Shown: piece by piece, positions 1-64,000 of the stretch | Layout: the number at the start of each line of letters is the position of its first letter | Position numbering within the stretch: the first letter of the stretch is position 1 | Origin: a virus | Taxonomy: Duplodnaviria > Caudoviricetes | Strand: one strand, 5' to 3' | IMG/VR virus record: IMGVR_UViG_3300007151_000001 | Location: 32,352 to 96,351 of that record | Length of the DNA: 64,000 bases | Made by a program: the position numbers and the translations under genes | The notes under the pieces: model-generated | What the model saw: only the letters and a program-made list of their open reading frames with translations | Databases searched by the model: none | Told to the model about the DNA's origin: nothing

Positions 1-174
1 GTAGACCCCAGCCTGTTGCAGAACGTGTACGTCGACAATTTTCAGACGGGGACGTTCCAATTGCCGGCCAACACGGGAACCTTGACGTCCGGCGGCGAGA
101 CTTACCACATCTATTCCGCGCCCAACCAGCGCGGCGGCATCAGATTGAATTTGCGCTTGGAGATTACGCAATAA
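1..174 (+). CDS. 3' end of a truncated virion/tail-associated ORF
   Basis: Frame 1 is open from base 1 (VDPSLLQNVY...LRLEITQ) to TAA at 172-174, which overlaps the next ATG (TAATG coupling). Confidence 0.6.
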   Translation, partial: VDPSLLQNVYVDNFQTGTFQLPANTGTLTSGGETYHIYSAPNQRGGIRLNLRLEITQ

Positions 175-2033
175 TGGCCCGCGTGCAAGGCGCCCAGACC
201 AACTTTCCCGGTTGGATCCAAAACAGTTTTCTGCGCGGCGCCGCCTATCGGGCGCAAGACCTCGATTGGCAAGGCTTTATCTCGAGTACCGACAGTCAGG
301 GCCAAGCCGACGCCTTGGCGTGGTTGACGGAACATCTAGGGGACAACGTAACCGCCGTATCCAGTCTCACCTTGCAGGGCGAAGATCTGGAAATCGCCTA
401 CACGAACCAGGCCGGATCCCAAACCGCGGCCGTCAATCTCTCGTTCCTGTTTCAAGGCGTCGCCAACGTCTCGGGACACAGCGAAGGGTGGGCCGAGACG
501 CGGATCAATACGGCCTCCTACGGCGTGTCCAATCCGGCGATCTGGGTCTGGCAAGACGCCGACGGCAATCTGGAAATCGGAGATACGCAAGGCTACGTCA
601 ACGGCGTGCTGGCCCTGTCTACCGGCGGCGGATCGGGATGGAACCGCGGCGCGGCCAACGCCCAAGCGACGTTTTGGGCTAAACGATCTACGAACTCTCA
701 CGTCAATCATACGACCCGCGCCGGCACGAGTACCGGCGCCCATACGCACGAAATCGACGGCCAAGAAATCGGCGGCATGGCTTGTTCTGACGATACGATG
801 TGGTTGGTCCGTTTAGGCGGCGTCAGCCAAGAAATTCGTCTGCTGGCTTACGGTATCGACGCCGACGGCAATCAAGACCCTGTGCCCAACAGCGCTCTGC
901 CGTCTACGGACATCACGTCCCATATGCCCACAGGATTTGTGGCCAATGCCGATCTGCGCGGCTTAGTCCACTACGACGGTCACGTCTACGTATTGGTGTA
1001 TACCCAAGACACCGACGGCGTGCCCATTACCCGGGCCTTGGCTTTCGCCGAAGACTCGCCCTTTACCCGCAATGCGGACCTGGATCGTGAGTTCGGCGTA
1101 CACACGAGCGTGACCGACGGCTGGTTCTTGGAAAACACCGACTTCATCTCCCATAGTCACTGGATTACCCGGTACACGGTGACTTCGGTCTTGGATCATA
1201 CCGATACGCCGCGGATATTCGGAGCCGCGGGTCTGCCGTTCGTCGTCAATACGGACCAAGACGGATTGCTGTTCAGCCGCCTGGCAGACAGTGCTTTGGG
1301 AGATCCGTTTACCCCGCTAGCGTCCAATCTGGCAGTGCCCCACGACGCGTTGACGGAAATCACCGGATTGGACTTTTCCACGTATGCCTACCTTGCCGTC
1401 CATGTCCACGATTCGTACAATCGCAACGCAAATACTTGGCTCGTGCCCTACGCGCAATTGAACGGCTTGTCCGTTTCTGCCGACACTACGTTGCAGGATG
1501 CTGCCAACAATGCGCGTCGCACCACGGCTTGGCTGGGCGCCCATGAAATCGAAATCGGATTGGTCCGACGTGCCGCCAACGGCCTTGCCATCGGCGCACT
1601 GGCCGAAGTACAGGAACCTATGCGGACGGATCTGATCGGCTCGTATACCAGCCCCCACGACGCCACGAATTTCGTCAGTACGGCCATTACGTTGCCGTCA
1701 GCCCCTGACGGCGGTTTGTACGGCATTTCGTTCGGAGACGAGATGGCGGCGATCCAATGGTTTCTGGCCGAGGATCTCCTGACGCGGACGCGCATTCCGA
1801 ACTCTACGACGTCGCCTACGGACGCCAACAGCATTTTGCTGTCTTCCGTCTTGGGGACGCGCGACGTGCGTTTGGCGCGGGAAAACTATACGCTGTCCCA
1901 TGATGCGCTGGCTTTCTGGGTCTCGCATACAGGACATTCGCCGTATCCCTTACGCTTGTATCGTACATGGACCAGCACTCTTACCAATTTGACTATCCAT
2001 GCCGACGTGTATGGCCTGGGTAGACGTACTTAG
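174..2033 (+). CDS. Putative tail fibre / virion structural protein, 619 aa
   Basis: Long Thr/Gly/Ala/Asn/Asp-rich, beta-rich ORF, translationally coupled to the upstream ORF; composition resembles the tail genes at 60-64 kb. Confidence 0.5.
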   Translation: MARVQGAQTNFPGWIQNSFLRGAAYRAQDLDWQGFISSTDSQGQADALAWLTEHLGDNVTAVSSLTLQGEDLEIAYTNQAGSQTAAVNLSFLFQGVANVSGHSEGWAETRINTASYGVSNPAIWVWQDADGNLEIGDTQGYVNGVLALSTGGGSGWNRGAANAQATFWAKRSTNSHVNHTTRAGTSTGAHTHEIDGQEIGGMACSDDTMWLVRLGGVSQEIRLLAYGIDADGNQDPVPNSALPSTDITSHMPTGFVANADLRGLVHYDGHVYVLVYTQDTDGVPITRALAFAEDSPFTRNADLDREFGVHTSVTDGWFLENTDFISHSHWITRYTVTSVLDHTDTPRIFGAAGLPFVVNTDQDGLLFSRLADSALGDPFTPLASNLAVPHDALTEITGLDFSTYAYLAVHVHDSYNRNANTWLVPYAQLNGLSVSADTTLQDAANNARRTTAWLGAHEIEIGLVRRAANGLAIGALAEVQEPMRTDLIGSYTSPHDATNFVSTAITLPSAPDGGLYGISFGDEMAAIQWFLAEDLLTRTRIPNSTTSPTDANSILLSSVLGTRDVRLARENYTLSHDALAFWVSHTGHSPYPLRLYRTWTSTLTNLTIHADVYGLGRRT

Positions 2034-2044
2034 GAGAAACATTC

Positions 2045-3241
2045 ATGGCACCTGAAACTACCGTACCGACTACCGAGAATTTGTACGAACCTATCGAAAC
2101 GCGCTTTCGCAGGCAGGCGAACGGCTGGCATCACGTCGTCGACAGCTTGCCGACCCGCTTTCAGCGGGACAGAGGACCCTTGGCCGTCATCAGCCCCGAC
2201 AATCGACTCAAGACCTGGGGCACCGCATTGGACGCTCAAGTCCAACCTTGGAACGGCGTAGACGTCCATCTCGTCGATCAAGGCAACGGATTGTATGTGT
2301 CTCAACTGACTAAGGCCGATGCCGACAAGCTCCGCTATTTTCGCCCGACGGCAGACGCGACCTCCGCTGCCGCCGAAACGCGGAACGAACCTATCGATGC
2401 CTGCATCGAAGGGATTTTCGACGAAAATCATATCGACGATTTCGGCTATTGGGTCGGTCGCTTCGACGATTTGCCGGAATGGATGGGCGACGACGTAGAG
2501 ATTTCAGTCAGTGGGCCGGACACCGGCGGATCGCCGCATCAGCTGTACTTGATTGCGCCGGACGTGGCGGCGAACCGAATGCCGCCCTGGTTGCGCGTCA
2601 ACGGCGTATGGTGCCTCGTAACGCCGGCGGATCACCAACACCATCCCGGTCACTGGATACTGGGCGCTGTCCGCGACGACGTTGCCGTGATCCGCACCTA
2701 TGAGGGCGAAGCGTTGCCCAACGACGACACGTTGCCGATCCGCACCCGCAGACAAATTCGACCGCTGTTCCGCCACATCTGCCCGATTGTCCGAGGCCAT
2801 ATGCAGCCGACGAAAGAGCAAGGCCGCGAATATCGGGCTTGGCGCGCTGCGGCGACGGTCATCGAATACGGCATCATGGGCGTCTCGGGCGCGCAGGGAC
2901 AGGCGAATTTTTATCGGCGCAAGGAACAGGAAAGCGCTGCGGCTTGCAACCGTAAACGACAATGGGCCCATGCGCGTTTCGCCAAGGCCAAGGCGAAGTT
3001 GGCCGCCTACGCGAATTACGACTTTCAGCAGTGGCTGGACGAAACGCAGGAAGAATTTGCCCTGAGATGGATGCATGAAGCCGATCTCGCCGCAAAGAGC
3101 GCCTCCGATGCGTGCCGACGGGCCGAGAGTATCGAAGAAACCGTTGCGACGAAATTGGCGGAAATCGAAGCGGCCGAAGCCGTCGTCGAACCCTTGGAAG
3201 CCAAGTACGCCGACATTATTCGTCAGATGTATCTGCACTGA
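2045..3241 (+). CDS. Hypothetical phage protein with C-terminal coiled coil
   Basis: AGGAG RBS before the ATG; 398 aa; Ala/Glu-rich helical C-terminus. Confidence 0.65.
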   Translation: MAPETTVPTTENLYEPIETRFRRQANGWHHVVDSLPTRFQRDRGPLAVISPDNRLKTWGTALDAQVQPWNGVDVHLVDQGNGLYVSQLTKADADKLRYFRPTADATSAAAETRNEPIDACIEGIFDENHIDDFGYWVGRFDDLPEWMGDDVEISVSGPDTGGSPHQLYLIAPDVAANRMPPWLRVNGVWCLVTPADHQHHPGHWILGAVRDDVAVIRTYEGEALPNDDTLPIRTRRQIRPLFRHICPIVRGHMQPTKEQGREYRAWRAAATVIEYGIMGVSGAQGQANFYRRKEQESAAACNRKRQWAHARFAKAKAKLAAYANYDFQQWLDETQEEFALRWMHEADLAAKSASDACRRAESIEETVATKLAEIEAAEAVVEPLEAKYADIIRQMYLH

Positions 3242-3266
3242 CCTCTATGCCCTAGGAGACCAAAGC

Positions 3267-4244
3267 ATGCCTACTGCAGAAACTTCGACTATCCCGTCTA
3301 GGCCGGTTACGGCACGTTCGCGCGGCAGCTCGCGTGCGGCGCGCAGACGCACACCGGAATTGACGGACGAGGCAGAGTTCAATATTGTCGCGCCTTTCTG
3401 GGAAGGCGACGAACCCGAATACCATTCCGTGCACTTTATCCATTCCATCGGCATCTATAATCAAGTCACGCAAAACACGTATCCAGACTTCGTCGGTTTG
3501 GTTACGCCGCCGGAAGCCGTCTTTGTTTGGTACGACGACATGCATCCCGATTGGCCTCGATCCGATACGCAGATGCGCCTTGTCTTAAACGCCGTAAAAT
3601 CCGGCAGCGCCGAACTTTGGTATGAAATCGATCATCAACTGACGCCGTTGGACCACGTTCCGCATCATTATCGGTTTTGGCTCAACAATCACTGTCCTAT
3701 TCGATACGGGCTGATGCTGGACGTGCTGCAGGGCACGGACGCCGTCGCCAACCAGAAACGCCGGCGGATGGTCACGAAGTGGGCCCTGCGCGAAACAGGA
3801 GACGGCTTCAAGGCCCGAGTGTTCGGCGGCAGACCCGTCGCCGTCAGACCCTCGGCGACGCTGATCGGGCCTGGCGAAGTGATGTTGGCTTTGGTCTTTT
3901 CTACGTTGTTGGCCGCCGGCGAAGGGGCCAATCTCGAAGACGACGACAAGTGGCAGCACATTAGGACCAATCTGGATACGACTGGGCCGCACATGGTCGA
4001 GTTTATCGATGTGGCTCAGTGGGCACCCCATTTGGCGGCTATGCGCGCCGGGACGCTGTTCAAGATCGCCAAGATGGGGACGCGGGAAAACGGGCAAATC
4101 TACTATTACCCGGAAGACCCGCCGGAAGCGGAAAAGCCGACGCTGAACGCCAACCATACGCGCTGGGCGAACCGCATTATCGACAGGGATATCGAAAGGG
4201 CGCCGTATCCTTTGCCCGTCTGGGAAACTGTGCGTAACGTATAA
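3267..4244 (+). CDS. Hypothetical phage protein
   Basis: AGGAG RBS upstream of ATG 3267 (MPTAETST...); followed by a terminator. Confidence 0.65.
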   Translation: MPTAETSTIPSRPVTARSRGSSRAARRRTPELTDEAEFNIVAPFWEGDEPEYHSVHFIHSIGIYNQVTQNTYPDFVGLVTPPEAVFVWYDDMHPDWPRSDTQMRLVLNAVKSGSAELWYEIDHQLTPLDHVPHHYRFWLNNHCPIRYGLMLDVLQGTDAVANQKRRRMVTKWALRETGDGFKARVFGGRPVAVRPSATLIGPGEVMLALVFSTLLAAGEGANLEDDDKWQHIRTNLDTTGPHMVEFIDVAQWAPHLAAMRAGTLFKIAKMGTRENGQIYYYPEDPPEAEKPTLNANHTRWANRIIDRDIERAPYPLPVWETVRNV

Positions 4245-4253
4245 TCAACGTAG

Positions 4254-4286
4254 GCGGGCCGGCTTTCACCTCTCCGGCCCGCTTTT
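4254..4286 (+). terminator. Rho-independent terminator
   Basis: GCGGGCCGG/CCGGCCCGC stem followed by TTTT, just after the stop at 4244. Confidence 0.6.
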
Positions 4287-4292
4287 CCGCTG

Positions 4293-6557
4293 ATGGCCGT
4301 ATCCGCATCGCAGACGCTACTCGGCCATTGGCTGCCCACAGAACGCATCAAACTCGCGGTCGCCTACGACATCGCCCTGGCGCATGAAATCCTGCGCCTG
4401 CACACGTTCCGACTGCTCTTTGGGGCAATGGACCCAGGGACCGGGTTCCTCGAACCTAGCCGCCTGAAAGACGCCCACGCCGAGACGAAGCCGCTGCTCA
4501 AGCGAACCCGCGAGACGATCCGAGATAGTCTGCGCTGGGGCATCGAACAATCCGTGATGGTCGGCCTGGCCCGCGGCATGGACGCCCATGACCGCTGGTT
4601 TCGGGCACCCATCGCAGAGAGCTACACGGCCTTGCGACGGCAGTTGGTCGTCCAAGGTTGGCAGATCTATGGCCCTACGAGCGTAGGGGAGCGTGCCGGT
4701 CGGTTGTCCCAGTGGCTGTGGCGGGAACATGCTGTCCGTCGCTGCATCATGAAAAAAATGCTGCTCGAGCAACACGAGGGCACCAGTGCTTGGCAAGCCG
4801 CCAAAGCCCTGGAATCGATGTTCGGGACGCCCATCGAAGGGCCACGCTGGTTGTCGACCCGCTTGCAACGCCTGACTCCCAAAGACCGCCTGCAATCGCA
4901 ACGCGGGTTAGTCACGTCGCAGTTGGCCGCCGCCGAAGCCGCACAGGGCAAGTTCCGCGGCCTCAGTTACCGCACCTTGCGCATTGCCCGCACCGAAATC
5001 AGCCGTACCCATCACGCAGTCAACAAAGAACTGTATGCAATCCAACCGTGGGTGACGGGAGTCCGCTGGAGGCTGTCGCCGGGCCATCCGCAAATCGACA
5101 TCTGCGACGAACTGGCGGCGAAAGGTGTGTATTCCAAGTACGACGTGCCCCACTTGCCACATCCGCATTGCATGTGTTTCTTGACTCCCGAGACGATGCC
5201 CCGAGACCAATGGGACCAGAAAGTGGCGGGTCATGCCACGGGTAAGAACCAGTTCCTCAGCAACTATCAAGACTTCGTGGGCTACAGCCCGATCCGCGCC
5301 CCCGCCATCCCGGAAAAGCAACGGGGACCATTTCGGGATGCATTGCAGCGATGGATGGGCGACAAACCACCGCAAAGTCCCCAGACCCGCCAGTTGGCCC
5401 AAGAGTACCGGGAACTGCGCTGGTGGGACCGCAAGATGGGCGGCTTACGCCGCGCCTTCGGGCGTGGTCGACAGCCAGAAATCGACCGGGCCGTGAAGGC
5501 CCAGAAAGGTGATGCCTGGTTGCGCCGACAACCCCTGTTGGCGCATGCGGCTATCGACCCGTCGGTCCTCAACATCCGCAACAACATGGATGAGTGCAAG
5601 AACCTTACTGCGGGAGCGCCGCCGCCGAAACCCTTGCCCCCTCTCTCTACCCGTGTTGCAGGCCCGCGGCGCAAGGGGGCGACGCCGAGTGCCGCGCGGG
5701 TCCGCAAACGCATTCGGCGGTTGCAGCAGGTATCGCAGCGGCAAAGAGAACAGATCCGGGCGCAAATTGGCCAAGACGAAGCCACATGGCGGGCCCTGTT
5801 TTCGGAAAACCAAGGCGAATACGACGACGACGTTTTTGCCGCGCGCAAACAGCGCATGAAGAAACTGCGACAACGCATCGAGGCATCGACCGCGCGCCTC
5901 GCCGCTGTGCGCCAAAAGGCCCACGACAAGATCAACGCGTCCATTCGCCATCACTCAGAACGCGGCGTACAGATTGAGATATACGATACGGAAATGCCGG
6001 ATCGCGAAAAGAAGATATTGCGACATTACATCACAGAATTACAGCAATTGGTACCGGACCGCGGGGAAACCTATCGGGTAGGATGGGGGTGGGAGTCCAA
6101 CATATCTCGGGAGTTCTTTGTCAATTTTTCTGACGAGCCGCGCCGTGGCGTGCTGTACGTCAGCGACAACAGCACACCTGCTACCTGGATACACGAGTTA
6201 GGGCACCTCATCGACGAAAATCCCCGCATAATGCAGAAAAGCGTTAATCACTTGTACTCCCGTACTCAATCCGAAAAGGCCCGCTCCTTAAAAGACATCA
6301 CGGGCCAAAATTACAAGTCCAAAGAAACAGCCCGGCCTGATGAATTTTTCCATGCCTACGTCGGCAAAGATTATTCAGGCCAGAAAGGGTGGGTTCCCAA
6401 TCCCTATGCGGAAACTGCGGCGCAGAACCCGCGCATTGATGGCACCGAAATCGTAAGTATGGGACTCGAAGAGATGTATAGCAATCCGGTTCGTTTGGCC
6501 GAAGAAGACCCCCGCCTCTTCGATTTTATTTGGAACGAGATCATGCACGGAGATTGA
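4293..6557 (+). CDS. Minor head protein (SPP1 gp7 / Mu gpF, MuF family) with long C-terminal extension carrying HExxH
   Basis: RIARTEISR, WRLS..HP..DICD and PHPHCMC motifs typical of MuF; C-terminal WIHELGH zincin-like motif. Confidence 0.75.
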   Translation: MAVSASQTLLGHWLPTERIKLAVAYDIALAHEILRLHTFRLLFGAMDPGTGFLEPSRLKDAHAETKPLLKRTRETIRDSLRWGIEQSVMVGLARGMDAHDRWFRAPIAESYTALRRQLVVQGWQIYGPTSVGERAGRLSQWLWREHAVRRCIMKKMLLEQHEGTSAWQAAKALESMFGTPIEGPRWLSTRLQRLTPKDRLQSQRGLVTSQLAAAEAAQGKFRGLSYRTLRIARTEISRTHHAVNKELYAIQPWVTGVRWRLSPGHPQIDICDELAAKGVYSKYDVPHLPHPHCMCFLTPETMPRDQWDQKVAGHATGKNQFLSNYQDFVGYSPIRAPAIPEKQRGPFRDALQRWMGDKPPQSPQTRQLAQEYRELRWWDRKMGGLRRAFGRGRQPEIDRAVKAQKGDAWLRRQPLLAHAAIDPSVLNIRNNMDECKNLTAGAPPPKPLPPLSTRVAGPRRKGATPSAARVRKRIRRLQQVSQRQREQIRAQIGQDEATWRALFSENQGEYDDDVFAARKQRMKKLRQRIEASTARLAAVRQKAHDKINASIRHHSERGVQIEIYDTEMPDREKKILRHYITELQQLVPDRGETYRVGWGWESNISREFFVNFSDEPRRGVLYVSDNSTPATWIHELGHLIDENPRIMQKSVNHLYSRTQSEKARSLKDITGQNYKSKETARPDEFFHAYVGKDYSGQKGWVPNPYAETAAQNPRIDGTEIVSMGLEEMYSNPVRLAEEDPRLFDFIWNEIMHGD

Positions 6558-6561
6558 CCTC

Positions 6562-6924
6562 ATGTCGTCACCCCGTCGCACCGCCGCCGTCTTCGATATT
6601 CCGTTGCCGTGGGGGACTTCCCACCGCGCCGAAGTCGCCATCGAACAATCGAGGGGTACAGTGAGGGAAGCACGACGGCAGAGAGGGCCGCGCTTGGCTG
6701 CGGTCAGTGATTGGCAAGTAGTGCATAACCCTACGCGGTTGTCGGATGAGGAACTCCTTGAGGCTCTCTACGCGCAAACCCGCCTGTACGCTCTGACCGC
6801 AGAGCCGATTGGCTACTTCCCCCTGCCCATCTACTACGACATCGCCTGCGTGCAAGCCGCCTTTCCGGGCACGCATGTGGTCCAGGCTCCGAAGTTCGAG
6901 TCGAAGCCGGGTCGCATCTACTAG
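6562..6924 (+). CDS. Small hypothetical protein, candidate immunity partner of the MuF extension
   Basis: Starts 4 nt after the MuF stop with a GGAG RBS; 120 aa. Confidence 0.5.
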   Translation: MSSPRRTAAVFDIPLPWGTSHRAEVAIEQSRGTVREARRQRGPRLAAVSDWQVVHNPTRLSDEELLEALYAQTRLYALTAEPIGYFPLPIYYDIACVQAAFPGTHVVQAPKFESKPGRIY

Positions 6925-6930
6925 GCGCAC

Positions 6931-6957
6931 AAAAAAGGCCCGCTCTGCAGCGGGCCT
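6931..6957 (-). terminator. Terminator between convergent genes
   Basis: AGGCCCGCT/AGCGGGCCT stem with an A6 tract (U6 on the minus strand). Confidence 0.7.
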
Positions 6958-6976
6958 GGGGGGACGGGGAAGGGGG

Positions 6977-7180
6977 TTAGATTTCGCTTTCCCGCAAGAT
7001 GTCTTCGACTTCGCCCTCGGCGAAGTCACAGTCCTCGAGCAGATCCAGCAGATAATCGTCTACCGGATCGTCTTCGGCCCAAGCCATGCCTTGGCCGGAC
7101 GCAATCTCGCCGAGCACGAAGCTCTGCTGATGGCGTGGTACGCCCAATGCTTCCATGGCAGTTGCGTATTCAATGTGCAT
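6977..7180 (-). CDS. Small acidic hypothetical protein
   Basis: AAAGGAG RBS; 67 aa with a Asp/Glu-rich tail. Confidence 0.55.
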   Translation of the reverse strand: MHIEYATAMEALGVPRHQQSFVLGEIASGQGMAWAEDDPVDDYLLDLLEDCDFAEGEVEDILRESEI

Positions 7181-7307
7181 GCGACGTCTCCTTTGTGAGA
7201 GCCAAGTCCAGATACCCCGAAAGCCCCGTTTCCTACGGGGCTGAGCAGGGATAGGGAGGGATTAGGCCAAGATTGGATGACGCGGATAATGCGCCTCTGG
7301 TAGGGGA

Positions 7308-7538
7308 TCAGTCGAGACCGATCTCGTCGAAGCGGTTGACGATATCTAACAACCGCACGACCCGTCGGCGTACAGCCGGGTCTTTGGCTAGGTGGTTGGC
7401 AAGGGTTTCGTATTCGGCAAGCAACTTTTCGAGTTCCGATTTGAGATGGACGTTGTCTTCGTCCCAGACAATCTCGGAAGTCCAATCAGTGCAGGATTTC
7501 GCTGTAGCATACTGATAGGTCTCAAAATCCTTGTGCAT
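7308..7538 (-). CDS. Small hypothetical protein (MHKDFETY...)
   Basis: GGAGG RBS; C-terminal part of track ORF 7308..8351. Confidence 0.55.
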   Translation of the reverse strand: MHKDFETYQYATAKSCTDWTSEIVWDEDNVHLKSELEKLLAEYETLANHLAKDPAVRRRVVRLLDIVNRFDEIGLD

Positions 7539-7573
7539 CGGGGATTTCCTCCGGTGTGGGGGTCTGGGCGAGC

Positions 7574-7867
7574 TTAGGCCAAGCAATGATCCCGGCGATA
7601 GATCCGGGTCGAAGTGCCGCAGCACGTCACGTGGAACAGGGCCGGCGGCCAAGACAGCGCCGCGGGGCTGGCGGGCTCCGGGTGAATGGCGACCGAGACC
7701 CCGACCAAGTCGGGGTCCATGCGGATTTCGCTGTGCGCGCTGGCCAGCACGCCGCGGGCGGCATGGGTAGCGCCGCCGAGGTACTGGCTGGTGAGCACGG
7801 TCTCGCGGCCGTGGGCGATGTCGGTCGCGGTTTCCCGCTTCCAGTGGGTGATCACGATGTGGTACAT
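7574..7867 (-). CDS. Small hypothetical early protein
   Basis: ACACAGGAG RBS shared by the early genes. Confidence 0.55.
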   Translation of the reverse strand: MYHIVITHWKRETATDIAHGRETVLTSQYLGGATHAARGVLASAHSEIRMDPDLVGVSVAIHPEPASPAALSWPPALFHVTCCGTSTRIYRRDHCLA

Positions 7868-7948
7868 GCTCTGTCTCCTGTGTGAGAGGTTGCGTATACC
7901 CCGAAAGCCCGGTCTCCTGCCGGGCTGTGCGGGGTCGGGGTTTGTTGC

Positions 7949-8179
7949 CTAGGAGGGCCGGTATCCGTGGGGATACCGCTTGACCTCTTCGGTCAAGTCG
8001 GCGGAAATCAAGGTCGCGTAGGCTTGGCCGCCGGAACGCAGTTCCTTGTGGGTCACGGCCATAGCCTCTTGCCAGCGACCCTCGAGCAGAACCGAGCCGG
8101 GGTCGGCGTCTACGAAATCTTCGTAGACTTCGATCCATTCCCCGGTCTGCGGGTTCTTGCGGTGGTGGGTGATGTACAT
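7949..8179 (-). CDS. Small hypothetical early protein
   Basis: First gene behind the repeated promoter; ACACAGGAG RBS. Confidence 0.6.
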   Translation of the reverse strand: MYITHHRKNPQTGEWIEVYEDFVDADPGSVLLEGRWQEAMAVTHKELRSGGQAYATLISADLTEEVKRYPHGYRPS

Positions 8180-8211
8180 GCGATACTCCTGTGTGTTTCT
8201 CTATGCTTCCC

Positions 8212-8240
8212 ATATTACCACAAGACGGAATCCACTGCAA
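8212..8240 (-). promoter_or_regulatory. Repeated sigma70-like phage promoter, copy 1
   Basis: TTGCAG-17 nt-TAATAT with an extended -10 (TGTGGTAATAT); recurs at about 18783, 21572, 26305, 35649 and 37143. Confidence 0.75.
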
Positions 8241-8425
8241 GGAGCAATCGCAGATGGGCCCGAGATTGCCTCCAATGGGTCTCGCCGTCAGCGGGGAGCA
8301 TAGGGTACAATCCCTGTATCGCCGCGCTCGACACCGGGTATCGGCTAACACTTGGCAGGGTGAAAGCGGTTCCTCCCTTCTCGGCCCGCCGAAGCCCTCG
8401 GTCCCGCGGCGAGTCTTCCTCCGTC

Positions 8426-9265
8426 ATGTCGAGCATCTACCGCGCCCTGTCACTCGGAGCCGGCGTGCAGTCCAGCGTCCTTGCCTTGCGTTTCGCCCAG
8501 CAGGACCCTGAGTTGCTGGACCTTGGCTATCCGCCGCCGGACGTCGCCCTGTTCGCCGATACGCAGTGGGAACCACAGGGAATATACCGTCATCTGGACT
8601 GGCTGGAAACGCAACTGACATTTCCCTTGGTCCGTGTCACGGCGGGAAATCTCAAGGCCAACGCGACGGCGGGCGTCAATCTCGCGGGCAAGCCTTGGCT
8701 GGACATCCCCATCCACTTTCGGGACGGTTCCCGGAAAATGATGCAGCGGCGGCAATGTACCGCCGACTACAAGATCCGGCCTCTGTACCGCGCATTGCGC
8801 AAATTGGCGGGGGGGGTACCGAAACGACCCTTTCCCAAGGACATCACGGTGGAGATGTATCTCGGTATCAGTTTCGATGAAATCCAGCGCATGAAGCCGA
8901 GCCGGGAACGCTGGCTTACCAACCGCTTTCCCCTGGTCGATTTGCGCATGACGCGTGCGCAATGCCGTGACTGGTTTGCGGAACGGTATCCCGGCAGGTC
9001 CTTGGCGCGCTCCGCGTGTATCGTCTGCCCGCTACACAGTGCTGCCGATTGGCAGCATCTACGCACACACGAACCCGCCGCTTGGCGGGAAGCCGTGGAG
9101 TTCGATGCCGTGCTGCGAGACGGCCATCCGAGCCGCGGACGTATCCGGGGAGACATGTATCTCCATCATCGCTGCGAACCCATCGAGGTGGCCGTCGCAC
9201 AGGATTCGGACGACAGTCCGCCCTCGCTCTTCGATCTGGAGTGCGAAGGCATGTGCGGCGTGTAG
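8426..9265 (+). CDS. PAPS-reductase-like / adenine nucleotide alpha hydrolase family protein
   Basis: PP-loop SLGAGVQSS, FADT.WEP, RQCT..YKI.P, GIS.DE..R, SAC..CP and a C-terminal ECEGMCGV Cys cluster. Confidence 0.75.
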   Translation: MSSIYRALSLGAGVQSSVLALRFAQQDPELLDLGYPPPDVALFADTQWEPQGIYRHLDWLETQLTFPLVRVTAGNLKANATAGVNLAGKPWLDIPIHFRDGSRKMMQRRQCTADYKIRPLYRALRKLAGGVPKRPFPKDITVEMYLGISFDEIQRMKPSRERWLTNRFPLVDLRMTRAQCRDWFAERYPGRSLARSACIVCPLHSAADWQHLRTHEPAAWREAVEFDAVLRDGHPSRGRIRGDMYLHHRCEPIEVAVAQDSDDSPPSLFDLECEGMCGV

Positions 9266-9272
9266 ACGCAAC

Positions 9273-9297
9273 AAAAAGCCCCGCCGGAGCGGGGCTT
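9273..9297. terminator. Bidirectional terminator
   Basis: AAGCCCCGC/GCGGGGCTT stem with an A-tract, between convergent genes. Confidence 0.65.
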
Positions 9298-9319
9298 GGT
9301 GCCCGACGGGGTGCGGTGC

Positions 9320-9586
9320 TTACTGGGTCAGCCATGCCGAGTTGTACGGCTGCTCGCTCCGATCTGCATGCAGTCGGACGGCCATGACGCAAAACTCGCC
9401 AAAGCCTACCCAGAGGTCGGACACGATTTCACTCTCGCTTGCCATCATCACCTGATGATGACGCGCAATCAGGGCCAGCGCCGCGGACCGGGCCGCCGCA
9501 ACTGTCTGGCACTCCACCACATTGCTGTGAATGGGTTTCAAGTCGTACCCGGGGCCGGGGAACCGACTGCTACGTATTTGGATCAT
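9320..9586 (-). CDS. Small hypothetical protein, paralogue of 25998..26276
   Basis: ACACAGGAG RBS; shares VECQT..AAR....L.A.HH.V..ASE and C-terminal AWLT with 25998..26276. Confidence 0.6.
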   Translation of the reverse strand: MIQIRSSRFPGPGYDLKPIHSNVVECQTVAAARSAALALIARHHQVMMASESEIVSDLWVGFGEFCVMAVRLHADRSEQPYNSAWLTQ

Positions 9587-9770
9587 GCGATATCTCCTGT
9601 GTGTTGGGTATACGCCAATAATACCACAAGTCGAGATCGGGTGCACGACGAAAGCGGATTGGATCCGTGAGTCGGAGCGGGTCGGGTATAATCCCTAGTG
9701 CCCCCGGTGGCCATTTGGACGACGGCCTCTAGTAGCCGGGGGCTTTGGCTTGCGGAATGAGAACGCGCTA

Positions 9771-9832
9771 GGGTCTCGGCGGGAGTCGAACCCGCCCAAT
9801 TGGATGAAGCCATGCCTATCTGTCGCCCAGAC
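9771..9832 (-). tRNA. Degenerate tRNA-like fragment
   Basis: Canonical T-arm GCGGG-TTCGACT-CCCGC, but the acceptor stem is imperfect and the body is too short. Confidence 0.3.
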
Positions 9833-9846
9833 ATGTCCATTCGTTA

Positions 9847-9918
9847 CAGCCCCGCCGGGAATTGAACCCGGTACCTCGCCGTGGACAGTAGCGGATGCAA
9901 CCGTTACACTTCGGGGCT
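9847..9918 (-). tRNA. tRNA-like gene, anticodon GTC (Asp-like), non-canonical
   Basis: AGCCCCG/CGGGGCT acceptor, D-loop with GG, loop CT-GTC-CA, T-arm CCGGG-TTCAATT-CCCGG; A at position 8 and C at position 37. Confidence 0.65.
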
Positions 9919-9939
9919 TTGGCTCCTATTCCGACAATC

Positions 9940-10227
9940 TCAGATATGGCGTTGATAGCCCCGGTTGCGGCCTCGGCTGTTGTTCTTGTTGCGTTTTGTG
10001 GCCCCGCGGCGTTGCCCTCGGGATCGTTGGCTTTTGGCGGCGGCTTCCCGCTCCAACTGTTCTTTTCGGCGCTGCGCCTTCGCTTCCCGCAGGGCGAGTT
10101 TCGCTGGGCTAATGTCGGGCGGCGTTGCAGACTTAGGTGGGGCGGGGGATTTCCGCTTGCTGACCGTGCGCCGAAAATGGCGGCGGTTGCCCTGTTGGCG
10201 GGCTTTACTGGCTTTGGGCGTTCGCAT
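9940..10227 (-). CDS. Short Arg/Lys-rich basic protein
   Basis: AGGAGG RBS directly before the ATG; 95 aa. Confidence 0.55.
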   Translation of the reverse strand: MRTPKASKARQQGNRRHFRRTVSKRKSPAPPKSATPPDISPAKLALREAKAQRRKEQLEREAAAKSQRSRGQRRGATKRNKNNSRGRNRGYQRHI

Positions 10228-10734
10228 TTCCTCCTTGGGAACGCAAGTCGGGAATAGGCAACTCTGCCTCGGCGAAGGTGGCGAAGGTCAGCGACCACAA
10301 TTCCAGGCCATCAGCCCGCCTATAGCCCCGTAGTTGCAAGAACCGCGGGTTGGGGATCAGATACTCTTGCAACAGTGCCCCTTGCGCAGCGAGGCCGGCT
10401 GCAAGGCTGTCGTAGTACCGCTGTTCCTTACGCGTACGCCCGAAGATGGGCACGGCAAAGATATCCACGGTACAGGTCTCATCCATCCTCTACTCCTTCG
10501 GCATAGCGCACGAACGTCGTCTGCCACAGTTTGCGCTCGTCGTTGAGCCAGGCCGTCAATTCGCAGTACAGCAGTTGTGGGTCGGACTGGTGCTTTTGGA
10601 CGAGCGTATTCCAGCAGTCCCACGTATGCCGGCGGACATCGACGCCCGGCAATGTGCGAAATGTGATCTGCTCTCGATAATGCGCCGTCGCTCCCTCCTG
10701 CAGAGCGAAGACATGCACGACGACGGCATCGGGC

Positions 10735-11010
10735 TTAGGCATGGGCTTGCTGCGGCTTACGGCGGCGGACATTCACCCGTTGTCTGGGGGGGGCAAGTAT
10801 CGACAAGCCCCGCAAATGCTTGGTGTGTGGATGCTTACCCCCGCTCTGTTTCGCCCGACGTTTCTTGCGATTATGCGCAGTCTGCTCTGCTTGCAGGGCG
10901 GTACGGGCGGCTTTGGCCTCTAGCCAACGGCTGGCTTGCGGCAAGGGAGTGCGGGTACGGGAACGTCTAGGCATTGCCACGGTCCGGGAACCCGTCTTCT
11001 TCCTGCCCAT
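10735..11010 (-). CDS. Short Arg/Lys-rich basic protein (MGRKKTG...)
   Basis: GGAGG RBS then CAGAGATG; follows the tRNA at 11040. Confidence 0.5.
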   Translation of the reverse strand: MGRKKTGSRTVAMPRRSRTRTPLPQASRWLEAKAARTALQAEQTAHNRKKRRAKQSGGKHPHTKHLRGLSILAPPRQRVNVRRRKPQQAHA

Positions 11011-11039
11011 CTCTGCCTCCGGTCTGTGGTTTCCAGTCA

Positions 11040-11111
11040 TAGCCCCGACGGGAATCGAACCCGCTAGAACCGCGTCTAAAGCACGGCGTGTATCCATTGC
11101 ACCTCGGGGCC
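11040..11111 (-). tRNA. tRNA with UUA anticodon (putative ochre suppressor)
   Basis: Full cloverleaf: GGCCCCG/CGGGGCT, D-loop AATGGAT, anticodon arm CCGTG-CT-TTA-GA-CGCGG, T-arm GCGGG-TTCGATT-CCCGT; 72 nt. Confidence 0.75.
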
Positions 11112-11125
11112 TATAGTTGTTCGGG

Positions 11126-11338
11126 TCAACCCCAAGGACCGCCCCATTTGCTACCGCTGCGCCGTTTTTTGCCCGCCCGTTTATTGCGACGCGCCGTTGT
11201 TTTGCGGCGGCTTCGATTCCAGGCTTCCGCCCTGAGCCATTCCTTGCGGCGCAACTCCTTGGCGGCCGCCCGCGCCTCCTGTTCCGTGCGATGTTCGGTT
11301 GCATCTTGGCGCGTGTGCGTTCTGCGCTTCCTGCCCAT
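11126..11338 (-). CDS. Short Arg/Lys-rich basic protein (MGRKRRT...)
   Basis: ACAGGAGG RBS then AAGAGATG; 70 aa. Confidence 0.55.
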   Translation of the reverse strand: MGRKRRTHTRQDATEHRTEQEARAAAKELRRKEWLRAEAWNRSRRKTTARRNKRAGKKRRSGSKWGGPWG

Positions 11339-11365
11339 CTCTTCCTCCTGTATATGATGTCTGGG

Positions 11366-11594
11366 CTATTTCACTTTGCCCCGCGTCCCGTGACGGCGTA
11401 TCCGCCGCCCGCCCCGATTGTTTTTGTTTCGCCGCGTCGCTCCCCTCCTGCGGGCGAGTTTGTGTTTGCGCTTGTTTCCCGCGGTGTCAGGCTGCTTGTT
11501 CCCGCCGTCGTTGTGCTTTGGCCGCGGCCGCGGCGTGCTTGGCCGGATGCGCGGTCGGGTCCACGGCATCCGGGTCGGGCACATCATGCGTCAT
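11366..11594 (-). pseudogene. Broken paralogue of the basic protein at 9940..10227
   Basis: AGGAGG-ATG frame reads ...PAKHAAAAAKAQRRREQAA* and another frame reads RRGATRRNKNNRG; these match PAKLALREAKAQRRKEQ and RRGATKRNKNNSRG of 9940..10227. Confidence 0.45.
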
Positions 11595-11623
11595 GCTTTC
11601 CTCCTATGCTGGATTTCGTCAGG

Positions 11624-11691
11624 GGCCTATTACGGGGATCGAACCCGCCGCCGTCCCAGGAACAGAGGGACTGCGCCGCCCAGGATAGGCC
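11624..11691 (-). tRNA. D-arm-reduced tRNA-like element (loop centred on GTT)
   Basis: Perfect GGCCTAT/ATAGGCC acceptor, GTCCC/GGGAC arm and T-arm GCGGG-TTCGATC-CCCGT; only about 13 nt in place of the D arm. Confidence 0.45.
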
Positions 11692-11765
11692 GCGTCGTCA
11701 GGGCACGATTTCAAGATGCTGGATTGAGGTCGTCATATGTGTGCTCCTGTAGTCCTGTGTTTCAA

Positions 11766-11832
11766 TCCCCCGCCGCCGGGAATCGCTCCGGTCGTCGCCC
11801 CATATGACAACTCACGGACCCACGGCGGGGGA
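11766..11832 (-). ncRNA. Structured tRNA-like RNA
   Basis: 10-bp closing stem TCCCCCGCCG/CGGCGGGGGA enclosing two hairpins, one T-arm-like (CCGG-AGCGATTC-CCGG). Confidence 0.35.
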
Positions 11833-11954
11833 ACCCTCTTCGTACCTTGCAGTACTGTCGCGAAACGGGGCGCTACCGTCTCCTATGCCCAGCGGAAATC
11901 AATAGGCACGGCCCTCCAGATGCCAGGATAAAACCAGGGCGACTTGGGCGCCCA

Positions 11955-12026
11955 CAGTCCCGGCGGGAGTCGAACCCGCTACCCTGCGCGATACAGACGC
12001 CCATGCAGCCGTTACACTTCGGGACT
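11955..12026 (-). tRNA. tRNA-like gene, anticodon GTA (Tyr-like) on a short-variable-loop body
   Basis: AGTCCCG/CGGGACT acceptor, loop CT-GTA-TC, T-arm GCGGG-TTCGACT-CCCGC; 5' half nearly identical to the 9847 tRNA. Confidence 0.6.
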
Positions 12027-12467
12027 TCATTCGGTCTCCTGCTGCGGAAACGACGGCGGTAGATTGCGCACAATGCGCACAGTCTCCACACTGAGAGCGA
12101 TCAGACGTCGCAGATGGTCAATCAACCTTGCCGGCTCGTCGGCGAACCAGGCGTTGGGGTCATTCACGATCCCGCTCTCCTTGTCTTGACGGATGTAGAG
12201 GCGATCCCGTGCCCAATCCAACGGCGAGCGACCATTGACGATATAGGCATGAGCGTCGTCGGGAATGTCTCGCAGCGTGACATGCGGCGTTACGTGCAGC
12301 ACACTGCGGTCAGCATTGCGTCGCCAATCGTGCCCGCAATCCCGTTGCTGCTGCTCAGCCGCACAAAGGGCACAGCCCCACCGCATCGGACGCATACCCA
12401 GACGATACGGCTCGACGGCATCGGGATCGACTTCCAGGCGCATAGGGCGCGGTGTCGATTGGGTCAC
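12027..12467 (-). CDS. Protein containing the extreme C-terminal segment of Type ISP restriction-modification enzymes
   Basis: IP..A..Y.VNGRSPLDW...Y....DKESGIVNDPN...LSVETVRIV..LP matches the Type ISP (LlaBIII-like) C-terminus as I recall it. Confidence 0.65.
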   Translation of the reverse strand: MTQSTPRPMRLEVDPDAVEPYRLGMRPMRWGCALCAAEQQQRDCGHDWRRNADRSVLHVTPHVTLRDIPDDAHAYIVNGRSPLDWARDRLYIRQDKESGIVNDPNAWFADEPARLIDHLRRLIALSVETVRIVRNLPPSFPQQETE

Positions 12468-12907
12468 AGCAACCTGGCTTGGGTTACTTCACCGATAGCG
12501 GCGTGATCTAGAGATCGATAGATGTCTTCGATATGCACGAGTGAGTCATACTGACACCAAGCAGTCTGAATCTGCTTCCAGTGTTTGCCGTCAGCGGGAA
12601 AATGCACCTTCACCCAATCTCGCTGCGCGTCGTAATCCCCCTCCAACTCTACGACAAGCCAATCCTGAAACGTCCGTGAAGGTTGCATCAGCGCCGTCTC
12701 GGGCGGCAGCACGAAATAAGGGCCCCGCCGAGGATCCAACCGGGAGTTAAACTCTATGATCGCGCGTTTGACTTGCGCAGTGAGCTGCGCCTTGTCGTAA
12801 TTCCACAGCCACGCGTCGCAGTTGGTCTTAACCCCGTTGGAAAAGCACCGAAATACGGCTCCGCCTGATGCTGTTTCCTGAACACTTTTTATGGTAGACA
12901 TCCGCAC
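12464..12907 (-). CDS. Small protein with a Type ISP specificity-domain-like fragment
   Basis: VF..FS.GVKTN.DAW.WNY motif; paralogue of 12913..13359. Confidence 0.55.
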   Translation of the reverse strand: MRMSTIKSVQETASGGAVFRCFSNGVKTNCDAWLWNYDKAQLTAQVKRAIIEFNSRLDPRRGPYFVLPPETALMQPSRTFQDWLVVELEGDYDAQRDWVKVHFPADGKHWKQIQTAWCQYDSLVHIEDIYRSLDHAAIGEVTQARLL

Positions 12908-12912
12908 ACTAT

Positions 12913-13359
12913 TTATAGCAACGGATCTTGGCGCAAGACCCCGGCCGCTGTTTGGTCTAAGGCGTTCAGCACCGCCTTCATGGGTACGAGATCCTCAAAG
13001 CGACACCACCCTGTAGATGTGTTTGTCCAATGCCGCCCGTCTGCCGCAAACCTCACTTCGACTGCATCGCGTGTGCGGTCGTAACCGCCTACGATTTCCA
13101 CGATCAGCCAATCTGCAAAATTCCGCGCCGGATGAGAGATGTAGGCATTGGGAGGCAGCATCCAATGGCTTCCCCAACACGCATCCAGAGCTGCGTTGTA
13201 GGCCACGATTTGCGCTTTGGTCTGAACCGTCTGGGCACCGAGATCATAGTTCCAAACCCACGCGTCGTTGTTTGTGCATACGCCTCGACTATAGACACGG
13301 AAAATCACGTTGGGGTTAAGGGCTTCTTCCCGGGCCTGAGATAGCGACTTCTTCGGCAT
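12913..13359 (-). CDS. Small protein with a Type ISP specificity-domain-like fragment
   Basis: IF..YS.GV.TN.DAWVWNY motif; starts 3 nt after the csf3 stop. Confidence 0.55.
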   Translation of the reverse strand: MPKKSLSQAREEALNPNVIFRVYSRGVCTNNDAWVWNYDLGAQTVQTKAQIVAYNAALDACWGSHWMLPPNAYISHPARNFADWLIVEIVGGYDRTRDAVEVRFAADGRHWTNTSTGWCRFEDLVPMKAVLNALDQTAAGVLRQDPLL

Positions 13360-13362
13360 CGT

Positions 13363-14181
13363 CTACAACTCCCGCATAGCCCCTAGCCAGTCCATATCGG
13401 CGGCTTCGTCCAAATGCATGACGGGCCGGGGGTTGTCCGTCCCGTCATGGGGCACGTCTTCCGCCCCGACCAACTGTCGGGCCGTGCGATACGGGCTGGG
13501 CCGGCAATAGGCGAACCAGGGCAGATGCCAGTAGGGGGGCGTCCACGGCAGATATTGATAGACGGGCGGGAAGACGTCGAAATCGTCGCCCCGGATGTCT
13601 CGGCCATGCAGATGCGCAAAGGGCACGGTACGTCCCGTCAGAACCAAATCTCCCGCATCCGTGGGTGCTTGGATAGGCGCCACCTGCCATTGGGCGACGC
13701 GGCCACGGCCCGCCTTGGCATCGGCGCCGACATAGGTGATGATTTGGAGTTCCGCCTGCAAGCGTTCCGGGTCGGCGAGAGCCAAGCACCCGATACGGGC
13801 AGTATGCGTCAAGCGGCGGCTCAACCGCTTCACCTTCCAGCGGCCCACCTTTTTCTGGACATTGCGCTGGCCGGGCCGTACCCGATGCATGCGATAGTCG
13901 GGGATACGGGTATGGGTGTAGACCGTGGAGTGCGTCACGGGCGTCTCGGGGACCAAAGGCGTACATGCCCAGAGAGGTTTGCCCTCAAGGGTATCCCGCA
14001 AGAACAAGGAGGGCAAATCGACAATCTGCAACCCGGCCTGCTGTGTGGAACGGTCGAAGTAGAGGAATGACAGCATGCTGTCCAACTGCAGACTGTCTGC
14101 CGGGGCGTGCGTAATGTACGGCGTGATGAGCCGGGCTTGCACGTGTACGAGGGTGAAGGTCTGGGCACCTTGGAGAGACAT
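13363..14181 (-). CDS. csf3: Type IV CRISPR Cas5-family subunit Csf3
   Basis: V.ARL.TP...LQLDSML N-terminus, LWACT, Gly-rich loop VGADAKAGRGRV.QW and PPYW motif; operon context. Confidence 0.75.
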   Translation of the reverse strand: MSLQGAQTFTLVHVQARLITPYITHAPADSLQLDSMLSFLYFDRSTQQAGLQIVDLPSLFLRDTLEGKPLWACTPLVPETPVTHSTVYTHTRIPDYRMHRVRPGQRNVQKKVGRWKVKRLSRRLTHTARIGCLALADPERLQAELQIITYVGADAKAGRGRVAQWQVAPIQAPTDAGDLVLTGRTVPFAHLHGRDIRGDDFDVFPPVYQYLPWTPPYWHLPWFAYCRPSPYRTARQLVGAEDVPHDGTDNPRPVMHLDEAADMDWLGAMREL

Positions 14182-14945
14182 CAGAATGGCGTATAGCCCG
14201 ACTCGAACTTTTTCATGTCAGGTACCCGCTGCAATACGGCGGTCCAGGTCTGAGGCCACAGTTGACGAATGGCATCCACGGCCCCTGCTTGGATGGCGGG
14301 CAAATAGGTGAAGGGGCCGACTCGCTGTCGCTCCGGGGGAATGCCGGCAGCGCGCATGCGGTCGTACACGGCATTGTAGGGCACGGCATAGGCCGCCAGA
14401 TAGGCCCAGATATCCGTGTCGGTCCAATCGTGCAACGGATTGCATACCAGCTGCGTAGATTTCCGCTGATACGCCGGTCCATGTCGCACGAAATGCCACG
14501 CCCGGTCTTGCGACTCGGTAGCCCGCAGTCCTAGCAACAAGCCTCGATACCCCAACCGCACCCCGAGGGGCACGCCGTTGGGTTCCATGACCTGCAACGG
14601 CGGGTCAGGGTCGGGCGGCGGCCAATGGTCGAATTCCACGCCCGGCGCAATCTCGTACCGCTGACGCACGGCCACATGGTGCAACAACGGCGTCTGGGCG
14701 ACGAAGCGCCGGGTCTCGGGCAACACCGTGAACTCTTCGTCCTGATAGAGACCCGGCAATTGAGGGTCGATTTGGCGGGCCATGTGCAGCAGCACCGTGC
14801 TGTCCTTGCCGCCGGAAAAGGCAACTACGGTATCCGGGGTCTCGGCCAAGTGCGTACGGAGCAGGTCTTGGGCTTGCTGTACGCGCCGCCGGAAGAGATC
14901 CGTGCGGCTATGGGCTTGATAGCCGAGTCGGGTCAAACGGTCCAT
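14181..14945 (-). CDS. cysH: CysH-like PAPS reductase family protein of type IV-B systems
   Basis: VAFSGGKDSTV PP-loop, GLRA.ES..R, NPL.DWT..DIWAY and Y..VYD motifs; ATG 2 nt after the csf2 stop. Confidence 0.85.
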   Translation of the reverse strand: MDRLTRLGYQAHSRTDLFRRRVQQAQDLLRTHLAETPDTVVAFSGGKDSTVLLHMARQIDPQLPGLYQDEEFTVLPETRRFVAQTPLLHHVAVRQRYEIAPGVEFDHWPPPDPDPPLQVMEPNGVPLGVRLGYRGLLLGLRATESQDRAWHFVRHGPAYQRKSTQLVCNPLHDWTDTDIWAYLAAYAVPYNAVYDRMRAAGIPPERQRVGPFTYLPAIQAGAVDAIRQLWPQTWTAVLQRVPDMKKFESGYTPF

Positions 14946-14947
14946 CG

Positions 14948-15793
14948 TCAGCTCAACTGCACGCGGTCCGTACCGAGGGTCCCGTCCAATAGGCCCTGCT
15001 GCATGGCGGCGTGATGCGTAGCGAGATGGTCCTGCCACGGGCCGATGTCCGTCGGCCCCTCCAACTGCTGCCAATGCACGCGGCCCCGACCCTGGCTGGC
15101 CCGCGCCCCGATGTATTGGTCCCAGGCTTGCAGTGCTGCCCTGCCCGCGGCGACGACTGCCGGCGTAGACCAGCGGTCGAAGAGCAGCTCGACCCAGATC
15201 TGGGTGCCGGCGGCCAACGTCTCGTACTGAAACAGCATTTGATTGCCGCTGGCGACGTCGCCCGTGCCCCGGGTGCGCACTTCGTCTTGGACCAGATCCC
15301 AAATGCTGATATCGGGCACCTCGAGTTCGGGGGCCAGCAGTCCCAATTTTTCTTGATTTTCCCGACAGACGACCAGAGCCAACACTTTGAGGTCGCTGCG
15401 GGGGAGCAGGAACGCGTCTACGCTGCCGCCGAGCAGCCGGAAGTTCGGATAGAGATCGAAGATCTGTTGGGCGTACTCGTTTTCCGCCGCCGGCGCCTTG
15501 CTGCCCTGCTTGAGCGAGCCGCCGGCATACAGCAGATTGACCGCACTCTGGCTCAAGCCGCCCACCGGAATTTCCAGCTGTTGCAGCAGCCTGTCGGCCA
15601 AAGGCGTGCGCAGCATGACGCTGCGCAAGGCGTTGGCCGACAGGCAGGGCATGCGCACGGGTACGCCGTCAATCACCTCCAGTTGCCGCATAAAGAGCGT
15701 GGTGTTGCCTTGGGTGGACAGCGTATCGCCGTGGGCCACCGGGGAAAGGGTTTCGAGCCGCAGCGTGATACGCGGCGGGGCTTCCAGGGTCAT
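14948..15793 (-). CDS. csf2: Type IV CRISPR Cas7-family backbone subunit Csf2
   Basis: LETLSPVAHG...GN..LF.R, P.LSANALR...R, LY.GG.L, QM.FQYETL..G and Gly-loop IGARASQGRG. Confidence 0.85.
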   Translation of the reverse strand: MTLEAPPRITLRLETLSPVAHGDTLSTQGNTTLFMRQLEVIDGVPVRMPCLSANALRSVMLRTPLADRLLQQLEIPVGGLSQSAVNLLYAGGSLKQGSKAPAAENEYAQQIFDLYPNFRLLGGSVDAFLLPRSDLKVLALVVCRENQEKLGLLAPELEVPDISIWDLVQDEVRTRGTGDVASGNQMLFQYETLAAGTQIWVELLFDRWSTPAVVAAGRAALQAWDQYIGARASQGRGRVHWQQLEGPTDIGPWQDHLATHHAAMQQGLLDGTLGTDRVQLS

Positions 15794-16182
15794 GAGGCGT
15801 CGTCTCCTTGGCGGCGTTGCCGCTTGTGGGTATCGTGGACATGCCGCGCCAACAGGATCAACGTCTGCGTCTGGGTCCGGTACAGTTGCAGCGCATCGGG
15901 CGACAGGTCACGTAACAGGGCGAGCAGCGTTTCGGGGCGACCCGCCGCCGGCCAACGCATATGCGCCGCCAGCTTGTCCCAGAAAAGACGGGGCCGGTCG
16001 CTCTGCAAAGCCGCAATGCGTACCCGGTCTTCGAGCCGCACGAAGCGGGTAGGACCCTCGAGCACGCCCACTCCGTCGTAGGTGTTGTACTGGTCGAGGG
16101 CATAGGCCAGCAGGGACACGGCTTGTTGTTCCGGCGGCGTCAAATCGGCAGTCAGGTCGGTGTCAAGGTCACTAATGTTCAC
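15790..16182 (-). CDS. csf4: Type IV-B small subunit Csf4 (Cas11-like)
   Basis: Small helical protein (FWDKL) coupled to csf2 by an ATGA overlap; start codon uncertain. Confidence 0.65.
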   Translation of the reverse strand: MNISDLDTDLTADLTPPEQQAVSLLAYALDQYNTYDGVGVLEGPTRFVRLEDRVRIAALQSDRPRLFWDKLAAHMRWPAAGRPETLLALLRDLSPDALQLYRTQTQTLILLARHVHDTHKRQRRQGDDAS

Positions 16183-16277
16183 TTTCGGATTCCTTGGTTC
16201 AGTGTTTCACCGGTGTCTGCCCGACCAGAGTCGGCTTGTACGACACCTCCCCACCTAACGACGCCGTGACACGCGCC
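16167..16277 (-). ncRNA. Stand-alone omegaRNA / single-guide-like RNA, second copy of the scaffold of the 54344..56044 nuclease
   Basis: 16277-16193 aligns to 55954-56039 at 78/86 nt with a compensatory change CCAAC/GTTGG to CCGAC/GTCGG; continues GAATCC-GAAA-GTGAACATTA-GTGACC, ending like the array-2 repeat. Confidence 0.8.
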
Positions 16278-16287
16278 GGAACTGAGC

Positions 16288-16995
16288 CTACTCCTCGGCA
16301 TAGGCCATGAGCAACGCGGGGATGAAATCGGCGTCGTCGCGGCGGGCTGCCACTTGCATGGCGTCGGCTTCGTGGCGCCAGCGCAGATAGCGGGCCGGCG
16401 TCTTCCATTGCCCGCGCAATTCGCTCTTCGTCACGCCCTGCGCCAGCAACCGGCTCATGCGCTGTACGAGGTCGTCTGTGCGCTGGGGATGCAGGGCGAT
16501 GCGCTGCGAGATGTCGTAATGCAGCGCATGCACGTATACAGCGGCCTGAGACGTGAATTCGACCAACGGCCACAACCGCGGTTTGGTGTCTGCCGTCATC
16601 AAGCCCGCCCCGTAGCAACGAGGCGTCATGGTCGGCAAGAGCGTTTTCCATGTCACCCTGTCGGGGTGCGGTGCGAACGTCGGCCAGACCACCGACCCGT
16701 CCTGTACCCAGAACGAGCGATTGCTGGTCATGCCTTTGGCTTTGGTATGCCCATAGAACCAGGCACACGCGGGGCAGATGTACCGGCTGAAGCGCAGATT
16801 TTCCGCATGCCGGGTGAAGGTGGACGTCTCGATTTGGGTCACGGGCACGGCTTGCGCCGTAGGCCGGCCACAGGTCGCACAAGGCGTATCCGGGGGCACG
16901 TCTTCCGGCTGATGTTTCGCCGCCAGGGGCGGGCAGCCCAAGGCTTCCCAGACGGCCTGGGATACGGAACGGGGCAACGCGGAAGACGACAGCAT
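16288..16995 (-). CDS. csf1: Type IV Cas8-like large subunit Csf1
   Basis: Zn-finger CATCG...TFT......ICPAC, NRS, and KPRLW motif; first gene of the operon. Confidence 0.7.
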   Translation of the reverse strand: MLSSSALPRSVSQAVWEALGCPPLAAKHQPEDVPPDTPCATCGRPTAQAVPVTQIETSTFTRHAENLRFSRYICPACAWFYGHTKAKGMTSNRSFWVQDGSVVWPTFAPHPDRVTWKTLLPTMTPRCYGAGLMTADTKPRLWPLVEFTSQAAVYVHALHYDISQRIALHPQRTDDLVQRMSRLLAQGVTKSELRGQWKTPARYLRWRHEADAMQVAARRDDADFIPALLMAYAEE

Positions 16996-17000
16996 AGCCC

Positions 17001-17009
17001 TTTATAGCA
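17001..17009 (-). promoter_or_regulatory. Extended -10 promoter giving a probably leaderless csf1 mRNA
   Basis: TGC-TATAAA lies 5 nt before the csf1 ATG; no RBS; strong hairpin (about 17048-17075) upstream. Confidence 0.5.
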
Positions 17010-17092
17010 TACAATCGCCGAGGATCAAAATCAGCCTAGGAACCCGACCAGGCCCCCGGCATTGCCGGGGCCTGGGTCCGTGGGGCAGCCGC

Positions 17093-17542
17093 TCAGGGCT
17101 CGGCATAGCGCGCCTTCAGGGAGGGACAAATCAGCTGAGACCAGATTTTCGTATGCAGCGCACTCGCTGCGGCGAGGCCCCGTTGCAAGTCTTTGCCGTC
17201 GATATGCGGCGCAACCCGCCACCCCACACAACGCAGCCGCGGCTTCTCGGGCTGGAGCGCGAGCAAAGGACAGGGGATACCCGGCGGCGACCAGGGATCG
17301 TGCCCTAGCCGCAGCCACCACCCCGTGTACGACAGCTGGCGGCTCGCATGCGGCGACAGCAGATAGGTCAGCACGGCGTCGAGACTGGTCTCCAAATACC
17401 TGATATGACTCTCGGGACACGTACCTGTCGAGTCACCGTCGACGAGGCGTATTTCGGGCGACATCGTGAGCGCGTTGAACAAGCCGGCGTCGTTCCGCCC
17501 ACCAGTGCCCCAGCGCCAAACAGCAGGAATGTGCGTCAGCAT
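17093..17542 (-). CDS. Hypothetical protein
   Basis: GGAG RBS; coupled to the upstream gene. Confidence 0.45.
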   Translation of the reverse strand: MLTHIPAVWRWGTGGRNDAGLFNALTMSPEIRLVDGDSTGTCPESHIRYLETSLDAVLTYLLSPHASRQLSYTGWWLRLGHDPWSPPGIPCPLLALQPEKPRLRCVGWRVAPHIDGKDLQRGLAAASALHTKIWSQLICPSLKARYAEP

Positions 17543-18036
17543 CGGGGACTCTCCGCGGTATACAGGCCGCCCGTCAGATCGTCCAAATGCACCTTGAGGG
17601 CCCAGGCCAGTTGCGTCCAATCCCACGGCGCTCGGTCTTCCAACAGGGCCAAGGGGACATGGCTCTGCAACCGCGGGTAGCGGCGTTGCGCTCCTGCCAT
17701 GCGGCGCGTACGCAAGCGCATGACGTCGCCGCGCATCTGGCCCCGGAGGGGACGCTCCCAATCCTGCGTGAGGCGCATCTCCAGCGAGTGGACGCAGATC
17801 GGCATCGTGAAAGGGTCCCAATGCCCGATCCGAAAATCCCGCAAGGCTTGGCGCGCCGGCGGACGGGGTCGATACTCTCCGGTACGCAGCTGCTGCCAAC
17901 GCACTCCGAGGAAGTCACAGGCCGCGCCCGTGACGTCGTAACTGTCGCTCTGGCGATAGGCCCCGTAGCCGCGCTGCCACCGCCCGGCTTGCAACTCGCC
18001 CAAAAAAGTGCGCCAAAGCGCATAGGCGTTGTCCAT
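17536..18036 (-). CDS. Hypothetical phage protein, paralogue family W..FL..L..GRW
   Basis: ACACAGGAGG RBS; similar to 19606..20124 and 36287..36787. Confidence 0.65.
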   Translation of the reverse strand: MDNAYALWRTFLGELQAGRWQRGYGAYRQSDSYDVTGAACDFLGVRWQQLRTGEYRPRPPARQALRDFRIGHWDPFTMPICVHSLEMRLTQDWERPLRGQMRGDVMRLRTRRMAGAQRRYPRLQSHVPLALLEDRAPWDWTQLAWALKVHLDDLTGGLYTAESPRC

Positions 18037-18111
18037 AGTGCCTCCTGTGTTATGGGGTTCTACGCGCTCAAGCCCGGCTTCCTGCCGGGCTGAGCGTGTA
18101 AATAAGGCGGC

Positions 18112-18750
18112 CTACCGTGAGCGCAACGAGCGCAGTATGCCCTTGGCGGCCATTGCGTTCTCGTAGGCATCGATAAGCTTTGCCTCAGGCCAGGTCTCTG
18201 CACCCTCCGCTTGCAATGTTTGCATCACCGCCGTATGGGCTGCTACATGATGGTCCAGTGTGGCGTCAAAGGGTTCAGGCTGAACCTGCGGGGACGTGAT
18301 ACCCGCGGGTTCGACCGCCACTTCTTGCACTTGGCGTCCCTGGAGATTGTATGCGCCACCCAGATACGTTACGACGTACGCTTCGCCCTCAATCGCAACC
18401 TCATCGCCTACAGTCAGAGACCCTGCGTCTACGACAGACCCTACAATTGATGGCAAGGTAGTGGGTTTAGCTGGGGCCGGGGCTTGTGCTTGCTCGAAAC
18501 GGGCCGCTGAGCCTTCATCCATCAGCGCGACCACCAATTTGGTGTTCCCGTTGCCGTATTCCATCCACTCGACGAGGCAAGCGATCCGGTGCGTGCGGGA
18601 CTCGCCGGATTTCGTAACCACTACAATTTCGCGGCCTGGTGTCCATTCGTCGGCTATGCCGAGATCGGGACCGTAAGCACTTGCGCCCCACTCTTCCCAA
18701 CTGCTCAAGTTGTCGGATTCGATGCGGCGGTAACTGAACTGGATGCTCAT
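18112..18750 (-). CDS. Hypothetical early protein
   Basis: First gene behind the promoter at 18783; ACACAGGAG RBS. Confidence 0.7.
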   Translation of the reverse strand: MSIQFSYRRIESDNLSSWEEWGASAYGPDLGIADEWTPGREIVVVTKSGESRTHRIACLVEWMEYGNGNTKLVVALMDEGSAARFEQAQAPAPAKPTTLPSIVGSVVDAGSLTVGDEVAIEGEAYVVTYLGGAYNLQGRQVQEVAVEPAGITSPQVQPEPFDATLDHHVAAHTAVMQTLQAEGAETWPEAKLIDAYENAMAAKGILRSLRSR

Positions 18751-18782
18751 GAGTAACTCCTGTGTGTGCGACTATACTCTTA

Positions 18783-18811
18783 ATATTACCACAAGACGAG
18801 TTGAATTGTAA
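18783..18811 (-). promoter_or_regulatory. Repeated phage promoter, copy 2
   Basis: TTACAA-17 nt-TAATAT with TGTGG extension. Confidence 0.65.
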
Positions 18812-18851
18812 GGGGAAATCCGCCCCAATCGTGAAATTGGTTCGACCAATT

Positions 18852-19367
18852 TCATTCCACGGCGATTTCCGTCAGGATCTCGAACCGCCACGGGCGACGG
18901 GCCTTGACAATCCGGATCAGGCCCCGGCTCTCCAGCCAATGCAAGTGTTCGCTGAGTTGTCGTTCCCCGGCGGGGATCTCGGTCATCAGGCGTTCGATAG
19001 GACCCATGACTCTCCCTGTACCTGCATCTGCCCGACAGAGATAGGCCCAGATGCGTCTGCGTATGCTAGGCCACAGCAACCGGATCTCTTCCGCCAGCGT
19101 CAAATCCCGCGGCGAGATGCGTATCCAATACCCTGTACTCTGGTTCCGCTTTCGGGGGAATTTCCGCACGCAGCCCAAGGCCACCAACCGTTGGACGTAT
19201 TTGTATGTGTTGCTCGGGGAATAGCCTACCGCGCCCGCTATCTGTCTTGCCGTCAGCCACACCACCTGATCGCCGGCGGCGGTACAGACCGTATCGAGGT
19301 GGCGCCATACGGCGATGCTGGCGGGACACAAGCGCGGCCCGATGGCGGGTACGAGTTTCTCGGGCAT
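18852..19367 (-). CDS. Tandem winged-HTH protein (paralogue family)
   Basis: TARQIAGAVGYSPSNTYKYVQRL...G.V HTH and a second LSEHLHWLESRGLI wHTH. Confidence 0.6.
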   Translation of the reverse strand: MPEKLVPAIGPRLCPASIAVWRHLDTVCTAAGDQVVWLTARQIAGAVGYSPSNTYKYVQRLVALGCVRKFPRKRNQSTGYWIRISPRDLTLAEEIRLLWPSIRRRIWAYLCRADAGTGRVMGPIERLMTEIPAGERQLSEHLHWLESRGLIRIVKARRPWRFEILTEIAVE

Positions 19368-19605
19368 CACAGAAACATCTCGGGATTGACCGCTTGGAGC
19401 AGACGGCGGTACATCGTGCCCACGGCCCCATGACTTTCGCACACGGCAGACACCCACGCTTCCGGCCAGTCCTGGGTCATATTGCGCACACCCCAGGCGC
19501 CGGAACGAAACTGGAACACGGTGCCCACTTCCGTGAAGGGACCGGCGGAGTCCAGCGTCAGTTGCACGCTGAACTCCACCCATTCCATCTGCGTCGCCTC
19601 CAGGG

Positions 19606-20124
19606 CTAGACAGAGCACGGTCTCTCCCAACTGCAGGCGTCTCCGTATGCGCCGCCGGTAGACCAGTCCAACTGGGACTCGATAGCCCAAGCCATGCCGT
19701 CCCAAGACCAGGACGACTCGTCATGCAGCCACTCCAGGGTCAACGCCCCCGTATCCGCATACAGTCGCTCCAGATCTGCAGACAGCATGCCGTCCTGCAG
19801 TTCCACAGGAGCCCTGTAGGCCCCCTCTTCGAGGGCCGCCTTTTCGATTTGATCCCAGACGTCGCGGTACACGTCGCCAAACGTGAGCCCCAACTTCGCC
19901 TGATCCTTCGGGCGATAGTGGAAGTAGGGTGCGCCGCCGCCCAACTCGCCTTGATACTGCCACTTCACGCCGGCGAAATCCGCCATCGCACCGACAGAGC
20001 AAAACTGCCCTGCACAACGCAAATAGTGGTCGCCCCATTCCCAGCGGCCCATGCGCAGCGCTGCCAGGAAGTCCTGCCACGTCCGCACCTCGGCGGGCGT
20101 GAGCTCCAGTTGCTTCGTCTCCAT
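19606..20124 (-). CDS. Hypothetical phage protein, paralogue family W..FL..L..GRW
   Basis: ACACAGGAG RBS; similar to 17536..18036. Confidence 0.65.
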   Translation of the reverse strand: METKQLELTPAEVRTWQDFLAALRMGRWEWGDHYLRCAGQFCSVGAMADFAGVKWQYQGELGGGAPYFHYRPKDQAKLGLTFGDVYRDVWDQIEKAALEEGAYRAPVELQDGMLSADLERLYADTGALTLEWLHDESSWSWDGMAWAIESQLDWSTGGAYGDACSWERPCSV

Positions 20125-20199
20125 ATGCCTCTCCTGTGTAGGGTCGTATACGCGCCGAAACCCGGCCTCCTGCCGGGCACGGCGGATCTTGCGTGCGTG

Positions 20200-20685
20200 T
20201 TACCAAGGAATTTCCGGATCGTAGCCTATCGCCAGCGCATCTTCCAGCAGTTGCGGGCTGCCCCGGAAATCCCGAATCCAGACGGCCAATCCCTCCGGCG
20301 GCAACGGATACGGCGTCTCGAGACGCTCGAAACGCCATTGCTGGGGCCAGTCCGTCGTCAGCATGCGCACGTGGCCTATCGTCACGGTATCGTCCGGCCA
20401 GATCAAATCCAGACGATACCGCTGGTCCCCTAGGTCTACCAGGGCTACCTCACGCCGGGGCGCCGGTTCTACGGCCCAGGTCTGCCGGGTCCCGCCGAGC
20501 GCCGGTTGCTCTACGCCGACCAACTTCATGATCGTCGCTATCGCCATCGCCTCCGTGGGAAAGGTGACGACAACCTCGCGGCCAGGTCCCCAGGCCCGCA
20601 ATTCGTCCGGGTGCGGAATAGACGCCGTGGCCGTGCGTCCTACACCGCTTTGCGTCCCGGGCCGGAAAATCAAATCTTGCTGCAT
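20200..20685 (-). CDS. Hypothetical early protein
   Basis: ACAGGAG RBS; shares W.PGRE.VV with 18112..18750. Confidence 0.6.
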   Translation of the reverse strand: MQQDLIFRPGTQSGVGRTATASIPHPDELRAWGPGREVVVTFPTEAMAIATIMKLVGVEQPALGGTRQTWAVEPAPRREVALVDLGDQRYRLDLIWPDDTVTIGHVRMLTTDWPQQWRFERLETPYPLPPEGLAVWIRDFRGSPQLLEDALAIGYDPEIPW

Positions 20686-20761
20686 ATCGTGTCTCCTGTG
20701 TCGAGTCTTCTACGCGCCTAAGCCCCGGTTCCTCCGGGGCTAGGCGCATGCAACGTGAAGG

Positions 20762-21148
20762 TTACGCCGCCTGGAGGCGGGCGAGGGTGGCCTTGCATGC
20801 ATTGATGGTGTCTTGGATGCCGCTCATGGCTCGCGTTTCCTTTTTGGTGTACGGGTACGTGTACCCGTCCAACCGCGCTTGCGCCGCGGCCATGTCTTGG
20901 CGGGCTTGCTGCATCTGCAGATCCCGGATTTGCAGCTTCCCGGCTTCGACGCCCAGCCGGCTCGCCAGCGCGCTGTTCGCTTCGATCTGGGCTTCGACCG
21001 TGGCGGCCAGCGCATCGTTGCCCAGGTTCCGTAGGGCGGCTCGCAGACTCTGGTTCGTCGCGTGCAGGGAAGCAGCGGCTTCGCGCAGGGCAGGGGCGGC
21101 GTGGTCGATGTGGGTGGCGGCGGCGGGAGAGAGTTGGACCTTTTCCAT
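20762..21148 (-). CDS. Coiled-coil hypothetical protein
   Basis: ACAGGAGG RBS; Ala/Gln/Leu-rich helices. Confidence 0.6.
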   Translation of the reverse strand: MEKVQLSPAAATHIDHAAPALREAAASLHATNQSLRAALRNLGNDALAATVEAQIEANSALASRLGVEAGKLQIRDLQMQQARQDMAAAQARLDGYTYPYTKKETRAMSGIQDTINACKATLARLQAA

Positions 21149-21220
21149 GATTTCCTCCTGTGGGGTTCGGATACCCGAAAAGCCCGCTCTCCTAGCGGGC
21201 CGTTTCGGGGTAGGCCGAGA

Positions 21221-21538
21221 CTATTTGAGGCGGCGTTGTTCGTCGATCCGCATCTGGATTTCGGAGATCAGGCCGTCCCGTTCGTCTGCCGGCGCCGCGT
21301 CGTGCTGCGCCCACAGGCCCTTGATCTCCGTGCCGAGTTCCGCATGGCGGGCGGTTTCCCAAGCCCGGATTTCCGCCTTCAGGTTGCGAACCGTCGCGGC
21401 CTGCCCAGACAGGGCCGACTCGAGCGCCGCCTTCTGGGTCAGACTGGCATGAGGCAGGCTTGCCTCCATCATCGCCGATACGTCGGCGACGGCTTCGATC
21501 ATCTTCGTCAGGGCTAGGGGCAACAAGGTCTGGCTCAT
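21221..21538 (-). CDS. Coiled-coil hypothetical early protein
   Basis: First gene behind the promoter at 21572. Confidence 0.65.
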   Translation of the reverse strand: MSQTLLPLALTKMIEAVADVSAMMEASLPHASLTQKAALESALSGQAATVRNLKAEIRAWETARHAELGTEIKGLWAQHDAAPADERDGLISEIQMRIDEQRRLK

Positions 21539-21571
21539 GTGATTACTCCTGTGTGTGTTTCTATGCTTCCC

Positions 21572-21600
21572 ATATTACCACAACGCGAAATGGACTGCAA
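21572..21600 (-). promoter_or_regulatory. Repeated phage promoter, copy 3
   Basis: TTGCAG-17 nt-TAATAT; about 60 nt near-identical to the 37143 copy. Confidence 0.75.
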
Positions 21601-21657
21601 GGGGAAATTGCAGATTGGTCTCCGATTGGTCCTAGGGCGATAGCCTATAATAAGAGC

Positions 21658-22971
21658 ATGTCGCCTCAATCTCCGTTCCGTCTCTTCAATCCCGTCGGCG
21701 CCGCCGGCGGCCAGAAACTCGTCTCCCAGGGCTGGGGGACGCATCCCGAGTGGTACAAGACTTGGGGCATCAAGGGGCACAACGGCATCGATTTGGCCGT
21801 GCCCGTCGGTACGCCCGTGCGCTGTGCCGGGGCCACCGAGGGCAAGGTGGTCGTCTCCAAGCAGCATACGGACCATCTCAAGGAAAACCGCGCCCCGTTG
21901 GGCACGCACATCATCATCGAGCATGAGCCGTGCGAGGATTTTCCCGGCGGCTATCAGACGCTCTACGCCCATCTCAATCTGCAGGACGTCTTCGCCGGCA
22001 ATCGGGTCAGTCCAGGACAGCACATCGGAACCAGCGGCAACACGGGAAACAGCACGGGGCCACATCTGCATTTCGGGCTACGTCCCTTGCCCTACGATCA
22101 CGACGACGGCTGGCTCGGCTTCGTAGACCCGCAGTCTTGGATTTCGTGGGACCATGACCCGTTCCCCGCCTACGTCTCGCGCTACAACCCCTATCGCAAA
22201 GTGCAAGGGCTGCCGGAACTCGAGCCGGAAGAACCCGTCACGAAATACGGGCCCGGCGAATACGGGAAACTCAGCGCCTCCCAAGCAGAACGCGATCGCA
22301 CCCAAGTCGCTCTCCCCGTGCAGACGGAAACGCCGAACCCCGAACCCGAACCGGCGCCCGCCTCGAAACTCAAGCAGATCACGGACCGTCTCGAAGCCCA
22401 AGACGACGACGGCGAGGGCACGGTCATCGTCAAGCGTGTGGTCGGGGGCATCGGCAAAGCCGGGGCCCGCGGGTCCGTGTGGCTGGCTGTGATGCACGCC
22501 GTAATCCAGATCTGGACCGGCGGGGAAACCGGTTTGTGGAAAGCCGTGCAGACGGTATTGGCCGTGACGGGGACCGCCGCGACCTTGGCGGCAACGCCCG
22601 TTGCCACAGTGCCGGCACCAGCGCCTATCCCTGTACCGCCCGCAATCCAAATCGTAGAGCCCACCGCTACCCCCATCCCGACGCCTATCGTGGTCCAGAC
22701 CCTACCGACGCCCATCGTCCCTACCCCTGTCACGCACAACGCCGAATGCCGGCATACAGCCCTCGGCAACTTTTGGATACGCCCCGAACCGCGTACCGAC
22801 AGCTTCTATCCGGATCGTCGCGCCACGCAGCCCGGCGAAACCTATTGCCTCGTCCGCCGCATTGACCGCGACGACGGCCCGTGGGTGCAGCTGGAAGGGT
22901 TGGGCTGGGTACGCCTCACCGATGGGGCGCAACGCAGTTTCGATTTGCCCGCCGCCTTGCCGGCGGGATAA
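21658..22971 (+). CDS. M23 family peptidase (endolysin-like) with hydrophobic segment, Pro/Thr linker and SH3-like C-terminus
   Basis: HNGIDLA, YAHL and STGPHLHF M23 motifs; TATAAT at 21646-21651 lies 6 nt before the ATG (leaderless). Confidence 0.85.
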   Translation: MSPQSPFRLFNPVGAAGGQKLVSQGWGTHPEWYKTWGIKGHNGIDLAVPVGTPVRCAGATEGKVVVSKQHTDHLKENRAPLGTHIIIEHEPCEDFPGGYQTLYAHLNLQDVFAGNRVSPGQHIGTSGNTGNSTGPHLHFGLRPLPYDHDDGWLGFVDPQSWISWDHDPFPAYVSRYNPYRKVQGLPELEPEEPVTKYGPGEYGKLSASQAERDRTQVALPVQTETPNPEPEPAPASKLKQITDRLEAQDDDGEGTVIVKRVVGGIGKAGARGSVWLAVMHAVIQIWTGGETGLWKAVQTVLAVTGTAATLAATPVATVPAPAPIPVPPAIQIVEPTATPIPTPIVVQTLPTPIVPTPVTHNAECRHTALGNFWIRPEPRTDSFYPDRRATQPGETYCLVRRIDRDDGPWVQLEGLGWVRLTDGAQRSFDLPAALPAG

Positions 22972-22986
22972 CCGCAGGCGTCAGTC

Positions 22987-24093
22987 TCACCAACCCGTAG
23001 ACACGAAGTTGTCCGGTTTCGTCGCGGGATCGTCTACGCGGGACATTTCGTCGAGCAAAATCTCGCCGTCGTATAAGCGGATCCGCACGGCCACGTATCC
23101 CGCCTGCATTTCGACCATCTGCGCACAGCGGCGAAACTCGTTCCAGGCACGCGTTTCGTCGTCGGTGCGCAACCACGGAGAGACCCGGCCCGGCGGCGTC
23201 GCTTGAAAGTCTGCCTCAACTACGATCCGAAAGCGGTCCTTGCGCGGCCCTAGGCGCTCATCCGGCCTCCCCAGCAACGCGGCGACAGCATGCTTCACCG
23301 TCTCCCGCGTCAGGCGCCGCGGCGTGAAATACGCTTCGTGCTCCCGACGTCCCCAGTTCGAATTGCGGAACAGAAACGTACCCGCCGGGATCGGGCGGGG
23401 ATACGCGACGTTGTCCACGATCTCGGCCTCCCTGAACTCGGCCACCGCCGAGACGGGGCAAATACCCACGATGCGGTCCAAGATCCCCGGCGGCTTATCC
23501 TGCGCGCGCTTGACGGCTACGCTGTCGACTGCCGCATAGAATCCCTGGTAGTCCAGCAGGCTTGCGCCGACAAAGCCCGGAATCGTGACGTCCATATCCG
23601 CGTAGAAGTCCTGGCCGCCGGGCAACGGCGGCAAATCCAAGATCGTAGTCGCAATGCGCCGCCAGATGTCGTGGGGCACATCGGGCACGTCGAGGCGAGA
23701 CTGCGCCATCCCGTCGGCGCGGCAGAGAGCCGCATGCAGGCTCGGCGTAGCGCGAAAGCGCCCGGCGACCAAATTCGTGCGCGTCGCCATGCGCGGATAC
23801 CCCGCATGGACCAGCGGCGACATGCCCCACGGTGCACGCGCCTCGAAGCACCACGCAAAGATCCACCGCATCAGCAGCTGTACAATCTCTTTGGCCAGGG
23901 CCGGGGCATCGAGATCGCCGGGGTCTGACGCTTGGTCGAATACGGCTTGCCCGTACACCTCCACGGCGTGCCGTACCGCGGCCAACAAGCGTTGTTCATG
24001 CGCGTGGTCTTGTGCAGACTCTGCGTCCGTCGCCGCCCGGAGCGCGTCCCAATCGGCGGGCGTCCATTGGCTCAGATCGTGGCTAGACGTCAT
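22987..24093 (-). CDS. Truncated fragment resembling the N-terminal part of a type IIG / Eco57I-like DNA methyltransferase
   Basis: SLLDYQGF...GTFLFR....R....AYFTP..LTR..VK.A resembles the segment preceding motif I; no DPA.GSG or NPP motif follows. Confidence 0.5.
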   Translation of the reverse strand: MTSSHDLSQWTPADWDALRAATDAESAQDHAHEQRLLAAVRHAVEVYGQAVFDQASDPGDLDAPALAKEIVQLLMRWIFAWCFEARAPWGMSPLVHAGYPRMATRTNLVAGRFRATPSLHAALCRADGMAQSRLDVPDVPHDIWRRIATTILDLPPLPGGQDFYADMDVTIPGFVGASLLDYQGFYAAVDSVAVKRAQDKPPGILDRIVGICPVSAVAEFREAEIVDNVAYPRPIPAGTFLFRNSNWGRREHEAYFTPRRLTRETVKHAVAALLGRPDERLGPRKDRFRIVVEADFQATPPGRVSPWLRTDDETRAWNEFRRCAQMVEMQAGYVAVRIRLYDGEILLDEMSRVDDPATKPDNFVSTGW

Positions 24094-25009
24094 CGGGGGA
24101 CCGTGCCCCATCGCCCGGCCTCCATTTCTTGCAAGAGCGGGTCTTTCGACCAGGCGGCTTGGACCACGCGCTGCAGGCGTTCCCGTCGCCGCGGGCACCA
24201 CGGCATATAGTATCGCTCCGTAGTCTTGATGCTGTGATGGCCGAGCAGCATGGAGACGTCTTCCATCGACGTACCTGCTTGCAACAACTCCACGGCGAAA
24301 GTATCCCGAAATCGATGACTATGCCCGTCGGAAATGCCGGCCTTGCGAAATATCGTCTTCAGCCGATCTTGCCATAAGCCCGAAATGCTGCGGCGCATGC
24401 CCTTGCCCGACCAAAAATAATAGCGGGCCGAGGTCGGCGGAAACGCCGCCAAGGCCGTCATTACTTGCGGGGCCACGGGCATCATGACTCCAACCCCCGT
24501 CTTGGTGCGCCGGACCGTCAACGTCCCGTCCACGATGGCGCCGTGCACGGGAAGCGTACACGCATCCCCTACGGCCAAGCCCGTGGTGCGCATCAGCAGG
24601 CACAAGGCATAGTCACGGGGCGAAGTCTGCCGGGCCACGTCCAAGATGCGCTCGATCTGGGGGGGGGAAACGCCCGCGTGGGGCGTTGTTGGAATTTGGG
24701 CGAGCGCAATCCCGCCGCCGGGTCGCGAGGCAGTTTGCCCATCTCGACGCAGAAGCGAAAGAACCGCTTGACCTGCCCTAGCATGATGCCTTGGGTACTC
24801 GCTGCTTGATGCAATTGATTGCGCCAGGCGCGTACCATCTCGACCTCGCAATCGGCCAAGCGGGTAATCCCTTGGGCGGCGGCATACTGGCGGAACGGCT
24901 CCAGCGTACAGCGATACCGCGTCACCGTGTCCGCGCACAGATTACGGCCCCGCAGATCCTCGTAGAAAATCTCTATCGCAGCCTCGAGCGTAACGTCAGT
25001 CGAACTCAT
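24090..25009 (-). pseudogene. Tyrosine recombinase / integrase split by a frameshift at a C9 tract
   Basis: The core-binding N-domain (24593..25009) and the catalytic domain (HSHRFRDTFA, LGH.S..TTERYY) are in different frames that meet at G9 24659-24667. Confidence 0.8.
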
Positions 25010-25350
25010 AGCGACGGAACCCCCGCAATTGCCTTACCTGCACCCAGCCCGCCGCCAGCGCATAGGGACTGAAGGGGAGGCCCCAGACCCAGCACCAAGC
25101 CGTTTCCCGTTCACCCGTGGTCACCTCGCTGACGTGCAACTGCGTCGCCGCGGGTATCGAAGCACACTCGTCCGCTGCAGCGTGCGCTTCCCGGCGCAAC
25201 GTTACCGCCGTCGCCGTGTCCGCGTACCAAATCTGATTGGACCCTTTCAAGCCCGCGCGAATTTCCGTCCAATCGGCGGTTTCGTAATCCATGTCCTGTG
25301 CCTCTACCGCGGGGCCGACGCAGGTTGGATGGATGCGGCGAATTCCTGCA

Positions 25351-25593
25351 TCACCGTATACGGGGCGAGCATCCCCTCCACATACACTTCCGTTGATCAT
25401 CGATATCTCGGAGTTCTTGCTCAATCAACGCCGGCTGCGTCAGCCGCTCCAAGGCCATATCCACCCGCAGCCGCATGAGATCGTATCGGGCATTGACCAA
25501 ACGGCGCGTACCGAAAGGGCATTCGGCATAGAATTCCCGGAGCCAGTCGTCGGCGCTGAAATCCGCACCTACCTCACCTACCTCTTCGCGCAT
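25351..25593 (-). CDS. Small hypothetical protein
   Basis: ACAGGAGG RBS. Confidence 0.45.
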   Translation of the reverse strand: MREEVGEVGADFSADDWLREFYAECPFGTRRLVNARYDLMRLRVDMALERLTQPALIEQELRDIDDQRKCMWRGCSPRIR

Positions 25594-25658
25594 AGGGTTC
25601 CTCCTGTAGGACCCCAGGCCGCCCGTAGGCGGCCTGGGGCATAGATTGGGGCGGGCCG

Positions 25659-25922
25659 CTAGTACAGTCCCACGTCCGCCAGGGTGAAGGGCGAAGCCGT
25701 CCTTTCGGCCTCCGTCTCGTCGCGACCGCAGCCGTACATGCTGGCTCCGCTCGGATCATACAGCGTGGCGCTGTCGAGACAGCCGTCGGCCACGGCATCC
25801 TCGACTTCCCGTTCCACGTCTGGCCAAACCGCTAGGGCTTCGGCCGCCGTGGCGTACTCGCGCGACGTGGTCTCGTACCAGTCGCCATATTGTTGTCGCC
25901 AGACAACGATGCGATAATTCAT
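25659..25922 (-). CDS. Small acidic hypothetical protein
   Basis: AGGAG RBS; preceded by the repeated hairpin. Confidence 0.55.
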   Translation of the reverse strand: MNYRIVVWRQQYGDWYETTSREYATAAEALAVWPDVEREVEDAVADGCLDSATLYDPSGASMYGCGRDETEAERTASPFTLADVGLY

Positions 25923-25997
25923 GGTTGCTCCTATGTGTGTGTCAGACAGCCCAAAAGCCCCGGCTCCTCCGGGGCTTCGGGCACATGTGCGGAACCC

Positions 25998-26276
25998 TTA
26001 GGCGGTCAACCACGCCATGTTCTTCCAGCATCGGGTTTCCGCGTATCGCACCTCGACCGAGGCGACGTGTTCGACGTGTTCACGGCCCCGCAATACATCG
26101 ATCTGGCAATACATGGGCCGCTCGCTGGCGCACACCACCTTGTGGTGCTGCGCTACGAGCGCCTTGACGACGGCTCGCGCCGCTTCTTCCGTTTGGCATT
26201 CCACGGTGTTGTGGAATGTCTGGGTTGCGCTCCAGGCCCTCTGGCTTACAACCCGGCTGCTACTGACTTCGTACAT
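25998..26276 (-). CDS. Small early protein, paralogue of 9320..9586
   Basis: ACACAGGAG RBS; first gene behind the promoter at 26305. Confidence 0.6.
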   Translation of the reverse strand: MYEVSSSRVVSQRAWSATQTFHNTVECQTEEAARAVVKALVAQHHKVVCASERPMYCQIDVLRGREHVEHVASVEVRYAETRCWKNMAWLTA

Positions 26277-26304
26277 GCGAAACTCCTGTGTTGAGTATGC
26301 CTCC

Positions 26305-26333
26305 ATATTACCACAGGTCACGAGGGAACACAA
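26305..26333 (-). promoter_or_regulatory. Repeated phage promoter, copy 4
   Basis: TTGTGT-17 nt-TAATAT with TGTGG extension. Confidence 0.6.
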
Positions 26334-26643
26334 GGGGCAATGACGTAGCCATCTGCGTCTGTGAAGCCGCGGTCCTGCAGATGCGCCAAGAAGTCGTTAG
26401 CGCCGCGGATGTCCGCTGCGGACGCTTCCAGCGCCCAGAGATGCAACACCGGCCGGGTCAACTGCTTGGTGCTCGTATATCCGAAACGATCCCGCATGAA
26501 ATAATGGATCGCCTGCGCCCCCGCCGCAAGATGCGCGAACTCCGTCCCCGTGAGTTTCCGGTCGCGAGCGAGTTGGATCAGGTGAAAACCCCGCGCCACG
26601 TCCAAATCCGTAACTTTCGGCATGTCGTCCCCCATGCGGATTT

Positions 26644-27159
26644 TCATCGCTTACCCCTGCGCTTACACCGCTCCGCTTTGGCCTTCGCGTAGCCCGCCGC
26701 GGCACCATATTTCGCTTTGTATCGACCGTAGAGATTTTTGCATTCTTTGCACTTGCTGGCCAAGCCGCTACTGCGAGATGCATCCCGATGAAAGCAGTCT
26801 GCCGGGTATCTCCGCCGACACCAAGCACAGGGATACAGCCGCCCCGCCCGGATCCGCTCCGTCGGGCTCTGACCCGCAAACGGGGGGTTCTGCCGATTGA
26901 GCCGCATTCGCACGGGCACGGCTTGGAGATGCTCCCATTCCAGGCGGTTCGCTTCGTCCGGGCACTCCGTCTCCGCCAATGTCTCGCACAGCGGCTCTCG
27001 CTCCACTTGCAGGCACGCCTTGAGCAACGGATTTCCAGTGCGAAAATGTTTCCCGCGATGATTGATTAATCGCTCCCTTACCGTCTGGGTCGTCTGCCCG
27101 ATATACGTTTGGCCCGTGGCGAAGCGGATTGCGTAAATGCGATGGCGTGGCCCCGTCAC
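26644..27159 (-). CDS. GIY-YIG nuclease with C-terminal Zn-finger
   Basis: IYAIRF....YIGQT......R...H motif, plus CAWC...F......GL...CKEC. Confidence 0.7.
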   Translation of the reverse strand: MTGPRHRIYAIRFATGQTYIGQTTQTVRERLINHRGKHFRTGNPLLKACLQVEREPLCETLAETECPDEANRLEWEHLQAVPVRMRLNRQNPPFAGQSPTERIRAGRLYPCAWCRRRYPADCFHRDASRSSGLASKCKECKNLYGRYKAKYGAAAGYAKAKAERCKRRGKR

Positions 27160-27671
27160 GTCGCCAACTCCGCGGCCGGATGCGTCAGCCTCACGCCGGC
27201 TCCCTTCGTGTGGGGGATTTTGTGCGGATGGATCTCTGCCAAGCCCCGCGTCCGCAAGCTGTCTACCGCCAACCACACGGTAGACGGCGACAGTCCCAAG
27301 AGACGGCCTAGCGTCGCATAGGACTCCCAGCACACCGACGTTTGGGCCACCAGATACGCATACACTTGTTGCTCACCCGGCGACCAGAAGGCGGCTCGTA
27401 TCCGAGACGCGCGTTGCGTTGCCGTCCAAACGGGTATCGCATAGGTATGTCCGCACGGGTGCCCGTGATGCGGGACGACCACCAACAGGCCGGCTTGCCG
27501 TAAGCGAACGAGTTTGCGGCGTACCACACACGGCGCCGCATGCACGACCCCAGCCAGCTGCTGCGAAGTACGCTGCACCTGCCCGCCGGGTGCAGCCTTG
27601 CACTCGGCCTCGAGATGCTCGAACAGGGCTTGGGCGACGCCCCCTAGCCCTTTGCGGCCCTGCCCGATCAT
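27156..27671 (-). CDS. Tandem winged-HTH protein (paralogue family)
   Basis: Two HTH units joined by WT...RAS..RAAFW. Confidence 0.6.
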   Translation of the reverse strand: MIGQGRKGLGGVAQALFEHLEAECKAAPGGQVQRTSQQLAGVVHAAPCVVRRKLVRLRQAGLLVVVPHHGHPCGHTYAIPVWTATQRASRIRAAFWSPGEQQVYAYLVAQTSVCWESYATLGRLLGLSPSTVWLAVDSLRTRGLAEIHPHKIPHTKGAGVRLTHPAAELAT

Positions 27672-28207
27672 ATCGCCAACTCCGCCTGGGTATGGGTCAA
27701 GACGAACCCCGCCCGATGTTCCCCCTTGGTTCGCCGCGGGTGCTCTTGCAGCACGCCCCGCCGCTGGAGGGCACGTCCCGCTTGCCGGACGGTCATGCGG
27801 GACGTACCGAGCTGCATGCCTATCTCCGTATACGACTGCCACACTACGCGGTTCTGCGTGAGCAGCCAGTCGTACAGCAGATTTTCGCTGCGGGTCCAGA
27901 AGGCCGCACGGAGGGCAGACGCACGGCCCCGCGCCGTCCAATAGGGCAAGCCGTACAGATGGCCCCGGGCATGCTTGGGTCTACGCGTTACCCGCAGGCA
28001 GCGCGCAGCGCTCAAATAGGCGACTTGCGGCGCCATCATTTTGGGATGCGACGAGACGGCAGCGGCGATCTGTCGATACGTCTGGGGCACCTCTACGCCC
28101 GGCTCGCCCTCGCACAACATCTCAATGTGCCGGAAGACCAACCAGGCGACTTGACCGAGACTGACGCGACTGCCGTGCGGGGAGGGCGGCAACGAGTCCG
28201 CCATCAT
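27668..28207 (-). CDS. Tandem winged-HTH protein (paralogue family)
   Basis: Same WTA..RAS.LRAAFW linker; coupled to dnaN. Confidence 0.6.
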   Translation of the reverse strand: MMADSLPPSPHGSRVSLGQVAWLVFRHIEMLCEGEPGVEVPQTYRQIAAAVSSHPKMMAPQVAYLSAARCLRVTRRPKHARGHLYGLPYWTARGRASALRAAFWTRSENLLYDWLLTQNRVVWQSYTEIGMQLGTSRMTVRQAGRALQRRGVLQEHPRRTKGEHRAGFVLTHTQAELAI

Positions 28208-29406
28208 CCTTTCCCGGCACGCGGTGGGGACATGGGCATGATTACATGCAGAAAGTCGAACTCTGCCTGCGGCACGGGACGCAAGACGCCCGGCCTGCCG
28301 GCTGCCGCCAATCCGATTTCCAATTCCGCCGCCCCCACATGTTGGAGGAAATCGATGACGTACTGGCCGTTGAACGCAATCTCCAGTGCAGGGCCGTCGA
28401 CCCGTGCCGGGATCTGGTTCGTATTTGCGCCCCGTTGCGCACTTTCCGCCGAGACTGCAATTTCGCCGTCCGGATGGAGGGTCTGTCGGGGGGCACACGT
28501 CAACGAGACCGTACCGTGGGACTCCCGCGAAAACAAGAACGCGGCCCGCACGCTTTGGTGCAAATCGTCCGTCTGCGCGTGGACCCGCGTCTGCGTCTCC
28601 GCATCCTCCGGGATAATCCGCCGATAGTCGGGGAACGTGCCGTCGATCAACTGGCAGATCAGCAACACCCGGTCGAACGTCCCGCCGTCATGCCCCCGAC
28701 CCCCCAAGGCAAAGTGGATCTGGTTGCCGTTGGTCGTGGTCGCGAGGCGGATCGGCCGACTGCGATCGGCGTCGCCCCAGAGCCGAGCCAATTCCGTCAA
28801 GGCGGTCGCTGGCACCAAGGCCCGCACTTCCGGTGTGCTCGCCGTCGTCGGCGCCGTGCAGACGCTGAGCCGGAAGCCGTCCGTGGCCGCCATCGTCAAG
28901 GTGTCGTTCGCAAAACGGAAATCCACCCCCGCCAGATTGGGACGCTCTGGCGTCTTGGCCGCGGCGAAGACGGTACGCTCGATCATGCCGCGCAAGCCCT
29001 GCAGATCCAATTGCACGGTCTCCCCGTCGCCAGCGATCTCCGTCGGGATTTCCGGGAATTCCGCGGCGGCCACCGTATGAAATGCCGCCTGATAACTACC
29101 GCACTGTACTTCCAGTTGCCGGGTTTCGTCCTGGTATTGCAGTACGATTTTGCGGTCCGCAGGCAGCAGGGCGACAAAATCCGTCATCAGACGCGCCGGG
29201 ACGGTCACGGCGCCCGGGGCCAGCACATCGCAGTCCACCCAGACGTTGAGGCTAATGTCCAGATTGGTGCTGACCAGCCGGATACCGTCCTCCGACGCCT
29301 CGAGCAGGATATTCTCCAAGACGGGCAATGTGGGCCGGCTGGCCACGATCCTACCTACATGCCCTAAGACCTTCTGTAGGTACTGTGCCAAAATCCGAAT
29401 GTGCAT
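28204..29406 (-). CDS. dnaN: DNA polymerase III beta sliding clamp
   Basis: PTLPVLENILLEA, TNLDI, ATDGFRL, LIDGTFPDYRRIIP, IAFNGQY and VIMPM motifs; AGGAG RBS. Confidence 0.95.
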   Translation of the reverse strand: MHIRILAQYLQKVLGHVGRIVASRPTLPVLENILLEASEDGIRLVSTNLDISLNVWVDCDVLAPGAVTVPARLMTDFVALLPADRKIVLQYQDETRQLEVQCGSYQAAFHTVAAAEFPEIPTEIAGDGETVQLDLQGLRGMIERTVFAAAKTPERPNLAGVDFRFANDTLTMAATDGFRLSVCTAPTTASTPEVRALVPATALTELARLWGDADRSRPIRLATTTNGNQIHFALGGRGHDGGTFDRVLLICQLIDGTFPDYRRIIPEDAETQTRVHAQTDDLHQSVRAAFLFSRESHGTVSLTCAPRQTLHPDGEIAVSAESAQRGANTNQIPARVDGPALEIAFNGQYVIDFLQHVGAAELEIGLAAAGRPGVLRPVPQAEFDFLHVIMPMSPPRAGKG

Positions 29407-29416
29407 AGATCCACTC

Positions 29417-29953
29417 CTATGTGGCCAACTCGGCGTCATCGCCGAGAGTCAAAACAATGTGGTTGCGGGAAATCACGCCGCGACGTTCCAGCGCCGCCAA
29501 AGCGTCGTTAATCGTGGCCTGCGAGTACTCCAGGGCCGCCGCCAACTCTTGTTGAGTTTGCGCCCGCTCCTGGGGTCCCCGCAGAAAATGGGTATATAGG
29601 CGGTCTTGCGCCGGCGTCCAAAAATGCCGACGCAGATAGGCGGCGCGGGCCCAGGGCGTCCAAGCCGGCGTCGCATAGCGGTGGGGCCGACAGTCGCGTC
29701 GCACTCGCAACCCGCCCGACGCTTCGAGGCGCCCGATTTGCCAGCTGACGAAACTCTCGTTGCTGTACAGCGGTTGCGCCAATTCTTTCAGCGAAAATTG
29801 CACCCACCCGTCGGAACTCTCGGCGCACGCTGCTTCGATGCGGTCAAAAATGCCCCGCGCCAACTGCCCGAAGGTCAAGACGGACCAAACAGGCGCAAGA
29901 ACATCCCTGTCACGAAGGCGCAGAACACCAAGGTGCCTATGCCATATCGCCAA
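29417..29953 (-). CDS. Tandem winged-HTH protein (paralogue family)
   Basis: WT.WARA..LR..FW linker; TQQELAAALEYSQATINDAL..LE.RG. Confidence 0.6.
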   Translation of the reverse strand: MAIWHRHLGVLRLRDRDVLAPVWSVLTFGQLARGIFDRIEAACAESSDGWVQFSLKELAQPLYSNESFVSWQIGRLEASGGLRVRRDCRPHRYATPAWTPWARAAYLRRHFWTPAQDRLYTHFLRGPQERAQTQQELAAALEYSQATINDALAALERRGVISRNHIVLTLGDDAELAT

Positions 29954-30282
29954 TCATGTTTCATCTGCATCGTGCTCGCTCCTGTGTCTGCGCAATTCGT
30001 CTAATACACTGCAATACCCGTTGTACAGCACCCGGATTTGACGATACAGCAGCCCTATCGCCTGACTGCCCGCGGGCCGGGTCTCGGCGGCCAAGTCGAA
30101 CTGGAAACTCAGCATGTCGGTCAATCCCTCTTCGAGGTGCCGGATTTCCCGTTCCAGTTGCGCTATGGGCACCCACGTATCCAGCGACGCCAGATAGACG
30201 CCGGGATTGCGATCCGTCACCTCGTCTTCGCGCGGATCTTGGCCGAGGGTCAGGGGGGCTGCCGGCTTGTCTGTCGCCTTCG

Positions 30283-30876
30283 TCATTTCGTCCATTCCCG
30301 CAAACATCGGTCGAATTCAGCCTGTACGTCTACGGCATCCGGTTTCGGCCTCTTCCGCATCGTGATTTCTCCCGTGGCGCCCAGATAAAAGAGCGCCAGC
30401 GGCAACGCGTCCCGCCATAACGCGTCCTCCAAATAATGATTGGGGATGCTGTGCTTGACCGGCCAATACCAGCCTGGCGTTTCGTCCCCCTCTTGCCCGC
30501 GTTCCACGAATTGCAGTATGCCACGCTGCTTGTCATGCGGCGGGCAGCCCAACTCGGGATGCCAGGATATCCCTACGGCATGCAGTTTCGGATCATGCAA
30601 CAGCGGCTTGCTCATCGCTTCGCGTTCGATTTCGCGCACCAACGCCGCGCCCCATTCCAACATGGCCCAGGGCGACAGGCAAAAGGCTGGATACTGCCGA
30701 AACCCCCCCGTCACGTAGGCGGGTCCCGCCGCAATGTCTTGGAGCGGGGAATAGCCTTGCAGGAACTGCGACAATTCAGGGGTCTCGCGTACCTCTTCAT
30801 CCAGGCCCCACTCCCACAAAAGCCGACTGGCTTCCCAGCGCGGCATCGTGACGGGTTTGGCTTTCGTCATCCCCAT
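30283..30876 (-). CDS. Hypothetical protein
   Basis: Coupled ORF in the replication operon. Confidence 0.5.
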   Translation of the reverse strand: MGMTKAKPVTMPRWEASRLLWEWGLDEEVRETPELSQFLQGYSPLQDIAAGPAYVTGGFRQYPAFCLSPWAMLEWGAALVREIEREAMSKPLLHDPKLHAVGISWHPELGCPPHDKQRGILQFVERGQEGDETPGWYWPVKHSIPNHYLEDALWRDALPLALFYLGATGEITMRKRPKPDAVDVQAEFDRCLREWTK

Positions 30877-31377
30877 CTCCGTTGCCGGCGCATATGCCGC
30901 CGCTTGCGTTTCCGGTCCTGCTGGGCGCGCTTCGCCTTGGTGCGATTCCGCACGCCCGGCACACTGCCCTTGCGTTCTTGTTGGTCGGCTTCGTAGTGGC
31001 TACGGCCGTCAATCAGGCCGAAGCCGAGCCAGTCGTGCGGTTTCTTGCGTACTGGCTTCATGATTGCTCCAAGTAGAGATTCTGTTCCCGCCGGGTCATT
31101 TGGCGGACTTGGTGGCGTCGATTGACATGCTGGCGCCAGAAACCAGGGCCGTAAATTCGCACGTAACAGGCAACGTCGTAGCGGTTCCACGTTGTGCAGC
31201 CGTCGCGTTTCGCGAGACCCTCCTGCGTGAACAATTCTGCAATGCGCGCGTACGTCCACGACCGGTCCAGATACCATTTCCGAGGCAGCAATCGTTCAAA
31301 CGCCGCATCAATTTTCTGCCGACGTGCTACCCGATGTGGGGCATAGCGATTTTTGGGCATCGTATTCTCCCTCCCTA

Positions 31378-31692
31378 TCAAAACGGAATGGGGTCGTCGT
31401 CGTCTTCGGCCCACGGCGGCGGATCCATCGCCGGCGGCGCAGCTTCCTGCTGCGGCTTGGATCCGGCGAGAGCGCAAAACGCGACGCGCAACCCTTGGAG
31501 GGGACCGAATTTCGCCTCGAACCCCCCGTAGTCCTTGCCGGGCGGTTCGATTTCCACGATCTCAGCCGTGCCGTCCTTGCGGGTCACGGGCACGGTTCCC
31601 GTACGCGCCGCCAGCAACTCGGCCATGACGATCCAAGCCCCGCTCTCCTTGTCCTTGGCCCATACAGCCACTACTTCGTCTTGCTCTTGCAT
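31378..31692 (-). CDS. Small protein with an SSB-like acidic tail (DDDDPIPF)
   Basis: ACAGGAGG RBS; C-terminus resembles the bacterial SSB tip DDDIPF. Confidence 0.6.
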   Translation of the reverse strand: MQEQDEVVAVWAKDKESGAWIVMAELLAARTGTVPVTRKDGTAEIVEIEPPGKDYGGFEAKFGPLQGLRVAFCALAGSKPQQEAAPPAMDPPPWAEDDDDPIPF

Positions 31693-32099
31693 AGTAGATT
31701 CCTCCTGTGATGTAGAAGTGTGTTTAGACAATGGCGCTGCCCCCGCCGAACCCGCTGACCTTGCGCACATGGCGGGGAATAGGGACAGTCATGATGTAGG
31801 ACCAATGCTTCCAGCTGCGCAAACAATGCGGACACGTCACGATACCCACCAACGGCTGCCCCCAATGCCACCCTTCCGCCCCCGGCTGCTTCATGCGGAC
31901 CAAAGGCACTTCGGCGAAGCACAGGGCTCTCCCGGCCTGATAGGCGCTCATGCGCCCATCGATGTGCATCCAGCCCCCCCCGCTTTTTGATCTTCGGCCG
32001 TCCGCCTCTCGCCCACATCGCGCGGAAGTGTCCGCTGGGACGCTGCGGCTTGGTGCGCTACGGATTCGCGCCAGGTCAACAGAGACGGCTGCAATGCGC

Positions 32100-33998
32100 T
32101 CATCGGCTTCCCCCCCGCCGGCTCTCGACGATACTGCTCACAATGTCCTGCTTGGTGCGCATGCACCGCCACACGTGATCGTCCACGGTCCCCGGACACT
32201 GCAGCAGATGATGCGTACATTTGCGGGTCTGTCCTTGACGATAGATGCGGCCCCGGGCTTGCCAATAGTGACTGTACTGATAGCCTACGTCTAGGTACAC
32301 GGCATGATGTGCGCGAGTCAGATCGATACTGGCCGAACCCGAGGCGATGTTCACCCCGCAGATGTCCAGCCCGTGCGTCATGTTGCCGTATGCGTCGATC
32401 CCGTCCTTGCGTTGCCCTGAGATTTCGCCATAGACATAGCCCTGTCGTCGTGACCAATCCGCCAGCCAAGCCGCTTGGCTTTTCCAGCGGGTGATGACCA
32501 CGGCGGGTTTCGGCAAATCCCGTACCAGTTCTTGCATTGCCCGCAACTTCGGAGCCCGGGGCGCCATGAGGTATTCATGCGCTCCCTCGTCCGGCAACTC
32601 TTCCTCGGGCGTCGTCTCGTATTCCGGCTTGAGCACGGGCACCACGCCGCCTACCAGTTGCGCACAGCGCAACATCCAGTTGAAGACATGGACCGCGCCG
32701 AGATAGACCCGTCGCCCCTGCCACTGCAAGGCGGGACCTTGATAGGCGCCCAGCCCTTGCCGCAAGATGTCGGCTTGCGCTTCGGCGCTCAGGCCGTCGG
32801 CCATGCGGCTCCAGACGTCCAACGCCGCGTCCACTTGCCGATACAGCGTCGCTAGCGGCGCATAGTCCTGCATCTCGATGTGCACTTCGCTGTCTATTTC
32901 GCCGGGCAAGTCCAGCATGTCGGATTTGCGGATGCGGATCGCGAAGCGGGCGAAATCTCGTTGCAACATGGCCTGCGGCGTCGTCGCCTGCTGATGGTCC
33001 AGCATGTCGAGGGCGGCTTCCACGCCTTGGTACCGCCGCGCCATGTCGGAACGCGCTCCCATGCCGCCGGCCTCCAGCAACTCGAACTGAGGCCACAGAT
33101 CCAACGGTTTGCGGGTCAAGGGCGTTGCCGTCAGGCATAGATTCCAGCGCGCCCGGCGGCTCAAGCGCAATGCCGTGCGGGTCCGATTGGCTTGGGGGTT
33201 CTTCACGTAGTGCGACTCGTCCCAGATACAGAGATCGTAGCGGGCTTGCGCAGTCAGCCACTTCTGCACTCGACTGGGGCGCCGGCGCGCCGCCAAGTGG
33301 TCGTAAGAGACGATCACCAACAACGGCCGCAGGCACGCGTCCCAGGCTTGGGCGACAGCCCCTACTCGCTCGCGGGTCAACCGCATCGCCTCCAAATCCA
33401 GATCGAATTTGGCGATGTCGCGGGACCATACCCCGGCGCCGGCTACGGGGCCGACGACCAAAGCCCGCAACGGGGGTTCGCTGTGAATGGCTTCCGCCAA
33501 TTTCAGCAGCACGGCCAACGCCGTGACCGTCTTCCCGGTACCCGTCTCCAGGGCGAAGAGCGTCCCTCTGTCTTGCTGCAGATTGCGCATCGCGTGCGCC
33601 ACTGCGCGTTGCTGACCCTCGAAGAGCCGCTCCCACAGGGGGAACGGGCGCGGGCTCTCTTGGATACGCCGCAACGTGTCCAGCGTCGCGCCCTCGAGAC
33701 GTTGCGCTTCCCGCCGGAAATGTCGCTGGTCTTGGAAGTGCAGTAGCAACCAGCCGTCTTCGCCCGCCGCTGCTCGTTCGGCGCGGGTCCACCGGCTTAG
33801 ATACCGCTCCATGCCGTATTCGTACACGCGGCGAAAGCGGTACGGGCGCAAGGCCCGCGGCGAAACCCGCCGGGTCCATTGCGCAACCTCATGCGCGGCG
33901 GGGACCAAGGCCCCCGCCGTCATGCAATCTCGCCATTCGTCGTAGCCCAGAAACCGCCAATCCAGATCGGCGACCAGGCCCTCTCGGAAACGCGCCAT
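32100..33998 (-). CDS. SNF2-family (SF2) helicase
   Basis: GTGKT Walker A, DESH Walker B, TATP motif III and QARGRIYRQGQ motif VI. Confidence 0.9.
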   Translation of the reverse strand: MARFREGLVADLDWRFLGYDEWRDCMTAGALVPAAHEVAQWTRRVSPRALRPYRFRRVYEYGMERYLSRWTRAERAAAGEDGWLLLHFQDQRHFRREAQRLEGATLDTLRRIQESPRPFPLWERLFEGQQRAVAHAMRNLQQDRGTLFALETGTGKTVTALAVLLKLAEAIHSEPPLRALVVGPVAGAGVWSRDIAKFDLDLEAMRLTRERVGAVAQAWDACLRPLLVIVSYDHLAARRRPSRVQKWLTAQARYDLCIWDESHYVKNPQANRTRTALRLSRRARWNLCLTATPLTRKPLDLWPQFELLEAGGMGARSDMARRYQGVEAALDMLDHQQATTPQAMLQRDFARFAIRIRKSDMLDLPGEIDSEVHIEMQDYAPLATLYRQVDAALDVWSRMADGLSAEAQADILRQGLGAYQGPALQWQGRRVYLGAVHVFNWMLRCAQLVGGVVPVLKPEYETTPEEELPDEGAHEYLMAPRAPKLRAMQELVRDLPKPAVVITRWKSQAAWLADWSRRQGYVYGEISGQRKDGIDAYGNMTHGLDICGVNIASGSASIDLTRAHHAVYLDVGYQYSHYWQARGRIYRQGQTRKCTHHLLQCPGTVDDHVWRCMRTKQDIVSSIVESRRGGSR

Positions 33999-34969
33999 CA
34001 GTAACTCACGGCCCCGTATCGTTCGTCAGCTAAGTCCGCGTCCTCGGCCTCCAGCACCCCGAGCAGAGGGCGCACCTCGTCTTCCGTCAGTACCGCCTCC
34101 AGGGCGTTCTTTTGATCCGTGCTGTGCGCCGGCCAGGTCAACTCATGGTCCGTGGCGAGCCGCGTCAAGAGCCGTTCGTAGTGCTCCTCGTCCACGCCCA
34201 AGCCCTTGAGCTTGGGATAGAGCGTGACTTGCCGATAGGGGTCTACAGACAACCAAGCCCGGCGGATGTCGGCGGGCTGCATGCGGCGTATCAGCGACGC
34301 ATATTCCTCCGCGGTCGCCATCGGCCACGGCATACGATATCGCCGGGCCAACTCGCCCGCCACGAGCCCCGAGTTGGCCTTGGCAATGCCCGCTTCTCGG
34401 CATTTTGCCACGACCTGCAGTTTGTACTCGTTCAGGGTAAGCGTCGGCTCCGCAGGCGTTCGTGGCGGTTCCGAATGTCGCCTTGCCGCCGCTTGACGTT
34501 GCGGCAGGGGCTTGTGGATCGCCCGGGGCCTACCCGCTTCCGCGTCGTCTTCGGCCGCGATGCCCAACAGCGTGGCCAAGGCGTACCGCAACAGATACGT
34601 GCGGGCCTTGCCCCACTCGAAGCAGGTCGCTTGCACGGTCCCGTTGGGCGGCATCGTCAGAGCCGGTCCCTCGCAGTCCTGCGTCAGGTAGGGCCCCACG
34701 CTGCTATGCACGACGACCCGCACGACCGGCCGGCCGTCGCTGTAGCGAAATTCGCTGCTGACGGCGAAGCCGTGTTGCGCCAGAATAGGCGCTGCTTCGC
34801 TGTACAGCACGTCCAACGGCATGTAACTGCCGTGGTGCCCGCGAGCAGTCCGGCGCCACGTGTGCGCCTGGATTTCCGCCAAGCATTGGACCCATGCCGC
34901 ATGGCGCGGGTCCGCCGGTTCATGCGCCGCCGGTCTTTCGGGGGGTGGGATCATTCTCTCTTGCTGCAT
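33998..34969 (-). CDS. ERF-family single-strand annealing protein
   Basis: Y.PLD.L.....P.L..HG and G.A.TY..RYAL..LLGIA.EDD ERF motif; ACACAGGAG RBS. Confidence 0.8.
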   Translation of the reverse strand: MQQERMIPPPERPAAHEPADPRHAAWVQCLAEIQAHTWRRTARGHHGSYMPLDVLYSEAAPILAQHGFAVSSEFRYSDGRPVVRVVVHSSVGPYLTQDCEGPALTMPPNGTVQATCFEWGKARTYLLRYALATLLGIAAEDDAEAGRPRAIHKPLPQRQAAARRHSEPPRTPAEPTLTLNEYKLQVVAKCREAGIAKANSGLVAGELARRYRMPWPMATAEEYASLIRRMQPADIRRAWLSVDPYRQVTLYPKLKGLGVDEEHYERLLTRLATDHELTWPAHSTDQKNALEAVLTEDEVRPLLGVLEAEDADLADERYGAVSY

Positions 34970-35028
34970 AGTATCTCCTGTGTGAAGTGAGCGTAGGCCC
35001 GAGGCAAGGCGCCCCGGGCCGAAACAAC

Positions 35029-35616
35029 TTAGTAGGCGTACTTTTTGCGATACGGGTCGTAGGGCAGTACGCATTCCCATTGGCGCCGACTGAACGGCGT
35101 ATCGTACTCGCTCTGACCCTGTAGCCAAGCAATCAGTTGGTCCGCCATCTTGCGCCGGAATTCCGAGCGAAAGCGGTTTTTGGCACGCGTCTTCAGCAGG
35201 GCTTTGCAGGCGACCAACTGCGCTTTGGGTCGCCAGTCCCGAGTGGAACGCAACCCGCAGCTTTCGATCTCTACCGAAAGCCGTAGGCTTTCGTACCCGT
35301 ACAACTCTTCCAGGCGCCGGGCCTGGGCAACCGGGATCTGGCATTCGTCCGCCAGATCCCGGACATAGGCGTTGAACCGCCGGCGGTGTTGCGTCTGCAG
35401 CCACTCGTCGGCGAGCCGCTGCACTTCGGGCGTGGCATCGATTTCCACGCGCTGCCGCCCGCCGAAGTAGCGGGTGCTGCCGTTGGCGACAGCTTGCACC
35501 CCGCCCTCATGGGTCCAGACGAGCACGTAGAAATCCGAGTCGTCGTACCCGTTCAGCTCCATCTTTTCCAGTGTGGCCCCTTGGTATCGGGGGCCGTCTT
35601 CAAAATAAATCGTCAT
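35029..35616 (-). CDS. Hypothetical phage protein (NGYDDSDFY motif)
   Basis: First gene behind the promoter at 35649; ACACAGGAG RBS. Confidence 0.7.
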   Translation of the reverse strand: MTIYFEDGPRYQGATLEKMELNGYDDSDFYVLVWTHEGGVQAVANGSTRYFGGRQRVEIDATPEVQRLADEWLQTQHRRRFNAYVRDLADECQIPVAQARRLEELYGYESLRLSVEIESCGLRSTRDWRPKAQLVACKALLKTRAKNRFRSEFRRKMADQLIAWLQGQSEYDTPFSRRQWECVLPYDPYRKKYAY

Positions 35617-35648
35617 GCGGGTGCTCCTGTGTGTGTGCTATAGCCCCA

Positions 35649-35659
35649 ATATTACCACA
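35649..35659 (-). promoter_or_regulatory. Repeated phage promoter, copy 5 (extended -10 only)
   Basis: TGTGGTAATAT followed by ACACACAGGAG. Confidence 0.55.
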
Positions 35660-35966
35660 GGGCGCCTACATCCCCTAATCCAGTTCCGACCATTCGCCGG
35701 TGATTTCTTCGGGCACGTCTAGCGACGTATCGTAGGCTTGGGCCAAGCCGAGTTCCGTCTCGGCCTCCGCCATCTGTTCCCGCAGATACGTGAAGGTCGC
35801 CAACATCTCTTCGGTCGGCGGCACATGGGGAGCGGCACCCCTCTCCCTCAGGGCAGTCTCTATCTCCGTCAAGTCCCTCAGTCCCGTCTGGAGAACGTCT
35901 TGCAATTCTCGCAATTGAGCCACACACCAACGCACGGCGGCCAGGTCGTCGCTTTCCAGGGAGGTG

Positions 35967-36305
35967 TCACTGGACGTCATGGGGGACATCCTCTTGCAAA
36001 GGGAGGCGGTATGTCCTGCCATCTTTCTGGACGAGCCGATACCCCGTCTCGGCCCAGCGCTTTTCCCGCTCTTCGGATTCGCTCTCCCATCGCTTGACCG
36101 TATCCTCGCCATACAAGACCGCATACGGGTCGTCGGGAAACTGACCCTGCTGCCGAGACAACCGCCACAGACGGAGCGTCAACCAGAGCCGGCCCCAGAT
36201 CCCAGCCATAGCACGTCGGGACTTCAGCGCCTCGTATTCGATCGCGCGCTCGGCCAGGTCCAAAAGATCCTGATCGTTTTGTGGTGTCATTGCCGTGCCT
36301 TCCAT
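35967..36305 (-). CDS. Hypothetical protein
   Basis: Coupled ORF in the early operon. Confidence 0.45.
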   Translation of the reverse strand: MEGTAMTPQNDQDLLDLAERAIEYEALKSRRAMAGIWGRLWLTLRLWRLSRQQGQFPDDPYAVLYGEDTVKRWESESEEREKRWAETGYRLVQKDGRTYRLPLQEDVPHDVQ

Positions 36306-36787
36306 TCCGTATAAGATTCATCCGTCATGTGTCCGAGATGGACCTCCATCGCCCAAACAATTACGGCCCAGTCGAACGACGTCCAATTTTCAAATTTCAC
36401 CCAGGGCATTTTCTTGCCGACCCGTTCTTGCAGCCGCTCCACGTGACGCAAGACCCGCGCCTCCAACGCCGCCGGCAACCCCGCCGTGTGCATCGCCAAC
36501 TCGTACAGATCCACTTCCCGCGCTACCGGCAGACCCCCGTCCAACACGTAGGTATCCAGCGCCGCCCTCGGATCCGGCTTGGCGTAATAGTTGTGGGTCG
36601 AAGTCCGCTGCCACTGGCCCCCGGCATACTCATGCAAGGCCCCCCAGAGCGTATACCGGTCGCCCTGCCGTAGAGCGCCGTCGCTCTGTAACCGCTTCCA
36701 GCGCCCCGTCGCCAACTCGGCAAGAAATTTGTGCCAGCGGGCGTATTGGGGGTATAGATAACTGCGGTCCGTATGGACTACGTCCAT
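36287..36787 (-). CDS. Hypothetical phage protein, paralogue family W..FL..L..GRW
   Basis: Similar to 17536..18036. Confidence 0.65.
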   Translation of the reverse strand: MDVVHTDRSYLYPQYARWHKFLAELATGRWKRLQSDGALRQGDRYTLWGALHEYAGGQWQRTSTHNYYAKPDPRAALDTYVLDGGLPVAREVDLYELAMHTAGLPAALEARVLRHVERLQERVGKKMPWVKFENWTSFDWAVIVWAMEVHLGHMTDESYTEWKARQ

Positions 36788-36874
36788 CAGGACACCGTCT
36801 CCTGTGCTCCTGTGAATGTCCTTCTAACGCCCAAAGCCCCGGCTCCTCCGGGGCTGGGCGATGGTACTTGGCGT

Positions 36875-37111
36875 CTACCGGCTGAAGGTCGGTACGAGGT
36901 CGTCGCCGTCCCGTACCCACTCTTCGACAAACTGCCCGTCGGTCTCCAGGCGAATGCGCCCGTCGCGCTTGCCCAAGCCGATCTCGAGCATGGCGGCGGT
37001 CCAAAGCTCCTGGGCTTCGTCCCCGTCGGTGGTCGTCGCCTGGAAGACGTTGACCGTCGGCAGAGGCTTCAGTTCCGCCCAGTCGGTGGTAATCGTGTAG
37101 TTGTGACTCAT
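36875..37111 (-). CDS. Small acidic early protein (MSHNYTIT...)
   Basis: First gene behind the promoter at 37143; ACACAGGAG RBS. Confidence 0.55.
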   Translation of the reverse strand: MSHNYTITTDWAELKPLPTVNVFQATTTDGDEAQELWTAAMLEIGLGKRDGRIRLETDGQFVEEWVRDGDDLVPTFSR

Positions 37112-37142
37112 GACTAACTCCTGTGTGTGTATCATGGTTCCC

Positions 37143-37171
37143 ATATTACCACAACACGAAATGGACTGCAA
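37143..37171 (-). promoter_or_regulatory. Repeated phage promoter, copy 6
   Basis: TTGCAG-17 nt-TAATAT. Confidence 0.75.
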
Positions 37172-37211
37172 GGGGAAATTGCAGATTGGTCCGAGATTGG
37201 TCGAAATTGGG

Positions 37212-37875
37212 TCAATCCGCCGCCGATGTGTCCTGGATAGGCCGGTTCCCCAACTCCGCGATGCCGGGGGCAAATCCTGTATCGTCCCCGGCCAAGATCG
37301 CTTGCAGCAGCGGGTCCGAGGCATTGTACGCCGCTGCTAGGCCTTTGATATCCATGACCCTACTCCTTTCTCGGTCGCCCTCGTATTCGAGCGTCGCCGC
37401 AACCCGGTACTGATTGCCTCCGTGCTTGCTCCTGGGCGGCTTGCCGGGCCCCCGATCCACGAGCTCGTAATGCCGATAGACCTCGGCGTACAGCAAATGT
37501 CCCATACAGCCGGCTTGGGCTTGCGCGGCGGGGTACCCCTTGGGCGCGGTCGCCCCGCATTGCGCATAGGGGCACGTGACGATACCCTGTCCTATCGTGC
37601 GCGGGGACGCCTGACGCCGTGCCACCAACTCGAAACGGGGGGGTGGAAAAGGGACCGAGGGACAAGCGTAACCCCAGCGTGTCCGACAGAAACCAATTCG
37701 GAGACAGCGGGATCAGGGCGTGACACGTAGGACAGAGCACGGTCCGCGCCCAGAGATAGGCCTGGATCTGGCGGCCTAACCGCAACGGCATGCCGGCTGT
37801 GGCTTGCGGCTCCGTCTTGACGTACACAGGATTGTCCGGATCGAATGTCCAGCCCAGTTGGCGGTATTCCGTCAT
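37212..37875 (-). pseudogene. Zn-finger fragment of a DUF1156-type adenine DNA methylase, frameshifted at a C7 tract
   Basis: AYLWARTV.CP.C...IPLSPNW.L then, in another frame, FELV....S..T...G..TCPY..CG.....AQAQAG.MG..LYA.VY; frames meet at G7 37637-37643. Confidence 0.6.
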
Positions 37876-38357
37876 TCCACGACCGCCATCTGCCATCGCC
37901 GCCGATGCGCCGTCTCTTGCGCCAGCGTCAGGTATCCGCCCCGCGCCAGCCGCTCCAACGACTGCTTGACCTGATGGTAATCCCGGCCATGCGTCGTCAT
38001 CAATGCTTTGATCCCTTTGCGATACCAGCCCGTTGCGTCCGCCTCGTCCCGCAGGGTCGTATAGCACAGCCGGTCCAGTTCCGGCCCGCCGTAGGCGAAT
38101 TCCAGATCCCGCCGCTGTTGCCGGGTCCAGCCCTTGCCGGCCCACACCGTGCCCCGGTACTGCTTACCGAGGATGCGCACCAGCCCCAAGGCGTGACATT
38201 CCCCCCCCGCCCGCGTCGCCGCCGACCGTGCCGCATGTACGCGACGCCCAATCTCGGAGCCGCTGCGCACGACGACCGGCGGATCGGCGTAGGCGAACTC
38301 GCCTTCGAGATATCGCCATACGGCCAGGCCTAGCGGCGATAGACGACGCACCGTCAT
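37872..38357 (-). CDS. Tandem winged-HTH protein (paralogue family)
   Basis: LAVW.YLE, HTH, W.G..W....R..LE linker. Confidence 0.55.
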   Translation of the reverse strand: MTVRRLSPLGLAVWRYLEGEFAYADPPVVVRSGSEIGRRVHAARSAATRAGGECHALGLVRILGKQYRGTVWAGKGWTRQQRRDLEFAYGGPELDRLCYTTLRDEADATGWYRKGIKALMTTHGRDYHQVKQSLERLARGGYLTLAQETAHRRRWQMAVVE

Positions 38358-38848
38358 CCGATGACTCGGATCAGCCACTGGCGTTTCCCCTGCCACTCTT
38401 GGCTTACTTCCAAGCAACCGCGCGCCGCCAGCGCATACAACGCCTTGCGCACGTCGCGATGCCGGGCACAGTGCCTATGCCATAGATAGGCGAAGCCCCG
38501 GCGATACAGACCGTCGTCGTTGCAATGACTGGACACGTGCGCATAGATCTTCCATTCGAGATTAGACCACACATGACGGCGTTCCAATTCTTGCCGTTCC
38601 GCCGCGCTCCACGCGCGGCCCTGCCAATAGACCGCGCGGGGCCGATGGGGGTGCCCCACGACGCGTTTCCGCACAATCCCGGCGCGCTCCAGTTGGGCAC
38701 AGGCCCGAAACGCCGTCGAACGTCGGCAATCTACGGCCTGGGCGATTTGCTGGTAACTGCGTTGCACAAAGGGTCCCGCCGCCGCGGCGAGGGCTGCCTC
38801 CAAGTACTGCCAGACGGCGAGGGTGCTGGGCGAAAAGGGGACGCGCAT
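38354..38848 (-). CDS. Tandem winged-HTH protein (paralogue family)
   Basis: SYQQIAQAVDCRRSTAFRACAQLERAGIV HTH; paralogue of 37872..38357. Confidence 0.6.
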   Translation of the reverse strand: MRVPFSPSTLAVWQYLEAALAAAAGPFVQRSYQQIAQAVDCRRSTAFRACAQLERAGIVRKRVVGHPHRPRAVYWQGRAWSAAERQELERRHVWSNLEWKIYAHVSSHCNDDGLYRRGFAYLWHRHCARHRDVRKALYALAARGCLEVSQEWQGKRQWLIRVIG

Positions 38849-39405
38849 TAATCCAGCGCTACGGTATCCCCGACCGGATACCCCAAGCGGGCCGAGAGCC
38901 TCTGCATCAGTTCCCCTTGCGTGTGCCAGCCGTACTCGATGCCCGCACAGCAGATAATCACGATCTCCGTCGCCCACGGCGGCTGACAAATCCGCAACAA
39001 GGCATAACAGCCGGGTACGGGACACTGGGCTTCGTACACCGGCGGCACCCCTTGCGTCGGTTCGGCTGATGCAGGGGCGACGGTCGCCCAATAGGTGAAT
39101 TCGCCTACCGCCGTCAATGCTTTTTCCTGCGCCTGGGGATCGATACAACGGGCAATCTTGCGGTCGTCGCCCGGCTGCGTATGCCCTACGTAACAGGCGG
39201 CTCGGGTGCGCGCGGCGGCCTTCATAGGGCTTCGACCCAGCCGGATTCGGGAACCTCCAACATGCCGTCGTCGAGTTCGTCCCGCGGCGCGTCTGTATGT
39301 TCCCGCACTGGGATGGGGTTCGGTTCCGAGACCTCTACGGTTTCGTGGGTTTCGTGGGTTTCGTCAGTCATGTCCTGCTCCTGGCGGGGCTGAGTATCGA
39401 GATGG

Positions 39406-40815
39406 TCACGGCTCCAGGACGCGGATCTTGTCTCGCAGTATATCGATCAGGGCCAAGTTCGACCGCGTGGCCTGGGCCAGCAATTCAATCAACTCGAGAT
39501 GGTCGGCCACGGCTGACGCTTTCTCCGGCTGGGCGTCCTGAGGCCTCCATCTCGTTTCCTGATACCGCGTACTACTCAGATTGTACCCGTCGGATTGGGC
39601 GATCTGCCCCCGTGACACTTCCTGCCCATGCTGTAGGGACACCCGCGGGCCGCCGTGGATAGATTGGGTCCACGCGGCGATTTCGTCCCGCACCGCCGGC
39701 AAGTCGTTGGCCGTGACGGGATGGCGGCGGGCGCCCAAATCGAACCCGTCTTGCTCTACCTGGAAGAAACCGATTTGGTCCGTGTGATGCGACAGCCCCA
39801 TATTCAAGAGCAGCACCGACGTCTTGACGCCCGAATAGGGCTGAAATACGCCGCCGGGCAAGGAAATCACCGCCAGCAAGGGACCGTTGACCAACGACTT
39901 GCGCAAAGCGATGTGTCCCTTCTGTCGTGTGAACAGCACGCCCTCGGGCACGATCACGGCGGCGCGTCCGGTCTCCGTCAGATGGCGCGCGATGTATTCC
40001 ACGAACAGCACTTCGCTGCGTTTGGACGTCGCCCGAAAATGGTCATGGGGCCGAATGCCGCCCTTCGGCGACATGAACGGCGGGTTGGCCAGGATCACGT
40101 CCGCCCGTTCGTCCCAGCGGTCCGTGCGGGTCAAAGTATCGTATTCCGCAATCCGCGGTTCCGCCTCGCCGTGCAAGTAGAGGTTCACCCGCGCCAATCG
40201 CACCATGTCCGGCGCAATGTCGTAGCCGCGGACGTCCCCAACGGGATCGCCCCGCACCGTCCCCCCGTCCTTCATGTGCGCCAAGGCGGCCGTCAAAAAG
40301 CCGCCGGTGCCGCAGGCCGGGTCCAAGACTGACTCGCCCATCTGAGGGTCTACGATCTCCACCAACCAATCGATGATGTGCGGCGGCGTGCGAAATTGGC
40401 CCGCTTTGCCTTGGCCCCCGACCCAGGCCAGCAGATGCTCGAACGCGTCGCCCAACTGCTCCGTGTGGGTGCACGGAAATTGATCGATAGCCCCCAAGAA
40501 CAAGTCCGTGGTCTCGGCATCGGCGGTCGGCGGCGAGGCCCCGTGAAACCAGTCTTGGATCACTTCGGGGATCCGCTCGTCCGTGGCCAATTCCTGTAAC
40601 GCATGCGCATAGCGGGCATGGATTTCCGCCGCCGTGCTCGCGGAATGGACGGTATGCCAATAGTAGGCGCTATGCGCGTGATGGCGACCGTCCGCCAACC
40701 ACTTCATCAACAGCGCCGCCGTGATGTGCGTCATCTGCCGCCACGGGTCGGGCACCTTGCCCACCAGCGTATCCCGCGCCCGGTCCAGGCACAGTTTCAT
40801 CGCGTAGTCCAACAT
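39406..40815 (-). CDS. Orphan N6-adenine DNA methyltransferase (HsdM-like)
   Basis: GQFRTP, LDPACGTGGFL (motif I), ANPPF (motif IV), VIVPEGVLF; no hsdS or hsdR in the window. Confidence 0.9.
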   Translation of the reverse strand: MLDYAMKLCLDRARDTLVGKVPDPWRQMTHITAALLMKWLADGRHHAHSAYYWHTVHSASTAAEIHARYAHALQELATDERIPEVIQDWFHGASPPTADAETTDLFLGAIDQFPCTHTEQLGDAFEHLLAWVGGQGKAGQFRTPPHIIDWLVEIVDPQMGESVLDPACGTGGFLTAALAHMKDGGTVRGDPVGDVRGYDIAPDMVRLARVNLYLHGEAEPRIAEYDTLTRTDRWDERADVILANPPFMSPKGGIRPHDHFRATSKRSEVLFVEYIARHLTETGRAAVIVPEGVLFTRQKGHIALRKSLVNGPLLAVISLPGGVFQPYSGVKTSVLLLNMGLSHHTDQIGFFQVEQDGFDLGARRHPVTANDLPAVRDEIAAWTQSIHGGPRVSLQHGQEVSRGQIAQSDGYNLSSTRYQETRWRPQDAQPEKASAVADHLELIELLAQATRSNLALIDILRDKIRVLEP

Positions 40816-41284
40816 ATGAGGTCCTCCTGTGTGAATGCGAACCGCTACTGTGCCATAGGCGCCCTCTGCGCCCACCGTTGCGCAATCTCTGTCGCCGCTT
40901 GCTCACGGCGTTCCCGATTTTCCCAATTCAGGTCCAGCGCCCATCGGCTCGCTTCGCCAGGCGTCATGGCGTCCGCGTGCAGCAGGATCGCCCACCGAAA
41001 GCACGCCGCCACCGTCTCCGGTTCGTCCAAGCGCTCGGCATGCAGGTGATCCAGCCACTGCGCCGTACCTACGGCGGCCAAGTACCCTTCTTTGCCCCAT
41101 AGCATCTGGTACATCGCGGCGTATTCCGGCGGGGCCGCCGGCCCCGGCGCCGCCGCGACCAAATCCTGATAATACCCCTCGGCCCGCTGCAACAAGCGTG
41201 CCCGCTCGCCTTGTCGCATGTCGATTTCGCCTCTGTCTCTCGGGTCCCGCGGCGGTTGCCCCCGTCCTTCCCGCCGGAACTGTC

Positions 41285-41941
41285 CTATTCGAGGCTGCGC
41301 GGCGGTTCGTCCCGCCGGGCCGGCAGTTCCGCCCGTTTCTCCGCATAGAACGCCAGGGCTTGGGCTTCCAGCAACTCCGCCAACCCCGAGATGTCCATTT
41401 CCGCTTGCGGCAACCCCTGGGTCAACGTGAACACTGCCAGCACGCCGTTCGTGCGTGTCAGCCCACGACTCCACTCCTGGACGTCCTCCCAGGTGAAGCC
41501 CCCTGGAATATGCGCCGGCTCTTCCGGCTGCTCAATCCACCGCTCCAAATCTTCCGCCAAGCCGACGTCAGTCATCCCCAGCGCCACGACCTGCTTCTTC
41601 GGCACGCGCTGCAACGCATTCCGCAACGCCCGCTGTTCCACATGCCGCCGCAACGTCACTTCCTCCGGGTGGTCGGGATGCGGAACGGCAATCAACCCTT
41701 GACCCTCATACCCCTTGGGGTGGGCCTTCCGCCCACAGGCTACCGAAATCGTGAAACACCCCCACTCGTCCTCGGCGTCCGGAATCGCTACGGCCGTCGT
41801 CGCCAACAGCCAAAGCACGTCCACCCGGACCCTCTTTTTGCGCAGGCTCGGACTCGACGTCATGCCGTAGAGGAGCGGACGCCTCTGCTTCGTCTGCTTC
41901 GTCTTGCGCTTCTGCTTCGCTTTCTTGCCCTTCTTGCCCAT
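41285..41941 (-). CDS. Hypothetical protein with a Lys-rich N-terminus
   Basis: AAGGAG RBS; 218 aa. Confidence 0.6.
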   Translation of the reverse strand: MGKKGKKAKQKRKTKQTKQRRPLLYGMTSSPSLRKKRVRVDVLWLLATTAVAIPDAEDEWGCFTISVACGRKAHPKGYEGQGLIAVPHPDHPEEVTLRRHVEQRALRNALQRVPKKQVVALGMTDVGLAEDLERWIEQPEEPAHIPGGFTWEDVQEWSRGLTRTNGVLAVFTLTQGLPQAEMDISGLAELLEAQALAFYAEKRAELPARRDEPPRSLE

Positions 41942-41951
41942 ATGCCGCTCC

Positions 41952-42557
41952 TTACTCCTGTTCCGACAATCGATTATGCCACATCGCTATCTCCTGCATC
42001 GTCCGCCGCCGCATCGCCGCGTCCGGGCTGTCCAACCCGAATTGTAACCGCTGCACCCGCCCTACCGGCGTGCCCGCCTTGCGCAACGCCTGCAGTTGGT
42101 CCGCGGGACGGGGACCCTCCAACAGCGCCAAGTACCCCTGCAGTTCCGCTTTTGCGGCCCGTTGCCGCCCCGGATACCGCCGGTCTGCCGCTTGGAATTC
42201 CGCCGCCAACAGCCGCGGGATCAAATCCGCCCGGCCCGCTTGATGCGCCCGCGCTTCGAGGTCGCGGCCCCGCGGCGGGGCCGGCGGCGGGACGGGTTCG
42301 GGAACCGGGGCCGCGGCCGGCGGCGCCTGTTCCAGGGCTTCTACTTCCGCTTGCTGCGCCGTCAGTTCCTTGCGACCACGTTCCCTGTCATGGGCCGTCT
42401 TGCCGTTTCCCAGCAACCACCCGCTTTGCGCTATGCGCGCCCGTAACCCTCTGGCACCCAACGCATCCGCCCTGGCATGTAAGGTCGATACTGCCGGCTC
42501 GCATGCGGTTCGTATTGGTTCATCTGTCACCTCTGCATCAGTCTCCTCGGATTGCAC
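41952..42557 (-). CDS. Hypothetical protein
   Basis: Coupled ORF downstream of the VapE-like gene. Confidence 0.45.
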   Translation of the reverse strand: MQSEETDAEVTDEPIRTACEPAVSTLHARADALGARGLRARIAQSGWLLGNGKTAHDRERGRKELTAQQAEVEALEQAPPAAAPVPEPVPPPAPPRGRDLEARAHQAGRADLIPRLLAAEFQAADRRYPGRQRAAKAELQGYLALLEGPRPADQLQALRKAGTPVGRVQRLQFGLDSPDAAMRRRTMQEIAMWHNRLSEQE

Positions 42558-43630
42558 TACAAACTCAACACTGAATCCCTGCGCGCCTGAACAACGCCTT
42601 GCTCTAATCGGCTACGCCACCATGCTGCACTATCTATGCCGTTCTGAAACAGATACCACGCGGCAGACCATAAGCGATCTCGGTGTAGGCTTAACCAATC
42701 TCCCATGTGTGCTGAACAGTCCCCCAGCCACACGACAAACCAGCGATCCCCCCAATGCGAAAAATGCAAATCATCTAGAGGGGGGCGTGCGTGGCATGTA
42801 GCCAAAATAATGTATGTCTTTTCGTACTGCACCATGCGATTGCCGGCGAAATGCCCTCCCAGCCCCCACTCGTTTTCCAGCCAAGTATAATTGTCCCAGA
42901 TTTTCTTGGACCCAAAAATCGGGGACTTGAGATGGGCAAACATACAGCCGCGGGTCACACGATAATTAGTAGCGAGCGCATTGGTCACTTTGCATTGATC
43001 CGTATACAGATACGCAAGGTGCGGCGGCAGCAACTCTCTTGCCAAAGCGCTCAGACTCGCAGCCGTACCAAGATCCCCGCCCGCTAACACAGGCGTTCCC
43101 CGCCAAATGAGATGTTCCTTTTGGTTGGGACGCTTGAACATACTTGAAATGGCCCCCAACAAGATATGCTGACTTGCCCCTTGAGCCATCAGCACATTGT
43201 TTTGCCCTTGCACGTGAAACGGAACCAACAACAATTCATATATCGTATTCTCTGCTTCTTCTCTGTTACGCCATGTGTACTGTGATGCAACATCTTCCAG
43301 ATATTCCTTTAGAGGATCGACCTTTGACATTCCGTTAGAAACAAGATGTTCCCAAGCACTTTGGCTAAGTTGATATCGCCTACCGCCGAACTCGTTTCGC
43401 CACTTTTTCAAACAGGGCAACCAGAAATTCCGCCATACGTCACGGGGCACCCGCGGCCACGGATCTACGCTTTCTGCGGGCGCATACCTTTCCCAACAAC
43501 ATGACCCACTCTTTCCCAGTAGGGCCTCGGCCCTGACGTTATACCTGACAAGAACATCGTTTTGCTGACACAAACGCGCAAATAGCGCATTGCATAACGT
43601 AACGTCCGACACGTCGTCCGGCAAGGTCAT
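42557..43630 (-). CDS. Divergent VapE/VirE-like protein lacking a clear Walker A motif
   Basis: VRYN, DPLKEYLE....W, GDRWF and RDRLWS.A segments resemble VapE; visibly lower GC than the flanks. Confidence 0.4.
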   Translation of the reverse strand: MTLPDDVSDVTLCNALFARLCQQNDVLVRYNVRAEALLGKSGSCCWERYAPAESVDPWPRVPRDVWRNFWLPCLKKWRNEFGGRRYQLSQSAWEHLVSNGMSKVDPLKEYLEDVASQYTWRNREEAENTIYELLLVPFHVQGQNNVLMAQGASQHILLGAISSMFKRPNQKEHLIWRGTPVLAGGDLGTAASLSALARELLPPHLAYLYTDQCKVTNALATNYRVTRGCMFAHLKSPIFGSKKIWDNYTWLENEWGLGGHFAGNRMVQYEKTYIILATCHARPPLDDLHFSHWGDRWFVVWLGDCSAHMGDWLSLHRDRLWSAAWYLFQNGIDSAAWWRSRLEQGVVQARRDSVLSL

Positions 43631-43968
43631 GCAGCACTCACTCCCAATTCCTCCCAGTCGTCTTCGTCCTCACTCTCTCGATACGCATCGGGAATCATGG
43701 CTACCCATGCCCCCACGCCGTCCAACGTCCGCGCCAAACTCCGCATCAAGGTTCCCGCCGTAACTACCCCCTTGCTGCGCATCGTCGCCGCCTCATATCC
43801 CTCGTCGGCTTCTTCCATGATGCTGTCACGCAGAAACTTCTGAAAGCCGGGGAACGTATAAGCATCGTCGCGGATGTGCTCGCTGAACTCGGCAAATAGC
43901 CGACATTCAGCCTCAGTCACGATGGCGGGACGTCCCGCTTTTTCCCATTTCTGCTTGGCCGTACTCAT
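43627..43968 (-). CDS. Hypothetical acidic protein
   Basis: GGAGG RBS before MSTAKQKW. Confidence 0.55.
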   Translation of the reverse strand: MSTAKQKWEKAGRPAIVTEAECRLFAEFSEHIRDDAYTFPGFQKFLRDSIMEEADEGYEAATMRSKGVVTAGTLMRSLARTLDGVGAWVAMIPDAYRESEDEDDWEELGVSAA

Positions 43969-44008
43969 CGGTGTTTCCTCCCTGATATGGATCAACGGTC
44001 GCTGACTA

Positions 44009-46693
44009 TCAGAACGGCGCCTCCCACGCCTCGTCTTCTGCGTCATCCGTCAGTGATGCTTGCAAGATGTCCGTTTCTTTCTTGCACCAGCACCATTGCG
44101 ACTTCTTCTGGTAGTACTTCTTGACGTTCTCGAACCCGGCGTCCTGCATGTAATTGGTGAAGGCGCCGGGCGTGGGTTGGACGGACTCGTAGTCTTCCAT
44201 TTCTTGGGACAGCAACGCTTCGATTTCCGTCTTCGGCTTGCCGTCGATCAGGTCTTCCAACGTCTTCAAGGCGGCCCGGATCGGGTCTTGCACTTCTAGG
44301 GCTTTGTCCGCCGCCTCGAGAAATTCTTGCGGAATCGGCGGCGGTTCGTGGTTATACGCCCGCCATGCGCACCATACCAGCCAATGCACGATCTGCTTGA
44401 GCAGTTCCGGTTCCCCGCCTTCTTGGATTTTCCGTATCCGGTCGATCAGCGTCTTGTTGCCCCGCTTTCGCTTGGCAATCTGGGATGGCGCCATCTTCCG
44501 GTTCCAGTCGATAGTCAGTTGTCGTACTTCCACCCCTTCGTCCATGTCCTTGATCTCGAACCGGGCATTGCCCGTAATGAAGAGCAACCCCAAGAACGGC
44601 GCTTCGAACGTGTCCTTGTATTTGGTGGCCACCGACAGACTGGTGCGGCTGGTAATCTGCTTGAGCTGGTCCACGTCCACGCGGACCTTCTTCACGTCGT
44701 CGATGAGCATCAATGCCGCGTCCCGCTGCAACGCCTTGTACAGATCCGGGTAATTTTCGCTGTCGTTGTACTCGAGGGTCTTGCGGCTGGCCATAATCCC
44801 CAAATGCCCGAGGGCCGCCAGCACCGCATGCGGCAACGTGGTTTTGCCGCTGTCGGCCAACCCGACTACTTGCACATAGACCTTCATAATCTGTTTGCAC
44901 AGCCCGGCCCCGAAAAGGTACTCGAAGGTCCGCCGCACTGCCGGGATATGCATCAATTCGTCCAACACCTCTTGCCACTCGCGCAAACGCCCGTCCGGTC
45001 CCGGCAACCCCTCTTCGGGGGGAATGGCCAACTCTTCGTTCGTCAAGGGCAACGCCAAGCACCCCGTCGGAAAATGGCGGGTCGGGTCGAATTCCTCTAC
45101 GCGTAACGTCTTGTTGCGCAAGTCCACGATGCCGTTGGGCAAAGGCACGCACCAATCCGCCCGCCGCGGCGGATATTCGTTTTGGAAATGCGCTTCCAAA
45201 TGCCCGCGCAACACCACCTGTTCCGACCCTTTCGCCGTAGTTCCCAACCCATACACGGACCGTTCTTTGGGGATTTCATCGCCGTCCTTGCCTTCCCGCT
45301 TGGACTCGACATAGGACAGCGTGCCGGCATTTTGGGCATCTAACGCTTGCTTCAACGCCGGCATATATTCCATTTTGATGGCTGTCCATACCTGTTCCCA
45401 GGTCCCCTCTTCCCAATAGGATCGCCGCCGCCATGCGTCGTCTTCGTCCTTATATAATGCCCCGGCAATCCACCACTGGGCATCTTGTGCGCCCCGCCCC
45501 TGACATCGCCATCGCCCCCGAAAGAAGGTGGCGATGTCGACTGCCAGCACTGCCATCGGATTGTGCCCCCATTGATCCCAAGCCGGCGGATGCGTCGAGA
45601 CCAAGCACTCCGGGAATTTGCGGGTCTGCGCCTCGCCCGACGCGGCTTTCCGTGGCTTCGGCGCCGCCCGCTCCGTCTGCCGCAATTGGGGATCGTAGGG
45701 GATCGCGGCCTCGGCCCAAGCCTCGAGGGTCTGCCGCCGCACTGCGGGGTCCAAGACGTCGGCGATGTCGTTGGGATCGGCCCCAGCAGGACGCAAACTG
45801 ACTCGCACTAAAGCCGGGGCGCATTCGGCCAACAGCCGCTCTGCCAAATCCTCGGCGCAAGTCCGCCCAGCACCATCGGCATCCGCAAACACCGTGTGCT
45901 GCAAGCCCGCCGGCACAGGAGCCAGGTCTTGCTGACCTACGAATTTCGCGCCGCCTTGGATCGTAGTAACGAAATCGATACCCGCCAGCCGTAATACGCG
46001 GACGGCATCCACGCAGGTTTCCCCCTCGAACCAACAGACATGAGCGCCCGGCGGCAACTTCTGCAGTCTATGGATGTCGTAAGGGTAGTACGGCTGCCGA
46101 CCGCCGCGCCCGATAAACCATTGGTCACGGCCCGGCTCGTGCGCGTGGAACTGACGGCTTTCGGTCTTGGGTTCGCCGTTCTTTTTCAAGACCGGTTGCT
46201 TTTCGGCGTCTCGCCGGGCATAGCGAATGAATGCCACATAGGGGTGCCCGGCAGGATTGTGATAGAAGTGCGCGCCCAAGGGATAGCGCTGCTCTAGGTC
46301 CTGCCGCCGGCGCGGCCGTTCGTCGGGCGCTTTCTTCCGGCCACGCCCCCGGCTGTGCGCTGGGGGCGGCGGAGTCAAGCCCGTGATGTCCCAGGCGCCG
46401 CGCCAACGCTCTTGCCAAGTACAGCCGCCGCTGCTTTCGGTGAAACAGTTGAGCCAGTAGCGACCCTCGTATTCCGTCAGACTGCACGAAGCATGATCGT
46501 CCGGATGGCTGGGGTCCGTACACGACCCCGCATATCCTCGGCCGGACTGCTGGTAGCCCAAGGCTTCCGCCAAGCGTGCGAGGCTCCAGCCGTGGAATTC
46601 CCGAATGGCACGCTCGTAATTGAGACTGCCGTCGGGCAAATAGCAGTTCGGGTTAGTGGCCGATGATGGTGGGGGTTGCGGGGTAGGGGGCAC
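44009..46693 (-). CDS. Primase-helicase: Zn-binding domain + TOPRIM + D5/P4-like SF3 helicase
   Basis: C....H.D..AS...NCF....C, FEGE..V, DAD.AG, NGIVDL and GLADSGKTT Walker A. Confidence 0.85.
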   Translation of the reverse strand: MPPTPQPPPSSATNPNCYLPDGSLNYERAIREFHGWSLARLAEALGYQQSGRGYAGSCTDPSHPDDHASCSLTEYEGRYWLNCFTESSGGCTWQERWRGAWDITGLTPPPPAHSRGRGRKKAPDERPRRRQDLEQRYPLGAHFYHNPAGHPYVAFIRYARRDAEKQPVLKKNGEPKTESRQFHAHEPGRDQWFIGRGGRQPYYPYDIHRLQKLPPGAHVCWFEGETCVDAVRVLRLAGIDFVTTIQGGAKFVGQQDLAPVPAGLQHTVFADADGAGRTCAEDLAERLLAECAPALVRVSLRPAGADPNDIADVLDPAVRRQTLEAWAEAAIPYDPQLRQTERAAPKPRKAASGEAQTRKFPECLVSTHPPAWDQWGHNPMAVLAVDIATFFRGRWRCQGRGAQDAQWWIAGALYKDEDDAWRRRSYWEEGTWEQVWTAIKMEYMPALKQALDAQNAGTLSYVESKREGKDGDEIPKERSVYGLGTTAKGSEQVVLRGHLEAHFQNEYPPRRADWCVPLPNGIVDLRNKTLRVEEFDPTRHFPTGCLALPLTNEELAIPPEEGLPGPDGRLREWQEVLDELMHIPAVRRTFEYLFGAGLCKQIMKVYVQVVGLADSGKTTLPHAVLAALGHLGIMASRKTLEYNDSENYPDLYKALQRDAALMLIDDVKKVRVDVDQLKQITSRTSLSVATKYKDTFEAPFLGLLFITGNARFEIKDMDEGVEVRQLTIDWNRKMAPSQIAKRKRGNKTLIDRIRKIQEGGEPELLKQIVHWLVWCAWRAYNHEPPPIPQEFLEAADKALEVQDPIRAALKTLEDLIDGKPKTEIEALLSQEMEDYESVQPTPGAFTNYMQDAGFENVKKYYQKKSQWCWCKKETDILQASLTDDAEDEAWEAPF

Positions 46694-46825
46694 GTAAGTG
46701 TCTCATCGTATTAGACCTGAACGACACAGTCCTTTCGCAGATTCACATGAGGCGGCGGAAGGACATGACCCCTTCCGCCGAGTGCCTCACGCGGTCCAAT
46801 ACGAAGGGTTTGTGCCTTCGTTTCC

Positions 46826-46836
46826 ATTATACCACA
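46826..46836 (-). promoter_or_regulatory. Extended -10 promoter upstream of the primase
   Basis: TGTGGTATAAT. Confidence 0.55.
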
Positions 46837-46876
46837 GAACCCAAACGACCGCCGGGTTGGACCGTCGCGGCATGCC

Positions 46877-47279
46877 TTGACATTCCTTGACATCTCGCCC
46901 GATTTCCTTGACATCTTGGCCGAAATCCTTGACATTCCCTTGACATCTCGGCCTGTTATGTCAACCAAGATGTCAAGGATTTTTCCGAGTCGTCCCGGAC
47001 GGGCCTTGACATCTCTTGACATGACAGTTGACATAACAGGCAAGATGTCAAGAGATGTCAAGAACATGTCAAGAACTTTTCCACAATAAAAAAATCGATT
47101 TCCCTCTTATTTGCGGAAAGTTTCTTGGTTTCCTTGACATCTTGACATCTTTTTTCACTCCCTCAACCCTGAGAAAAAAAAAGAGTGCAACGTGGAGGAA
47201 AAGTAACTTTTTGGACACGTTGCAGGTGTTTTTTGGCTACTAGGTAGGGGGGAAGCCCGAATCATGTCAAGGATGTCAA
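46877..47279. repeat. Iteron cluster, putative replication origin
   Basis: 17 copies of TTGACAT/ATGTCAA in both orientations around A/T tracts; 14-bp inverted repeat CCTGTTATGTCAAC; located at the strand switch next to the primase-helicase. Confidence 0.8.
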
Positions 47280-47413
47280 GGACCGCGCCGCATGCGGAGG
47301 GCGGCGGCGGTTCGGGTATAATGTCGATAATCCCACAGTGGCCGGGCATTCGTTTTCTTCTCTGCCAGGGTGTCCGGCCGCTGTGGGGGACTATCCACGC
47401 AGGAGGCGACCTG

Positions 47414-47758
47414 ATGCAACTGCCGCTGTTTCCGCCTAAGCCCCCGCCGCCGACCGAGGGGTACGAGCCGCCGGACGAAGAGCCGGCGGGCGAGTACGAA
47501 GCTTGGTGCGACGAGATGGACGCTGACGGCTTGGTGATTGCCGGGGTCTTAGCTCGATTGGCGTTGGACGCGGCGGTCCAAGCCGACGGTCTGACGATGA
47601 CGCAACTGGAAACCGCGGTCGCGGAACAATTCGGGGCGCCGGAACCGGAAGCAGACGAACCCGGCCATTACTGTATGATGAGGCGCACTCATATCGGGCG
47701 TGTGATGCACGGCATGGGCTGGCAAGTGGCGGGAGAGCGGTATCGGCCGCGCTGGTGA
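47414..47758 (+). CDS. Small acidic protein starting with a clamp-binding-like motif QLPLF
   Basis: AGGAGG RBS; MQLPLF N-terminus. Confidence 0.6.
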   Translation: MQLPLFPPKPPPPTEGYEPPDEEPAGEYEAWCDEMDADGLVIAGVLARLALDAAVQADGLTMTQLETAVAEQFGAPEPEADEPGHYCMMRRTHIGRVMHGMGWQVAGERYRPRW

Positions 47759-47775
47759 GCGCAAGGAGCATGACC

Positions 47776-48141
47776 ATGATCGAACTGACGGCGCAGGCGG
47801 CGGACCGCTTGCAACGGGTACTCGCAGAGCAAGGGAAAGCGCCGGCGACGGGATTGCGGGTGTTCGTGAAGGGCGGCGGCTGCGGCGGCTTGCAGTACGG
47901 CATGACGTTGGAAGACACGGAACGCCCCGGCGATACGCAGGCGGAACAACACGGCCTGGCCGTGTACGTGGACATGATGAGCCTGCCGCATCTGCAGGGG
48001 GCCCGGATCGATTATGCGGACTCGCTGATGGGCGGCGGGTTCCACATCGAAAACCCCAACGCGGTCAGCACGTGCGGATGCGGATCGAGTTTTCGTACGG
48101 CGGGCAGCGAGACGGGGGACGAAGGGTCGTGCGGCGGCTAG
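47776..48141 (+). CDS. HesB/IscA/ErpA A-type Fe-S cluster carrier
   Basis: LRVFVKGGGCGGLQYGM and NPNAVSTCGCGSSF motifs. Confidence 0.95.
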   Translation: MIELTAQAADRLQRVLAEQGKAPATGLRVFVKGGGCGGLQYGMTLEDTERPGDTQAEQHGLAVYVDMMSLPHLQGARIDYADSLMGGGFHIENPNAVSTCGCGSSFRTAGSETGDEGSCGG

Positions 48142-48332
48142 GATTGCCTAGACGCACGAAATCCGGCCCGTAGCGAGCGTTGGCGGGAAAAGACGACCTT
48201 GTGGTAAGGTAAGCGCATTGTTCGCTCCCACACAGGAGATATGCGTATGCCACGTTTTACCGACTGGACTTGCGGGTGCTTCTGGCTCTGCCTGGGCATC
48301 TGCGTCGTCGTCGCCGCCGTGATGTATCTGTA

Positions 48333-48539
48333 ATGCGGGGTCTGTTGCTGGCGGCGGCGGTGCCCCTGGGGTCTCTCGTCTGGCTTTGGCAGAGGGTCCT
48401 GATGCACACGCTGTACGTGCAGTTGGGCGATGTGTTTCTGCGCACCCGGTATCACATGGCAGTAGGGGATGCCGAGTACGTATCGCCGCTCTGGCCGTTG
48501 CTGTACGTAGTGTTCTTGGACGTGCTGTGGCCTTGGTGA
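48333..48539 (+). CDS. Small membrane protein
   Basis: Two hydrophobic segments; coupled by TAATG/TGATG overlaps to tiny hydrophobic ORFs on both sides. Confidence 0.4.
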   Translation: MRGLLLAAAVPLGSLVWLWQRVLMHTLYVQLGDVFLRTRYHMAVGDAEYVSPLWPLLYVVFLDVLWPW

Positions 48540-48843
48540 TGTATTGGATATGGCCGCTTTGGACCTGGCTGGACAACCTCGGCGCCGGGTTCGGTTTCGA
48601 TCCGCTGTTCTTCCAGCTGATGCCGGTCTTGGTGTATATTCTCTGGGAGCGGGTCTGGTTTCACTGGCCGGAGCACCGCCTATAAATCGACCTTACCTTT
48701 TGATCAGGGCGTCCTAGGCGTCCTGGCGGCGGCCTCGGATCACCGGGGCCGCTGTCGCGTCTGTGTTATACTGTGGCATCCACAAAAAAGGCGACGAGTC
48801 CGTGAGATGACCCGCCGCCGCACAGACACGAAAGAAGGGTTCC

Positions 48844-50199
48844 GTGCCTGCCGCCTCCAGTATAGTTGAAGACACCAAGCCTCGCACTTTACGCTTGCGC
48901 TTGTTGCCGGGCACCCGTGCCAACGGCGAATACTTGGCGGGCTTGGCTGGGGCCAATCGCGCCGTCTGGAACCACTTCGTAGCCCTGAACCAAGAACGGT
49001 CTCGTCATCACCGCAACTGGCGGGATTACCGTATCGGCCCAGAACCAGCCCCGCCGCAATACCGTCGCTATTCCATGCAAAAAGAATTCACGCAGTTGCG
49101 GCGGGAATGGCCTTGGTTGCAGAAATACAGCAGCGACGAAGTCCGATATTGCCTGAAGTATCTGGAAGACACATACAAAGCCCATTTCAAGGACCCGGAA
49201 GAAAAGGGGTGGCCGAAATTTAAAGCCAAACATTTTGCGACGCCTGCCTTCACGGTTTCTCAAGGCAAGATCCAATCTGGGTGTCTGTGGATCCCCAAAT
49301 GCGGTTGGATGCGCCTGCAAGGGGAGCGGCTGTATGCCGGCTGTCAGGTCAAGACCGTGCGGGTACGGCAAGAAGGCTCGCCCCAGAGGCCCAAGTGGTA
49401 CGCCTATGTCTGCTATGACGTTCCTGTGTCCCAACTTCGTCAGGGAGCGCAGACAGGCATCGTGGGGGTCGACCGCGGCGTTACCGATGCCCTGATGGAC
49501 AGCTGCGGCGAGGCGTATCGGATGCCGGACGTATCCCGCCTGGAAGCCAAGAAGAGACGCTACGAACGCATCAAGTCACGGCGGCGCAAAGGGTCGGCGC
49601 GCCGAAGACGTATCGTAGGTCGTCTGGCCAAGATCCATCGCAAGATACGGCGGATCCGGGATACGGCCACGCACCTACACAGTCGCCAGTTGGCGGACAA
49701 GGCGCATACCATCGTCTTCGAATATCTGAAAATCAAGCAGATGACGAAATCTGCGAAAGGCACGCAAGCCGATCCCGGCCAGAACGTCAAAGCCAAGGCC
49801 GGCCTCAATCGTGAAATTCTGGCCGCCGGATGGGGCGGGACGGTTGCCAAGACGTCGTACAAGGCGGGGCGGGTCTTGCAAGTCCCGGCTGCCTATACCA
49901 GTCAAACCTGCAGCCGTTGCGGCTGCGTAGCGAAGGAGAGTCGCCAGGGGAAACGATTTCGGTGTATCGATTGTGACTTCATGGCAGACGCCGATCAGAA
50001 TGCGTCTGTCAACATCGAGCGATTGGGAAGAGAACAATTGATCGCTCAGGGCATTCCTAGGGATGCTGTTTGGCCCATGTCGCGGGGGCCGCTGCCCAGG
50101 GAGAGGCGTTCTCGTCAGAGACCTCGACGATCTGCGGAACCAGTTGTTCAACCAGACCAACCGACCAACCTTGTCCAGCGGTCGTTATGGTTTGGCTGA
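48844..50199 (+). CDS. tnpB: CRISPR-associated TnpB-like RuvC nuclease 1 (451 aa; nascent type V)
   Basis: RuvC-I VGVDRG, RuvC-II VFEYL..KQMTKSAKG, Zn-finger SQTCSRCG...CIDC, RuvC-III ADQNASVNI; the array starts after a single base following the stop. Confidence 0.9.
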   Translation: MPAASSIVEDTKPRTLRLRLLPGTRANGEYLAGLAGANRAVWNHFVALNQERSRHHRNWRDYRIGPEPAPPQYRRYSMQKEFTQLRREWPWLQKYSSDEVRYCLKYLEDTYKAHFKDPEEKGWPKFKAKHFATPAFTVSQGKIQSGCLWIPKCGWMRLQGERLYAGCQVKTVRVRQEGSPQRPKWYAYVCYDVPVSQLRQGAQTGIVGVDRGVTDALMDSCGEAYRMPDVSRLEAKKRRYERIKSRRRKGSARRRRIVGRLAKIHRKIRRIRDTATHLHSRQLADKAHTIVFEYLKIKQMTKSAKGTQADPGQNVKAKAGLNREILAAGWGGTVAKTSYKAGRVLQVPAAYTSQTCSRCGCVAKESRQGKRFRCIDCDFMADADQNASVNIERLGREQLIAQGIPRDAVWPMSRGPLPRERRSRQRPRRSAEPVVQPDQPTNLVQRSLWFG

Positions 50200-50200
50200 A
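50078..50200 (+). ncRNA. omegaRNA/tracr-like scaffold overlapping the 3' end of nuclease 1
   Basis: GGGGCCGCTGCC...GAGG-CGT-TCTC-GTCA-GAGA-CCTC...GGAAC nested hairpin resembling TnpB 3'-end RNAs; GTCGC at 50079-50083 is complementary to the repeat end GCGAC. Confidence 0.6.
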
Positions 50201-50433
50201 CCCTCAACTCGCGCACGCGCACGAGGGCGACCGTTGCGAATACGTAATCGTCGGGCGCCGTGTAATCGCCCCTCAACTCGCGCACGCGCACGAGGGCGAC
50301 CATTTCCCCCATGATGATGTCGAGCTCGTGCGGCCCCTCAACTCGCGCACGCGCACGAGGGCGACCTGCAGATCCAGCCACTTAGACATCATGCCCGCAT
50401 CCCCTCAACTCGCGCACGCGCACGAGGGCGACC
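50201..50433 (+). CRISPR. CRISPR array 1: 4 repeats, 3 spacers
   Basis: Identical 32-nt CCCTCAACTCGCGCACGCGCACGAGGGCGACC at 50201, 50270, 50335 and 50402; unique spacers of 37, 33 and 35 nt (one less each if the preceding C belongs to the repeat). Confidence 0.95.
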
Positions 50434-50453
50434 AACTCACACAGGAGGACACC

Positions 50454-50663
50454 ATGTGTAACAACCTTTCCCAGCGCTGCGCCTCGTTGCAGGCGCTCAA
50501 CCGGCAGATCAAGGCGTCATTTCGCCTGATCTATTGGCTGACCGACAGGGTCGAATGGGCCAGTGACGACGACCATCGGAAGCTGCTCGAGAAAACGATT
50601 GCGGAGCAGCACAAACAGATCGAGAGTCTGCTGGCGGTGCAACGTCTGTTGTGGGAAGAATAG
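50454..50663 (+). CDS. Small helical protein directly after array 1
   Basis: ACACAGGAGG RBS begins a few nt after the last repeat. Confidence 0.65.
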   Translation: MCNNLSQRCASLQALNRQIKASFRLIYWLTDRVEWASDDDHRKLLEKTIAEQHKQIESLLAVQRLLWEE

Positions 50664-50823
50664 ATTCCGTTCCCTACGCGCCGTGCCCGCTCTCCTAGCG
50701 GGCACGGCGCGTAGAAGACATCACACACAGGAGTAGGATGATGACGTTGGATGTTGGACCCCCGCAGAGAGTCTTGCCGGGAGGGGGCGGCCTTGCGGGT
50801 ATCGAAAAGAGGCGGAAGCAGCG

Positions 50824-51465
50824 ATGAAGGACATCAGCATGCAGAGCGACAACCTCCGAGATTATCTGTTTACCCGTGTTCCCGACAGGGAGGGAGAGTA
50901 TGCGGTGCTGGAGTTGCGCCGCCCGCCGCCCGGCGTGGTCGGCGATCCTGGCCTATATCCTTTTCATGGCCGCGAGGTCGTAGTCGTCGGGGCGGGGCAT
51001 CCCTCGTTACACAGGATTGGCGAAGTGCATCACGGGCCGATGTGGGACGAGCACGGCGCGGAGGTGGAAATGGTCCATCTGTCGGTCTCGACCACGATCA
51101 CCATAGGTCTGGAACCTGCCCCGACGCGCCGCTTGTCGTTCTATAAGCGCCGGCGCCTGCATCACCATAAGCAGCAGTATCACCTCGAGATGGCGTGGGA
51201 CCCTTTCCCGCCCGACGTGCGGCGGAAATACGTATCGCAGAAATGGGGGACGTACTGTACGGGATTTTGCGGGGACTGGGATGTGCAACAGGGTCGGATT
51301 GCCTTGTGCACATTGCAAGCAGAACCAGCCCGACGGTGGCGGGTCTACGACATCACGAAGGCCATGCCGTTGGGCTGGCCGACGGTGATCGAAGAATTCG
51401 TGGGCGGAATGAAAGACTTGCGAGTACACATGGAGCGCACGTGCGGCGCGACCGAAATCGCATAG
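50824..51465 (+). CDS. Hypothetical protein
   Basis: 213-aa ORF in the plus-strand operon; start uncertain. Confidence 0.5.
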   Translation: MKDISMQSDNLRDYLFTRVPDREGEYAVLELRRPPPGVVGDPGLYPFHGREVVVVGAGHPSLHRIGEVHHGPMWDEHGAEVEMVHLSVSTTITIGLEPAPTRRLSFYKRRRLHHHKQQYHLEMAWDPFPPDVRRKYVSQKWGTYCTGFCGDWDVQQGRIALCTLQAEPARRWRVYDITKAMPLGWPTVIEEFVGGMKDLRVHMERTCGATEIA

Positions 51466-51474
51466 GAGCGACCG

Positions 51475-52065
51475 ATGGCCCAACTTCTCGTCACCACGCC
51501 GACGCACGGCCTCGCCCCGCGGCCGCAAGGACCGTGCGACCATCTCTGGAAGTTTCGCACGCTGGTGTACGGGATGCGTCAGACTTCCCGTCAGCTGCCG
51601 TTGCGCTGGGAACGCCAACTGCGCAGACAATACGTCTGTAGTCTCTGCGGCGGCGAAACCCTGGTCTGGGACGGCGCGGACGCGGTCGCCTTCGAGCGCA
51701 CGGTGCGGATGGCGTTGGGCGGCAAGGCGACGGCGGCGCAGGTCACGTTGCACGCGTCTCATCCGACGGTGCTGATCCACGCGCTCTTTTCGATGGGGCG
51801 GCGCCCGGCTTTTCGGGCCGGGTTGTCGTTTGCAGATCTGACGAAGGCGTTGGCGTACTACATCGGCGCCTGTGAAGCCGACGAATGGGGCGCCGACGAA
51901 CACGATCCGCGATTCGCGATCGTCAAGGAATGCTTGCCGTATGCTTACTGGCGCATGGAGACGGACACGGCAGAGACGCCGGCCCGCTTTGTGCCGGAGC
52001 GGATCGAGACGGCGGACGGCAGGATGATCCGCCCGGCGAAAATTCCCAAGGGGTATCTGCTATGA
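51475..52065 (+). CDS. Hypothetical protein with C.H...CxxC Zn motif
   Basis: AGGAG RBS. Confidence 0.55.
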   Translation: MAQLLVTTPTHGLAPRPQGPCDHLWKFRTLVYGMRQTSRQLPLRWERQLRRQYVCSLCGGETLVWDGADAVAFERTVRMALGGKATAAQVTLHASHPTVLIHALFSMGRRPAFRAGLSFADLTKALAYYIGACEADEWGADEHDPRFAIVKECLPYAYWRMETDTAETPARFVPERIETADGRMIRPAKIPKGYLL

Positions 52066-52521
52066 AAGATGGTGTTGACCTGATGGCGGGGATTGATGTC
52101 GCCGCGCTGACGGAGCGGGAAAGGGACATGTTGCAGTACCGCCTCGACAAGTATCGCCGGGAAGCCGTTGGGCATCGGGAGCGAATGCAGGGCGACATGA
52201 GTCCGTGGGCTGACGACGAAGCGACGTTCTGTGATGCGGTCGAGGCTGCGTGTGAGCAGGGCTTGGACGAAATAATGTCTGCCCGCCCTGACAATAATGA
52301 CCTAGCCCCATAGTGTATACTTTGACTACCGAGCGCGAGCTCGTAGCGGGACTCCGTCCCGCGCTCCTGTGTGGCCGCCGTCCGGGGCGCTTCGTTGCGA
52401 ACCGGGCGGCGGTTATTTTTGTGACCTCTCACCAGAAAGCGGGTCAATGCCGGATTGACGTGGAACGGATTGGCGCGGATACGCTGATGGACGACGTGCC
52501 CGGGAAGGAGGAAGCGGCAGC

Positions 52522-52995
52522 ATGAATTGGGACGAAATCGAGGAAGCCCCCACAACCGATTTGCTAACCCGCGGCGGCCCGTTAAGTGCACGGTCCGTCC
52601 AGCTGGGCAAGGCCGTGAACGAAGCCCGGTATTACGCAGAGACCGAAGCGCCGGACACGGCGGATGACGTGCAGGACATCGCAATCTTGGCAGAGCCGAT
52701 TGTGATCATGGCGAAAGAGGTGGGAATTGTCACCCTTCAGATCCCTGCTGAGCATCGAAACCGTTTCAACCGCCCGGAAACCGAATATCGCAAATGGACG
52801 CTCATCGTCCTCGGCGACATGGAGCGCGCAGCGTATGACTTGGAGGCGGCGATCTACACGAAGACGCTGCACGACATGACAGACGCTCTCGAAACGCTGC
52901 GCGACAATCTGGCTTTGGTTCTGGTGGAAGTGAAACGGGAGACCTTGAAGCACGAATTGATCGATGCCGGCGTGGATGTGTCGGATAGGACCTAG
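52522..52995 (+). CDS. Hypothetical helical protein
   Basis: AGGAGG RBS. Confidence 0.6.
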   Translation: MNWDEIEEAPTTDLLTRGGPLSARSVQLGKAVNEARYYAETEAPDTADDVQDIAILAEPIVIMAKEVGIVTLQIPAEHRNRFNRPETEYRKWTLIVLGDMERAAYDLEAAIYTKTLHDMTDALETLRDNLALVLVEVKRETLKHELIDAGVDVSDRT

Positions 52996-53017
52996 GGGTT
53001 GGTGTACAATCACAGCC

Positions 53018-53299
53018 ATGCCCCCTCTCGAACTCGTCGCCGAACACGAATACGCCTTGTTGTGGTTCGCCCTGTTCGGGTTGGCGACGGCGATGGGGCT
53101 GTTCGCCCGCTGGTCCAAGCAGCAAGTCGACAAGCACTTGCTGGACATTCAGGCGCAGCACGACGCCACGAAGACCGAACTGAAGCGGACCATTCAAACG
53201 GTCAAGCAATACCATGACGAATGCCAGCGGGAACGACGGTCCCTGAACCGCAAATACGAGTCCGTGCTGGCGCGCTTGGCGGCGATGCCGCCGGAGTGA
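53018..53299 (+). CDS. Single-TM + coiled-coil protein (holin/spanin-like)
   Basis: One hydrophobic helix then a coiled coil; TACAAT 7 nt before the ATG (leaderless). Confidence 0.5.
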   Translation: MPPLELVAEHEYALLWFALFGLATAMGLFARWSKQQVDKHLLDIQAQHDATKTELKRTIQTVKQYHDECQRERRSLNRKYESVLARLAAMPPE

Positions 53300-53506
53300 A
53301 CGATGTCGGAGCGGGTCTTCTATGTGGCTTGGACGATAGGCGTCTGCTTGCTGCTGGGCTTTGCCGTGCTGTCGTTGCTGCTGCCGGGATGACGATGTAG
53401 TATAATCTACGGCGTCGCCGTTGGTTTTCGCATTGCCGACTGCGATGTATCCTCCGCCGGCGGTTCGCCGCGAGCCGCCGGCACTCTCTTCACACAGGAG
53501 ACTCGA

Positions 53507-54088
53507 ATGGCGACTTATCCCCCCGATCATGAAGGGAACGCCTACCTCGCCGCGCACGGCGAACCCGGCGGGCCGGATTGGGACGTCTCTTGGGCGTCGG
53601 CGCCCTTACGGAAACCGGCCCCTCGGAACGACATCTTCCTCTGGCTGCATCGACAGTCTTTCTTGCTGGGATTGACCCTCGACGCCGCGGACATGCGCTA
53701 TCCCTTGGACATCGTCTGGGCTTTCGTACCGACCGCCGGCAAGGGGTTTGCGCCTGTGGTGTATCTGCGGAATGCGCCGCTGTATCCGGCGATAGAGGCG
53801 TCCCTGCCCCGCCCGAACTTCATACCGGCGCAGTTGAGTTGGCGATTGCACGACCATATCGACCTCGAGAAGTTTCGGGCCGACCTGGTACATCCCTACG
53901 AACTCGAGATCCTCGAAGACACGATGTGCGCCACACTGTACGGGGAACCGGCGGCGTACCCCAACCCCTGGCATGAATGGCCGTTTGCCGAGCGCAAGGC
54001 CAAGGCCGTGGAACGGGTCACGGCGCGCTTCGAGGCGGCGCGGGCCACGGCACAGGCCCAACCCAAGGCACAAGCCCAACTCGTCTGA
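53507..54088 (+). CDS. Hypothetical protein
   Basis: ACACAGGAG RBS; TATAAT at 53401. Confidence 0.65.
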   Translation: MATYPPDHEGNAYLAAHGEPGGPDWDVSWASAPLRKPAPRNDIFLWLHRQSFLLGLTLDAADMRYPLDIVWAFVPTAGKGFAPVVYLRNAPLYPAIEASLPRPNFIPAQLSWRLHDHIDLEKFRADLVHPYELEILEDTMCATLYGEPAAYPNPWHEWPFAERKAKAVERVTARFEAARATAQAQPKAQAQLV

Positions 54089-54343
54089 AAAACTGCATTT
54101 CCTAGGCGCGGCATTGAAGCCCTGTGTTACGATTTCCCCGCATTATCCAAAACAGGGGAGACGGCAGAAAGTAAGGTGGGGCCGCCGGCGCTCTCGGACC
54201 GAATTTCCGCCGGCGGCTCTTTTGTGTTAAAGACAGGCCAGGGCCCGCGGCATTGCGTTGCGTCGAATGCCGGGCCCTTCCCTTGTCTTCAGCACTGTGA
54301 TACAATCCATACAGGAGAGTAGCAGAACACACAGGAGACGGCA

Positions 54344-56044
54344 ATGGCGGTGGGAGCACTAGCGACAGACCTAGGACATCTTCCCCTTTTCGACTATGCC
54401 CGTAGGCAAGCGGCGGGGCAGTCCAGTATGCCGCGGGTATCGCCTGTCTACAGGCCGGTGCGCTACAGGATTTACCCGATGACTTCCGATAATGCCCGGT
54501 ACTGGGAAGAAATCGACGCGGCCCGCTGCGCCGTGCGCAACCGGTGTCGGGCTTTGCGCAAGGCTAGAGCGCGCCTGTATGCGGCTTGTAGCCAACCCGC
54601 GGACGAACAGACCGAATTGCTGCAAGACGCGGAGTTTACCCGCAAGCTGGCCTTCCTGCGTCAGCACTTGGAATTGCTTTGCGCTAGCGCGTCGGGCCGA
54701 AAATACGCAGAACAGCTGCTCGCAGTCCTGAACTGGTTTGAGGGGCACCGTACCGCTCCGGTCCCGCGCATGCCAAGCAACAAGAGACTGGACTCGTGGG
54801 TAGCGTTGTGTGCAGACTTCACAGTGTTTTACGACTGCATAATGCCGTGGCTGAAGCAGTACCCTTATGGTGCGGTGCGGTCGGTGCTGAAAGACATGGC
54901 TACCACCTACAAGAACGCATACGACGACTCCCAGCCCAATGCGCGGTTGCCGAAGTATCACGATCCCGCTGAAGATGGGAAACGGCACAAGGGCTTTACT
55001 TTGCTTGACGGTGCGAAGGTCGAAGACGGGTGGGTGTATGTCCCGGGAACCCGAGACCAGAAAGGGACCTGGCATCTATTTCGCCGGCGCGGGGACAACA
55101 AATTCGAATCGTATCCTATCGGTCCTGTGCGGGTCTGGCAGGAACGGCAACGTGGGCGCAGGCGTGCGCGGTGGTTCATTACGCTGTGGTATAAAGTGCC
55201 GTGCAACGTGCTGTACGCGGATGTCGCAGATACCGGGCTAAGGGGGTTGGATCGAAATTCCGCGGAGGGAGAGACTGCGGCTCCTTATGTAGACAGTACG
55301 GGACATGTCTGGAGTGTGCCGAATACCGAGCGCTTGGAGGAACGAAAGAAGCGCCTGCAACGCAAAGCGGCTAAACAAGAGGGCAAGAACCGCAAGACCA
55401 AGGCCGCGGGGTCACGGAATTGGCATAAGACGCAGGCAAAGATACGTTGCATCGACGCCAAGATTGCCGCGGTTTGGCATCACGCCCTGCAAGAAATGAC
55501 TACGGAGATGAAACGCAACGCTCGGTATTGGGGGATCGAAAATCTGAACTTGCTCGGGATGACTACTTCCGGGAAGGGCAGCGTGGAAGAGCCAGGGAAG
55601 AACGTCAAAGCGATTGCCGCCAAGAACCGGGGGATGAGAGCCGCCCGGTTGGGGAAAGCGCAAGACATGCTGGAATACAAGTTGCCTGCGGGGCACTTGA
55701 TCGGCGTGCATGCCGCCTATACCAGTCAGCAATGTAGCGATTGCGGGTATACGGACAAAAAGAACCGGCTGTCGCGGGCCGTCTTCCGCTGTGGAAGTTG
55801 CGGATTGGAACTGCATGCGGATTGGAATGCTGCGCGGAATATTGCGCAGCGCGCCCTGGAGCAGTTGAAGGCGGGGGACGTATCTGCCGATGATCCGCGA
55901 CATAAGGAAATAGCCAAATTGGCGGTGGCTTTACTGGAGCCGTCGATGTTGGAGGCGCGTGTCACGGCGTCTTTAGGTGGGGATGGTGTCGTGCAATCCA
56001 ACTCCGGTTGGGCAGACACCGGTGAAGCACTGAACCAAGTTTGA
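54344..56044 (+). CDS. CRISPR-associated TnpB/Cas12f-like RuvC nuclease 2 (566 aa) with expanded N-terminal REC region
   Basis: RuvC-I RGLDRN, RuvC-II WGIENL...GMT.SGKGS, Zn-finger SQQCSDCG...CGSCG, RuvC-III ADWNAARNI; phage-type ACACAGGAG RBS and TGTGATACAAT promoter. Confidence 0.9.
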   Translation: MAVGALATDLGHLPLFDYARRQAAGQSSMPRVSPVYRPVRYRIYPMTSDNARYWEEIDAARCAVRNRCRALRKARARLYAACSQPADEQTELLQDAEFTRKLAFLRQHLELLCASASGRKYAEQLLAVLNWFEGHRTAPVPRMPSNKRLDSWVALCADFTVFYDCIMPWLKQYPYGAVRSVLKDMATTYKNAYDDSQPNARLPKYHDPAEDGKRHKGFTLLDGAKVEDGWVYVPGTRDQKGTWHLFRRRGDNKFESYPIGPVRVWQERQRGRRRARWFITLWYKVPCNVLYADVADTGLRGLDRNSAEGETAAPYVDSTGHVWSVPNTERLEERKKRLQRKAAKQEGKNRKTKAAGSRNWHKTQAKIRCIDAKIAAVWHHALQEMTTEMKRNARYWGIENLNLLGMTTSGKGSVEEPGKNVKAIAAKNRGMRAARLGKAQDMLEYKLPAGHLIGVHAAYTSQQCSDCGYTDKKNRLSRAVFRCGSCGLELHADWNAARNIAQRALEQLKAGDVSADDPRHKEIAKLAVALLEPSMLEARVTASLGGDGVVQSNSGWADTGEALNQV

Positions 56045-56066
56045 ATCTCATTCCCAGAAATTGTGA
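55954..56066 (+). ncRNA. tracrRNA-like scaffold with terminal anti-repeat
   Basis: Hairpin GGTGTC...CCAAC-TCCG-GTTGG...GACACC (55985-56020); GTCAC at 55961-55965 complements the repeat end; 56044-56066 AATCTCATTCCCAGAAATTGTGA pairs with the repeat core; duplicated at 16193-16277. Confidence 0.75.
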
Positions 56067-56089
56067 AAAGTGGTTTTTGTGAGTCAAGG

Positions 56090-56630
56090 GTCACAATCAT
56101 AATTTCGATTGGGAAGTGATTGTGACCCCCAGCGCCTTCGCATTGTCTACGATGGTATCGTCACAATCATAATTTCGATTGGGAAGTGATTGTGACCAAT
56201 GCGGAAGTTGAAGACATGCCCCGTCTCGAAGTCACAATCATAATTTCGATTGGGAAGTGATTGTGACCCCCCACAGGTTGAGGAATGCGCGGGCGAGCCG
56301 TTGTCACAATCATAATTTCGATTGGGAAGTGATTGTGACCCCAGGGGTTGCACCAGATGCCCGGCCCCCGCGAGTCACAATCATAATTTCGATTGGGAAG
56401 TGATTGTGACCTGTAGTGATCGTCGTAGGTACTAGGACACACGGGGTGTCACAATCATAATTTCGATTGGGAAGTGATTGTGACCCTTCGTCTTCCACAG
56501 CGCCGTCGCGGCAGGCGTCATGTCACAATCATAATTTCGATTGGGAAGTGATTGTGACCATGCCGTGAGTAGCAGACGCTCATGTGGGTATCGTCACAAT
56601 CATAATTTCGATTGGGAAGTGATTGTGACC
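56090..56630 (+). CRISPR. CRISPR array 2: 8 repeats, 7 spacers
   Basis: Identical 38-nt GTCACAATCATAATTTCGATTGGGAAGTGATTGTGACC at 56090, 56160, 56231, 56303, 56374, 56448, 56522 and 56593; spacers of 32, 33, 34, 33, 36, 36 and 33 nt. Confidence 0.98.
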
Positions 56631-56737
56631 CCCGGTGGTGGTATCTTTGTGTCCTGGGGTATACTTTCCCTGCTGGGGCATTGGTCTAGGCAGCAGTCGG
56701 TGCCTCAGCATTTCATCCCTCCCAGAGACCCAACCCC

Positions 56738-57355
56738 ATGAGCATCTTCAGCGGCATAGAAAAGGACATCAAGAAGGGCATTAGCAAGCTCGGCGACAGC
56801 GTCAAGCACGAAGTCCAGATCCTGGGCAAGGAAGCCAAGCATGAAGTCGAGAAACTGGCGGTCGAAGCCCAGCATGAGTTGAGCAAGGCCGCGGACAATG
56901 CGGAAATGGAAGTGACGCACCTGGCGAAGCAGGCGGCGCAGGACGTAGAGCATGCGGCGAAAGAGGCCAAAGCAGGTCTCGAGGAAGGGTTCCATGCGGC
57001 GATGGCGGAAGCGTTGAAAGCCGTGTCCCGCGGGGCGTTGCATAAGGCCCTGACCGTCGCCAAGACGTTGACCCCAGACCAAATGGGGTTGTCGTTGGGG
57101 CCGGTGAGTATGGCGGTCGAAGACGTGGACCAGCGGATCGACGTCCTGGAGAAATGGACGCACAACCCGCCGACGGATACGCATCACATCAAGGAATTGA
57201 TCCGCGAGATTGCGCCTACGAGCGTCTCGGTGCAGATTGATGTCCAAGTGGCCGCGCTGATCGTGACCACGGACGATCTGAGCATCGGGTTCAGCGCCAC
57301 ATGGACGACGGAGGGGTTCCTGCAGTCGTTCGACGACATCATGGCGGCATTCTGA
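56738..57355 (+). CDS. Hypothetical protein with 11-mer amphipathic repeats
   Basis: KHEV..L..EA periodicity in the N-terminal half. Confidence 0.7.
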   Translation: MSIFSGIEKDIKKGISKLGDSVKHEVQILGKEAKHEVEKLAVEAQHELSKAADNAEMEVTHLAKQAAQDVEHAAKEAKAGLEEGFHAAMAEALKAVSRGALHKALTVAKTLTPDQMGLSLGPVSMAVEDVDQRIDVLEKWTHNPPTDTHHIKELIREIAPTSVSVQIDVQVAALIVTTDDLSIGFSATWTTEGFLQSFDDIMAAF

Positions 57356-57360
57356 GGTAG

Positions 57361-58827
57361 ATGCGGGGGGAACACCGCGTTCGGCTGATCCGTCTGTCGT
57401 TTGCCGACGGTGCACGCTGGTACGGGCGGGTCTATCGCGCCTATCGACTGCGCAGTTGCCTGAACCGGATCCAAGAGCAAGCCCCGGCGATAGCCGAGCG
57501 CATGGCGGCAGGCGCGATCGTCTGTCTGGAGCAGCTGGCCTGTACGACGGCGGCCCCGGCGACGGCTCTGTACTACCGCTATCTGTACTACGACCGGCGG
57601 CCCGGGCTACTCAACATCCAGCGCAATTTCGCGGAGCGGGCTGACGCCCCAGAGGTCTACTGTTCGCAGTGTGCCGCGTGGAAGCCGCGCTCTGCGTTTC
57701 GGAAGACGAAACGCAAGCGAAACGGGTTGAGCAGTCTATGTAGGGACTGTCATCAGCGCAAGTACTATCATGCGCAACCGTTGCGGCGCCGTCCCTGCTG
57801 GCGGTGCGGCAAAGAGTTCCCGGCCAAGGCAAAGAGTCCCCGGAAGTACTGCAGTGCCGAATGCCGTCGTCTGGGAGGCGCTCTGACCCGCACTGTGCAG
57901 TGTGGGGAATGCGGGGCGTCTTTCGAGACGGCGCTGCCTCGGAAATACTGTAGTCATGCCTGTGCGACGGTCGTCCAACGTCGCGCCGAACGCACATCCA
58001 AGGCGAAGAAGCGCGGGCCTCGCCCGCCGGTACGACAGTGTTTGCAGTGTGGTTCCGAGTTTGCGCCCAAGTCCAGGCGTAACGTGTACTGTTCGCAGGA
58101 CTGCTATCAGATTGTCAATCGGCAACGCTCGGCAGAGCGCAACCGGCGCAGATATGCCGCCCGGCCAGAGCGGGCTTGCCCGACATGCGGAACCGAGTTT
58201 GCGCCCTTCGGGAGGCGAGCGTACTGTTCGGAGGAATGTCGGCGGTTGGCGTTGCCGAAGGCCCCCTGCGCATTGGGTCGGGAAAAGCCGTGCTTACGAT
58301 GCGGAACGAGTTTTCTTGCCAGGACCAACCAGCGTTGGTGTTCGTCAGGTTGTCGGGAACAAGCGTTGGCGGAACGGAAGCCGCCGGCGCCTACCTACAC
58401 GTGTGCGGAATGCCAGGCGGAGTTCAAGGCCCGGCGCAAGCGGGAATGCTGTTCGCCCGCGTGCACCAAGCGTCACGTGGCCCGGCGGCGGGCCTTGGAG
58501 TACCAACGGCGGCGGGAACAATTCGCGGGGCGTCTGTGGTTGCGCCAACTAGGGCGCTGCGGTCTCGTAGGCTCCGTGAAGGGTTGTGGTTGCCAGTTGG
58601 ACAAGTACGATTTCCACATCGATCACGTCGTGCCGCGGAGTCGGGGAGGGCTGGACACGCCCGACAATCTGCAACTGCTGTGCCCCGACTGCAACCGGAA
58701 TGCGTCTTGGCTGATGGAGTCGGAACTGGCGGAGCGAGGATGGCAATACGGCTTAGCCAATCCCCCCGCACGGGGCAAGGCGGGGTTGTATACTCAGAGG
58801 GCCACGGAACGGACACAACGGGCGTGA
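57361..58827 (+). CDS. HNH endonuclease with multiple Zn-finger repeats
   Basis: Six CxxC.xxF...CSxxC units and C-terminal HIDHVVPRSRGG....NLQLLCPDCN. Confidence 0.8.
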   Translation: MRGEHRVRLIRLSFADGARWYGRVYRAYRLRSCLNRIQEQAPAIAERMAAGAIVCLEQLACTTAAPATALYYRYLYYDRRPGLLNIQRNFAERADAPEVYCSQCAAWKPRSAFRKTKRKRNGLSSLCRDCHQRKYYHAQPLRRRPCWRCGKEFPAKAKSPRKYCSAECRRLGGALTRTVQCGECGASFETALPRKYCSHACATVVQRRAERTSKAKKRGPRPPVRQCLQCGSEFAPKSRRNVYCSQDCYQIVNRQRSAERNRRRYAARPERACPTCGTEFAPFGRRAYCSEECRRLALPKAPCALGREKPCLRCGTSFLARTNQRWCSSGCREQALAERKPPAPTYTCAECQAEFKARRKRECCSPACTKRHVARRRALEYQRRREQFAGRLWLRQLGRCGLVGSVKGCGCQLDKYDFHIDHVVPRSRGGLDTPDNLQLLCPDCNRNASWLMESELAERGWQYGLANPPARGKAGLYTQRATERTQRA

Positions 58828-58987
58828 AGGCATGAAGACAGCACAATGGCAATGGTTTGGTCTGGGACTGGCGTTGGGGTGTGTACTCGGCTATGGTGCG
58901 GGCCTGCTCGGGCGTCTACTCGCCTGGCCGCTATGGTTTCAGCAATGGGGCAACCGGCGCATCGATCTGTGCGAAGCGGACTGACGC

Positions 58988-59896
58988 ATGGAAACCATCG
59001 TGCTCGAACGACCGGAGCCGTCGGCGGTGCCCGCCTTGACCCTGCATCCTCTCGGCGATGTGTCCCCCTGGTTGCTGTCGCATCAGGGCTTGGGCATGCC
59101 CCGCATCCAACGCCGCAGCCAACAAGCCGTCGAACAAGCCGGCTACACGGATATCGGTTTCCGTATCCAACCCCGCGACATTACGCTCAAAATCGGCCTG
59201 GCCGCTACGAATCGCGCCATGCTCGACAGCGAACGCCGCCGCCTTTGGGACATGCTGCAACCCACGCCCGATCCGCTGCAAATGCGTATCCAAACCGAAG
59301 ACGCCCAAGTCCGCCGGGTCGACGTCCATTATGTACGGGGTCTGGAATACGCAAGCAAGGATCGCAAAGCCAACGTCGAATCGTATACCTTGCAGTTTCG
59401 CGCGCCGGAAGTGTTTCTGCGCAGCACAGCCGAAACGACGATTACCGTGGAAGGTTCCGGCGCCGCCGGCGGCATGGACTTCCCCTTGGATTTCCCTATG
59501 CACTTAGGCGGATTCACCTGGGGTACCCTGCACGATTTCGACTACACGGGCAGCGCCCCGGTCTATCCGACGATTTCCCTGTTCGGCAGATTGCGCGGCG
59601 TCCGCTTGCGTTTGACCAATCACACGGGAACGCACGCCGTCTCCCTGGAAAACACGTACGAAATCGCAGCCGGCCAACGACTCGACCTCCGTTTGCAAGT
59701 CGGCCGCAAGGAAATCGTGTCGGTCGCCGCCGACGGCACGGAAACCAACGCCTATGCCGCCCTTTCCGTATCCGAAACCTTCCTGCCCGGTTGGCGCATC
59801 GAACCCGGACTCAATCAAGTCGCCGTCGAAGCCCAAGCCTCCGGCGCCGGCGCTTACGCCGAAATCCGTTTCGTAACGCAATACCTAGGACTTTGA
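58988..59896 (+). CDS. Siphovirus distal tail (Dit-like) protein
   Basis: GLGMP, PRDITL, LQFRAPE.F, FP..FP, YP.I.L.G and PG.N motifs of tail components. Confidence 0.75.
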   Translation: METIVLERPEPSAVPALTLHPLGDVSPWLLSHQGLGMPRIQRRSQQAVEQAGYTDIGFRIQPRDITLKIGLAATNRAMLDSERRRLWDMLQPTPDPLQMRIQTEDAQVRRVDVHYVRGLEYASKDRKANVESYTLQFRAPEVFLRSTAETTITVEGSGAAGGMDFPLDFPMHLGGFTWGTLHDFDYTGSAPVYPTISLFGRLRGVRLRLTNHTGTHAVSLENTYEIAAGQRLDLRLQVGRKEIVSVAADGTETNAYAALSVSETFLPGWRIEPGLNQVAVEAQASGAGAYAEIRFVTQYLGL

Positions 59897-59897
59897 C

Positions 59898-60536
59898 ATG
59901 GCCGAAACCAGTCTCTTTTGGGATACCTCCAGCGGTACCGGCGACGGCTCCGCCGCCTATACCTTCCAGCAGTTTCAACAATTCCTGAAATCCATGTTCG
60001 CCCCGGATACCGAATCCCGAGCAGTCATTCCCGGTCTGGACAACGAACTCGCCATCTCCGCCACCGGCACCAATCGGGCCACCATCGCCACCGGCCGCGC
60101 CCTCGTCAACGGCACGCCCTACATCAACGACTCCAACCGCGAACTCACCATCCCGAGCCGTACCCTCACCACGGTGCACAGCTTCATCTTGCGTTGGTCC
60201 CGCACGGCCCAGACCGTCCGCGCCGCTATTCTGGCCGGCAGCAACGGTGCGACTACCGATCCGACCCTGACCCGCAACAACAATACCTGGGAAGTCCGTC
60301 TCGCCCGCCTTTCCGTCACCGGCGGCGGTACCGTAACCGTCACCGACCAGCGCGATTTTCTGCAATGGGGCGCCGACCATATTCGCGACAACGTACTCGG
60401 CCCCGACCAAATGACCGACGACATCGTGCGCCGCCACGACACCGGTACGCCCTATATCATCCGGGAAATGACGCAAGCCGACTACGACGCCCTGACGAAC
60501 AAATCCGATACGACCGCCTATTTCATCACAGGATAG
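59898..60536 (+). CDS. Minor tail protein
   Basis: TGRALVNG..Y and P.LT.....WE..LA...V.......DQR motifs. Confidence 0.7.
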   Translation: MAETSLFWDTSSGTGDGSAAYTFQQFQQFLKSMFAPDTESRAVIPGLDNELAISATGTNRATIATGRALVNGTPYINDSNRELTIPSRTLTTVHSFILRWSRTAQTVRAAILAGSNGATTDPTLTRNNNTWEVRLARLSVTGGGTVTVTDQRDFLQWGADHIRDNVLGPDQMTDDIVRRHDTGTPYIIREMTQADYDALTNKSDTTAYFITG

Positions 60537-60540
60537 CGCC

Positions 60541-61500
60541 ATGCCGGTTTTCATCAACGACCGCGCCGTGATCGGATCCTATATCGCAGATCAAGTCGTC
60601 GAACAGATCTATATCGGAGATACGGAAGTCTTTTCCGCGTTCGAGGAAACCCTCTACTACTACACGGCGTCCGACACGTTGACCGTGCCCCCGGGCGCGC
60701 ATTATGCGCAAGTCTTGGCCGTCGGACCCCGGGGCGACGGCGGGGACGGCGGCGACGGCGGAGACGGCGGGGACGGCGGCAACGGCGACTATCTGGATTA
60801 CAGCGACACCAACGGCTTCGCCGGACCCGGCGGAGCCGGGGGTTTGGCCGGCGACGGCGTAAATCCCGGCATGCCGGGTACGGCCGGCGCCGACGGGCGG
60901 TTTTTGGTGACGCAACGCCGCGGCTTCGCCGGCGGCGAAGGCGGACGCGGCGGCGACGGCGGCTGGGGCTTTACCCACGCCGTAACCGGCAACGTCGCCG
61001 CCGGCCAAACCATTACCATTACCATCGACGCCGCCGACCGTACGGCCGTTTGCGCCTTGCCCGACGGCACTACGGCCACCGCACCCGGCGGCGGACACGG
61101 CGGCGACGGCGGCCACGGCGGACACGGCCTAGACTACATGCAACCCCTGCCCCTGAACACCCCGGGCACCGGCGGCACCGCCGGCGAATCCGTCACCGTA
61201 GACGGTACGACCTACGCCGCCGCACCGGGCACGCCCAATCAACCCAACAGCAGCGACCGTACCGTCGGCGGCAACGGCGCCACCCAACAACACGGCGCCA
61301 CCGGCATCGAAGGCTCCCAAACTTTCGCCGACTATCAGCCCGACCATCAGCACGACCACGACGTCGCTTTGCCGGCGCCGTGGCAAATCGTACACACAGA
61401 CCGCAGCGTCGGCTATACCCGAACCGACGACGATACCTGGCGCGCCGGCCATGCCGCCACCGGCAGCGTCTTGATTCGGCTGTTGCCCGACGTGCCATGA
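60541..61500 (+). CDS. Glycine-rich tail protein
   Basis: (GDG)n and GG repeats within the tail operon. Confidence 0.7.
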   Translation: MPVFINDRAVIGSYIADQVVEQIYIGDTEVFSAFEETLYYYTASDTLTVPPGAHYAQVLAVGPRGDGGDGGDGGDGGDGGNGDYLDYSDTNGFAGPGGAGGLAGDGVNPGMPGTAGADGRFLVTQRRGFAGGEGGRGGDGGWGFTHAVTGNVAAGQTITITIDAADRTAVCALPDGTTATAPGGGHGGDGGHGGHGLDYMQPLPLNTPGTGGTAGESVTVDGTTYAAAPGTPNQPNSSDRTVGGNGATQQHGATGIEGSQTFADYQPDHQHDHDVALPAPWQIVHTDRSVGYTRTDDDTWRAGHAATGSVLIRLLPDVP

Positions 61501-62618
61501 CCGCCCTCGACGCCGATCACTATCTCGAAGTACAATCGGTCACAGGGGTATTGCAATTCCTGCTCGACGGCGAAGACTTCATCAATCTCAGTTGGTCCCG
61601 CAGCCTCAACGCCGTCGACACCTGCAACTGGACCTTGCCGCATACGACGCCGCACGGCGATTTATTGGAACCGTATCAACGCATCTTGTTGTGGCGCCGC
61701 TCCCATAGCGCCGGTCTTTGGTACCTGGAATGGTCCGGCATCTTGTTGACCATCATCCGCAAGCAACAGACGGACATAATCTGTACCGCCTTGTCTTTGG
61801 ACTGGTTCCTGCAACAGCGCGTCGTAGCCTGGCATCAGGGAACGGATCGCCGGACTTCCTGGAACGACGAACCCACGCAAACCGTAGTGTCCGATTTGAT
61901 CGCCACCAATTTGGGCAGCGCCGCGACCGCCGCTGCGGGCCGCTGGGCCGACGGCACGCTGACGACGCCGCCCTGGAGCGCCGTAGACGCCGACGACCCT
62001 GCGGAAATTACGCATATCATCGCGGGCCAACCCGACGTCTTCACGGAATTGACCACAATCGCCACCCAGCGCAATGCCGCTTGGCAAGTCCTATTCGTCA
62101 ACGACGAAGCCCAATTGAAATGGCGCGTACGTCCATGGGGAAACGATCTGACGACCGGATCCGATACGTTACGCCTGTCCCTCGCCCTCGACAATTTGGA
62201 TACCAGCAGCATCACGCACGACCGGACGCAAGTATCAACCCGCTCCTTCGTCGTAGAAGCCCAAATCGACGCCATGCAGCCGACGGTGAACACGGTGGAT
62301 TTGCCGGATGCACAACCCATTACTACGGAAACCATGACGCAACTGTACAGCGACGACGTAGATCCGCAACTGCAGGCCCAAGTGCAACTGAGTCAAGGAC
62401 TGTCTTCGGCTCTGACATTCCAGATCTTGCCCGCCAAACTCGCTAGTCTACGCTATCCCGACGCCTACGGCGTAGGCGACCGCATCGCCGTAGACTTGGG
62501 CACCGCAGAAGTATTCGCCTTGGACGTCGAAGGCGTACGTTGCAGCGTACAGCCCAACAAAGGCGAAACCGTCCAATTCGATTACCAATCCCCGGTAGGA
62601 GGCCGCTTCGCCGTATGA
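61497..62618 (+). CDS. Siphovirus Gp37-like (ReqiPepy6-type) tail protein
   Basis: L.W.R.LN, L..RVV, G.D.T..., LRY...YGVGD.I; ATGA coupling. Confidence 0.7.
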   Translation: MTALDADHYLEVQSVTGVLQFLLDGEDFINLSWSRSLNAVDTCNWTLPHTTPHGDLLEPYQRILLWRRSHSAGLWYLEWSGILLTIIRKQQTDIICTALSLDWFLQQRVVAWHQGTDRRTSWNDEPTQTVVSDLIATNLGSAATAAAGRWADGTLTTPPWSAVDADDPAEITHIIAGQPDVFTELTTIATQRNAAWQVLFVNDEAQLKWRVRPWGNDLTTGSDTLRLSLALDNLDTSSITHDRTQVSTRSFVVEAQIDAMQPTVNTVDLPDAQPITTETMTQLYSDDVDPQLQAQVQLSQGLSSALTFQILPAKLASLRYPDAYGVGDRIAVDLGTAEVFALDVEGVRCSVQPNKGETVQFDYQSPVGGRFAV

Positions 62619-64000
62619 TGATGACCGAAGATATGCTGGCCCTGCTGCATAAAACCAAGCAGCAAATCTACGAACTGCAACGCACGGTCGCTTTCCTCGA
62701 ATCCCGATTGGCCACAAATACCAGCGGCCTCACCGAAGCCCAAGTCGACGCCCGCGTGCAAGCCGGCGTTTCCGACTGGGCGGAACAAAACAACAACGAC
62801 TTCATCCCTACCGCCAAATACGGCGCCGACACCTTGCCCCGCGCGACGTTGCAAACCGTCACGGGGGATGCCGGCAAATACGTGGCCTACGACGCCAGCG
62901 GCGTCCCGACCGCCATAGACCTGCCGCCCAACACGGGCCTCAACCAACAGCAAGTCGATACCCGGATCGCCATCGGCGTGGCGGACTGGGCCGAAGCCGG
63001 CAATACGTCCGCCATTCCCGAAACCAAGATCCCCGCATCCATCGCCCGCGACAGCGAATTGCCCGACACTTCGGCGTTCCTGAACCAAGCCGCCGTCGAC
63101 GCGCGGGTCGCCGCCGGCGTCGCAAACTGGGCCGAAGACGGCAACACGTCCGCCATTCCCCTGAACAAAATCCCCGACGCCGTGGCCCGCGACAGCGAAT
63201 TGCCCGACGTCGCGCCTTGGGCGGAAACCGCGCGTACGCGCTTGTACGGCGCGTCCAACGACCAAGACGCATTGTACGAAATCGCGGCGGACGGCAGCAC
63301 GGCCACCGTGATCAGCACGGCCACGACCTACTGGAACAACAACGTCGGCGGCGTCGCTTTCGCCCCCGGCGAAACCAACACTTTCTTCTTTACCCTGACC
63401 GCGCCCGGTACCGACGACGCCCGCTATCTGCTCAAAGGCACAGTCAGCCCCTACGACGTAGAACGGGTCGGGGAAATCGTCACGGGCGAAGAAAAAGAAT
63501 TTCGCGGCCTCGCATTCGACGACACAGGGACCCTGTACGGCTTCAGCAACGCCGACGACCACCTCTACACCATCGACACCACCACCGGCGCCGGTACCCA
63601 AGTAGGCGACGCCCTATCCTGGACCAACATCACAGGCATGACCTGGCTCGACGGCGCCATGTACGTCGTGGACGCTACCCGCGACGAAATCGGCAGGTTG
63701 GACTTGGACGACCAGTCCATCACTGCCGTCTTCAATCTGGCCGATCATCTAACCGGCTCCATCTCGCCGCAGGGCTTAGCCGGCAATCCGCCGTATCTGT
63801 ATTGGACGCACGAAACCGACGACCATCTGTATCGCATCCACCTCGCCGCCGACACGATGGAAGACCTCGGCGAAATGCCTATCGGCGGCGTGCGCGGGCT
63901 TTCGTTCGCATCCGATACCGTACAGACTATCCCCTATCGCCGTTTCGCGCCGAACACCATCCCCCGCGCCAGTCTCGAAACCGTTACTGCCGACGCCGGC
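62615..64000 (+). CDS. Tail fibre / receptor-binding protein, truncated by the window end
   Basis: Open frame from ATG 62615; three VD.R...GV..WAE..N...IP..K repeats then beta-propeller-like repeats (LY.ID..TG). Confidence 0.75.
   Translation, partial: MMMTEDMLALLHKTKQQIYELQRTVAFLESRLATNTSGLTEAQVDARVQAGVSDWAEQNNNDFIPTAKYGADTLPRATLQTVTGDAGKYVAYDASGVPTAIDLPPNTGLNQQQVDTRIAIGVADWAEAGNTSAIPETKIPASIARDSELPDTSAFLNQAAVDARVAAGVANWAEDGNTSAIPLNKIPDAVARDSELPDVAPWAETARTRLYGASNDQDALYEIAADGSTATVISTATTYWNNNVGGVAFAPGETNTFFFTLTAPGTDDARYLLKGTVSPYDVERVGEIVTGEEKEFRGLAFDDTGTLYGFSNADDHLYTIDTTTGAGTQVGDALSWTNITGMTWLDGAMYVVDATRDEIGRLDLDDQSITAVFNLADHLTGSISPQGLAGNPPYLYWTHETDDHLYRIHLAADTMEDLGEMPIGGVRGLSFASDTVQTIPYRRFAPNTIPRASLETVTADAG

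What the first reader, a model, noticed from the sequence alone, without database searches (positions are those of the whole stretch)
13363..56630. Three CRISPR effector modules on one phage with no adaptation or Cas6 genes in view
Seen: a type IV-B operon, two RuvC nucleases and two arrays with perfectly conserved repeats and unique spacers, but no cas1, cas2, cas4 or cas6 in 64 kb. Inference: spacers are acquired in trans by host machinery and the modules serve inter-MGE competition or host manipulation. The arrays could also feed the array-less IV-B complex.
Basis: partly seen in the sequence, partly recalled or inferred. Interest (0 to 1): 0.7.

Follow-up and report, generated by a model that had tools for sequence, protein, structure and literature searches.

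The report
Phage with three adaptation-less CRISPR modules
A complete 96-kb phage of an uncultured bacterium carries an array-less type IV-B CRISPR module and two small transposon-derived Cas12-like nucleases, each with its own short spacer array; having no spacer-acquisition genes is normal for these kinds of system.

Summary
The window is the last 64 kb of a complete 96,351-bp phage genome with terminal repeats. It holds a full type IV-B set (csf1, cas11, csf2, cysH-like, csf3; 13363-16995, minus strand). It also holds two TnpB-like RuvC nucleases with intact catalytic residues. Each is followed by its own array: 4 identical 32-nt repeats, and 8 identical 38-nt repeats. No Cas1, Cas2, Cas4 or Cas6 model matches anywhere in the 96 kb.

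Missing adaptation genes are the rule for IV-B and for TnpB-proximal type V variants. Neither repeat occurs in 151 genomes of the likely host family (Caldilineaceae), so acquisition in trans lacks its usual signature. No target was found for any of the 10 spacers. Published IV-B work argues against the arrays feeding the IV-B complex.

New here: a covariance model built only from the omega-RNA cores of related transposon TnpBs hits the 3' end of the first nuclease gene (49.8 bits, E 2.5e-9). The repeat's 3' end is complementary to the scaffold loop that pairs with the transposon end in relatives. The second nuclease has no relative above 39% identity among 1.84 billion representatives. This is a new member of known kinds.

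The parts
13363..14181 (-). csf3 (type IV Cas5), 272 aa
   Evidence: PADLOC typeIV_Cas5 Csf3_0_IV, 1.3e-16.
14181..14945 (-). cysH-like PAPS-reductase-family gene. The start is inferred at the Met just after the csf2 stop. The PP-loop SGGKDS is present, and no C-terminal ECGLH-type motif is seen.
   Evidence: Pfam PF01507, 4.9e-16; NCBIfam partial matches far below the equivalog cut-offs; translation. The ECGLH motif name is recalled, not from a call.
14948..15793 (-). csf2 (type IV Cas7), 281 aa
   Evidence: PADLOC typeIV_Cas7, 5.9e-31; 48 relatives at 30-49% identity.
15790..16182 (-). cas11 (type IV small subunit), 130 aa
   Evidence: PADLOC typeIV_Cas11, 2.6e-7; 31-41% identical to the gene in the same position in 14 viral IV-B loci.
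16288..16995 (-). csf1 (type IV Cas8-like large subunit), 235 aa, with CxxC..CxxC
   Evidence: PADLOC Csf1_0_IV, 5.1e-11; translation.
48844..50199 (+). Cas12-A: TnpB-like RuvC nuclease, 451 aa. D210/E293/D384 and the zinc-finger cysteines are intact. The C-terminal tail is non-conserved.
50070..50148 (+). omega-RNA-type scaffold core inside the 3' end of the Cas12-A ORF
   Evidence: Covariance model R1 was built from 34 homologous TnpB loci, with the phage excluded. It scores 49.8 bits, E 2.5e-9, full length; the next best hit in 64 kb is 16.8 bits.
50149..50199 (+). long imperfect hairpin, in the position of the relatives' variable terminal hairpin
   Evidence: MFE fold; alignment with homolog tails. 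The role is inferred.
50201..50433 (+). CRISPR array A: 4 x 32-nt repeat and 3 spacers. It starts 1 nt after the Cas12-A stop codon.
   Evidence: The repeat fold is modest, z = -1.2.
50454..50663 (+). 69-aa coiled-coil-like ORF. Its AGGAGG and ATG follow the last repeat, and a strong hairpin lies at 50668-50720.
   Evidence: Sequence; Pfam PUMA_CC 0.002, below the cut-off. Membership in the module is inferred from position only.
54344..56044 (+). Cas12-B: orphan TnpB-derived RuvC nuclease, 566 aa, with a unique N-terminal ~120 aa
56090..56630 (+). CRISPR array B: 8 x 38-nt repeat and 7 spacers. The repeat is an 11-bp hairpin ending in ...GACC.
   Evidence: Repeat fold -16.3 kcal/mol, z = -4.5 on the plus strand.

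Best explanation
The window belongs to a complete 96-kb tailed phage, most likely of Caldilineaceae (Chloroflexota). It carries three independent RNA-guided or RNA-binding modules of kinds that never include their own adaptation genes.

(1) An array-less type IV-B Csf complex (Csf1, Cas11, Csf2, Csf3) with its hallmark CysH-like partner. By analogy with the only solved IV-B complex, it probably assembles on RNA that does not come from the arrays. Its role does not depend on the two arrays and is still unknown.

(2) Cas12-A is a nuclease-competent TnpB. It has lost its transposon context: no TnpA, no right-end motif, single copy. It keeps its family's omega-RNA core inside the 3' end of its ORF and is followed at once by a 4-repeat array. 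I infer a split guide. The ORF-embedded scaffold acts like a tracrRNA. Each repeat supplies a hairpin plus a 5-nt element (GCGAC, 1 nt before the spacer). That element pairs with the loop of scaffold hairpin 1 (GUCGC), which is the same pseudoknot that in relatives joins this loop to the transposon end next to the guide.

(3) Cas12-B is a much more diverged TnpB derivative with an added N-terminal region. Its 8-repeat array has a strongly hairpinned repeat, which suggests a self-contained crRNA handle.

Both nucleases most likely cut DNA matching their 10 spacers, probably DNA of competing mobile elements.

Shown: gene identities, intact catalytic residues, the arrays, absence of adaptation genes in the whole genome, and the omega-RNA core.
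Inferred: the pseudoknot and split-guide model, DNA cleavage, what is targeted, the host, and the independence of IV-B from the arrays.
For: - Complete genome: 99-bp terminal repeat; IMG/VR classes the ends as direct terminal repeats and CheckV gives 100%. GC is even at 0.57-0.65 across the window.
- Phage genes: head morphogenesis protein, sliding clamp, helicase, Erf, primase, HNH.
- IV-B set.
- The same operon, without arrays or Cas12-like genes, occurs on 14 of 22 related IMG/VR loci. 0 of those 14 whole records has the TnpB/Cas12 TNB domain.
- Cas12-A is 41-53% identical to multi-copy TnpBs, chiefly of Caldilineaceae MAGs. It is sister to that clade in a quick tree (SH-aLRT 99).
- The omega-RNA core structure is supported in relatives: 10 of 15 pairs show compensatory changes across 34 sequences. 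The model hits 50070-50148 at 49.8 bits.
- Loop to right-end pairing in relatives: GGGAC/GUCCC, GGGAAU/AUUCCC, GGGGA/UCCCC.
- The phage's GUCGC/GCGAC sit at the equivalent positions.
- No Y1 TnpA in the genome. No right-end motif near either nuclease gene.
- Cas12-B: best relative 39% identity, and nothing aligns to residues 1-117 among 1.84 billion representatives. TnpB fold over residues 33-517, TM 0.83 by target.
- Literature: Cas12n has a tracrRNA overlapping its ORF and a disordered C-terminal loop (PMC12216341, introduction read). Cas12s arose from TnpB many times, with arrays downstream, and most V-U variants have no other cas genes (PMC10691335, passages).
- Host link: phage genes at 65-77% nucleotide identity to Caldilineaceae chromosomal genes, namely clamp, methylase, IscA-like and tnpB.
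Against: - No spacer target was found, so neither cleavage nor the inter-MGE role is tested. Searches: own genome; 151 Caldilineaceae genomes, where the weak hits fall in unrelated genes and frames; INPHARED phages.
- The 5-bp pseudoknot match has a chance probability of about 0.02-0.03, and no second phage is available to show covariation.
- A scan for a longer anti-repeat found nothing above shuffled controls.
- The fold of the A scaffold region is not more stable than shuffles, z = -0.05.
- No omega-RNA core was detected at the 3' end of Cas12-B, so its guide architecture is a guess.
- Expression is unknown.
- The host assignment rests on gene similarity only. No host spacer matching the phage was seen, and the first 32 kb was not searched.
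- Gene calls are heuristic.
- The PADLOC scan of the other 95 ORFs showed only the first 25 of 81 families, so weak matches to other models could have gone unseen.
Confidence: 0.6

Rival explanations
1. One reading: the phage arrays are extended in trans by the host's Cas1-Cas2, as in viral mini-arrays that copy the host repeat, and their crRNAs also load the array-less IV-B complex.
For: Cas1 is present in 37 of 61 sampled genomes of the candidate host family. All repeats are identical, 4 of 4 and 8 of 8, which fits a young or maintained array. Trans acquisition is reported for plasmid type IV-A3 (preprint 10.1101/2023.06.23.546257; title and abstract only, seen in the listing).
Against: 0 of 151 family genomes carry either repeat at up to 3 mismatches. 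None in IMG/VR. No array in the metagenome scan. The repeats look like type V handles with a hairpin next to the spacer, not like type IV repeats. The solved IV-B complex did not enrich co-expressed crRNAs, and IV-B co-occurs negatively with other CRISPR systems (PMC7937560). 14 related viral IV-B operons have no arrays.
Confidence: 0.12
2. Cas12-A is just an ordinary IS200/IS605-type TnpB element that inserted into the phage. The four repeats are incidental duplications of no function.
For: It is 41-53% identical to multi-copy transposon TnpBs. The omega-RNA core is kept. There are only 3 spacers.
Against: There is no TnpA in the genome. The family's right-end motif GTATATAAKTCCC is absent from the locus. 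The gene is single copy. None of the 80 homologous genome loci has an array next to tnpB. The four repeats are perfectly identical, with spacers of 33-37 nt, and start 1 nt after the stop codon. The scaffold loop has changed together with the repeat's 3' end.
Confidence: 0.08
3. The type V modules act as gene regulators of the phage or host, by binding without cutting at partly matching sites, rather than as weapons against other elements.
For: Domesticated TnpBs and Cas12m act as repressors (abstracts of 10.1101/2023.11.30.569447 and PMC11013384 in the listing). Spacer B2 matches 18 of 25 bases, including its first 9, at 56897-56921 inside the next gene. The last repeat of array A abuts the ribosome-binding site of a small ORF.
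Against: The RuvC D/E/D triads are intact in both proteins, whereas known regulators have lost them. The partial self-match is at the level of chance, by my rough estimate of 0.1-0.2. No significant self-match was found.
Confidence: 0.1
4. The contig is a chimera that joins a phage to plasmid or chromosomal CRISPR fragments.
For: Read coverage could not be checked. CRISPR systems are described as rare in phages under 200 kb (PMC11656645).
Against: The 99-bp direct terminal repeat closes the genome, with CheckV at 100%. GC is even across the window. The modules are embedded between phage replication and structural genes on both sides. Related IV-B operons occur on 14 other viral contigs.
Confidence: 0.03

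Closest known systems
Type V-N (formerly V-U4) Cas12n, e.g. Rothia dentocariosa RdCas12n (PDB 9J09)
   Same: A small TnpB-like monomer-sized RuvC nuclease with a downstream array, no other cas genes, a guide scaffold overlapping the 3' end of the ORF, and a non-conserved C-terminal tail (PMC12216341). RdCas12n is the best PDB sequence hit for both proteins (6.3e-24 and 1.2e-16). The PADLOC Cas12u4 model hits both.
   Different: The PDB match covers only the RuvC/zinc-finger half. Cas12-A aligns over its full length to ISDra2 TnpB (5.5e-22) and is far closer to transposon TnpBs of Caldilineaceae (up to 53% identity). No long repeat:anti-repeat duplex was found. The PAM is unknown. Clade membership was not tested against reference Cas12n sequences.
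IS200/IS605 TnpB with omega-RNA (the Caldilineaceae/Rhodothermales family found here; ISDra2 TnpB as the solved example)
   Same: Cas12-A has the same domain set and the same omega-RNA core (CM hit). It scores above NCBIfam's guided_TnpB cut-off.
   Different: No TnpA, no right-end motif, single copy. The position where relatives have the right end plus the guide is occupied by a CRISPR array.
Type IV-B CRISPR-Cas (Mycobacterium sp. JS623 Csf complex; PMC7937560)
   Same: csf1, cas11, csf2 and csf3 plus a cysH-like gene; no array, no Cas6, no adaptation genes.
   Different: It lies on a lytic-type phage genome rather than a megaplasmid. The cysH-like gene sits between csf2 and csf3, whereas the viral relatives that have both genes place it after csf3. 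It shares a genome with two type V systems, although IV-B is reported to co-occur negatively with other CRISPR systems.
'Fuxiviridae' archaeal viruses with type IV-B (PMC10848311)
   Same: Virus-borne IV-B with a CysH-like gene next to csf3 and no adaptation module. The authors likewise propose inter-MGE conflict and found no protospacer.
   Different: There the mini-array (2 repeats) lies in the IV-B locus itself. Here the IV-B locus has no array, and the arrays belong to type V genes 32-40 kb away.
Adaptation-less CRISPR systems of huge phages, and phage-encoded miniature Cas12 (CasPhi/Cas12j, Caslambda)
   Same: Phage-borne single-effector type V with a short array and no cas1/cas2. The general statement comes from review PMC11656645. 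The CasPhi and Caslambda details are recalled.
   Different: This genome is 96 kb, not over 200 kb. The effectors are 451 and 566 aa and sit much closer to TnpB than CasPhi does (only weak PDB hits to CasPhi, 2.7e-5 and 4.7e-5).

Membership tests
Type IV-B CRISPR-Cas | Csf1, Cas11, Csf2 (Cas7) and Csf3 (Cas5) encoded together | tested here: met
   PADLOC hits of 5.1e-11, 2.6e-7, 5.9e-31 and 1.3e-16 in one co-directional operon.
Type IV-B CRISPR-Cas | Associated cysH-like (PAPS/APS-reductase family) gene | tested here: met
   Pfam PF01507, 4.9e-16, between csf2 and csf3. It is far below the NCBIfam CysH equivalog cut-offs.
Type IV-B CRISPR-Cas | No CRISPR array and no Cas6/Csf5 at the locus | tested here: met
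   No tandem array between 11.2 and 39.3 kb. 0 candidates for four Cas6-type Pfam models in 96 kb. A Csf5-specific model was not run.
Type IV-B CRISPR-Cas | No DinG (IV-A) helicase and no HD large subunit (IV-C) | not tested
   No DinG- or HD-specific model was run. The csf1 here is 235 aa with no Pfam hit.
Type V CRISPR-Cas (Cas12 in the broad sense) | A single effector with a split RuvC (D, E, D) and a zinc finger, next to a CRISPR array | tested here: met
   Both proteins. The arrays lie 1 nt and 45 nt downstream of the stop codons.
Cas12n / type V-N | Membership of the Cas12n clade | tested here: inconclusive
   The Cas12u4 model hits A almost end to end (3e-53), but a Cas12f model (1.9e-55) and guided_TnpB (2.7e-57) score as well or better. 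No tree with reference Cas12n sequences was made.
Cas12n / type V-N | Guide scaffold (tracrRNA) overlapping the 3' end of the ORF | tested here: met
   For Cas12-A only: CM hit at 50070-50148 inside the ORF. For Cas12-B nothing was detected.
Cas12n / type V-N | 5'-AAN PAM | not testable with these tools
   No protospacers were found.
Transposon-borne TnpB (OMEGA) | TnpB protein plus omega-RNA | tested here: met
   Cas12-A.
Transposon-borne TnpB (OMEGA) | Transposon ends; mobility (TnpA and/or several copies) | tested here: not met
   No Y1 TnpA. The right-end motif is absent at both loci. One copy of each in 96 kb (for the arrays; for the proteins). A serine-recombinase TnpA was not searched.
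Viral mini-array that exploits the host CRISPR system | Repeat identical to a host array repeat | tested here: not met
   0 of 151 Caldilineaceae-family genomes at up to 3 mismatches. The true host is not known.

The most novel reading that the evidence does not exclude
The Cas12-A locus may be a caught-in-the-act birth of a CRISPR system from a transposon guide RNA, on a phage. The TnpB omega-RNA core survives as a cis-encoded scaffold. The transposon end has been replaced by a repeat whose 3' end co-evolved with the scaffold loop, which preserves the guide-adjacent pseudoknot. Spacers would then have been added without any Cas1-Cas2. If so, this small locus (451-aa protein, ~130-nt scaffold, 32-nt repeat) could let one test how adaptation-less type V arrays gain spacers, and how an omega-RNA splits into tracrRNA and crRNA. 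A further open possibility is that IV-B and the two Cas12 modules cooperate on one phage despite the reported negative co-occurrence of IV-B with other CRISPR systems.
Probability: 0.3. Interest if true: 0.65.

Novelty: new member of a known kind. Interest (0 to 1): 0.42.

Why it matters
- It adds a complete, mid-sized (96 kb) phage of an uncultured Chloroflexota lineage to the short list of viruses that carry several CRISPR effector modules.
- It shows that the combination of IV-B with type V is not a general trait of IV-B phages: 0 of 14 related records have it.
- The Cas12-A locus gives a concrete and compact example for the proposal that type V arrays arise at the omega-RNA position of TnpB. 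It comes with a specific, mutable base-pairing prediction.
- Cas12-B is a sequence orphan, so it may be of interest as a small nuclease.
- None of this overturns current views.

Tried and rejected
- Close relatives of Cas12-A, Cas12-B and the primase in IMG/VR by single-protein search: none. No related phage was therefore available to compare spacers.
- Exact repeats in IMG/VR: 0.
- Relaxed stem pattern of repeat B in metagenome contigs: 15 single palindromic matches, no array.
- Sequence similarity of the repeats to the flanks of 136 homologous loci: only chance-level matches of 10-14 nt.
- A longer anti-repeat near either array: nothing above shuffled controls.
- Rfam: only the tRNA at gathering score; nothing meaningful around the arrays.
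- Spacer targets: none. The apparent clusters of weak hits for spacers B4 and B6 in Caldilineaceae fall in unrelated genes and reading frames, so I rejected them.
- Sequencing runs: none was listed and no RNA holder was listed. Coverage, chimerism and expression could therefore not be examined, and read laying was not used.
- The notes of earlier sessions were closed.
- The PADLOC scan of 95 other ORFs listed only 25 of 81 families, mostly methylase and helicase models. It does not by itself exclude weak Cas matches.
- Promoter and terminator scan of 46.6-57.5 kb: no more promoter-like sites than in shuffles.
- The careful tree did not finish, so only the quick tree is reported.
- No structure prediction or complex prediction was run.
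- Supplementary tables of PMC10691335 (its 40 Cas12-U groups) were not seen. They may already hold relatives of Cas12-A or Cas12-B.


Full report
**What the window is.** The 64-kb window is bases 32352-96351 of a single 96,351-bp virus record. The record has a 99-bp direct terminal repeat, and IMG/VR/CheckV rate it 100% complete. GC is even at 0.57-0.65. Phage genes surround the modules:
- an SPP1-gp7-like head morphogenesis protein;
- a sliding clamp, an SNF2-type helicase and an Erf-like annealing protein;
- a primase/helicase at 44009-46693;
- an HNH endonuclease and head proteins.

The first 32 kb, outside the window, holds very large ORFs of 1528, 2065, 1139 and 924 aa on the plus strand.

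**Checking the observation.** The type IV-B operon lies on the minus strand:
- csf1 at 16288-16995;
- cas11 at 15790-16182;
- csf2 at 14948-15793;
- a cysH-like gene at 14181-14945;
- csf3 at 13363-14181.

Two TnpB/Cas12-like genes lie on the plus strand at 48844-50199 (451 aa, "Cas12-A") and 54344-56044 (566 aa, "Cas12-B"). Both have OrfB_IS605 and TNB zinc-finger domains, and both score above NCBIfam's guided_TnpB cut-off. The RuvC D/E/D residues and both CxxC pairs are present in each.

Array A starts one base after the Cas12-A stop codon. It has four identical 32-nt repeats and three spacers. Array B starts 45 nt after Cas12-B. It has eight identical 38-nt repeats and seven spacers, and ends at 56630.

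Six-frame HMM searches of the whole record found no candidate for Cas1, Cas2, Cas4 or four Cas6-type families.

**Host and relatives.** Cas12-A is 41-53% identical to TnpBs that occur in several copies in 4-5-Mb genomes. A scan of one genome per species kept 80 loci. The closest are from Caldilineaceae MAGs, and 20 of the 80 come from one Rhodothermales MAG. Other phage genes are 65-77% identical at the nucleotide level to Caldilineaceae chromosomal genes: the clamp, the N6 methylase, an IscA-like gene and a small ORF downstream of csf3. A Caldilineaceae host is therefore likely but not proven. No spacer-like perfect match from those genomes to the phage was seen.

The phage itself has no close relative in IMG/VR by three protein probes.

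**Is the missing adaptation module surprising?** No.
- Passages of PMC10691335 state that Cas12s arose from TnpB many times, that the array normally lies downstream like the omega-RNA, and that most V-U variants are linked to arrays but to no other cas gene.
- Passages of PMC11656645 and PMC7937560 describe IV-B as lacking array, Cas6 and adaptation genes.
- Type V effectors do not use Cas6 (established knowledge, recalled).

**Trans acquisition from the host.** Cas1 is present in 37 of 61 sampled genomes of the candidate host family. But neither repeat occurs in any of 151 genomes of that family at up to three mismatches. Neither occurs in IMG/VR. A relaxed pattern for repeat B gave only 15 isolated palindromes in the metagenome contigs. 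Viral mini-arrays that borrow host machinery carry the host's own repeat, and that signature is missing here. The idea is not excluded, because the true host is unknown, but nothing supports it.

**Do the arrays feed IV-B?** This is unlikely.
- In the one solved IV-B complex, crRNAs from a co-expressed and correctly processed array were not enriched.
- The same authors cite a negative co-occurrence of IV-B with other CRISPR systems.
- Using an alignment of Csf2 relatives, I found 22 viral loci. Fourteen carry the same operon at 41-50% Csf2 identity.
- None of the 14 has an array or a Cas12-A/B homologue within 10 kb.
- None of the 14 whole records has a TNB-domain gene. Most are fragments; one is rated 100% complete and one 83%.

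IV-B on viruses is thus a recurrent, array-less, self-standing module. Its pairing with type V is particular to this phage.

**What Cas12-A is.** Its C-terminal tail (after residue ~390) is not conserved as protein. The DNA under it, however, aligns with the region downstream of the zinc finger in relatives. Across the 80 loci this region is a conserved omega-RNA with four parts:
- hairpin 1;
- a three-tier stem;
- a variable hairpin;
- the right end, GTATATAA(G/T)TCCC, after which the copies diverge.

I aligned 34 non-redundant cores, leaving the phage out. RNAalifold gave 15 pairs, and 10 of them show compensatory changes. The covariance model built from that alignment was run over the whole window with filters off. 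It hits 50070-50148 on the plus strand over its full length, at 49.8 bits and E 2.5e-9. The next best hit is 16.8 bits, and nothing appears near Cas12-B. The Cas12-A gene therefore still carries its family's guide-RNA scaffold. This is the feature described for Cas12n, "a tracrRNA region that overlaps with its ORF" (PMC12216341, introduction).

The transposon context is gone. There is no Y1 TnpA and no right-end motif at the locus. None of the 80 transposon homologues has an array.

**A specific pairing.** In relatives, the loop of hairpin 1 (GGGAC, GGGAAU or GGGGA) is complementary to the last bases of the right end (GUCCC, AUUCCC or UCCCC), directly before the guide. In the phage the same loop positions read GUCGC. 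The repeat ends GCGAC-C, directly before the spacer. A 5-bp match between a 9-nt loop and an 8-nt tail arises by chance in about 2-3% of shuffles. This is suggestive, not proof.

I read the locus as a split omega-RNA, with the scaffold coming from the ORF's 3' end and each repeat supplying a hairpin plus the pseudoknot partner. Against a classic tracrRNA, no longer anti-repeat was found.

**What Cas12-B is.**
- Cas12-A and Cas12-B share 31% identity over 392 residues.
- An exhaustive HMMER search of 1.84 billion representatives found 7443 relatives. The best is only 39% identical (E 8.4e-38), and none aligns to residues 1-117.
- The Atlas model aligns to TnpB folds over residues 33-517.
- In a quick tree Cas12-A is sister to the Caldilineaceae TnpB clade. 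Cas12-B sits on a very long, unresolved branch and is not sister to Cas12-A. The two are therefore not a recent duplication.
- Repeat B is a strong hairpin (z = -4.5) that folds better on the plus strand. This fits a self-contained handle, but that is inference.

**Targets.** None of the 10 spacers matches the phage itself, INPHARED phages or 151 Caldilineaceae genomes. The weak hits examined lie in different genes and frames. The biological role, most plausibly cutting competing mobile elements, therefore remains inferred.

**Literature check.** My searches listed work on:
- virus-borne IV-B;
- Cas12n;
- phage miniature Cas12s, including 2025-2026 preprints on phage Cas12 variants, of which I saw only the listings.

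None of the listed papers reports IV-B together with two type V modules on one phage. This is not a claim that no such report exists. Supplementary tables were not available.

**Verdict.** The modules are new members of known kinds. The most interesting piece is the omega-RNA remnant and the candidate pseudoknot at Cas12-A. Interest is moderate.

Noticed in passing
window 11040-11111 (-): The phage's only tRNA has anticodon UUA, so it is an ochre (UAA) suppressor (Rfam tRNA 44.8 bits; ARAGORN; no tRNA in the first 32 kb). TAA still ends 24 of 100 heuristic ORFs, and reading through TAA lengthens the long open frames less than reading through TAG or TGA does. There is no clear sign of TAA recoding.
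   Followed up: partly
window 12030-12467, 12467-12907, 12913-13359 (-): Three tandem paralogous ORFs of ~147 aa lie directly downstream of csf3. Each matches the C-terminal specificity domain of Type ISP/IIG restriction-modification enzymes (PADLOC PDLC03597 2.7e-22, 1.5e-6, 1.1e-5). The first is 70-77% identical in DNA to multi-copy sequences in 18 of 151 Caldilineaceae genomes.
   Followed up: partly
window 7967-9265 (+): A second, unrelated PAPS-reductase-like gene of the common phage kind (phrog_424, 1.1e-43). It has no Pfam hit at 0.01. The phage therefore has two members of this superfamily, one viral-type and one IV-B-type.
   Followed up: no
window 28204-29439 (-), 39406-40875 (-), 47755-48138 (+): The sliding clamp, the N6 DNA methylase and an IscA/HesB-like Fe-S assembly gene are 65-77% identical in DNA to Caldilineaceae chromosomal genes. 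The IscA-like gene accounts for most of the matches found in 142 of 151 genomes. This is a useful host clue.
   Followed up: partly
window 56198-56222 vs 56897-56921: Spacer B2 matches 18 of 25 bases, including its first 9, inside the gene just downstream of array B. It is probably chance, but it is the only self-similarity of any spacer.
   Followed up: partly
window 50402-50720: The last repeat of array A is followed 12 nt later by AGGAGG and the ATG (50454) of a 69-aa coiled-coil-like ORF, then a strong GC-rich hairpin at 50668-50720. Nuclease, array and small ORF may therefore be one transcript.
   Followed up: no
loci L003-L082 (genome contigs): The TnpB family related to Cas12-A has a well-conserved omega-RNA with clear covariation and a right end GTATATAA(G/T)TCCC. 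One Rhodothermales MAG chromosome supplies 20 of the 80 kept loci, so the element is highly active there.
   Followed up: partly
loci L166-L179 (viral contigs) vs window 13363-16995: In the viral IV-B relatives that have both genes, the cysH-like gene follows csf3; in this phage it lies between csf2 and csf3.
   Followed up: no

What the first reader, a model, noticed from the sequence alone, without database searches (positions are those of the whole stretch)
16147..16277. Natural single-guide copy of a Cas12-like nuclease's RNA scaffold embedded inside a type IV-B operon
Seen: the 105-nt gap between csf1 and csf4, read on the minus strand, matches the 3' end of nuclease 2 (55954-56039) at 78/86 nt. 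The differences include a compensatory A-U to G-C pair (CCAAC/GTTGG to CCGAC/GTCGG) and a loop change, so RNA structure rather than coding appears conserved. In place of anti-repeat plus separate repeat, this copy continues GAATCC-GAAA-GTGAACATTA-GTGACC. That reuses the start of the anti-repeat, a GAAA loop and the same GTGACC end as the array-2 repeat. The putative guide is TTGACACCGACCTGACTGCC (16166-16147), which is the 5' end of csf4. Known: TnpB omegaRNAs take their guide from flanking DNA, and type IV-B loci usually lack arrays and their RNA ligand is unresolved. Inference: the phage carries both split (tracr+crRNA) and fused forms of one guide scaffold. The fused copy could direct homing against sibling phages with an empty csf1-csf4 junction, regulate the IV-B operon, or be an RNA bound by the Csf complex. 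I know of no described physical link between TnpB/Cas12 guide RNAs and type IV-B.
Basis: partly seen in the sequence, partly recalled or inferred. Interest (0 to 1): 0.95.

Follow-up and report, generated by a model that had tools for sequence, protein, structure and literature searches.

The report
Orphan Cas12-type guide scaffold in phage operon
A phage carries a second, stand-alone copy of the guide-RNA scaffold of one of its small Cas12/TnpB-like nucleases, inserted between two genes of its type IV-B CRISPR operon; it has the layout of a ready-made single guide RNA, but nothing yet shows that it is used.

Summary
Window 16277-16193 (minus) matches 55954-56039, the last 29 codons of nuclease 2, at 78 identical positions with 7 substitutions and 1 indel. 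These are the only two copies in the complete 96-kb phage genome.

In 13 of 15 related operons csf1 overlaps cas11, and none carries the element, so it is an insertion.

Nuclease 2 has a real tracrRNA-plus-array system. The orphan copy keeps the 5' hairpin and the central stem. It has lost almost all of the anti-repeat. Its tail ends in GTGACC, like every array-2 repeat, which places a pseudoknot strand at -6..-2, as in the ISDra2 TnpB omegaRNA.

Differences between the copies largely spare the fold, with two compensatory pairs (simulation P = 0.002), but I cannot tell which lineage changed.

The tail is also cas11's ribosome-binding site, GTG start and first codons, and may partly be native cas11 sequence.

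No relatives, RNA data or targets were found. My best reading is an unsplit, omegaRNA-like guide served in trans (confidence 0.4). A dead remnant is nearly as likely. The link to IV-B function is unsupported.

The parts
16193..16277 (-). Orphan copy of the nuclease-2 guide-RNA scaffold core (85 nt)
   Evidence: 78 identical of 87 columns to 55954-56039. The covariance model R1 scores it 113.9 bits.
16259..16278 (-). 5' hairpin C-GGCGC / loop GUGUCACG / GCGUC-G. Loop bases GUCAC (16270-16266) are the proposed 5' pseudoknot strand.
   Evidence: RNAalifold pairs columns 2-7 with 16-21. The closing pair is C-G here and A-U in system 2. System 1 has GUCGC at the aligned place, and its repeat ends GCGACC.
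16212..16247 (-). Central stem-loop GGUGUC...CCGAC-UCUG-GUCGG...GACACC
   Evidence: Predicted in both copies. It holds the G-C/A-U compensatory pair.
16167..16192 (-). Tail GAATCC-GAAA-GTGAACATTA-GTGACC. It holds the first 5 nt of the anti-repeat, then a stretch like the last 14 nt of the array-2 repeat with 2 insertions. GUGAC (16172-16168) is the proposed 3' pseudoknot strand at -6..-2.
   Evidence: Sequence. Local alignment to the repeat has shuffle p = 0.027. GTGACC occurs by chance within 40 nt with P about 0.011. The ISDra2 pseudoknot geometry is from a passage of PMC10097598.
16147..16166 (-). Putative guide, identical to the adjoining cas11 5' coding sequence
   Evidence: Sequence. No second match in the genome at up to 5 mismatches. 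A role as guide is inferred, not shown.
16180..16195 (-). cas11 Shine-Dalgarno AAGGA (16195-16191), an 8-nt spacer, and the GTG start (16182-16180), all inside the element
   Evidence: ORF list; sequence; frame translations.
16288..16995 (-). csf1 (type IV Cas8-like large subunit). It ends ...FIPALLMAYAEE*, without the roughly 30-aa tail that overlaps cas11 in relatives.
   Evidence: PADLOC typeIV_Cas8, 5.1e-11. C-termini compared.
   Evidence: PADLOC typeIV_Cas11, 2.6e-7. 83 homologues found. N-termini aligned.
13363..15793 (-). Rest of the IV-B operon: csf2/Cas7 14948-15793, cysH-like 14181-15302 (longest ORF; the true start is probably later), csf3/Cas5 13363-14181
   Evidence: PADLOC typeIV_Cas7 5.9e-31 and typeIV_Cas5 1.3e-16. 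Pfam PAPS_reduct 4.9e-16.
54344..56044 (+). Nuclease 2: 566-aa Cas12f/TnpB-family RuvC nuclease. Its last 29 codons (55954-56039) are the reference copy of the scaffold core.
   Evidence: Pfam PF07282 6e-17. NCBIfam guided_TnpB 109.9 bits against a cut-off of 100. PADLOC Cas12u4/Cas12f.
56044..56082 (+). Anti-repeat of the system-2 tracrRNA
   Evidence: Duplex with the repeat is -24.9 kcal/mol; 2 of 500 shuffled repeats do as well. The pairing covers repeat positions 2-32 and leaves GUGACC free.
56090..56630 (+). Array 2: 8 repeats of 38 nt with spacers of 32-36 nt
48844..50433 (+). Nuclease 1 (451 aa, 31% identical to nuclease 2) and array 1 (4 repeats). The first repeat starts 2 nt after the stop codon, so its first unit is physically fused to the scaffold.

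Best explanation
The element is an orphan, unsplit (omegaRNA-like) copy of the guide-RNA scaffold of nuclease 2. It was inserted at the csf1/cas11 junction of the phage's type IV-B operon.

Shown:
- It is an insertion relative to every related operon examined.
- It carries the whole structured core of the scaffold: the 5' hairpin with the GUCAC loop and the central stem.
- It has lost the anti-repeat.
- It lies in sense orientation inside the operon.
- It now contains cas11's ribosome-binding site and GTG start.

Inferred:
- It is transcribed with the operon.
- Nuclease 2, encoded 38 kb away, binds it in trans. The loop GUCAC pairs with GUGAC at -6..-2, as in TnpB and Cas12f guides.
- The next 20 nt or so, which are the 5' end of cas11, then serve as the guide.
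- As with a TnpB omegaRNA or an array spacer, the phage's own locus is spared. What precedes the target there is the scaffold or repeat end, not a TAM.
- A co-infecting relative with an insert-free junction would be cut. That would bias inheritance towards the insert-bearing allele (homing or exclusion).

The same RNA-protein contact would sit on cas11's SD, so a side effect on cas11 translation is likely.
For: - The match is real and discrete. 78 of 87 columns are identical, there are only 2 copies in the genome, and both edges are sharp. The 5' edge falls at the base of the 5' hairpin.
- It is an insertion. In 13 of 15 related loci with adjacent csf1 and cas11, the csf1 frame runs past the cas11 start. 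One has a 4-nt gap and one a 77-nt AT-rich gap. Here there are 105 nt, and Csf1 ends right after the conserved PALLxA motif and its GAGGAG. None of 27 IV-B loci has a scaffold hit.
- System 2 really is tracrRNA plus crRNA. The anti-repeat/repeat duplex is -24.9 kcal/mol and 2 of 500 shuffles do as well. The repeat's last GUGACC is left free.
- The orphan tail ends in the same GTGACC (chance about 0.011 within 40 nt). It aligns to the repeat 3' end (p = 0.027) after GAATC, the first 5 nt of the anti-repeat.
- The geometry fits. The pseudoknot strands sit at -104..-100 and -6..-2. In the ISDra2 omegaRNA they sit at -106..-102 and -6..-2 within a 116-nt scaffold (PMC10097598, passage).
- System 1 covaries: loop GUCGC with repeat end GCGACC.
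- Substitutions largely spare the fold. On system 2's own MFE structure there are 2 compensatory pairs, 1 wobble-kept pair and 2 broken pairs. The simulated neutral mean is 3.5 broken, and P(2 or more compensatory) = 0.002.
- The single-base indel breaks the nuclease-2 reading frame in the orphan copy, so protein coding is not what is conserved (my reading).
- Nuclease 2 shows the D, E, D and CxxC...CxxC motifs aligned with nuclease 1 (my reading of the alignment).
Against: - There is no expression, binding or cleavage evidence. No sequencing run was listed.
- It is a single occurrence. Nuclease 2 has no homologue above 35% identity. Csf2 reaches about 50% and Cas11 49%. The scaffold has no relative in the viral or metagenome scans. 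Covariation therefore rests on 2 sequences.
- The compensatory changes cannot be polarised. They may all lie on the functional nuclease-2 copy.
- MFE z-scores are ordinary (-0.59 and -0.46).
- The repeat:anti-repeat duplex (27 bp in the split form) is reduced to at most 3 A-U pairs. The 'GAAA loop' closes no predicted stem.
- The tail is under coding and translation constraint. AAGGA plus GTG form cas11's start. AGT GAC CTT GAC ACC GAC CTG parallels the L083 Cas11 start ATG AGC GAT CTC ACC CCG GAC CTG (MSDL..DL). GTGACC could therefore be native cas11 sequence and its likeness to the repeat a coincidence.
- The right boundary and the guide register are uncertain by about 10 nt. GUGAA-C at 16182-16177 is an alternative -6..-1.
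- No TAM is known, and no target was found for the guide or for any of 10 spacers.
- No TnpA, serine recombinase or reverse transcriptase in the genome explains the insertion.
Confidence: 0.4

Rival explanations
1. It is a dead remnant. A piece of a nuclease-2-type locus (a former IS right end with its omegaRNA, or a recombination product of the tracrRNA/array region) landed at the csf1/cas11 junction. It persists only because it now supplies cas11's ribosome-binding site and start codon. It has no RNA-level function of its own.
For: - The tail is cas11's SD, GTG start and N-terminus.
- The anti-repeat is gone, and no stable tail hairpin is predicted.
- MFE is ordinary.
- 2 pairs of system 2's own fold are broken in this copy.
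- It is a single occurrence, with no transposase in the genome.
- The junction tolerates insertions elsewhere: L070 has 1.4 kb with ORFs there, and L072 has a 77-nt AT-rich spacer.
- The compensatory changes may belong to the functional copy.
Against: - The 5' edge coincides with the base of the scaffold's first hairpin rather than an arbitrary point.
- 9% divergence has not disrupted the consensus stems. There are two compensatory pairs (P = 0.002 under random change).
- The pseudoknot strand GUGAC-C sits at the expected place.
- The RNA is made whenever the operon is, and its core is 91% identical to the nuclease's own. Binding is therefore hard to avoid biochemically (inference).
Confidence: 0.35
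2. It is a cis-acting RNA site on the IV-B mRNA. Nuclease 2 binds (and perhaps trims) the scaffold within the csf1-cas11 transcript. This covers the AAGGA/GTG start of cas11 or splits the mRNA. Expression of Cas11/Csf2/CysH/Csf3 would then be tied to the level of free nuclease 2. The 'guide' is irrelevant.
For: - The element is in sense orientation inside the operon.
- The SD lies 2 nt after the conserved core, and the start codon lies inside the proposed scaffold.
- No independent promoter or terminator was predicted around the element.
- Recalled, not read here: TnpB is reported to process its own transcript into omegaRNA.
Against: - There is no evidence of regulation.
- It does not explain the repeat-like GTGACC end.
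- It is a single occurrence.
- 0 of 10 related IV-B virus records carry a TnpB-family gene, so no general coupling exists.
Confidence: 0.12
3. It is the RNA ligand or assembly signal of the Csf (type IV-B) complex itself. The complex lacks an array and Cas6 and would use this structured RNA.
For: - Only its position inside the operon.
- The published IV-B complex assembled on heterogeneous non-CRISPR RNA, and the RNA that Csf3 would recognise is unknown (PMC7937560, passages).
Against: - None of 27 related IV-B loci has it, and in 13 of 15 with adjacent genes csf1 overlaps cas11. It cannot be a general IV-B component.
- Its sequence derives from a class 2 guide scaffold, not a class 1 repeat.
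Confidence: 0.05

Closest known systems
TnpB omegaRNA, and gene-less IS200/IS605 derivatives (PATEs) whose omegaRNAs must be served in trans by a TnpB encoded elsewhere (Meers et al. preprint 10.1101/2023.03.14.532601, passages; ISDra2 structure PMC10097598, passages)
   Same: - One continuous RNA: a scaffold of roughly 100-116 nt followed by a guide that is simply the adjoining DNA.
- A pseudoknot between a 5' segment and -6..-2.
- The reference copy overlaps the 3' end of the nuclease ORF.
- The orphan copy sits far from the nuclease gene.
   Different: - No left or right transposon ends, TAM or TEM were identified.
- There is no TnpA in the phage.
- The cognate nuclease runs a CRISPR array with a tracrRNA rather than sitting in an IS.
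- The element lies inside an operon and carries a gene's SD and start codon.
TranC, the transposon-CRISPR intermediates (Jin et al., Cell 2025; known to me only as cited in PMC13565253 and in the preprint 10.1101/2025.09.28.678669, passages)
   Same: Compact TnpB-like nucleases (roughly 300-600 aa) at the boundary between omegaRNA and tracrRNA+crRNA guides. The idea is that splitting one RNA gave the two-part guide.
   Different: Here the split form (55954-56082 plus the array) and an apparently unsplit form (16277-16147) sit at two loci of one phage genome. I have not read the primary paper or its supplements. I cannot say whether such orphan unsplit copies are listed there. Membership of nuclease 2 in a TranC clade was not tested.
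Type V-F/V-U (Cas12f-like) tracrRNA:crRNA guides
   Same: - The effector hits Cas12f/Cas12u models.
- The tracrRNA lies next to the array, with a long bulged repeat:anti-repeat duplex.
- The repeat 3' tag is available for a pseudoknot.
   Different: - No Cas1 in the genome.
- The tracrRNA core lies inside the effector ORF, as in TnpB.
- The orphan copy lacks the anti-repeat, so it cannot act as a second tracrRNA.
Natural single guides of Cas9: tracr-L (10.1101/2020.05.21.102756, title and start of abstract only) and phage-encoded vsgRNAs (10.64898/2026.06.01.729453, abstract)
   Same: A natural fusion of tracr-like and crRNA-like parts. The vsgRNAs are phage-encoded.
   Different: - Those belong to type II, are aimed at the cas9 promoter or sequester host Cas9, and have partial matches.
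- Here the nuclease is the phage's own Cas12/TnpB-type enzyme.
- Here the guide is a perfect copy of the neighbouring gene start.
Type IV-B CRISPR-Cas (Csf1-Cas11-Csf2-Csf3 plus CysH-like)
   Same: All five genes are present, with no adjacent array or Cas6-type gene noted.
   Different: - The gene order is csf1-cas11-csf2-cysH-csf3, whereas 15 of the 17 related loci with a csf3 hit have csf3 before their main cysH match.
- A 105-nt class-2 scaffold insert lies between csf1 and cas11, and Csf1 lacks the tail that overlaps cas11.

Membership tests
TnpB omegaRNA / PATE-borne omegaRNA | A single RNA with a scaffold followed directly by a guide equal to the flanking DNA | tested here: inconclusive
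   The layout fits. The scaffold/flank boundary cannot be fixed within about 10 nt (16176 versus 16166). No RNA ends are known.
TnpB omegaRNA / PATE-borne omegaRNA | A pseudoknot between a 5' segment and nucleotides -6..-2 before the guide | tested here: met
   By sequence only. GUCAC lies at 16270-16266 and GUGAC at 16172-16168, that is -104..-100 and -6..-2. This matches the ISDra2 geometry. System 1 covaries, GUCGC with GCGAC. Not shown physically.
TnpB omegaRNA / PATE-borne omegaRNA | Transposon left and right ends with TAM/TEM, and a TnpA able to move it | tested here: not met
   No Y1 transposase and no serine recombinase in the 96-kb genome. No terminal palindromes or TAM were identified. 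A host TnpA acting in trans cannot be excluded.
TnpB omegaRNA / PATE-borne omegaRNA | Bound and used by the cognate nuclease | not testable with these tools
   Needs RIP-seq and cleavage assays.
Type V CRISPR-Cas with tracrRNA (Cas12f-like) | A RuvC effector of the Cas12/TnpB family next to a CRISPR array | tested here: met
   for the effector. 8 repeats at 56090-56630.
Type V CRISPR-Cas with tracrRNA (Cas12f-like) | An anti-repeat complementary to the repeat | tested here: met
   For the nuclease-2 locus: -24.9 kcal/mol, with 2 of 500 shuffles as good. For the orphan copy it is not met: only GAATC remains.
Type V CRISPR-Cas with tracrRNA (Cas12f-like) | An adaptation module (Cas1) | tested here: not met
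   No Cas1 match in the genome. Cas2 and Cas4 were not searched.
Type IV-B CRISPR-Cas | Csf1, Cas11, Csf2 and Csf3 genes in one operon | tested here: met
   PADLOC hits of 5.1e-11, 2.6e-7, 5.9e-31 and 1.3e-16.
Type IV-B CRISPR-Cas | An associated CysH-like (PAPS reductase family) gene | tested here: met
   Pfam PF01507, 4.9e-16, 59.7 bits against a cut-off of 22.5.
TranC (transposon-CRISPR intermediate) | Phylogenetic placement in a TranC clade, and use of both CRISPR-type and transposon-type guides | not tested
   The primary paper was not available to me. No reference sequences were fetched.

The most novel reading that the evidence does not exclude
One phage keeps both evolutionary states of a type V guide at once. 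The split tracrRNA+crRNA form sits at the nuclease locus. An unsplit, omegaRNA-like form is parked inside a type IV-B operon. The unsplit form works as a non-autonomous RNA-guided homing module: nuclease 2 cuts insert-free csf1/cas11 junctions of co-infecting relatives and the insert is copied in. It would be a protein-less 'gene drive' cassette that rides on, and perhaps tunes, a type IV-B operon.
Probability: 0.15. Interest if true: 0.85.

Novelty: new variant of a known kind. Interest (0 to 1): 0.6.

Why it matters
If the RNA is active, it would be a natural single-guide form of a Cas12-type guide sitting beside the split form of the same scaffold in one genome. That would be a living example of the omegaRNA-to-tracrRNA/crRNA transition that so far has been argued from comparisons between systems. 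It would also give a compact natural sgRNA design for this nuclease: about 111 nt with almost no repeat:anti-repeat stem.

It would also be a case of a phage using an RNA-only module for homing or allele exclusion against relatives.

For type IV-B biology the bearing is weak. The insert is absent from all related operons examined, so it says little about what IV-B systems do in general.

Tried and rejected
- Relatives of the scaffold. An exact 15-mer scan of viral contigs gave 56 loci. None extends beyond the seed by blastn. None extends beyond 20-28 nt, and none encodes a nuclease relative. The covariance model R1 found only the two known copies in the window plus 27 IV-B loci. The next hits were at E 1.8 and 10. 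Rfam gathering thresholds found only a tRNA.
- Relatives of the proteins. The search for related loci with nuclease 2 and with Csf1 in viral contigs found nothing. The 5.8-billion-protein search gave no nuclease-2 homologue above 35% identity.
- Targets. No match was found for the 20-, 16- or 12-nt guide elsewhere in the genome. The 7 array-2 spacers, the 3 array-1 spacers and a 34-nt guide matched nothing in any held locus. Array 2 and the whole IV-B operon found no match in the phage collection. No TAM could therefore be inferred.
- Expression. The look-up of sequencing runs listed no run, and no RNA holder was listed.
- Signals. The promoter and terminator scans around both copies showed nothing that sets off the element.
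- Rejected reading, conserved coding piece. The indel shifts the frame, and tblastn sees the match in two frames.
- Rejected reading, remnant of a whole nuclease gene. No further nuclease-like translation lies upstream of 16277.
- Rejected reading, general IV-B/TnpB partnership. 0 of 10 related IV-B virus records have a TnpB-family match, though most of those records are fragments.
- Rejected reading, retro-insertion by a phage reverse transcriptase. No RVT_1 match.
- Rows left out. In one search, of the 17 loci with csf1 and cas11 hits, L069 (csf1 lies elsewhere) and L070 (1.4 kb between the genes) are not counted among the 15 adjacent pairs. L071 and L085 lack csf1 in the stretch held. L073-L080 are distant Csf2 relatives (25-28% identity) with no csf1 or cas11 hit. 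For L062, L065 and L084 the csf1 alignment stopped at residues 164-167, so my frame walk to the stop is less sure.
- Supplements of papers were closed and not consulted. Those of Jin et al. 2025 and of PMC10691335 might list orphan scaffolds.
Full report
**Setting.** The window is bases 32352-96351 of a 96,351-bp virus record with direct terminal repeats, rated 100% complete.

On the minus strand lie five genes:
- csf1 (Cas8-like), 16288-16995
- cas11, 15790-16182
- csf2 (Cas7), 14948-15793
- a CysH-like PAPS-reductase gene, 14181-15302
- csf3 (Cas5), 13363-14181

PADLOC E-values are 5.1e-11, 2.6e-7, 5.9e-31 and 1.3e-16. Pfam PF01507 scores 4.9e-16. This is a type IV-B operon.

On the plus strand there are two Cas12f/TnpB-family nucleases:
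- Nuclease 1, 48844-50199, 451 aa.
- Nuclease 2, 54344-56044, 566 aa.

They are 31% identical to each other. Each is followed by a small array: 4 repeats from 50201 and 8 repeats from 56090. The genome has no Cas1, Y1 transposase, serine recombinase or reverse transcriptase.

Minus strand 16277-16193 aligns with 55954-56039. There are 78 identical columns of 87, with 7 substitutions and one single-base indel. The blastn E-value is 1.9e-28 in the whole genome, where these are the only two copies. Identity drops to background at both edges.

In nuclease 2 the stretch encodes residues 536-565 of 566. It lies beyond the part that aligns with nuclease 1 or with any family model, which ends at about residue 516-523. 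In the orphan copy the indel shifts that frame. What is shared is therefore not a protein.

**System 2 is a tracrRNA plus crRNA system.** The 50 nt between the conserved block and the array pair with the repeat over 27 bp (56044-56082 against repeat positions 2-32). The duplex energy is -24.9 kcal/mol, against -12.2 ± 3.4 for shuffled repeats, and 2 of 500 shuffles do as well. The last six repeat bases, GUGACC, stay free.

The conserved block begins with a hairpin, GGCGC-GUGUCACG-GCGUC. Its loop GUCAC is complementary to that free GUGAC.

Nuclease 1's tail has GUCGC at the aligned place, and its repeat ends GCGACC. The two systems thus covary as a pseudoknot would require.

In the ISDra2 TnpB omegaRNA the pseudoknot joins -106..-102 to -6..-2 of a 116-nt scaffold (PMC10097598, passage).

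**Anatomy of the orphan copy.** It keeps the 5' hairpin (16278-16259) and the central stem-loop (16247-16212).

After the block, GAATC, which is the first 5 nt of the anti-repeat, follows directly. The rest of the anti-repeat is missing. The tail then reads CGAAAGTGAACATTAGTGACC.

This tail aligns to the last 14 nt of the repeat, with two insertions (shuffle p = 0.027). It does not align to the tracrRNA tail (p = 0.33).

GTGACC is expected within 40 nt by chance with P about 0.011. With the guide starting at 16166, the pseudoknot strands sit at -104..-100 and -6..-2, and the scaffold is 111 nt long.

- ViennaRNA predicts no stem closed by the GAAA.
- At most three A-U pairs survive of the repeat:anti-repeat duplex.
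- The whole RNA folds no better than shuffles, with z = -0.59 for the orphan and -0.46 for the reference.

**It is an insertion.** I fetched 27 loci with Csf2 relatives, and 17 of them have both csf1 and cas11 hits.

Of the 15 loci in which the two genes are adjacent:
- In 13 the csf1 frame runs past the predicted cas11 start. In 10 of these the csf1 stop lies a constant 53-56 nt after the codon that aligns with our Cas11 residue 16.
- One has a 4-nt gap.
- One has a 77-nt AT-rich gap.

Relatives' Csf1 ends ...FLPALLxAGVTKEEK, and the KEEK codons form cas11's Shine-Dalgarno. A tail read over cas11 follows. Ours ends ...FIPALLMAYAEE*, with GAGGAG at 16296-16291. Then come 13 nt, and then the scaffold.

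None of the 27 loci has a scaffold-like hit with the covariance model built from the two copies. The requested "operons without the insert" are therefore all the relatives available. The closest are only about 50% identical in Csf2.

**The tail is also a gene start.** The cas11 ORF begins at GTG 16182, preceded by AAGGA at 16195-16191 with an 8-nt spacer. The TTG at 16166 is out of frame.

Most Cas11 homologues start at about our residue 7. That fits the first six codons coming from the insert (reading A, boundary at 16167/16166).

However, the Cas11 of L083 starts ATG AGC GAT CTC ACC CCG GAC CTG (MSDLTPDL). This parallels our ATT AGT GAC CTT GAC ACC GAC CTG. It suggests a native ATG, now ATT, at 16176, with AGTGACC as native cas11 sequence (reading B).

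In reading B the preceding GUGAA-C still offers four pseudoknot pairs at -6..-2. The omegaRNA-like layout therefore survives either boundary. The exact guide register, and the weight of the GTGACC coincidence, do not.

**Is the fold under selection?** RNAalifold on the two copies gives 25 pairs. Two are compensatory (C-G/A-U closing the 5' hairpin and G-C/A-U in the central stem), one is U-A/U-G, and no other difference falls in a pair. That structure is fitted to both sequences, so I also used system 2's own MFE structure of 27 pairs.

On it, the orphan copy has 2 broken pairs, 2 compensatory pairs and 1 one-sided kept pair.

In 20,000 simulated copies with the same number and kind of changes, the mean is 3.5 broken pairs. 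P(at least 2 compensatory) is 0.002 and P(at least 1) is 0.09.

This shows that structure constrained at least one lineage. With no outgroup I cannot say it was the orphan's.

**Wider searches were blank:**
- Nuclease 2 has no homologue above 35% identity among 5.8 billion proteins.
- Motif scans of viral and metagenome contigs gave only chance seeds.
- No phage-collection match was found for the array or the operon.
- No target was found for the guide or for any spacer.
- No sequencing run was listed.
- 0 of 10 related IV-B virus records carry a TnpB-family gene, though most are fragments.

**What it most likely is and does.**

Shown: a discrete, complete core of nuclease 2's guide scaffold. 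It lacks the anti-repeat and ends like a repeat. It is inserted in sense orientation at the csf1/cas11 junction, and it carries cas11's translation start.

Inferred:
- It is transcribed with the operon and bound in trans by nuclease 2.
- The adjoining cas11 sequence serves as guide.
- The phage's own locus is spared, because scaffold or repeat end rather than a TAM precedes the target. This is how arrays and IS ends are spared.
- Insert-free junctions in related phages would be cut (TnpB-style homing or exclusion).

I put this at 0.4.

A dead remnant kept for its SD and start codon is at 0.35. A purely cis-acting nuclease-2 binding site on the mRNA is at 0.12. A Csf ligand is at 0.05.

**Comparison with what is known.** The nearest described things are:
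- TranC intermediates and the RNA-splitting model (Jin et al. 2025, seen only as cited in PMC13565253 and 10.1101/2025.09.28.678669).
- Natural Cas9 single guides: tracr-L (search listing only) and phage vsgRNAs (abstract).

The published type IV-B complex binds heterogeneous RNA, and its specific ligand is unknown (PMC7937560, passages). Nothing here connects this element to that question beyond position.

My five literature searches turned up no report of a class 2 guide scaffold inside a type IV operon. That is a statement about those searches only.

**Verdict.** It is an unusual single-genome case of a known kind of thing (an orphan, unsplit guide module). It has suggestive but not decisive signs of being functional.

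Noticed in passing
window 50196-50232: In system 1 the first array repeat starts 2 nt after the nuclease-1 stop codon (TGA at 50197-50199, repeat from 50201). The first unit is therefore physically a scaffold-repeat-spacer fusion, with no separate anti-repeat region. The repeat itself can form a CCCTC/GAGGG hairpin followed by CGACC.
   Followed up: partly
window 56090-56127: The array-2 repeat is itself a perfect 10-bp palindrome, GTCACAATCA...TGATTGTGAC. Its 5' GUCAC competes with the tracrRNA loop GUCAC for the 3' GUGAC. In the cofold the repeat prefers the tracrRNA tail.
   Followed up: partly
L059, L061, L063, L064, L068, L081, L082 (offset 53 nt) and L062, L065, L066 (offset 56 nt): In related IV-B operons the csf1 frame runs 77-95 nt into cas11 and stops at a constant offset. 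A low-complexity Csf1 tail is read over the Cas11 N-terminus. The KEEK codons of Csf1 form cas11's Shine-Dalgarno.
   Followed up: partly
L070:3127-4540: One related operon has about 1.4 kb with at least one ORF between csf1 and cas11. By my reading the ORF begins with a PP-loop-like SGGLDSS motif. The same junction has therefore taken up other cargo.
   Followed up: no
window 13363-15302: The cysH-like gene sits between csf2 and csf3 here. In 15 of the 17 related loci with a csf3 hit, csf3 comes first and the main cysH match follows it. The longest cysH ORF overlaps csf2 by 355 nt, so its true start is probably later.
   Followed up: partly
window 11040-11111 (-): The only Rfam hit at gathering threshold in the window is a tRNA (44.8 bits). 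I did not check this.
   Followed up: no
window 16193-16277 and 55954-56039: The two scaffold copies are inverted relative to each other and lie about 39.7 kb apart. Recombination between them would invert that segment. No evidence for or against.
   Followed up: no

Follow-up and report, generated by a model that had tools for sequence, protein, structure and literature searches.

We infer from its sequence that a locus in the window (the whole 64-kb stretch of DNA that was analysed, which sits within a complete 96-kb phage record) represents an immobilised TnpB carried by a phage, which would work as a minimal type V-like CRISPR effector. A gene for a 451-aa nuclease is directly followed by a mini array, termed array 1, and we consider it fairly likely that both constitute a plus-strand minimal type V system, similar to Cas12n and TranC, used in phage competition.

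According to this proposal a single plus-strand transcript would begin at a conserved promoter and carry the nuclease mRNA, an omega-RNA scaffold (stems A-D and hairpin E') and then the repeat-spacer units. Each repeat would contribute three parts: a small hairpin, the five nucleotides GCGAC and, immediately before the spacer on its 5' side, a C left unpaired; GCGAC would pair with the loop of stem A to form the pseudoknot that is gripped by TnpB and Cas12 proteins, and this pseudoknot would set the spacer as guide, spacer 1 in cis, while spacers 2-3 would serve in trans after cutting of the transcript. The three guides would probably target competing phages or other mobile elements. In this scheme we infer transcription, RNA processing, trans use, DNA cleavage and the nature of the targets.

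The nuclease gene and its surroundings

The nuclease gene (48844..50199, plus strand) has GTG as start codon and a TGA stop ending at 50199. Its product matches the Pfam families OrfB_IS605 (2.3e-09) and Cas12f1-like_TNB (2.4e-14), as well as phrog_506, annotated as 'transposase' (4.9e-69). An alignment with 29 relatives places D210, E293 and D384 of RuvC and the zinc-finger cysteines C356, C359, C374 and C377 (CxxC...CxxC) in invariant or nearly invariant columns; the protein thus has the RuvC-I/II/III D-E-D residues, the zinc finger and the size of about 400 aa that characterize OMEGA nucleases. The gene is intact as judged by these features, in agreement with the preliminary description, which had reported a TnpB of this length with all three catalytic residues.

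Among solved structures, ISDra2 TnpB (8H1J and 8BF8) matches residues 18-405 with E about 6e-22; the best match is RdCas12n 9J09 (E 6.3e-24), over residues 183-396 only, and LaTranC 9jfq matches weakly (E 1.5e-06). An insertion motif, MT.SAKGT...PG.NV..K.GLNR, is common to the phage protein and RdCas12n 9J09; in the aligned ISDra2 TnpB sequence there is no such motif at that place. Of the PADLOC profiles, Cas12u4 matches residues 7-402 (3e-53) and Cas12f scores slightly higher (1.9e-55). The predicted fold is confident except for the first seven residues, an internal loop (residues 298-328) and the tail formed by residues 411-451 (nt 50074-50196), which has pLDDT values below 50 and is predicted to be disordered.

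Upstream of the gene, a promoter-like extended -10 (TGTGTTATACT, 48762..48772, plus strand) was read from the sequence, and an upstream alignment of 19 relatives shows TGTGCTATAAT at the corresponding place; a strict -35/-10 scan of 48300-51000 gave no promoter-like site on either strand. Downstream of array 1, a ribosome binding site (AGGAGG, 50441-50446, plus strand) precedes a plus-strand ORF of 69 aa (50454-50663, ATG at 50454) which has no Pfam family above the cut-off and no PHROG or PADLOC match, and which probably shares a transcription unit with the nuclease and array 1. A perfect 18-bp inverted repeat with a 5-nt loop, detected by an inverted-repeat search at 50674..50714, may mark the end of this unit; there is no T-run after it on either strand and it is absent from the terminator-like sites of the 48300-51000 scan.

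A second nuclease of 566 aa is encoded at 54344..56044 on the plus strand (31% identity to the 451-aa protein, E 8e-39), and is followed by array 2 (56090..56630, plus strand), composed of eight copies of a 38-nt hairpin repeat and seven spacers of 32-36 nt. The whole 96-kb genome contains only two TnpB-family genes and two CRISPR-like arrays, and each of the genes has one array directly 3' of it on the same strand; array 1 is therefore not a chance feature. Both arrays follow the strand of the surrounding genes. One further repeat was noticed in the phage genome, a 3-copy 21-nt tandem repeat near the primase gene. A search for Cas1 in the 96-kb genome gave no match, and no relatives of the phage were found in viral contigs using protein patterns of the nuclease, a downstream 213-aa protein and the primase.

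Array 1, the scaffold and their proposed pairing

A repeat search located array 1 at 50200..50433 on the plus strand, with four repeats (50200-50232, 50269-50301, 50334-50366 and 50401-50433) and three spacers (50233-50268, 50302-50333 and 50367-50400) of 36, 32 and 34 nt, respectively. The repeats are identical over 32 nt (copy 1 starts with A, copies 2-4 with C) and succeed each other every 65-69 nt; the spacers are unique in the 96-kb genome. This corresponds to what is expected of a CRISPR array, namely at least three near-identical direct repeats of about 23-55 nt and unique spacers of similar length. The invariant part begins one base past 50199, as the preliminary description had noted in placing the first repeat one base after the TGA. 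It had also stated that neither side leaves room for a leader, and this holds, since array 1 is bounded by the stop codon on one side and, after its end at 50433, by the ribosome binding site on the other, within a plus-strand gene block. Adaptation genes (cas1/cas2) are described as missing from many type V-U, Cas12f and TranC loci as well (PMC10691335).

Folding of the array 1 repeat gave a hairpin not clearly better than those of shuffled sequences (z of -1.3 to -1.7 for the plus strand, about -0.5 for the minus strand), while the plus-strand repeat of array 2 folds at -16.3 kcal/mol with a z of -4.5. No protospacers were found in the phage itself (8 or fewer mismatches), in 151 Caldilineaceae-family genomes (best E 5.7e-4 per genome) or in 50,697 phage and 72,556 plasmid records.

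A covariance model (R1), derived from the 3'-terminal regions of 30 cellular relatives, gave a single significant match in the 64 kb, at 50037-50159 of the plus strand (56.7 bits, E 5.2e-13), corresponding to stems A-D. The alignment is good as far as roughly 50142, beyond which the model is forced onto 50143-50159 at its 3' end, and paired positions are preserved through changes on both sides. The match lies inside the ORF and coincides with its predicted-disordered tail, residues 411-451; on the strength of it, an omega-RNA scaffold is considered to be retained in the ORF tail of the phage gene. Stem A, supported by the model and by the alignment, consists of GCCC, a 9-nt loop and GGGC (50073..50089, plus strand). 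The nested hairpin said earlier to overlap the end of the ORF also appeared in our analysis: in the minimum-energy fold 50146-50166 is paired to 50180-50201, spanning the TGA stop, and the centroid fold likewise supports this long terminal hairpin (stem E', 50146..50201, plus strand). By positional comparison E' takes the place of the last stem of the relatives, and its 3' arm ends in the first bases of repeat 1. For the second nuclease and its array (system 2) the R1 model gave no significant match (all E above 1). An Rfam search produced only hairpin-type chance matches below gathering scores.

The solved omega-RNA of ISDra2 is described as having a pseudoknot formed by bases -6 to -2, with -1 unpaired (PMC10097598). 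The geometry of the relatives corresponds to it: in 92.4% of cells, columns 8-12 of the stem-A loop are paired to the 5 nt that close the right end, and 12 cells have changed on both sides, compared with a shuffled mean of 4.3 (0/500 shuffles reached as high a count), although kinship among the relatives inflates these counts. The covariation is moderate, with 13/66 and 12/66 cells unpaired at the two variable pairs.

In the phage, the stem-A loop bases GUCGC (50079-50083, plus strand), proposed as the 5' strand of the pseudoknot, are complementary to GCGAC, found at -6 to -2 of every array 1 repeat (50227-50231, 50296-50300, 50361-50365 and 50428-50432) and followed by a C at -1. System 2 displays a compensatory change at the same offsets: a stem-loop in the tail of the 566-aa ORF (55954-55971, plus strand) bears the loop bases GUCAC (55961-55965), complementary to GUGAC, which together with a C ends the array 2 repeat. 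The earlier remark that the two repeats differ except for a GACC end is correct, only that end being common to both. When the regions were shuffled, any such loop match arose in 274/5000 cases for system 1 and 184/5000 for system 2, a generic chance of about 4-5% per system, in a test conceived after the family pattern had been seen; the minus-strand control gave none. These matches support the view that the 3' ends of the array 1 repeats would supply the pseudoknot strand which in the relatives is supplied by the right end, and the scaffold and the first repeat-spacer, suspected earlier to form one RNA, can be seen as one unit in that sense. One G belongs both to the pseudoknot strand of array 1 and to the hairpin of the repeat itself.

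We also looked for a long anti-repeat around both arrays and on both strands, by RNAduplex and by an ungapped complementarity scan, and obtained nothing better than with shuffled repeats. Pairing of the repeat ends with the arms of hairpin E' was considered and rejected, the duplex energies being no better than those of shuffles in either orientation. With no anti-repeat duplex, trans use of spacers 2-3 would rest on 5 bp plus protein contacts.

The lack of an anti-repeat to tether free crRNAs bears on a different explanation, in which the locus keeps only the ancestral omega-RNA function: the nuclease would have one fixed guide (spacer 1 or the repeat itself) and repeats 2-4 would be inert duplications of the 3' module that it is unable to use. 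The tiny size of the array in a phage with no Cas1 match fits this idea, as does strict positional homology, which would start the guide a few bases past hairpin E', inside repeat 1. We nevertheless judge it unlikely, because 32 nt are the same in all four copies, whereas the spacers have a CRISPR-like length and show no relationship to one another, suggesting selection on the repeats, and because the sister system keeps eight identical repeats with the same loop-repeat match. The plus-strand, multi-guide reading that we prefer needs a pairing as short as 5 bp to be sufficient wherever the array is used beyond one fixed guide.

Transposon ends and descent

The nearest relatives of the 451-aa protein, 45-53% identical to it, come from Caldilineaceae, in multicopy elements with inverted ends. 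No close homologue of the nuclease was found: its 90%-identity cluster has a single member from a single contig, and identity to the best-matching other protein falls to 53%. The elements of the relatives terminate in the last stem followed by ...TATAAGTCCC, similarity stopping thereafter; an inverted copy of the last 16 nt is present upstream in 45/66 loci, and 23 of those 45 loci have identical 8-nt flanks.

In the window, the right-end module (last stem plus TATAAGTCCC) is absent and no left inverted repeat was detected upstream, the best local score being within the shuffled range, so that both transposon ends have been lost. Several near-identical copies, a sign of mobility, are not seen either, as the two TnpB-family genes of the phage are only 31% identical to each other. 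Because the scaffold is kept while the TATAAGTCCC end and the left inverted repeat are gone, array 1 is regarded as having replaced the right end, whose place, that of the guide, it now occupies, just as the preliminary description had suggested. That description called for a search for homologues with and without arrays, and among the cellular relatives 0/80 loci have an array within 2.5 kb downstream. The one flagged locus among them, L022, was rejected as a relative with an array, its repeats being of 69/72 nt, of coding type and located upstream. Of 80 distant viral loci (36% identity or less) four were flagged for arrays, and three of them were inspected: in L160 and L119 a short array lies downstream, in L131 upstream. 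The loop-match test applied to L160 found nothing.

A tree was built from a sample of 52 of 221 proteins with a length of 330-620 aa, thinned to every 2nd, every 5th and every 3rd entry in three successive stretches of the set, including both proteins of the window and leaving out Cas12n and TranC. The 451-aa protein groups with the Caldilineaceae TnpBs on a branch of 0.67, compared with 2.22 for the 566-aa protein, whose sister position has an SH-aLRT value of 90 and is uncertain given this long branch. The proposal made earlier that array 1 represents a stage preceding that of array 2 is reasonable on four points: the shorter branch of the 451-aa protein, its TnpB size, the fact that R1 finds the scaffold of its gene and not that of the 566-aa gene, and an array that is shorter and abuts the gene. 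The order of the two systems in time is still an interpretation of these points.

That the nearest relatives are inverted-end Caldilineaceae elements sets the locus apart from Cas12n and points to an independent capture. How such arrays originate is treated as open in the literature, the options being duplication of an omega-RNA segment or insertion of the gene beside an existing array (PMC10691335). As a tentative, more specific possibility, array 1 may have been born by serial duplication of the last omega-RNA module (hairpin, pseudoknot strand and one base) of a TnpB from the inverted-end family, with one ORF-embedded scaffold serving all units through the 5-bp pseudoknot alone, in the absence of a repeat:anti-repeat duplex, and with a duplication inside the phage giving two systems whose loop and repeat co-evolved. 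If true, type V guides would have a third mode of assembly in addition to tracrRNA duplexes and self-contained crRNAs.

Ownership of the array and known systems

Solitary virus-borne mini-CRISPR arrays are very short, have no cas adaptation genes and are probably used in virus-virus conflict; they copy the repeat of the host and use its Cas proteins. Array 1 could in principle be of this kind and belong to another effector, being read from the minus strand and loaded into a class 1 CRISPR complex of the host, or it could serve the 566-aa nuclease, its position next to the 451-aa gene being due to clustering of accessory genes. Several observations are compatible with this: on the minus strand, too, the repeat folds to a stem-loop, leaving a 3' segment free; the variant base lies in the gene-proximal repeat, and in ordinary arrays a variant repeat usually marks the leader-distal end; and, as read from the sequences, the system-1 loop could pair with the array 2 repeat end through one G-U pair, so that cross-use between systems is conceivable.

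Searches for the repeat elsewhere weigh against a host effector. Its 29-nt core had 0 matches in one genome for each of 185,579 species, the repeat had 0 matches in five Caldilineaceae genomes at 3 or fewer mismatches, BLAST of array 1 against 151 Caldilineaceae-family genomes gave chance-level matches only, and there were 0 exact matches in 2.9 million viral contigs. In metagenome contigs the 24-nt repeat core was matched once, as a single copy without an array, in a compost metagenome. No host-like repeat was found in these collections, and array 1 differs from solitary mini-arrays also in that its own effector and a matching scaffold adjoin it. Moreover, each repeat end matches the scaffold loop adjacent to it, while the system-2 loop mismatches the array 1 repeat (A opposite C); a minus-strand leader would have no space, and the scan gave no promoter-like site on either strand; and both arrays run with the genes around them. 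Altogether we consider ownership by another effector quite improbable.

A further reading, in which the repeats are no guide array at all and serve between the nuclease gene and the ORF after it as reiterated hairpins that regulate transcription or translation, or as sites bound by a protein, is very improbable. In its favour are the hairpin that every repeat is able to form, the location of the block between two genes of one operon and the lack of targets in the searches described above. Against it, unique spacers of 32-36 nt in a regular spacing of 65-69 nt are what characterizes CRISPR; since the spacings are not all multiples of three, no single frame can code through the region; no Rfam family matches; and the scaffold-loop complementarity in two systems would be left unexplained.

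Considered as a minimal type V system, the locus has known counterparts. Cas12n is described with a tracrRNA region reaching into the disordered C-terminal tail of its own ORF and with a short array downstream (PMC12216341; bioRxiv 10.64898/2026.03.27.714800). The phage locus resembles Cas12n (type V-U4 / V-N) in its small monomer-type TnpB-like effector, in the scaffold situated in a disordered ORF tail (50037-50159, coinciding with residues 411-451) and in the array placed 3'. On the other hand, the Cas12n guide is described with a final anti-repeat:repeat stem (bioRxiv 10.64898/2026.03.27.714800), whereas the phage locus has a 5-nt loop match only, and its scaffold is physically continuous with repeat 1. 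A 5' PAM rich in A is a further trait of Cas12n.

TranC systems, presented as transposon-CRISPR intermediates (Jin et al., Cell 2025, as summarised in PMC13565253), comprise TnpB-sized nucleases next to short arrays, several clades having repeats of 32-38 bp and 3-20 repeats (bioRxiv 10.64898/2026.03.27.714800). The phage TnpB-like nuclease is similarly linked to a CRISPR array in the genome; in the sources cited, TranC is described as having its right-end RNA split into tracrRNA and crRNA, while the phage scaffold is unseparated from repeat 1 and without an anti-repeat duplex. A defining trait of TranC is that CRISPR RNA and the right-end RNA of the transposon can both serve it. Both a scaffold in the ORF tail with a downstream array (Cas12n) and TnpB-like nucleases with arrays (TranC) are thus already described in those sources. 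One TranC member, CauTranC9, comes from a phage genome and was read as a means of superinfection exclusion (bioRxiv 10.64898/2026.03.27.714800), and the present case would be a further indication that phages turn minimal systems of this sort against their competitors.

With ISDra2 TnpB the phage gene has in common similarity over the full length, a scaffold in the 3' end of the ORF and, as proposed for the phage, a -6 to -2 pseudoknot with -1 unpaired, and it differs from transposon TnpB genes by being single copy, without transposon ends and with an array in place of the guide taken from flanking DNA. The inverted ends and 8-bp flank duplications of its parent family are unlike IS200/IS605-type ends.

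The phage offers in this way a natural snapshot of small CRISPR systems arising from transposon genes, one genome containing two related nucleases that have departed to different extents from one transposon family; for the less derived of them the family model still detects the scaffold, which runs directly into the first repeat. If active, the 451-aa protein would provide a nuclease of very small size that can be programmed through an array, and the loop-repeat match with its compensatory change predicts which five bases would tether the guide to the scaffold.

A 451-aa nuclease gene and the array that follows it

The ORF at 48844-50199 (+) encodes a TnpB-type nuclease of 451 aa with the Pfam domains OrfB_IS605 and Cas12f1-like_TNB and a match to phrog_506 at 4.9e-69. 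D210, E293 and D384, together with four zinc-finger cysteines, lie in conserved columns of an alignment with 29 relatives. In the structure predicted by AlphaFold (mean pLDDT 74.7) the core is confident, while residues 411-451 (nt 50074-50196) fall below 50; therefore, the disordered tail is the part of the ORF that encodes the scaffold, an omega-RNA-like region at the 3' end of the gene. The promoter-like TGTG.TATA.T box and the 5'-UTR of the family are kept upstream of the gene. Within this 5'-UTR the minus strand shows a terminator-like hairpin followed by TTTTTT (48790-48819), which could block antisense transcription; at the aligned place the relatives apparently have a hairpin with an A-rich run before it.

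Array 1 begins directly after the TGA stop (50197-50199, +) and consists of four direct repeats (50200-50232, 50269-50301, 50334-50366 and 50401-50433, +), with 32 nt identical across the four copies and unique spacers of 36, 32 and 34 nt. Both the complete catalytic triad and the array abutting the stop codon had been noticed in the preliminary description, and both were confirmed. No protospacers were found in the phage itself, in 151 Caldilineaceae-family genomes or in phage and plasmid record collections. A 69-aa ORF, with AGGAGG ahead of it, starts at an ATG twenty bases past the last repeat, and a perfect 18-bp palindrome (50674-50714) comes after it. A ACACACAGGAG-type ribosome-binding context is common to several plus-strand genes of this block (50433-50447, 50719-50733, 54322-54340), supporting the calls of the small downstream ORFs.

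The parent transposon family and the retained scaffold

In a collection of 5.8 billion proteins the 451-aa nuclease is the sole member of its 90% cluster, and the best other hit there is 53% identical. A search that took a single genome from each species turned up 549 relatives; the best 80 are for the most part genes present in several copies in MAGs of Caldilineaceae (36-52% identity). None of these best 80 relatives has a CRISPR-like array within 2.5 kb downstream. The one flagged locus among the 80 was rejected, its 69/72-nt repeats being of coding type and upstream of the gene.

These relatives (loci L005-L084) sit in elements of 1.3-1.7 kb (e.g. L007:2334-3801 and L010:2332-3801), in which no transposase gene was found and which begin with about 16-29 nt that recur as the reverse complement at the other end. 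An inverted upstream copy of the last 16 nt is present at 45 of 66 loci; in 23 of those 45 the 8-nt flanks are identical, resembling by analogy the target-site duplications of a DDE-type transposon. The family to which the relatives belong is thus one of small inverted-end elements, whose termini are not of the classic IS605 type.

When the DNA beyond the RuvC-III motif was aligned between the window and the relatives, the conserved RNA-like region of the latter was seen to extend to ...GTATATAAGTCCC, where similarity ends; RNAalifold gave five stems with compensatory changes at 10 of 23 pairs. A covariance model of this region, built from 30 sequences, scores significantly at one place alone in the 64 kb of the window, 50037-50159 (+), with 56.7 bits and E 5.2e-13; the alignment of stems A-D there has high posterior probabilities. 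The relatives' last stem and terminal motif found no convincing alignment in the window with this model; in their place is a longer hairpin (50146-50201), which runs across the stop codon and leads into repeat 1. Upstream of the nuclease gene no left transposon end was found. At this locus the scaffold is retained and the transposon ends are not.

Loop-repeat complementarity in two related systems

A second nuclease of 566 aa is encoded at 54344-56044, followed 45 nt later by array 2 with eight copies of a 38-nt repeat (gene and array, 54344-56630). It is without close homologue (best other protein 35% identical), and the family covariance model detected no scaffold for this system. The two nucleases share 31% identity over 392 aa (E 8e-39), and a 52-row tree places them as sisters (SH-aLRT 90) within a fully supported clade with the Caldilineaceae TnpBs, a sister relation that is uncertain because of the long branch of the 566-aa protein (2.22, vs 0.67 for the 451-aa protein). 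For both, the best solved-structure match is RdCas12n (9J09), whose insertion motif is shared by the 451-aa protein and lacking in ISDra2 TnpB. The PADLOC profiles Cas12u4 and Cas12f both match.

No extended anti-repeat was found on either strand. In the relatives the stem A loop holds five bases, usually GGGAC, whose complement GUCCC forms the final five bases of the right end, with co-varying variants GGGAA/UUCCC, GGGGA/UCCCC and GGGGC/GCCCC. Across 66 loci 92.4% of the cells pair, the unpaired ones numbering 13 and 12 at two variable pairs, and double-sided changes amount to 12 cells, compared with a shuffled mean of 4.3 (0/500 shuffles as high). The pairing has the same position and size as the pseudoknot of the solved ISDra2 TnpB-omega-RNA, where base -1 stays free while bases -6 to -2 pair with a segment on the 5' side; its authors call the pseudoknot conserved in Cas12 guide RNAs (PMC10097598).

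In the window the stem A loop (50079-50083) reads GUCGC, at the same loop positions as in the relatives, and every array 1 repeat ends in GCGAC plus C, the loop complement occupying -6 to -2, one base before the spacer. Within the 566-aa ORF's tail, a stem-loop (55954-55971), present in the minimum-energy fold and absent from the centroid, carries GUCAC at the same loop offset, and every array 2 repeat ends in GUGAC plus C. GUCGC/GCGAC versus GUCAC/GUGAC is a compensatory change between the systems. In a test devised after the family pattern had been seen, shuffled flanks gave any such loop match in 274/5000 cases for system 1 and 184/5000 for system 2; the minus-strand control gave none. This complementarity explains the GACC end shared by both repeats, which the preliminary description had recorded. 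Its interpretation, an array in place of the transposon right end, is supported as well, given the kept scaffold, the lost ends with hairpin and repeat 1 at the site of the terminal motif, and the loop-repeat match.

Known systems and the phage genome

In descriptions of Cas12n the C-terminal tail is disordered and the tracrRNA region overlaps the nuclease's own ORF (PMC12216341; bioRxiv 10.64898/2026.03.27.714800), and TranC has been described as TnpB-like nucleases with short arrays, one of them from a phage (bioRxiv 10.64898/2026.03.27.714800); therefore, this kind of locus is already known. We regard the 451-aa locus as probably a phage-borne, plus-strand minimal type V system of the Cas12n/TranC kind. 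It differs from the accounts in those texts in that its scaffold runs without a break into repeat 1, in having no anti-repeat duplex, in the occurrence of two related systems with co-varying tether bases in one phage, and in the inverted ends of the parent transposon family; the supplements of such papers may contain similar loci. Altae-Tran et al. noted that the position of arrays downstream of cas12 parallels that of omega-RNAs downstream of tnpB, and left the origin of arrays open between duplication of omega-RNA segments and insertion near an existing array (PMC10691335).

IMG/VR relatives reach 36% identity or less over long matches, and repeats were flagged at 4 of 80 viral loci; in three that were inspected, short arrays were downstream in two and upstream in one. 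These three adjoin their genes with 3-5 CRISPR-like repeats (L160:3698-3897, on a 297,749-bp contig; L119:4146-4404; L131:1949-2101) and encode TnpBs about 30% identical to the query, thus a TnpB with a mini-array is not unique to this phage. The array-bearing viral loci belong to unrelated lineages.

The source record (96,351 bp, the window being its bases 32352-96351) is classed by IMG/VR as having direct terminal repeats, with 100% completeness estimated by CheckV. The whole phage genome holds exactly two TnpB-family genes and two CRISPR-like arrays, and a search of it gave no match to Cas1. The host is a guess from where the TnpB relatives originate. Two genes upstream of the 451-aa nuclease, 47755-48141 encodes an iron-sulphur cluster biosynthesis-family protein (Pfam Fe-S_biosyn, 1.3e-19). 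Where the minus-strand primase block gives way to the plus-strand block, the intervening gap holds two sets of iteron-like tandem repeats, one with a 21-nt unit (2.6 copies, 46882-46935) and one with an 11-nt unit (3 copies, 47045-47076), which may be the sign of a replication origin or of a regulatory region. Directly beyond array 2, a 488-aa ORF (57361-58827) is weakly matched by two PADLOC profiles, that of a type IV restriction enzyme and, over a stretch, that of Cas9, at residues 391-449 (E about 1e-4), which may reflect a shared nuclease motif, possibly, as a guess, of HNH type.
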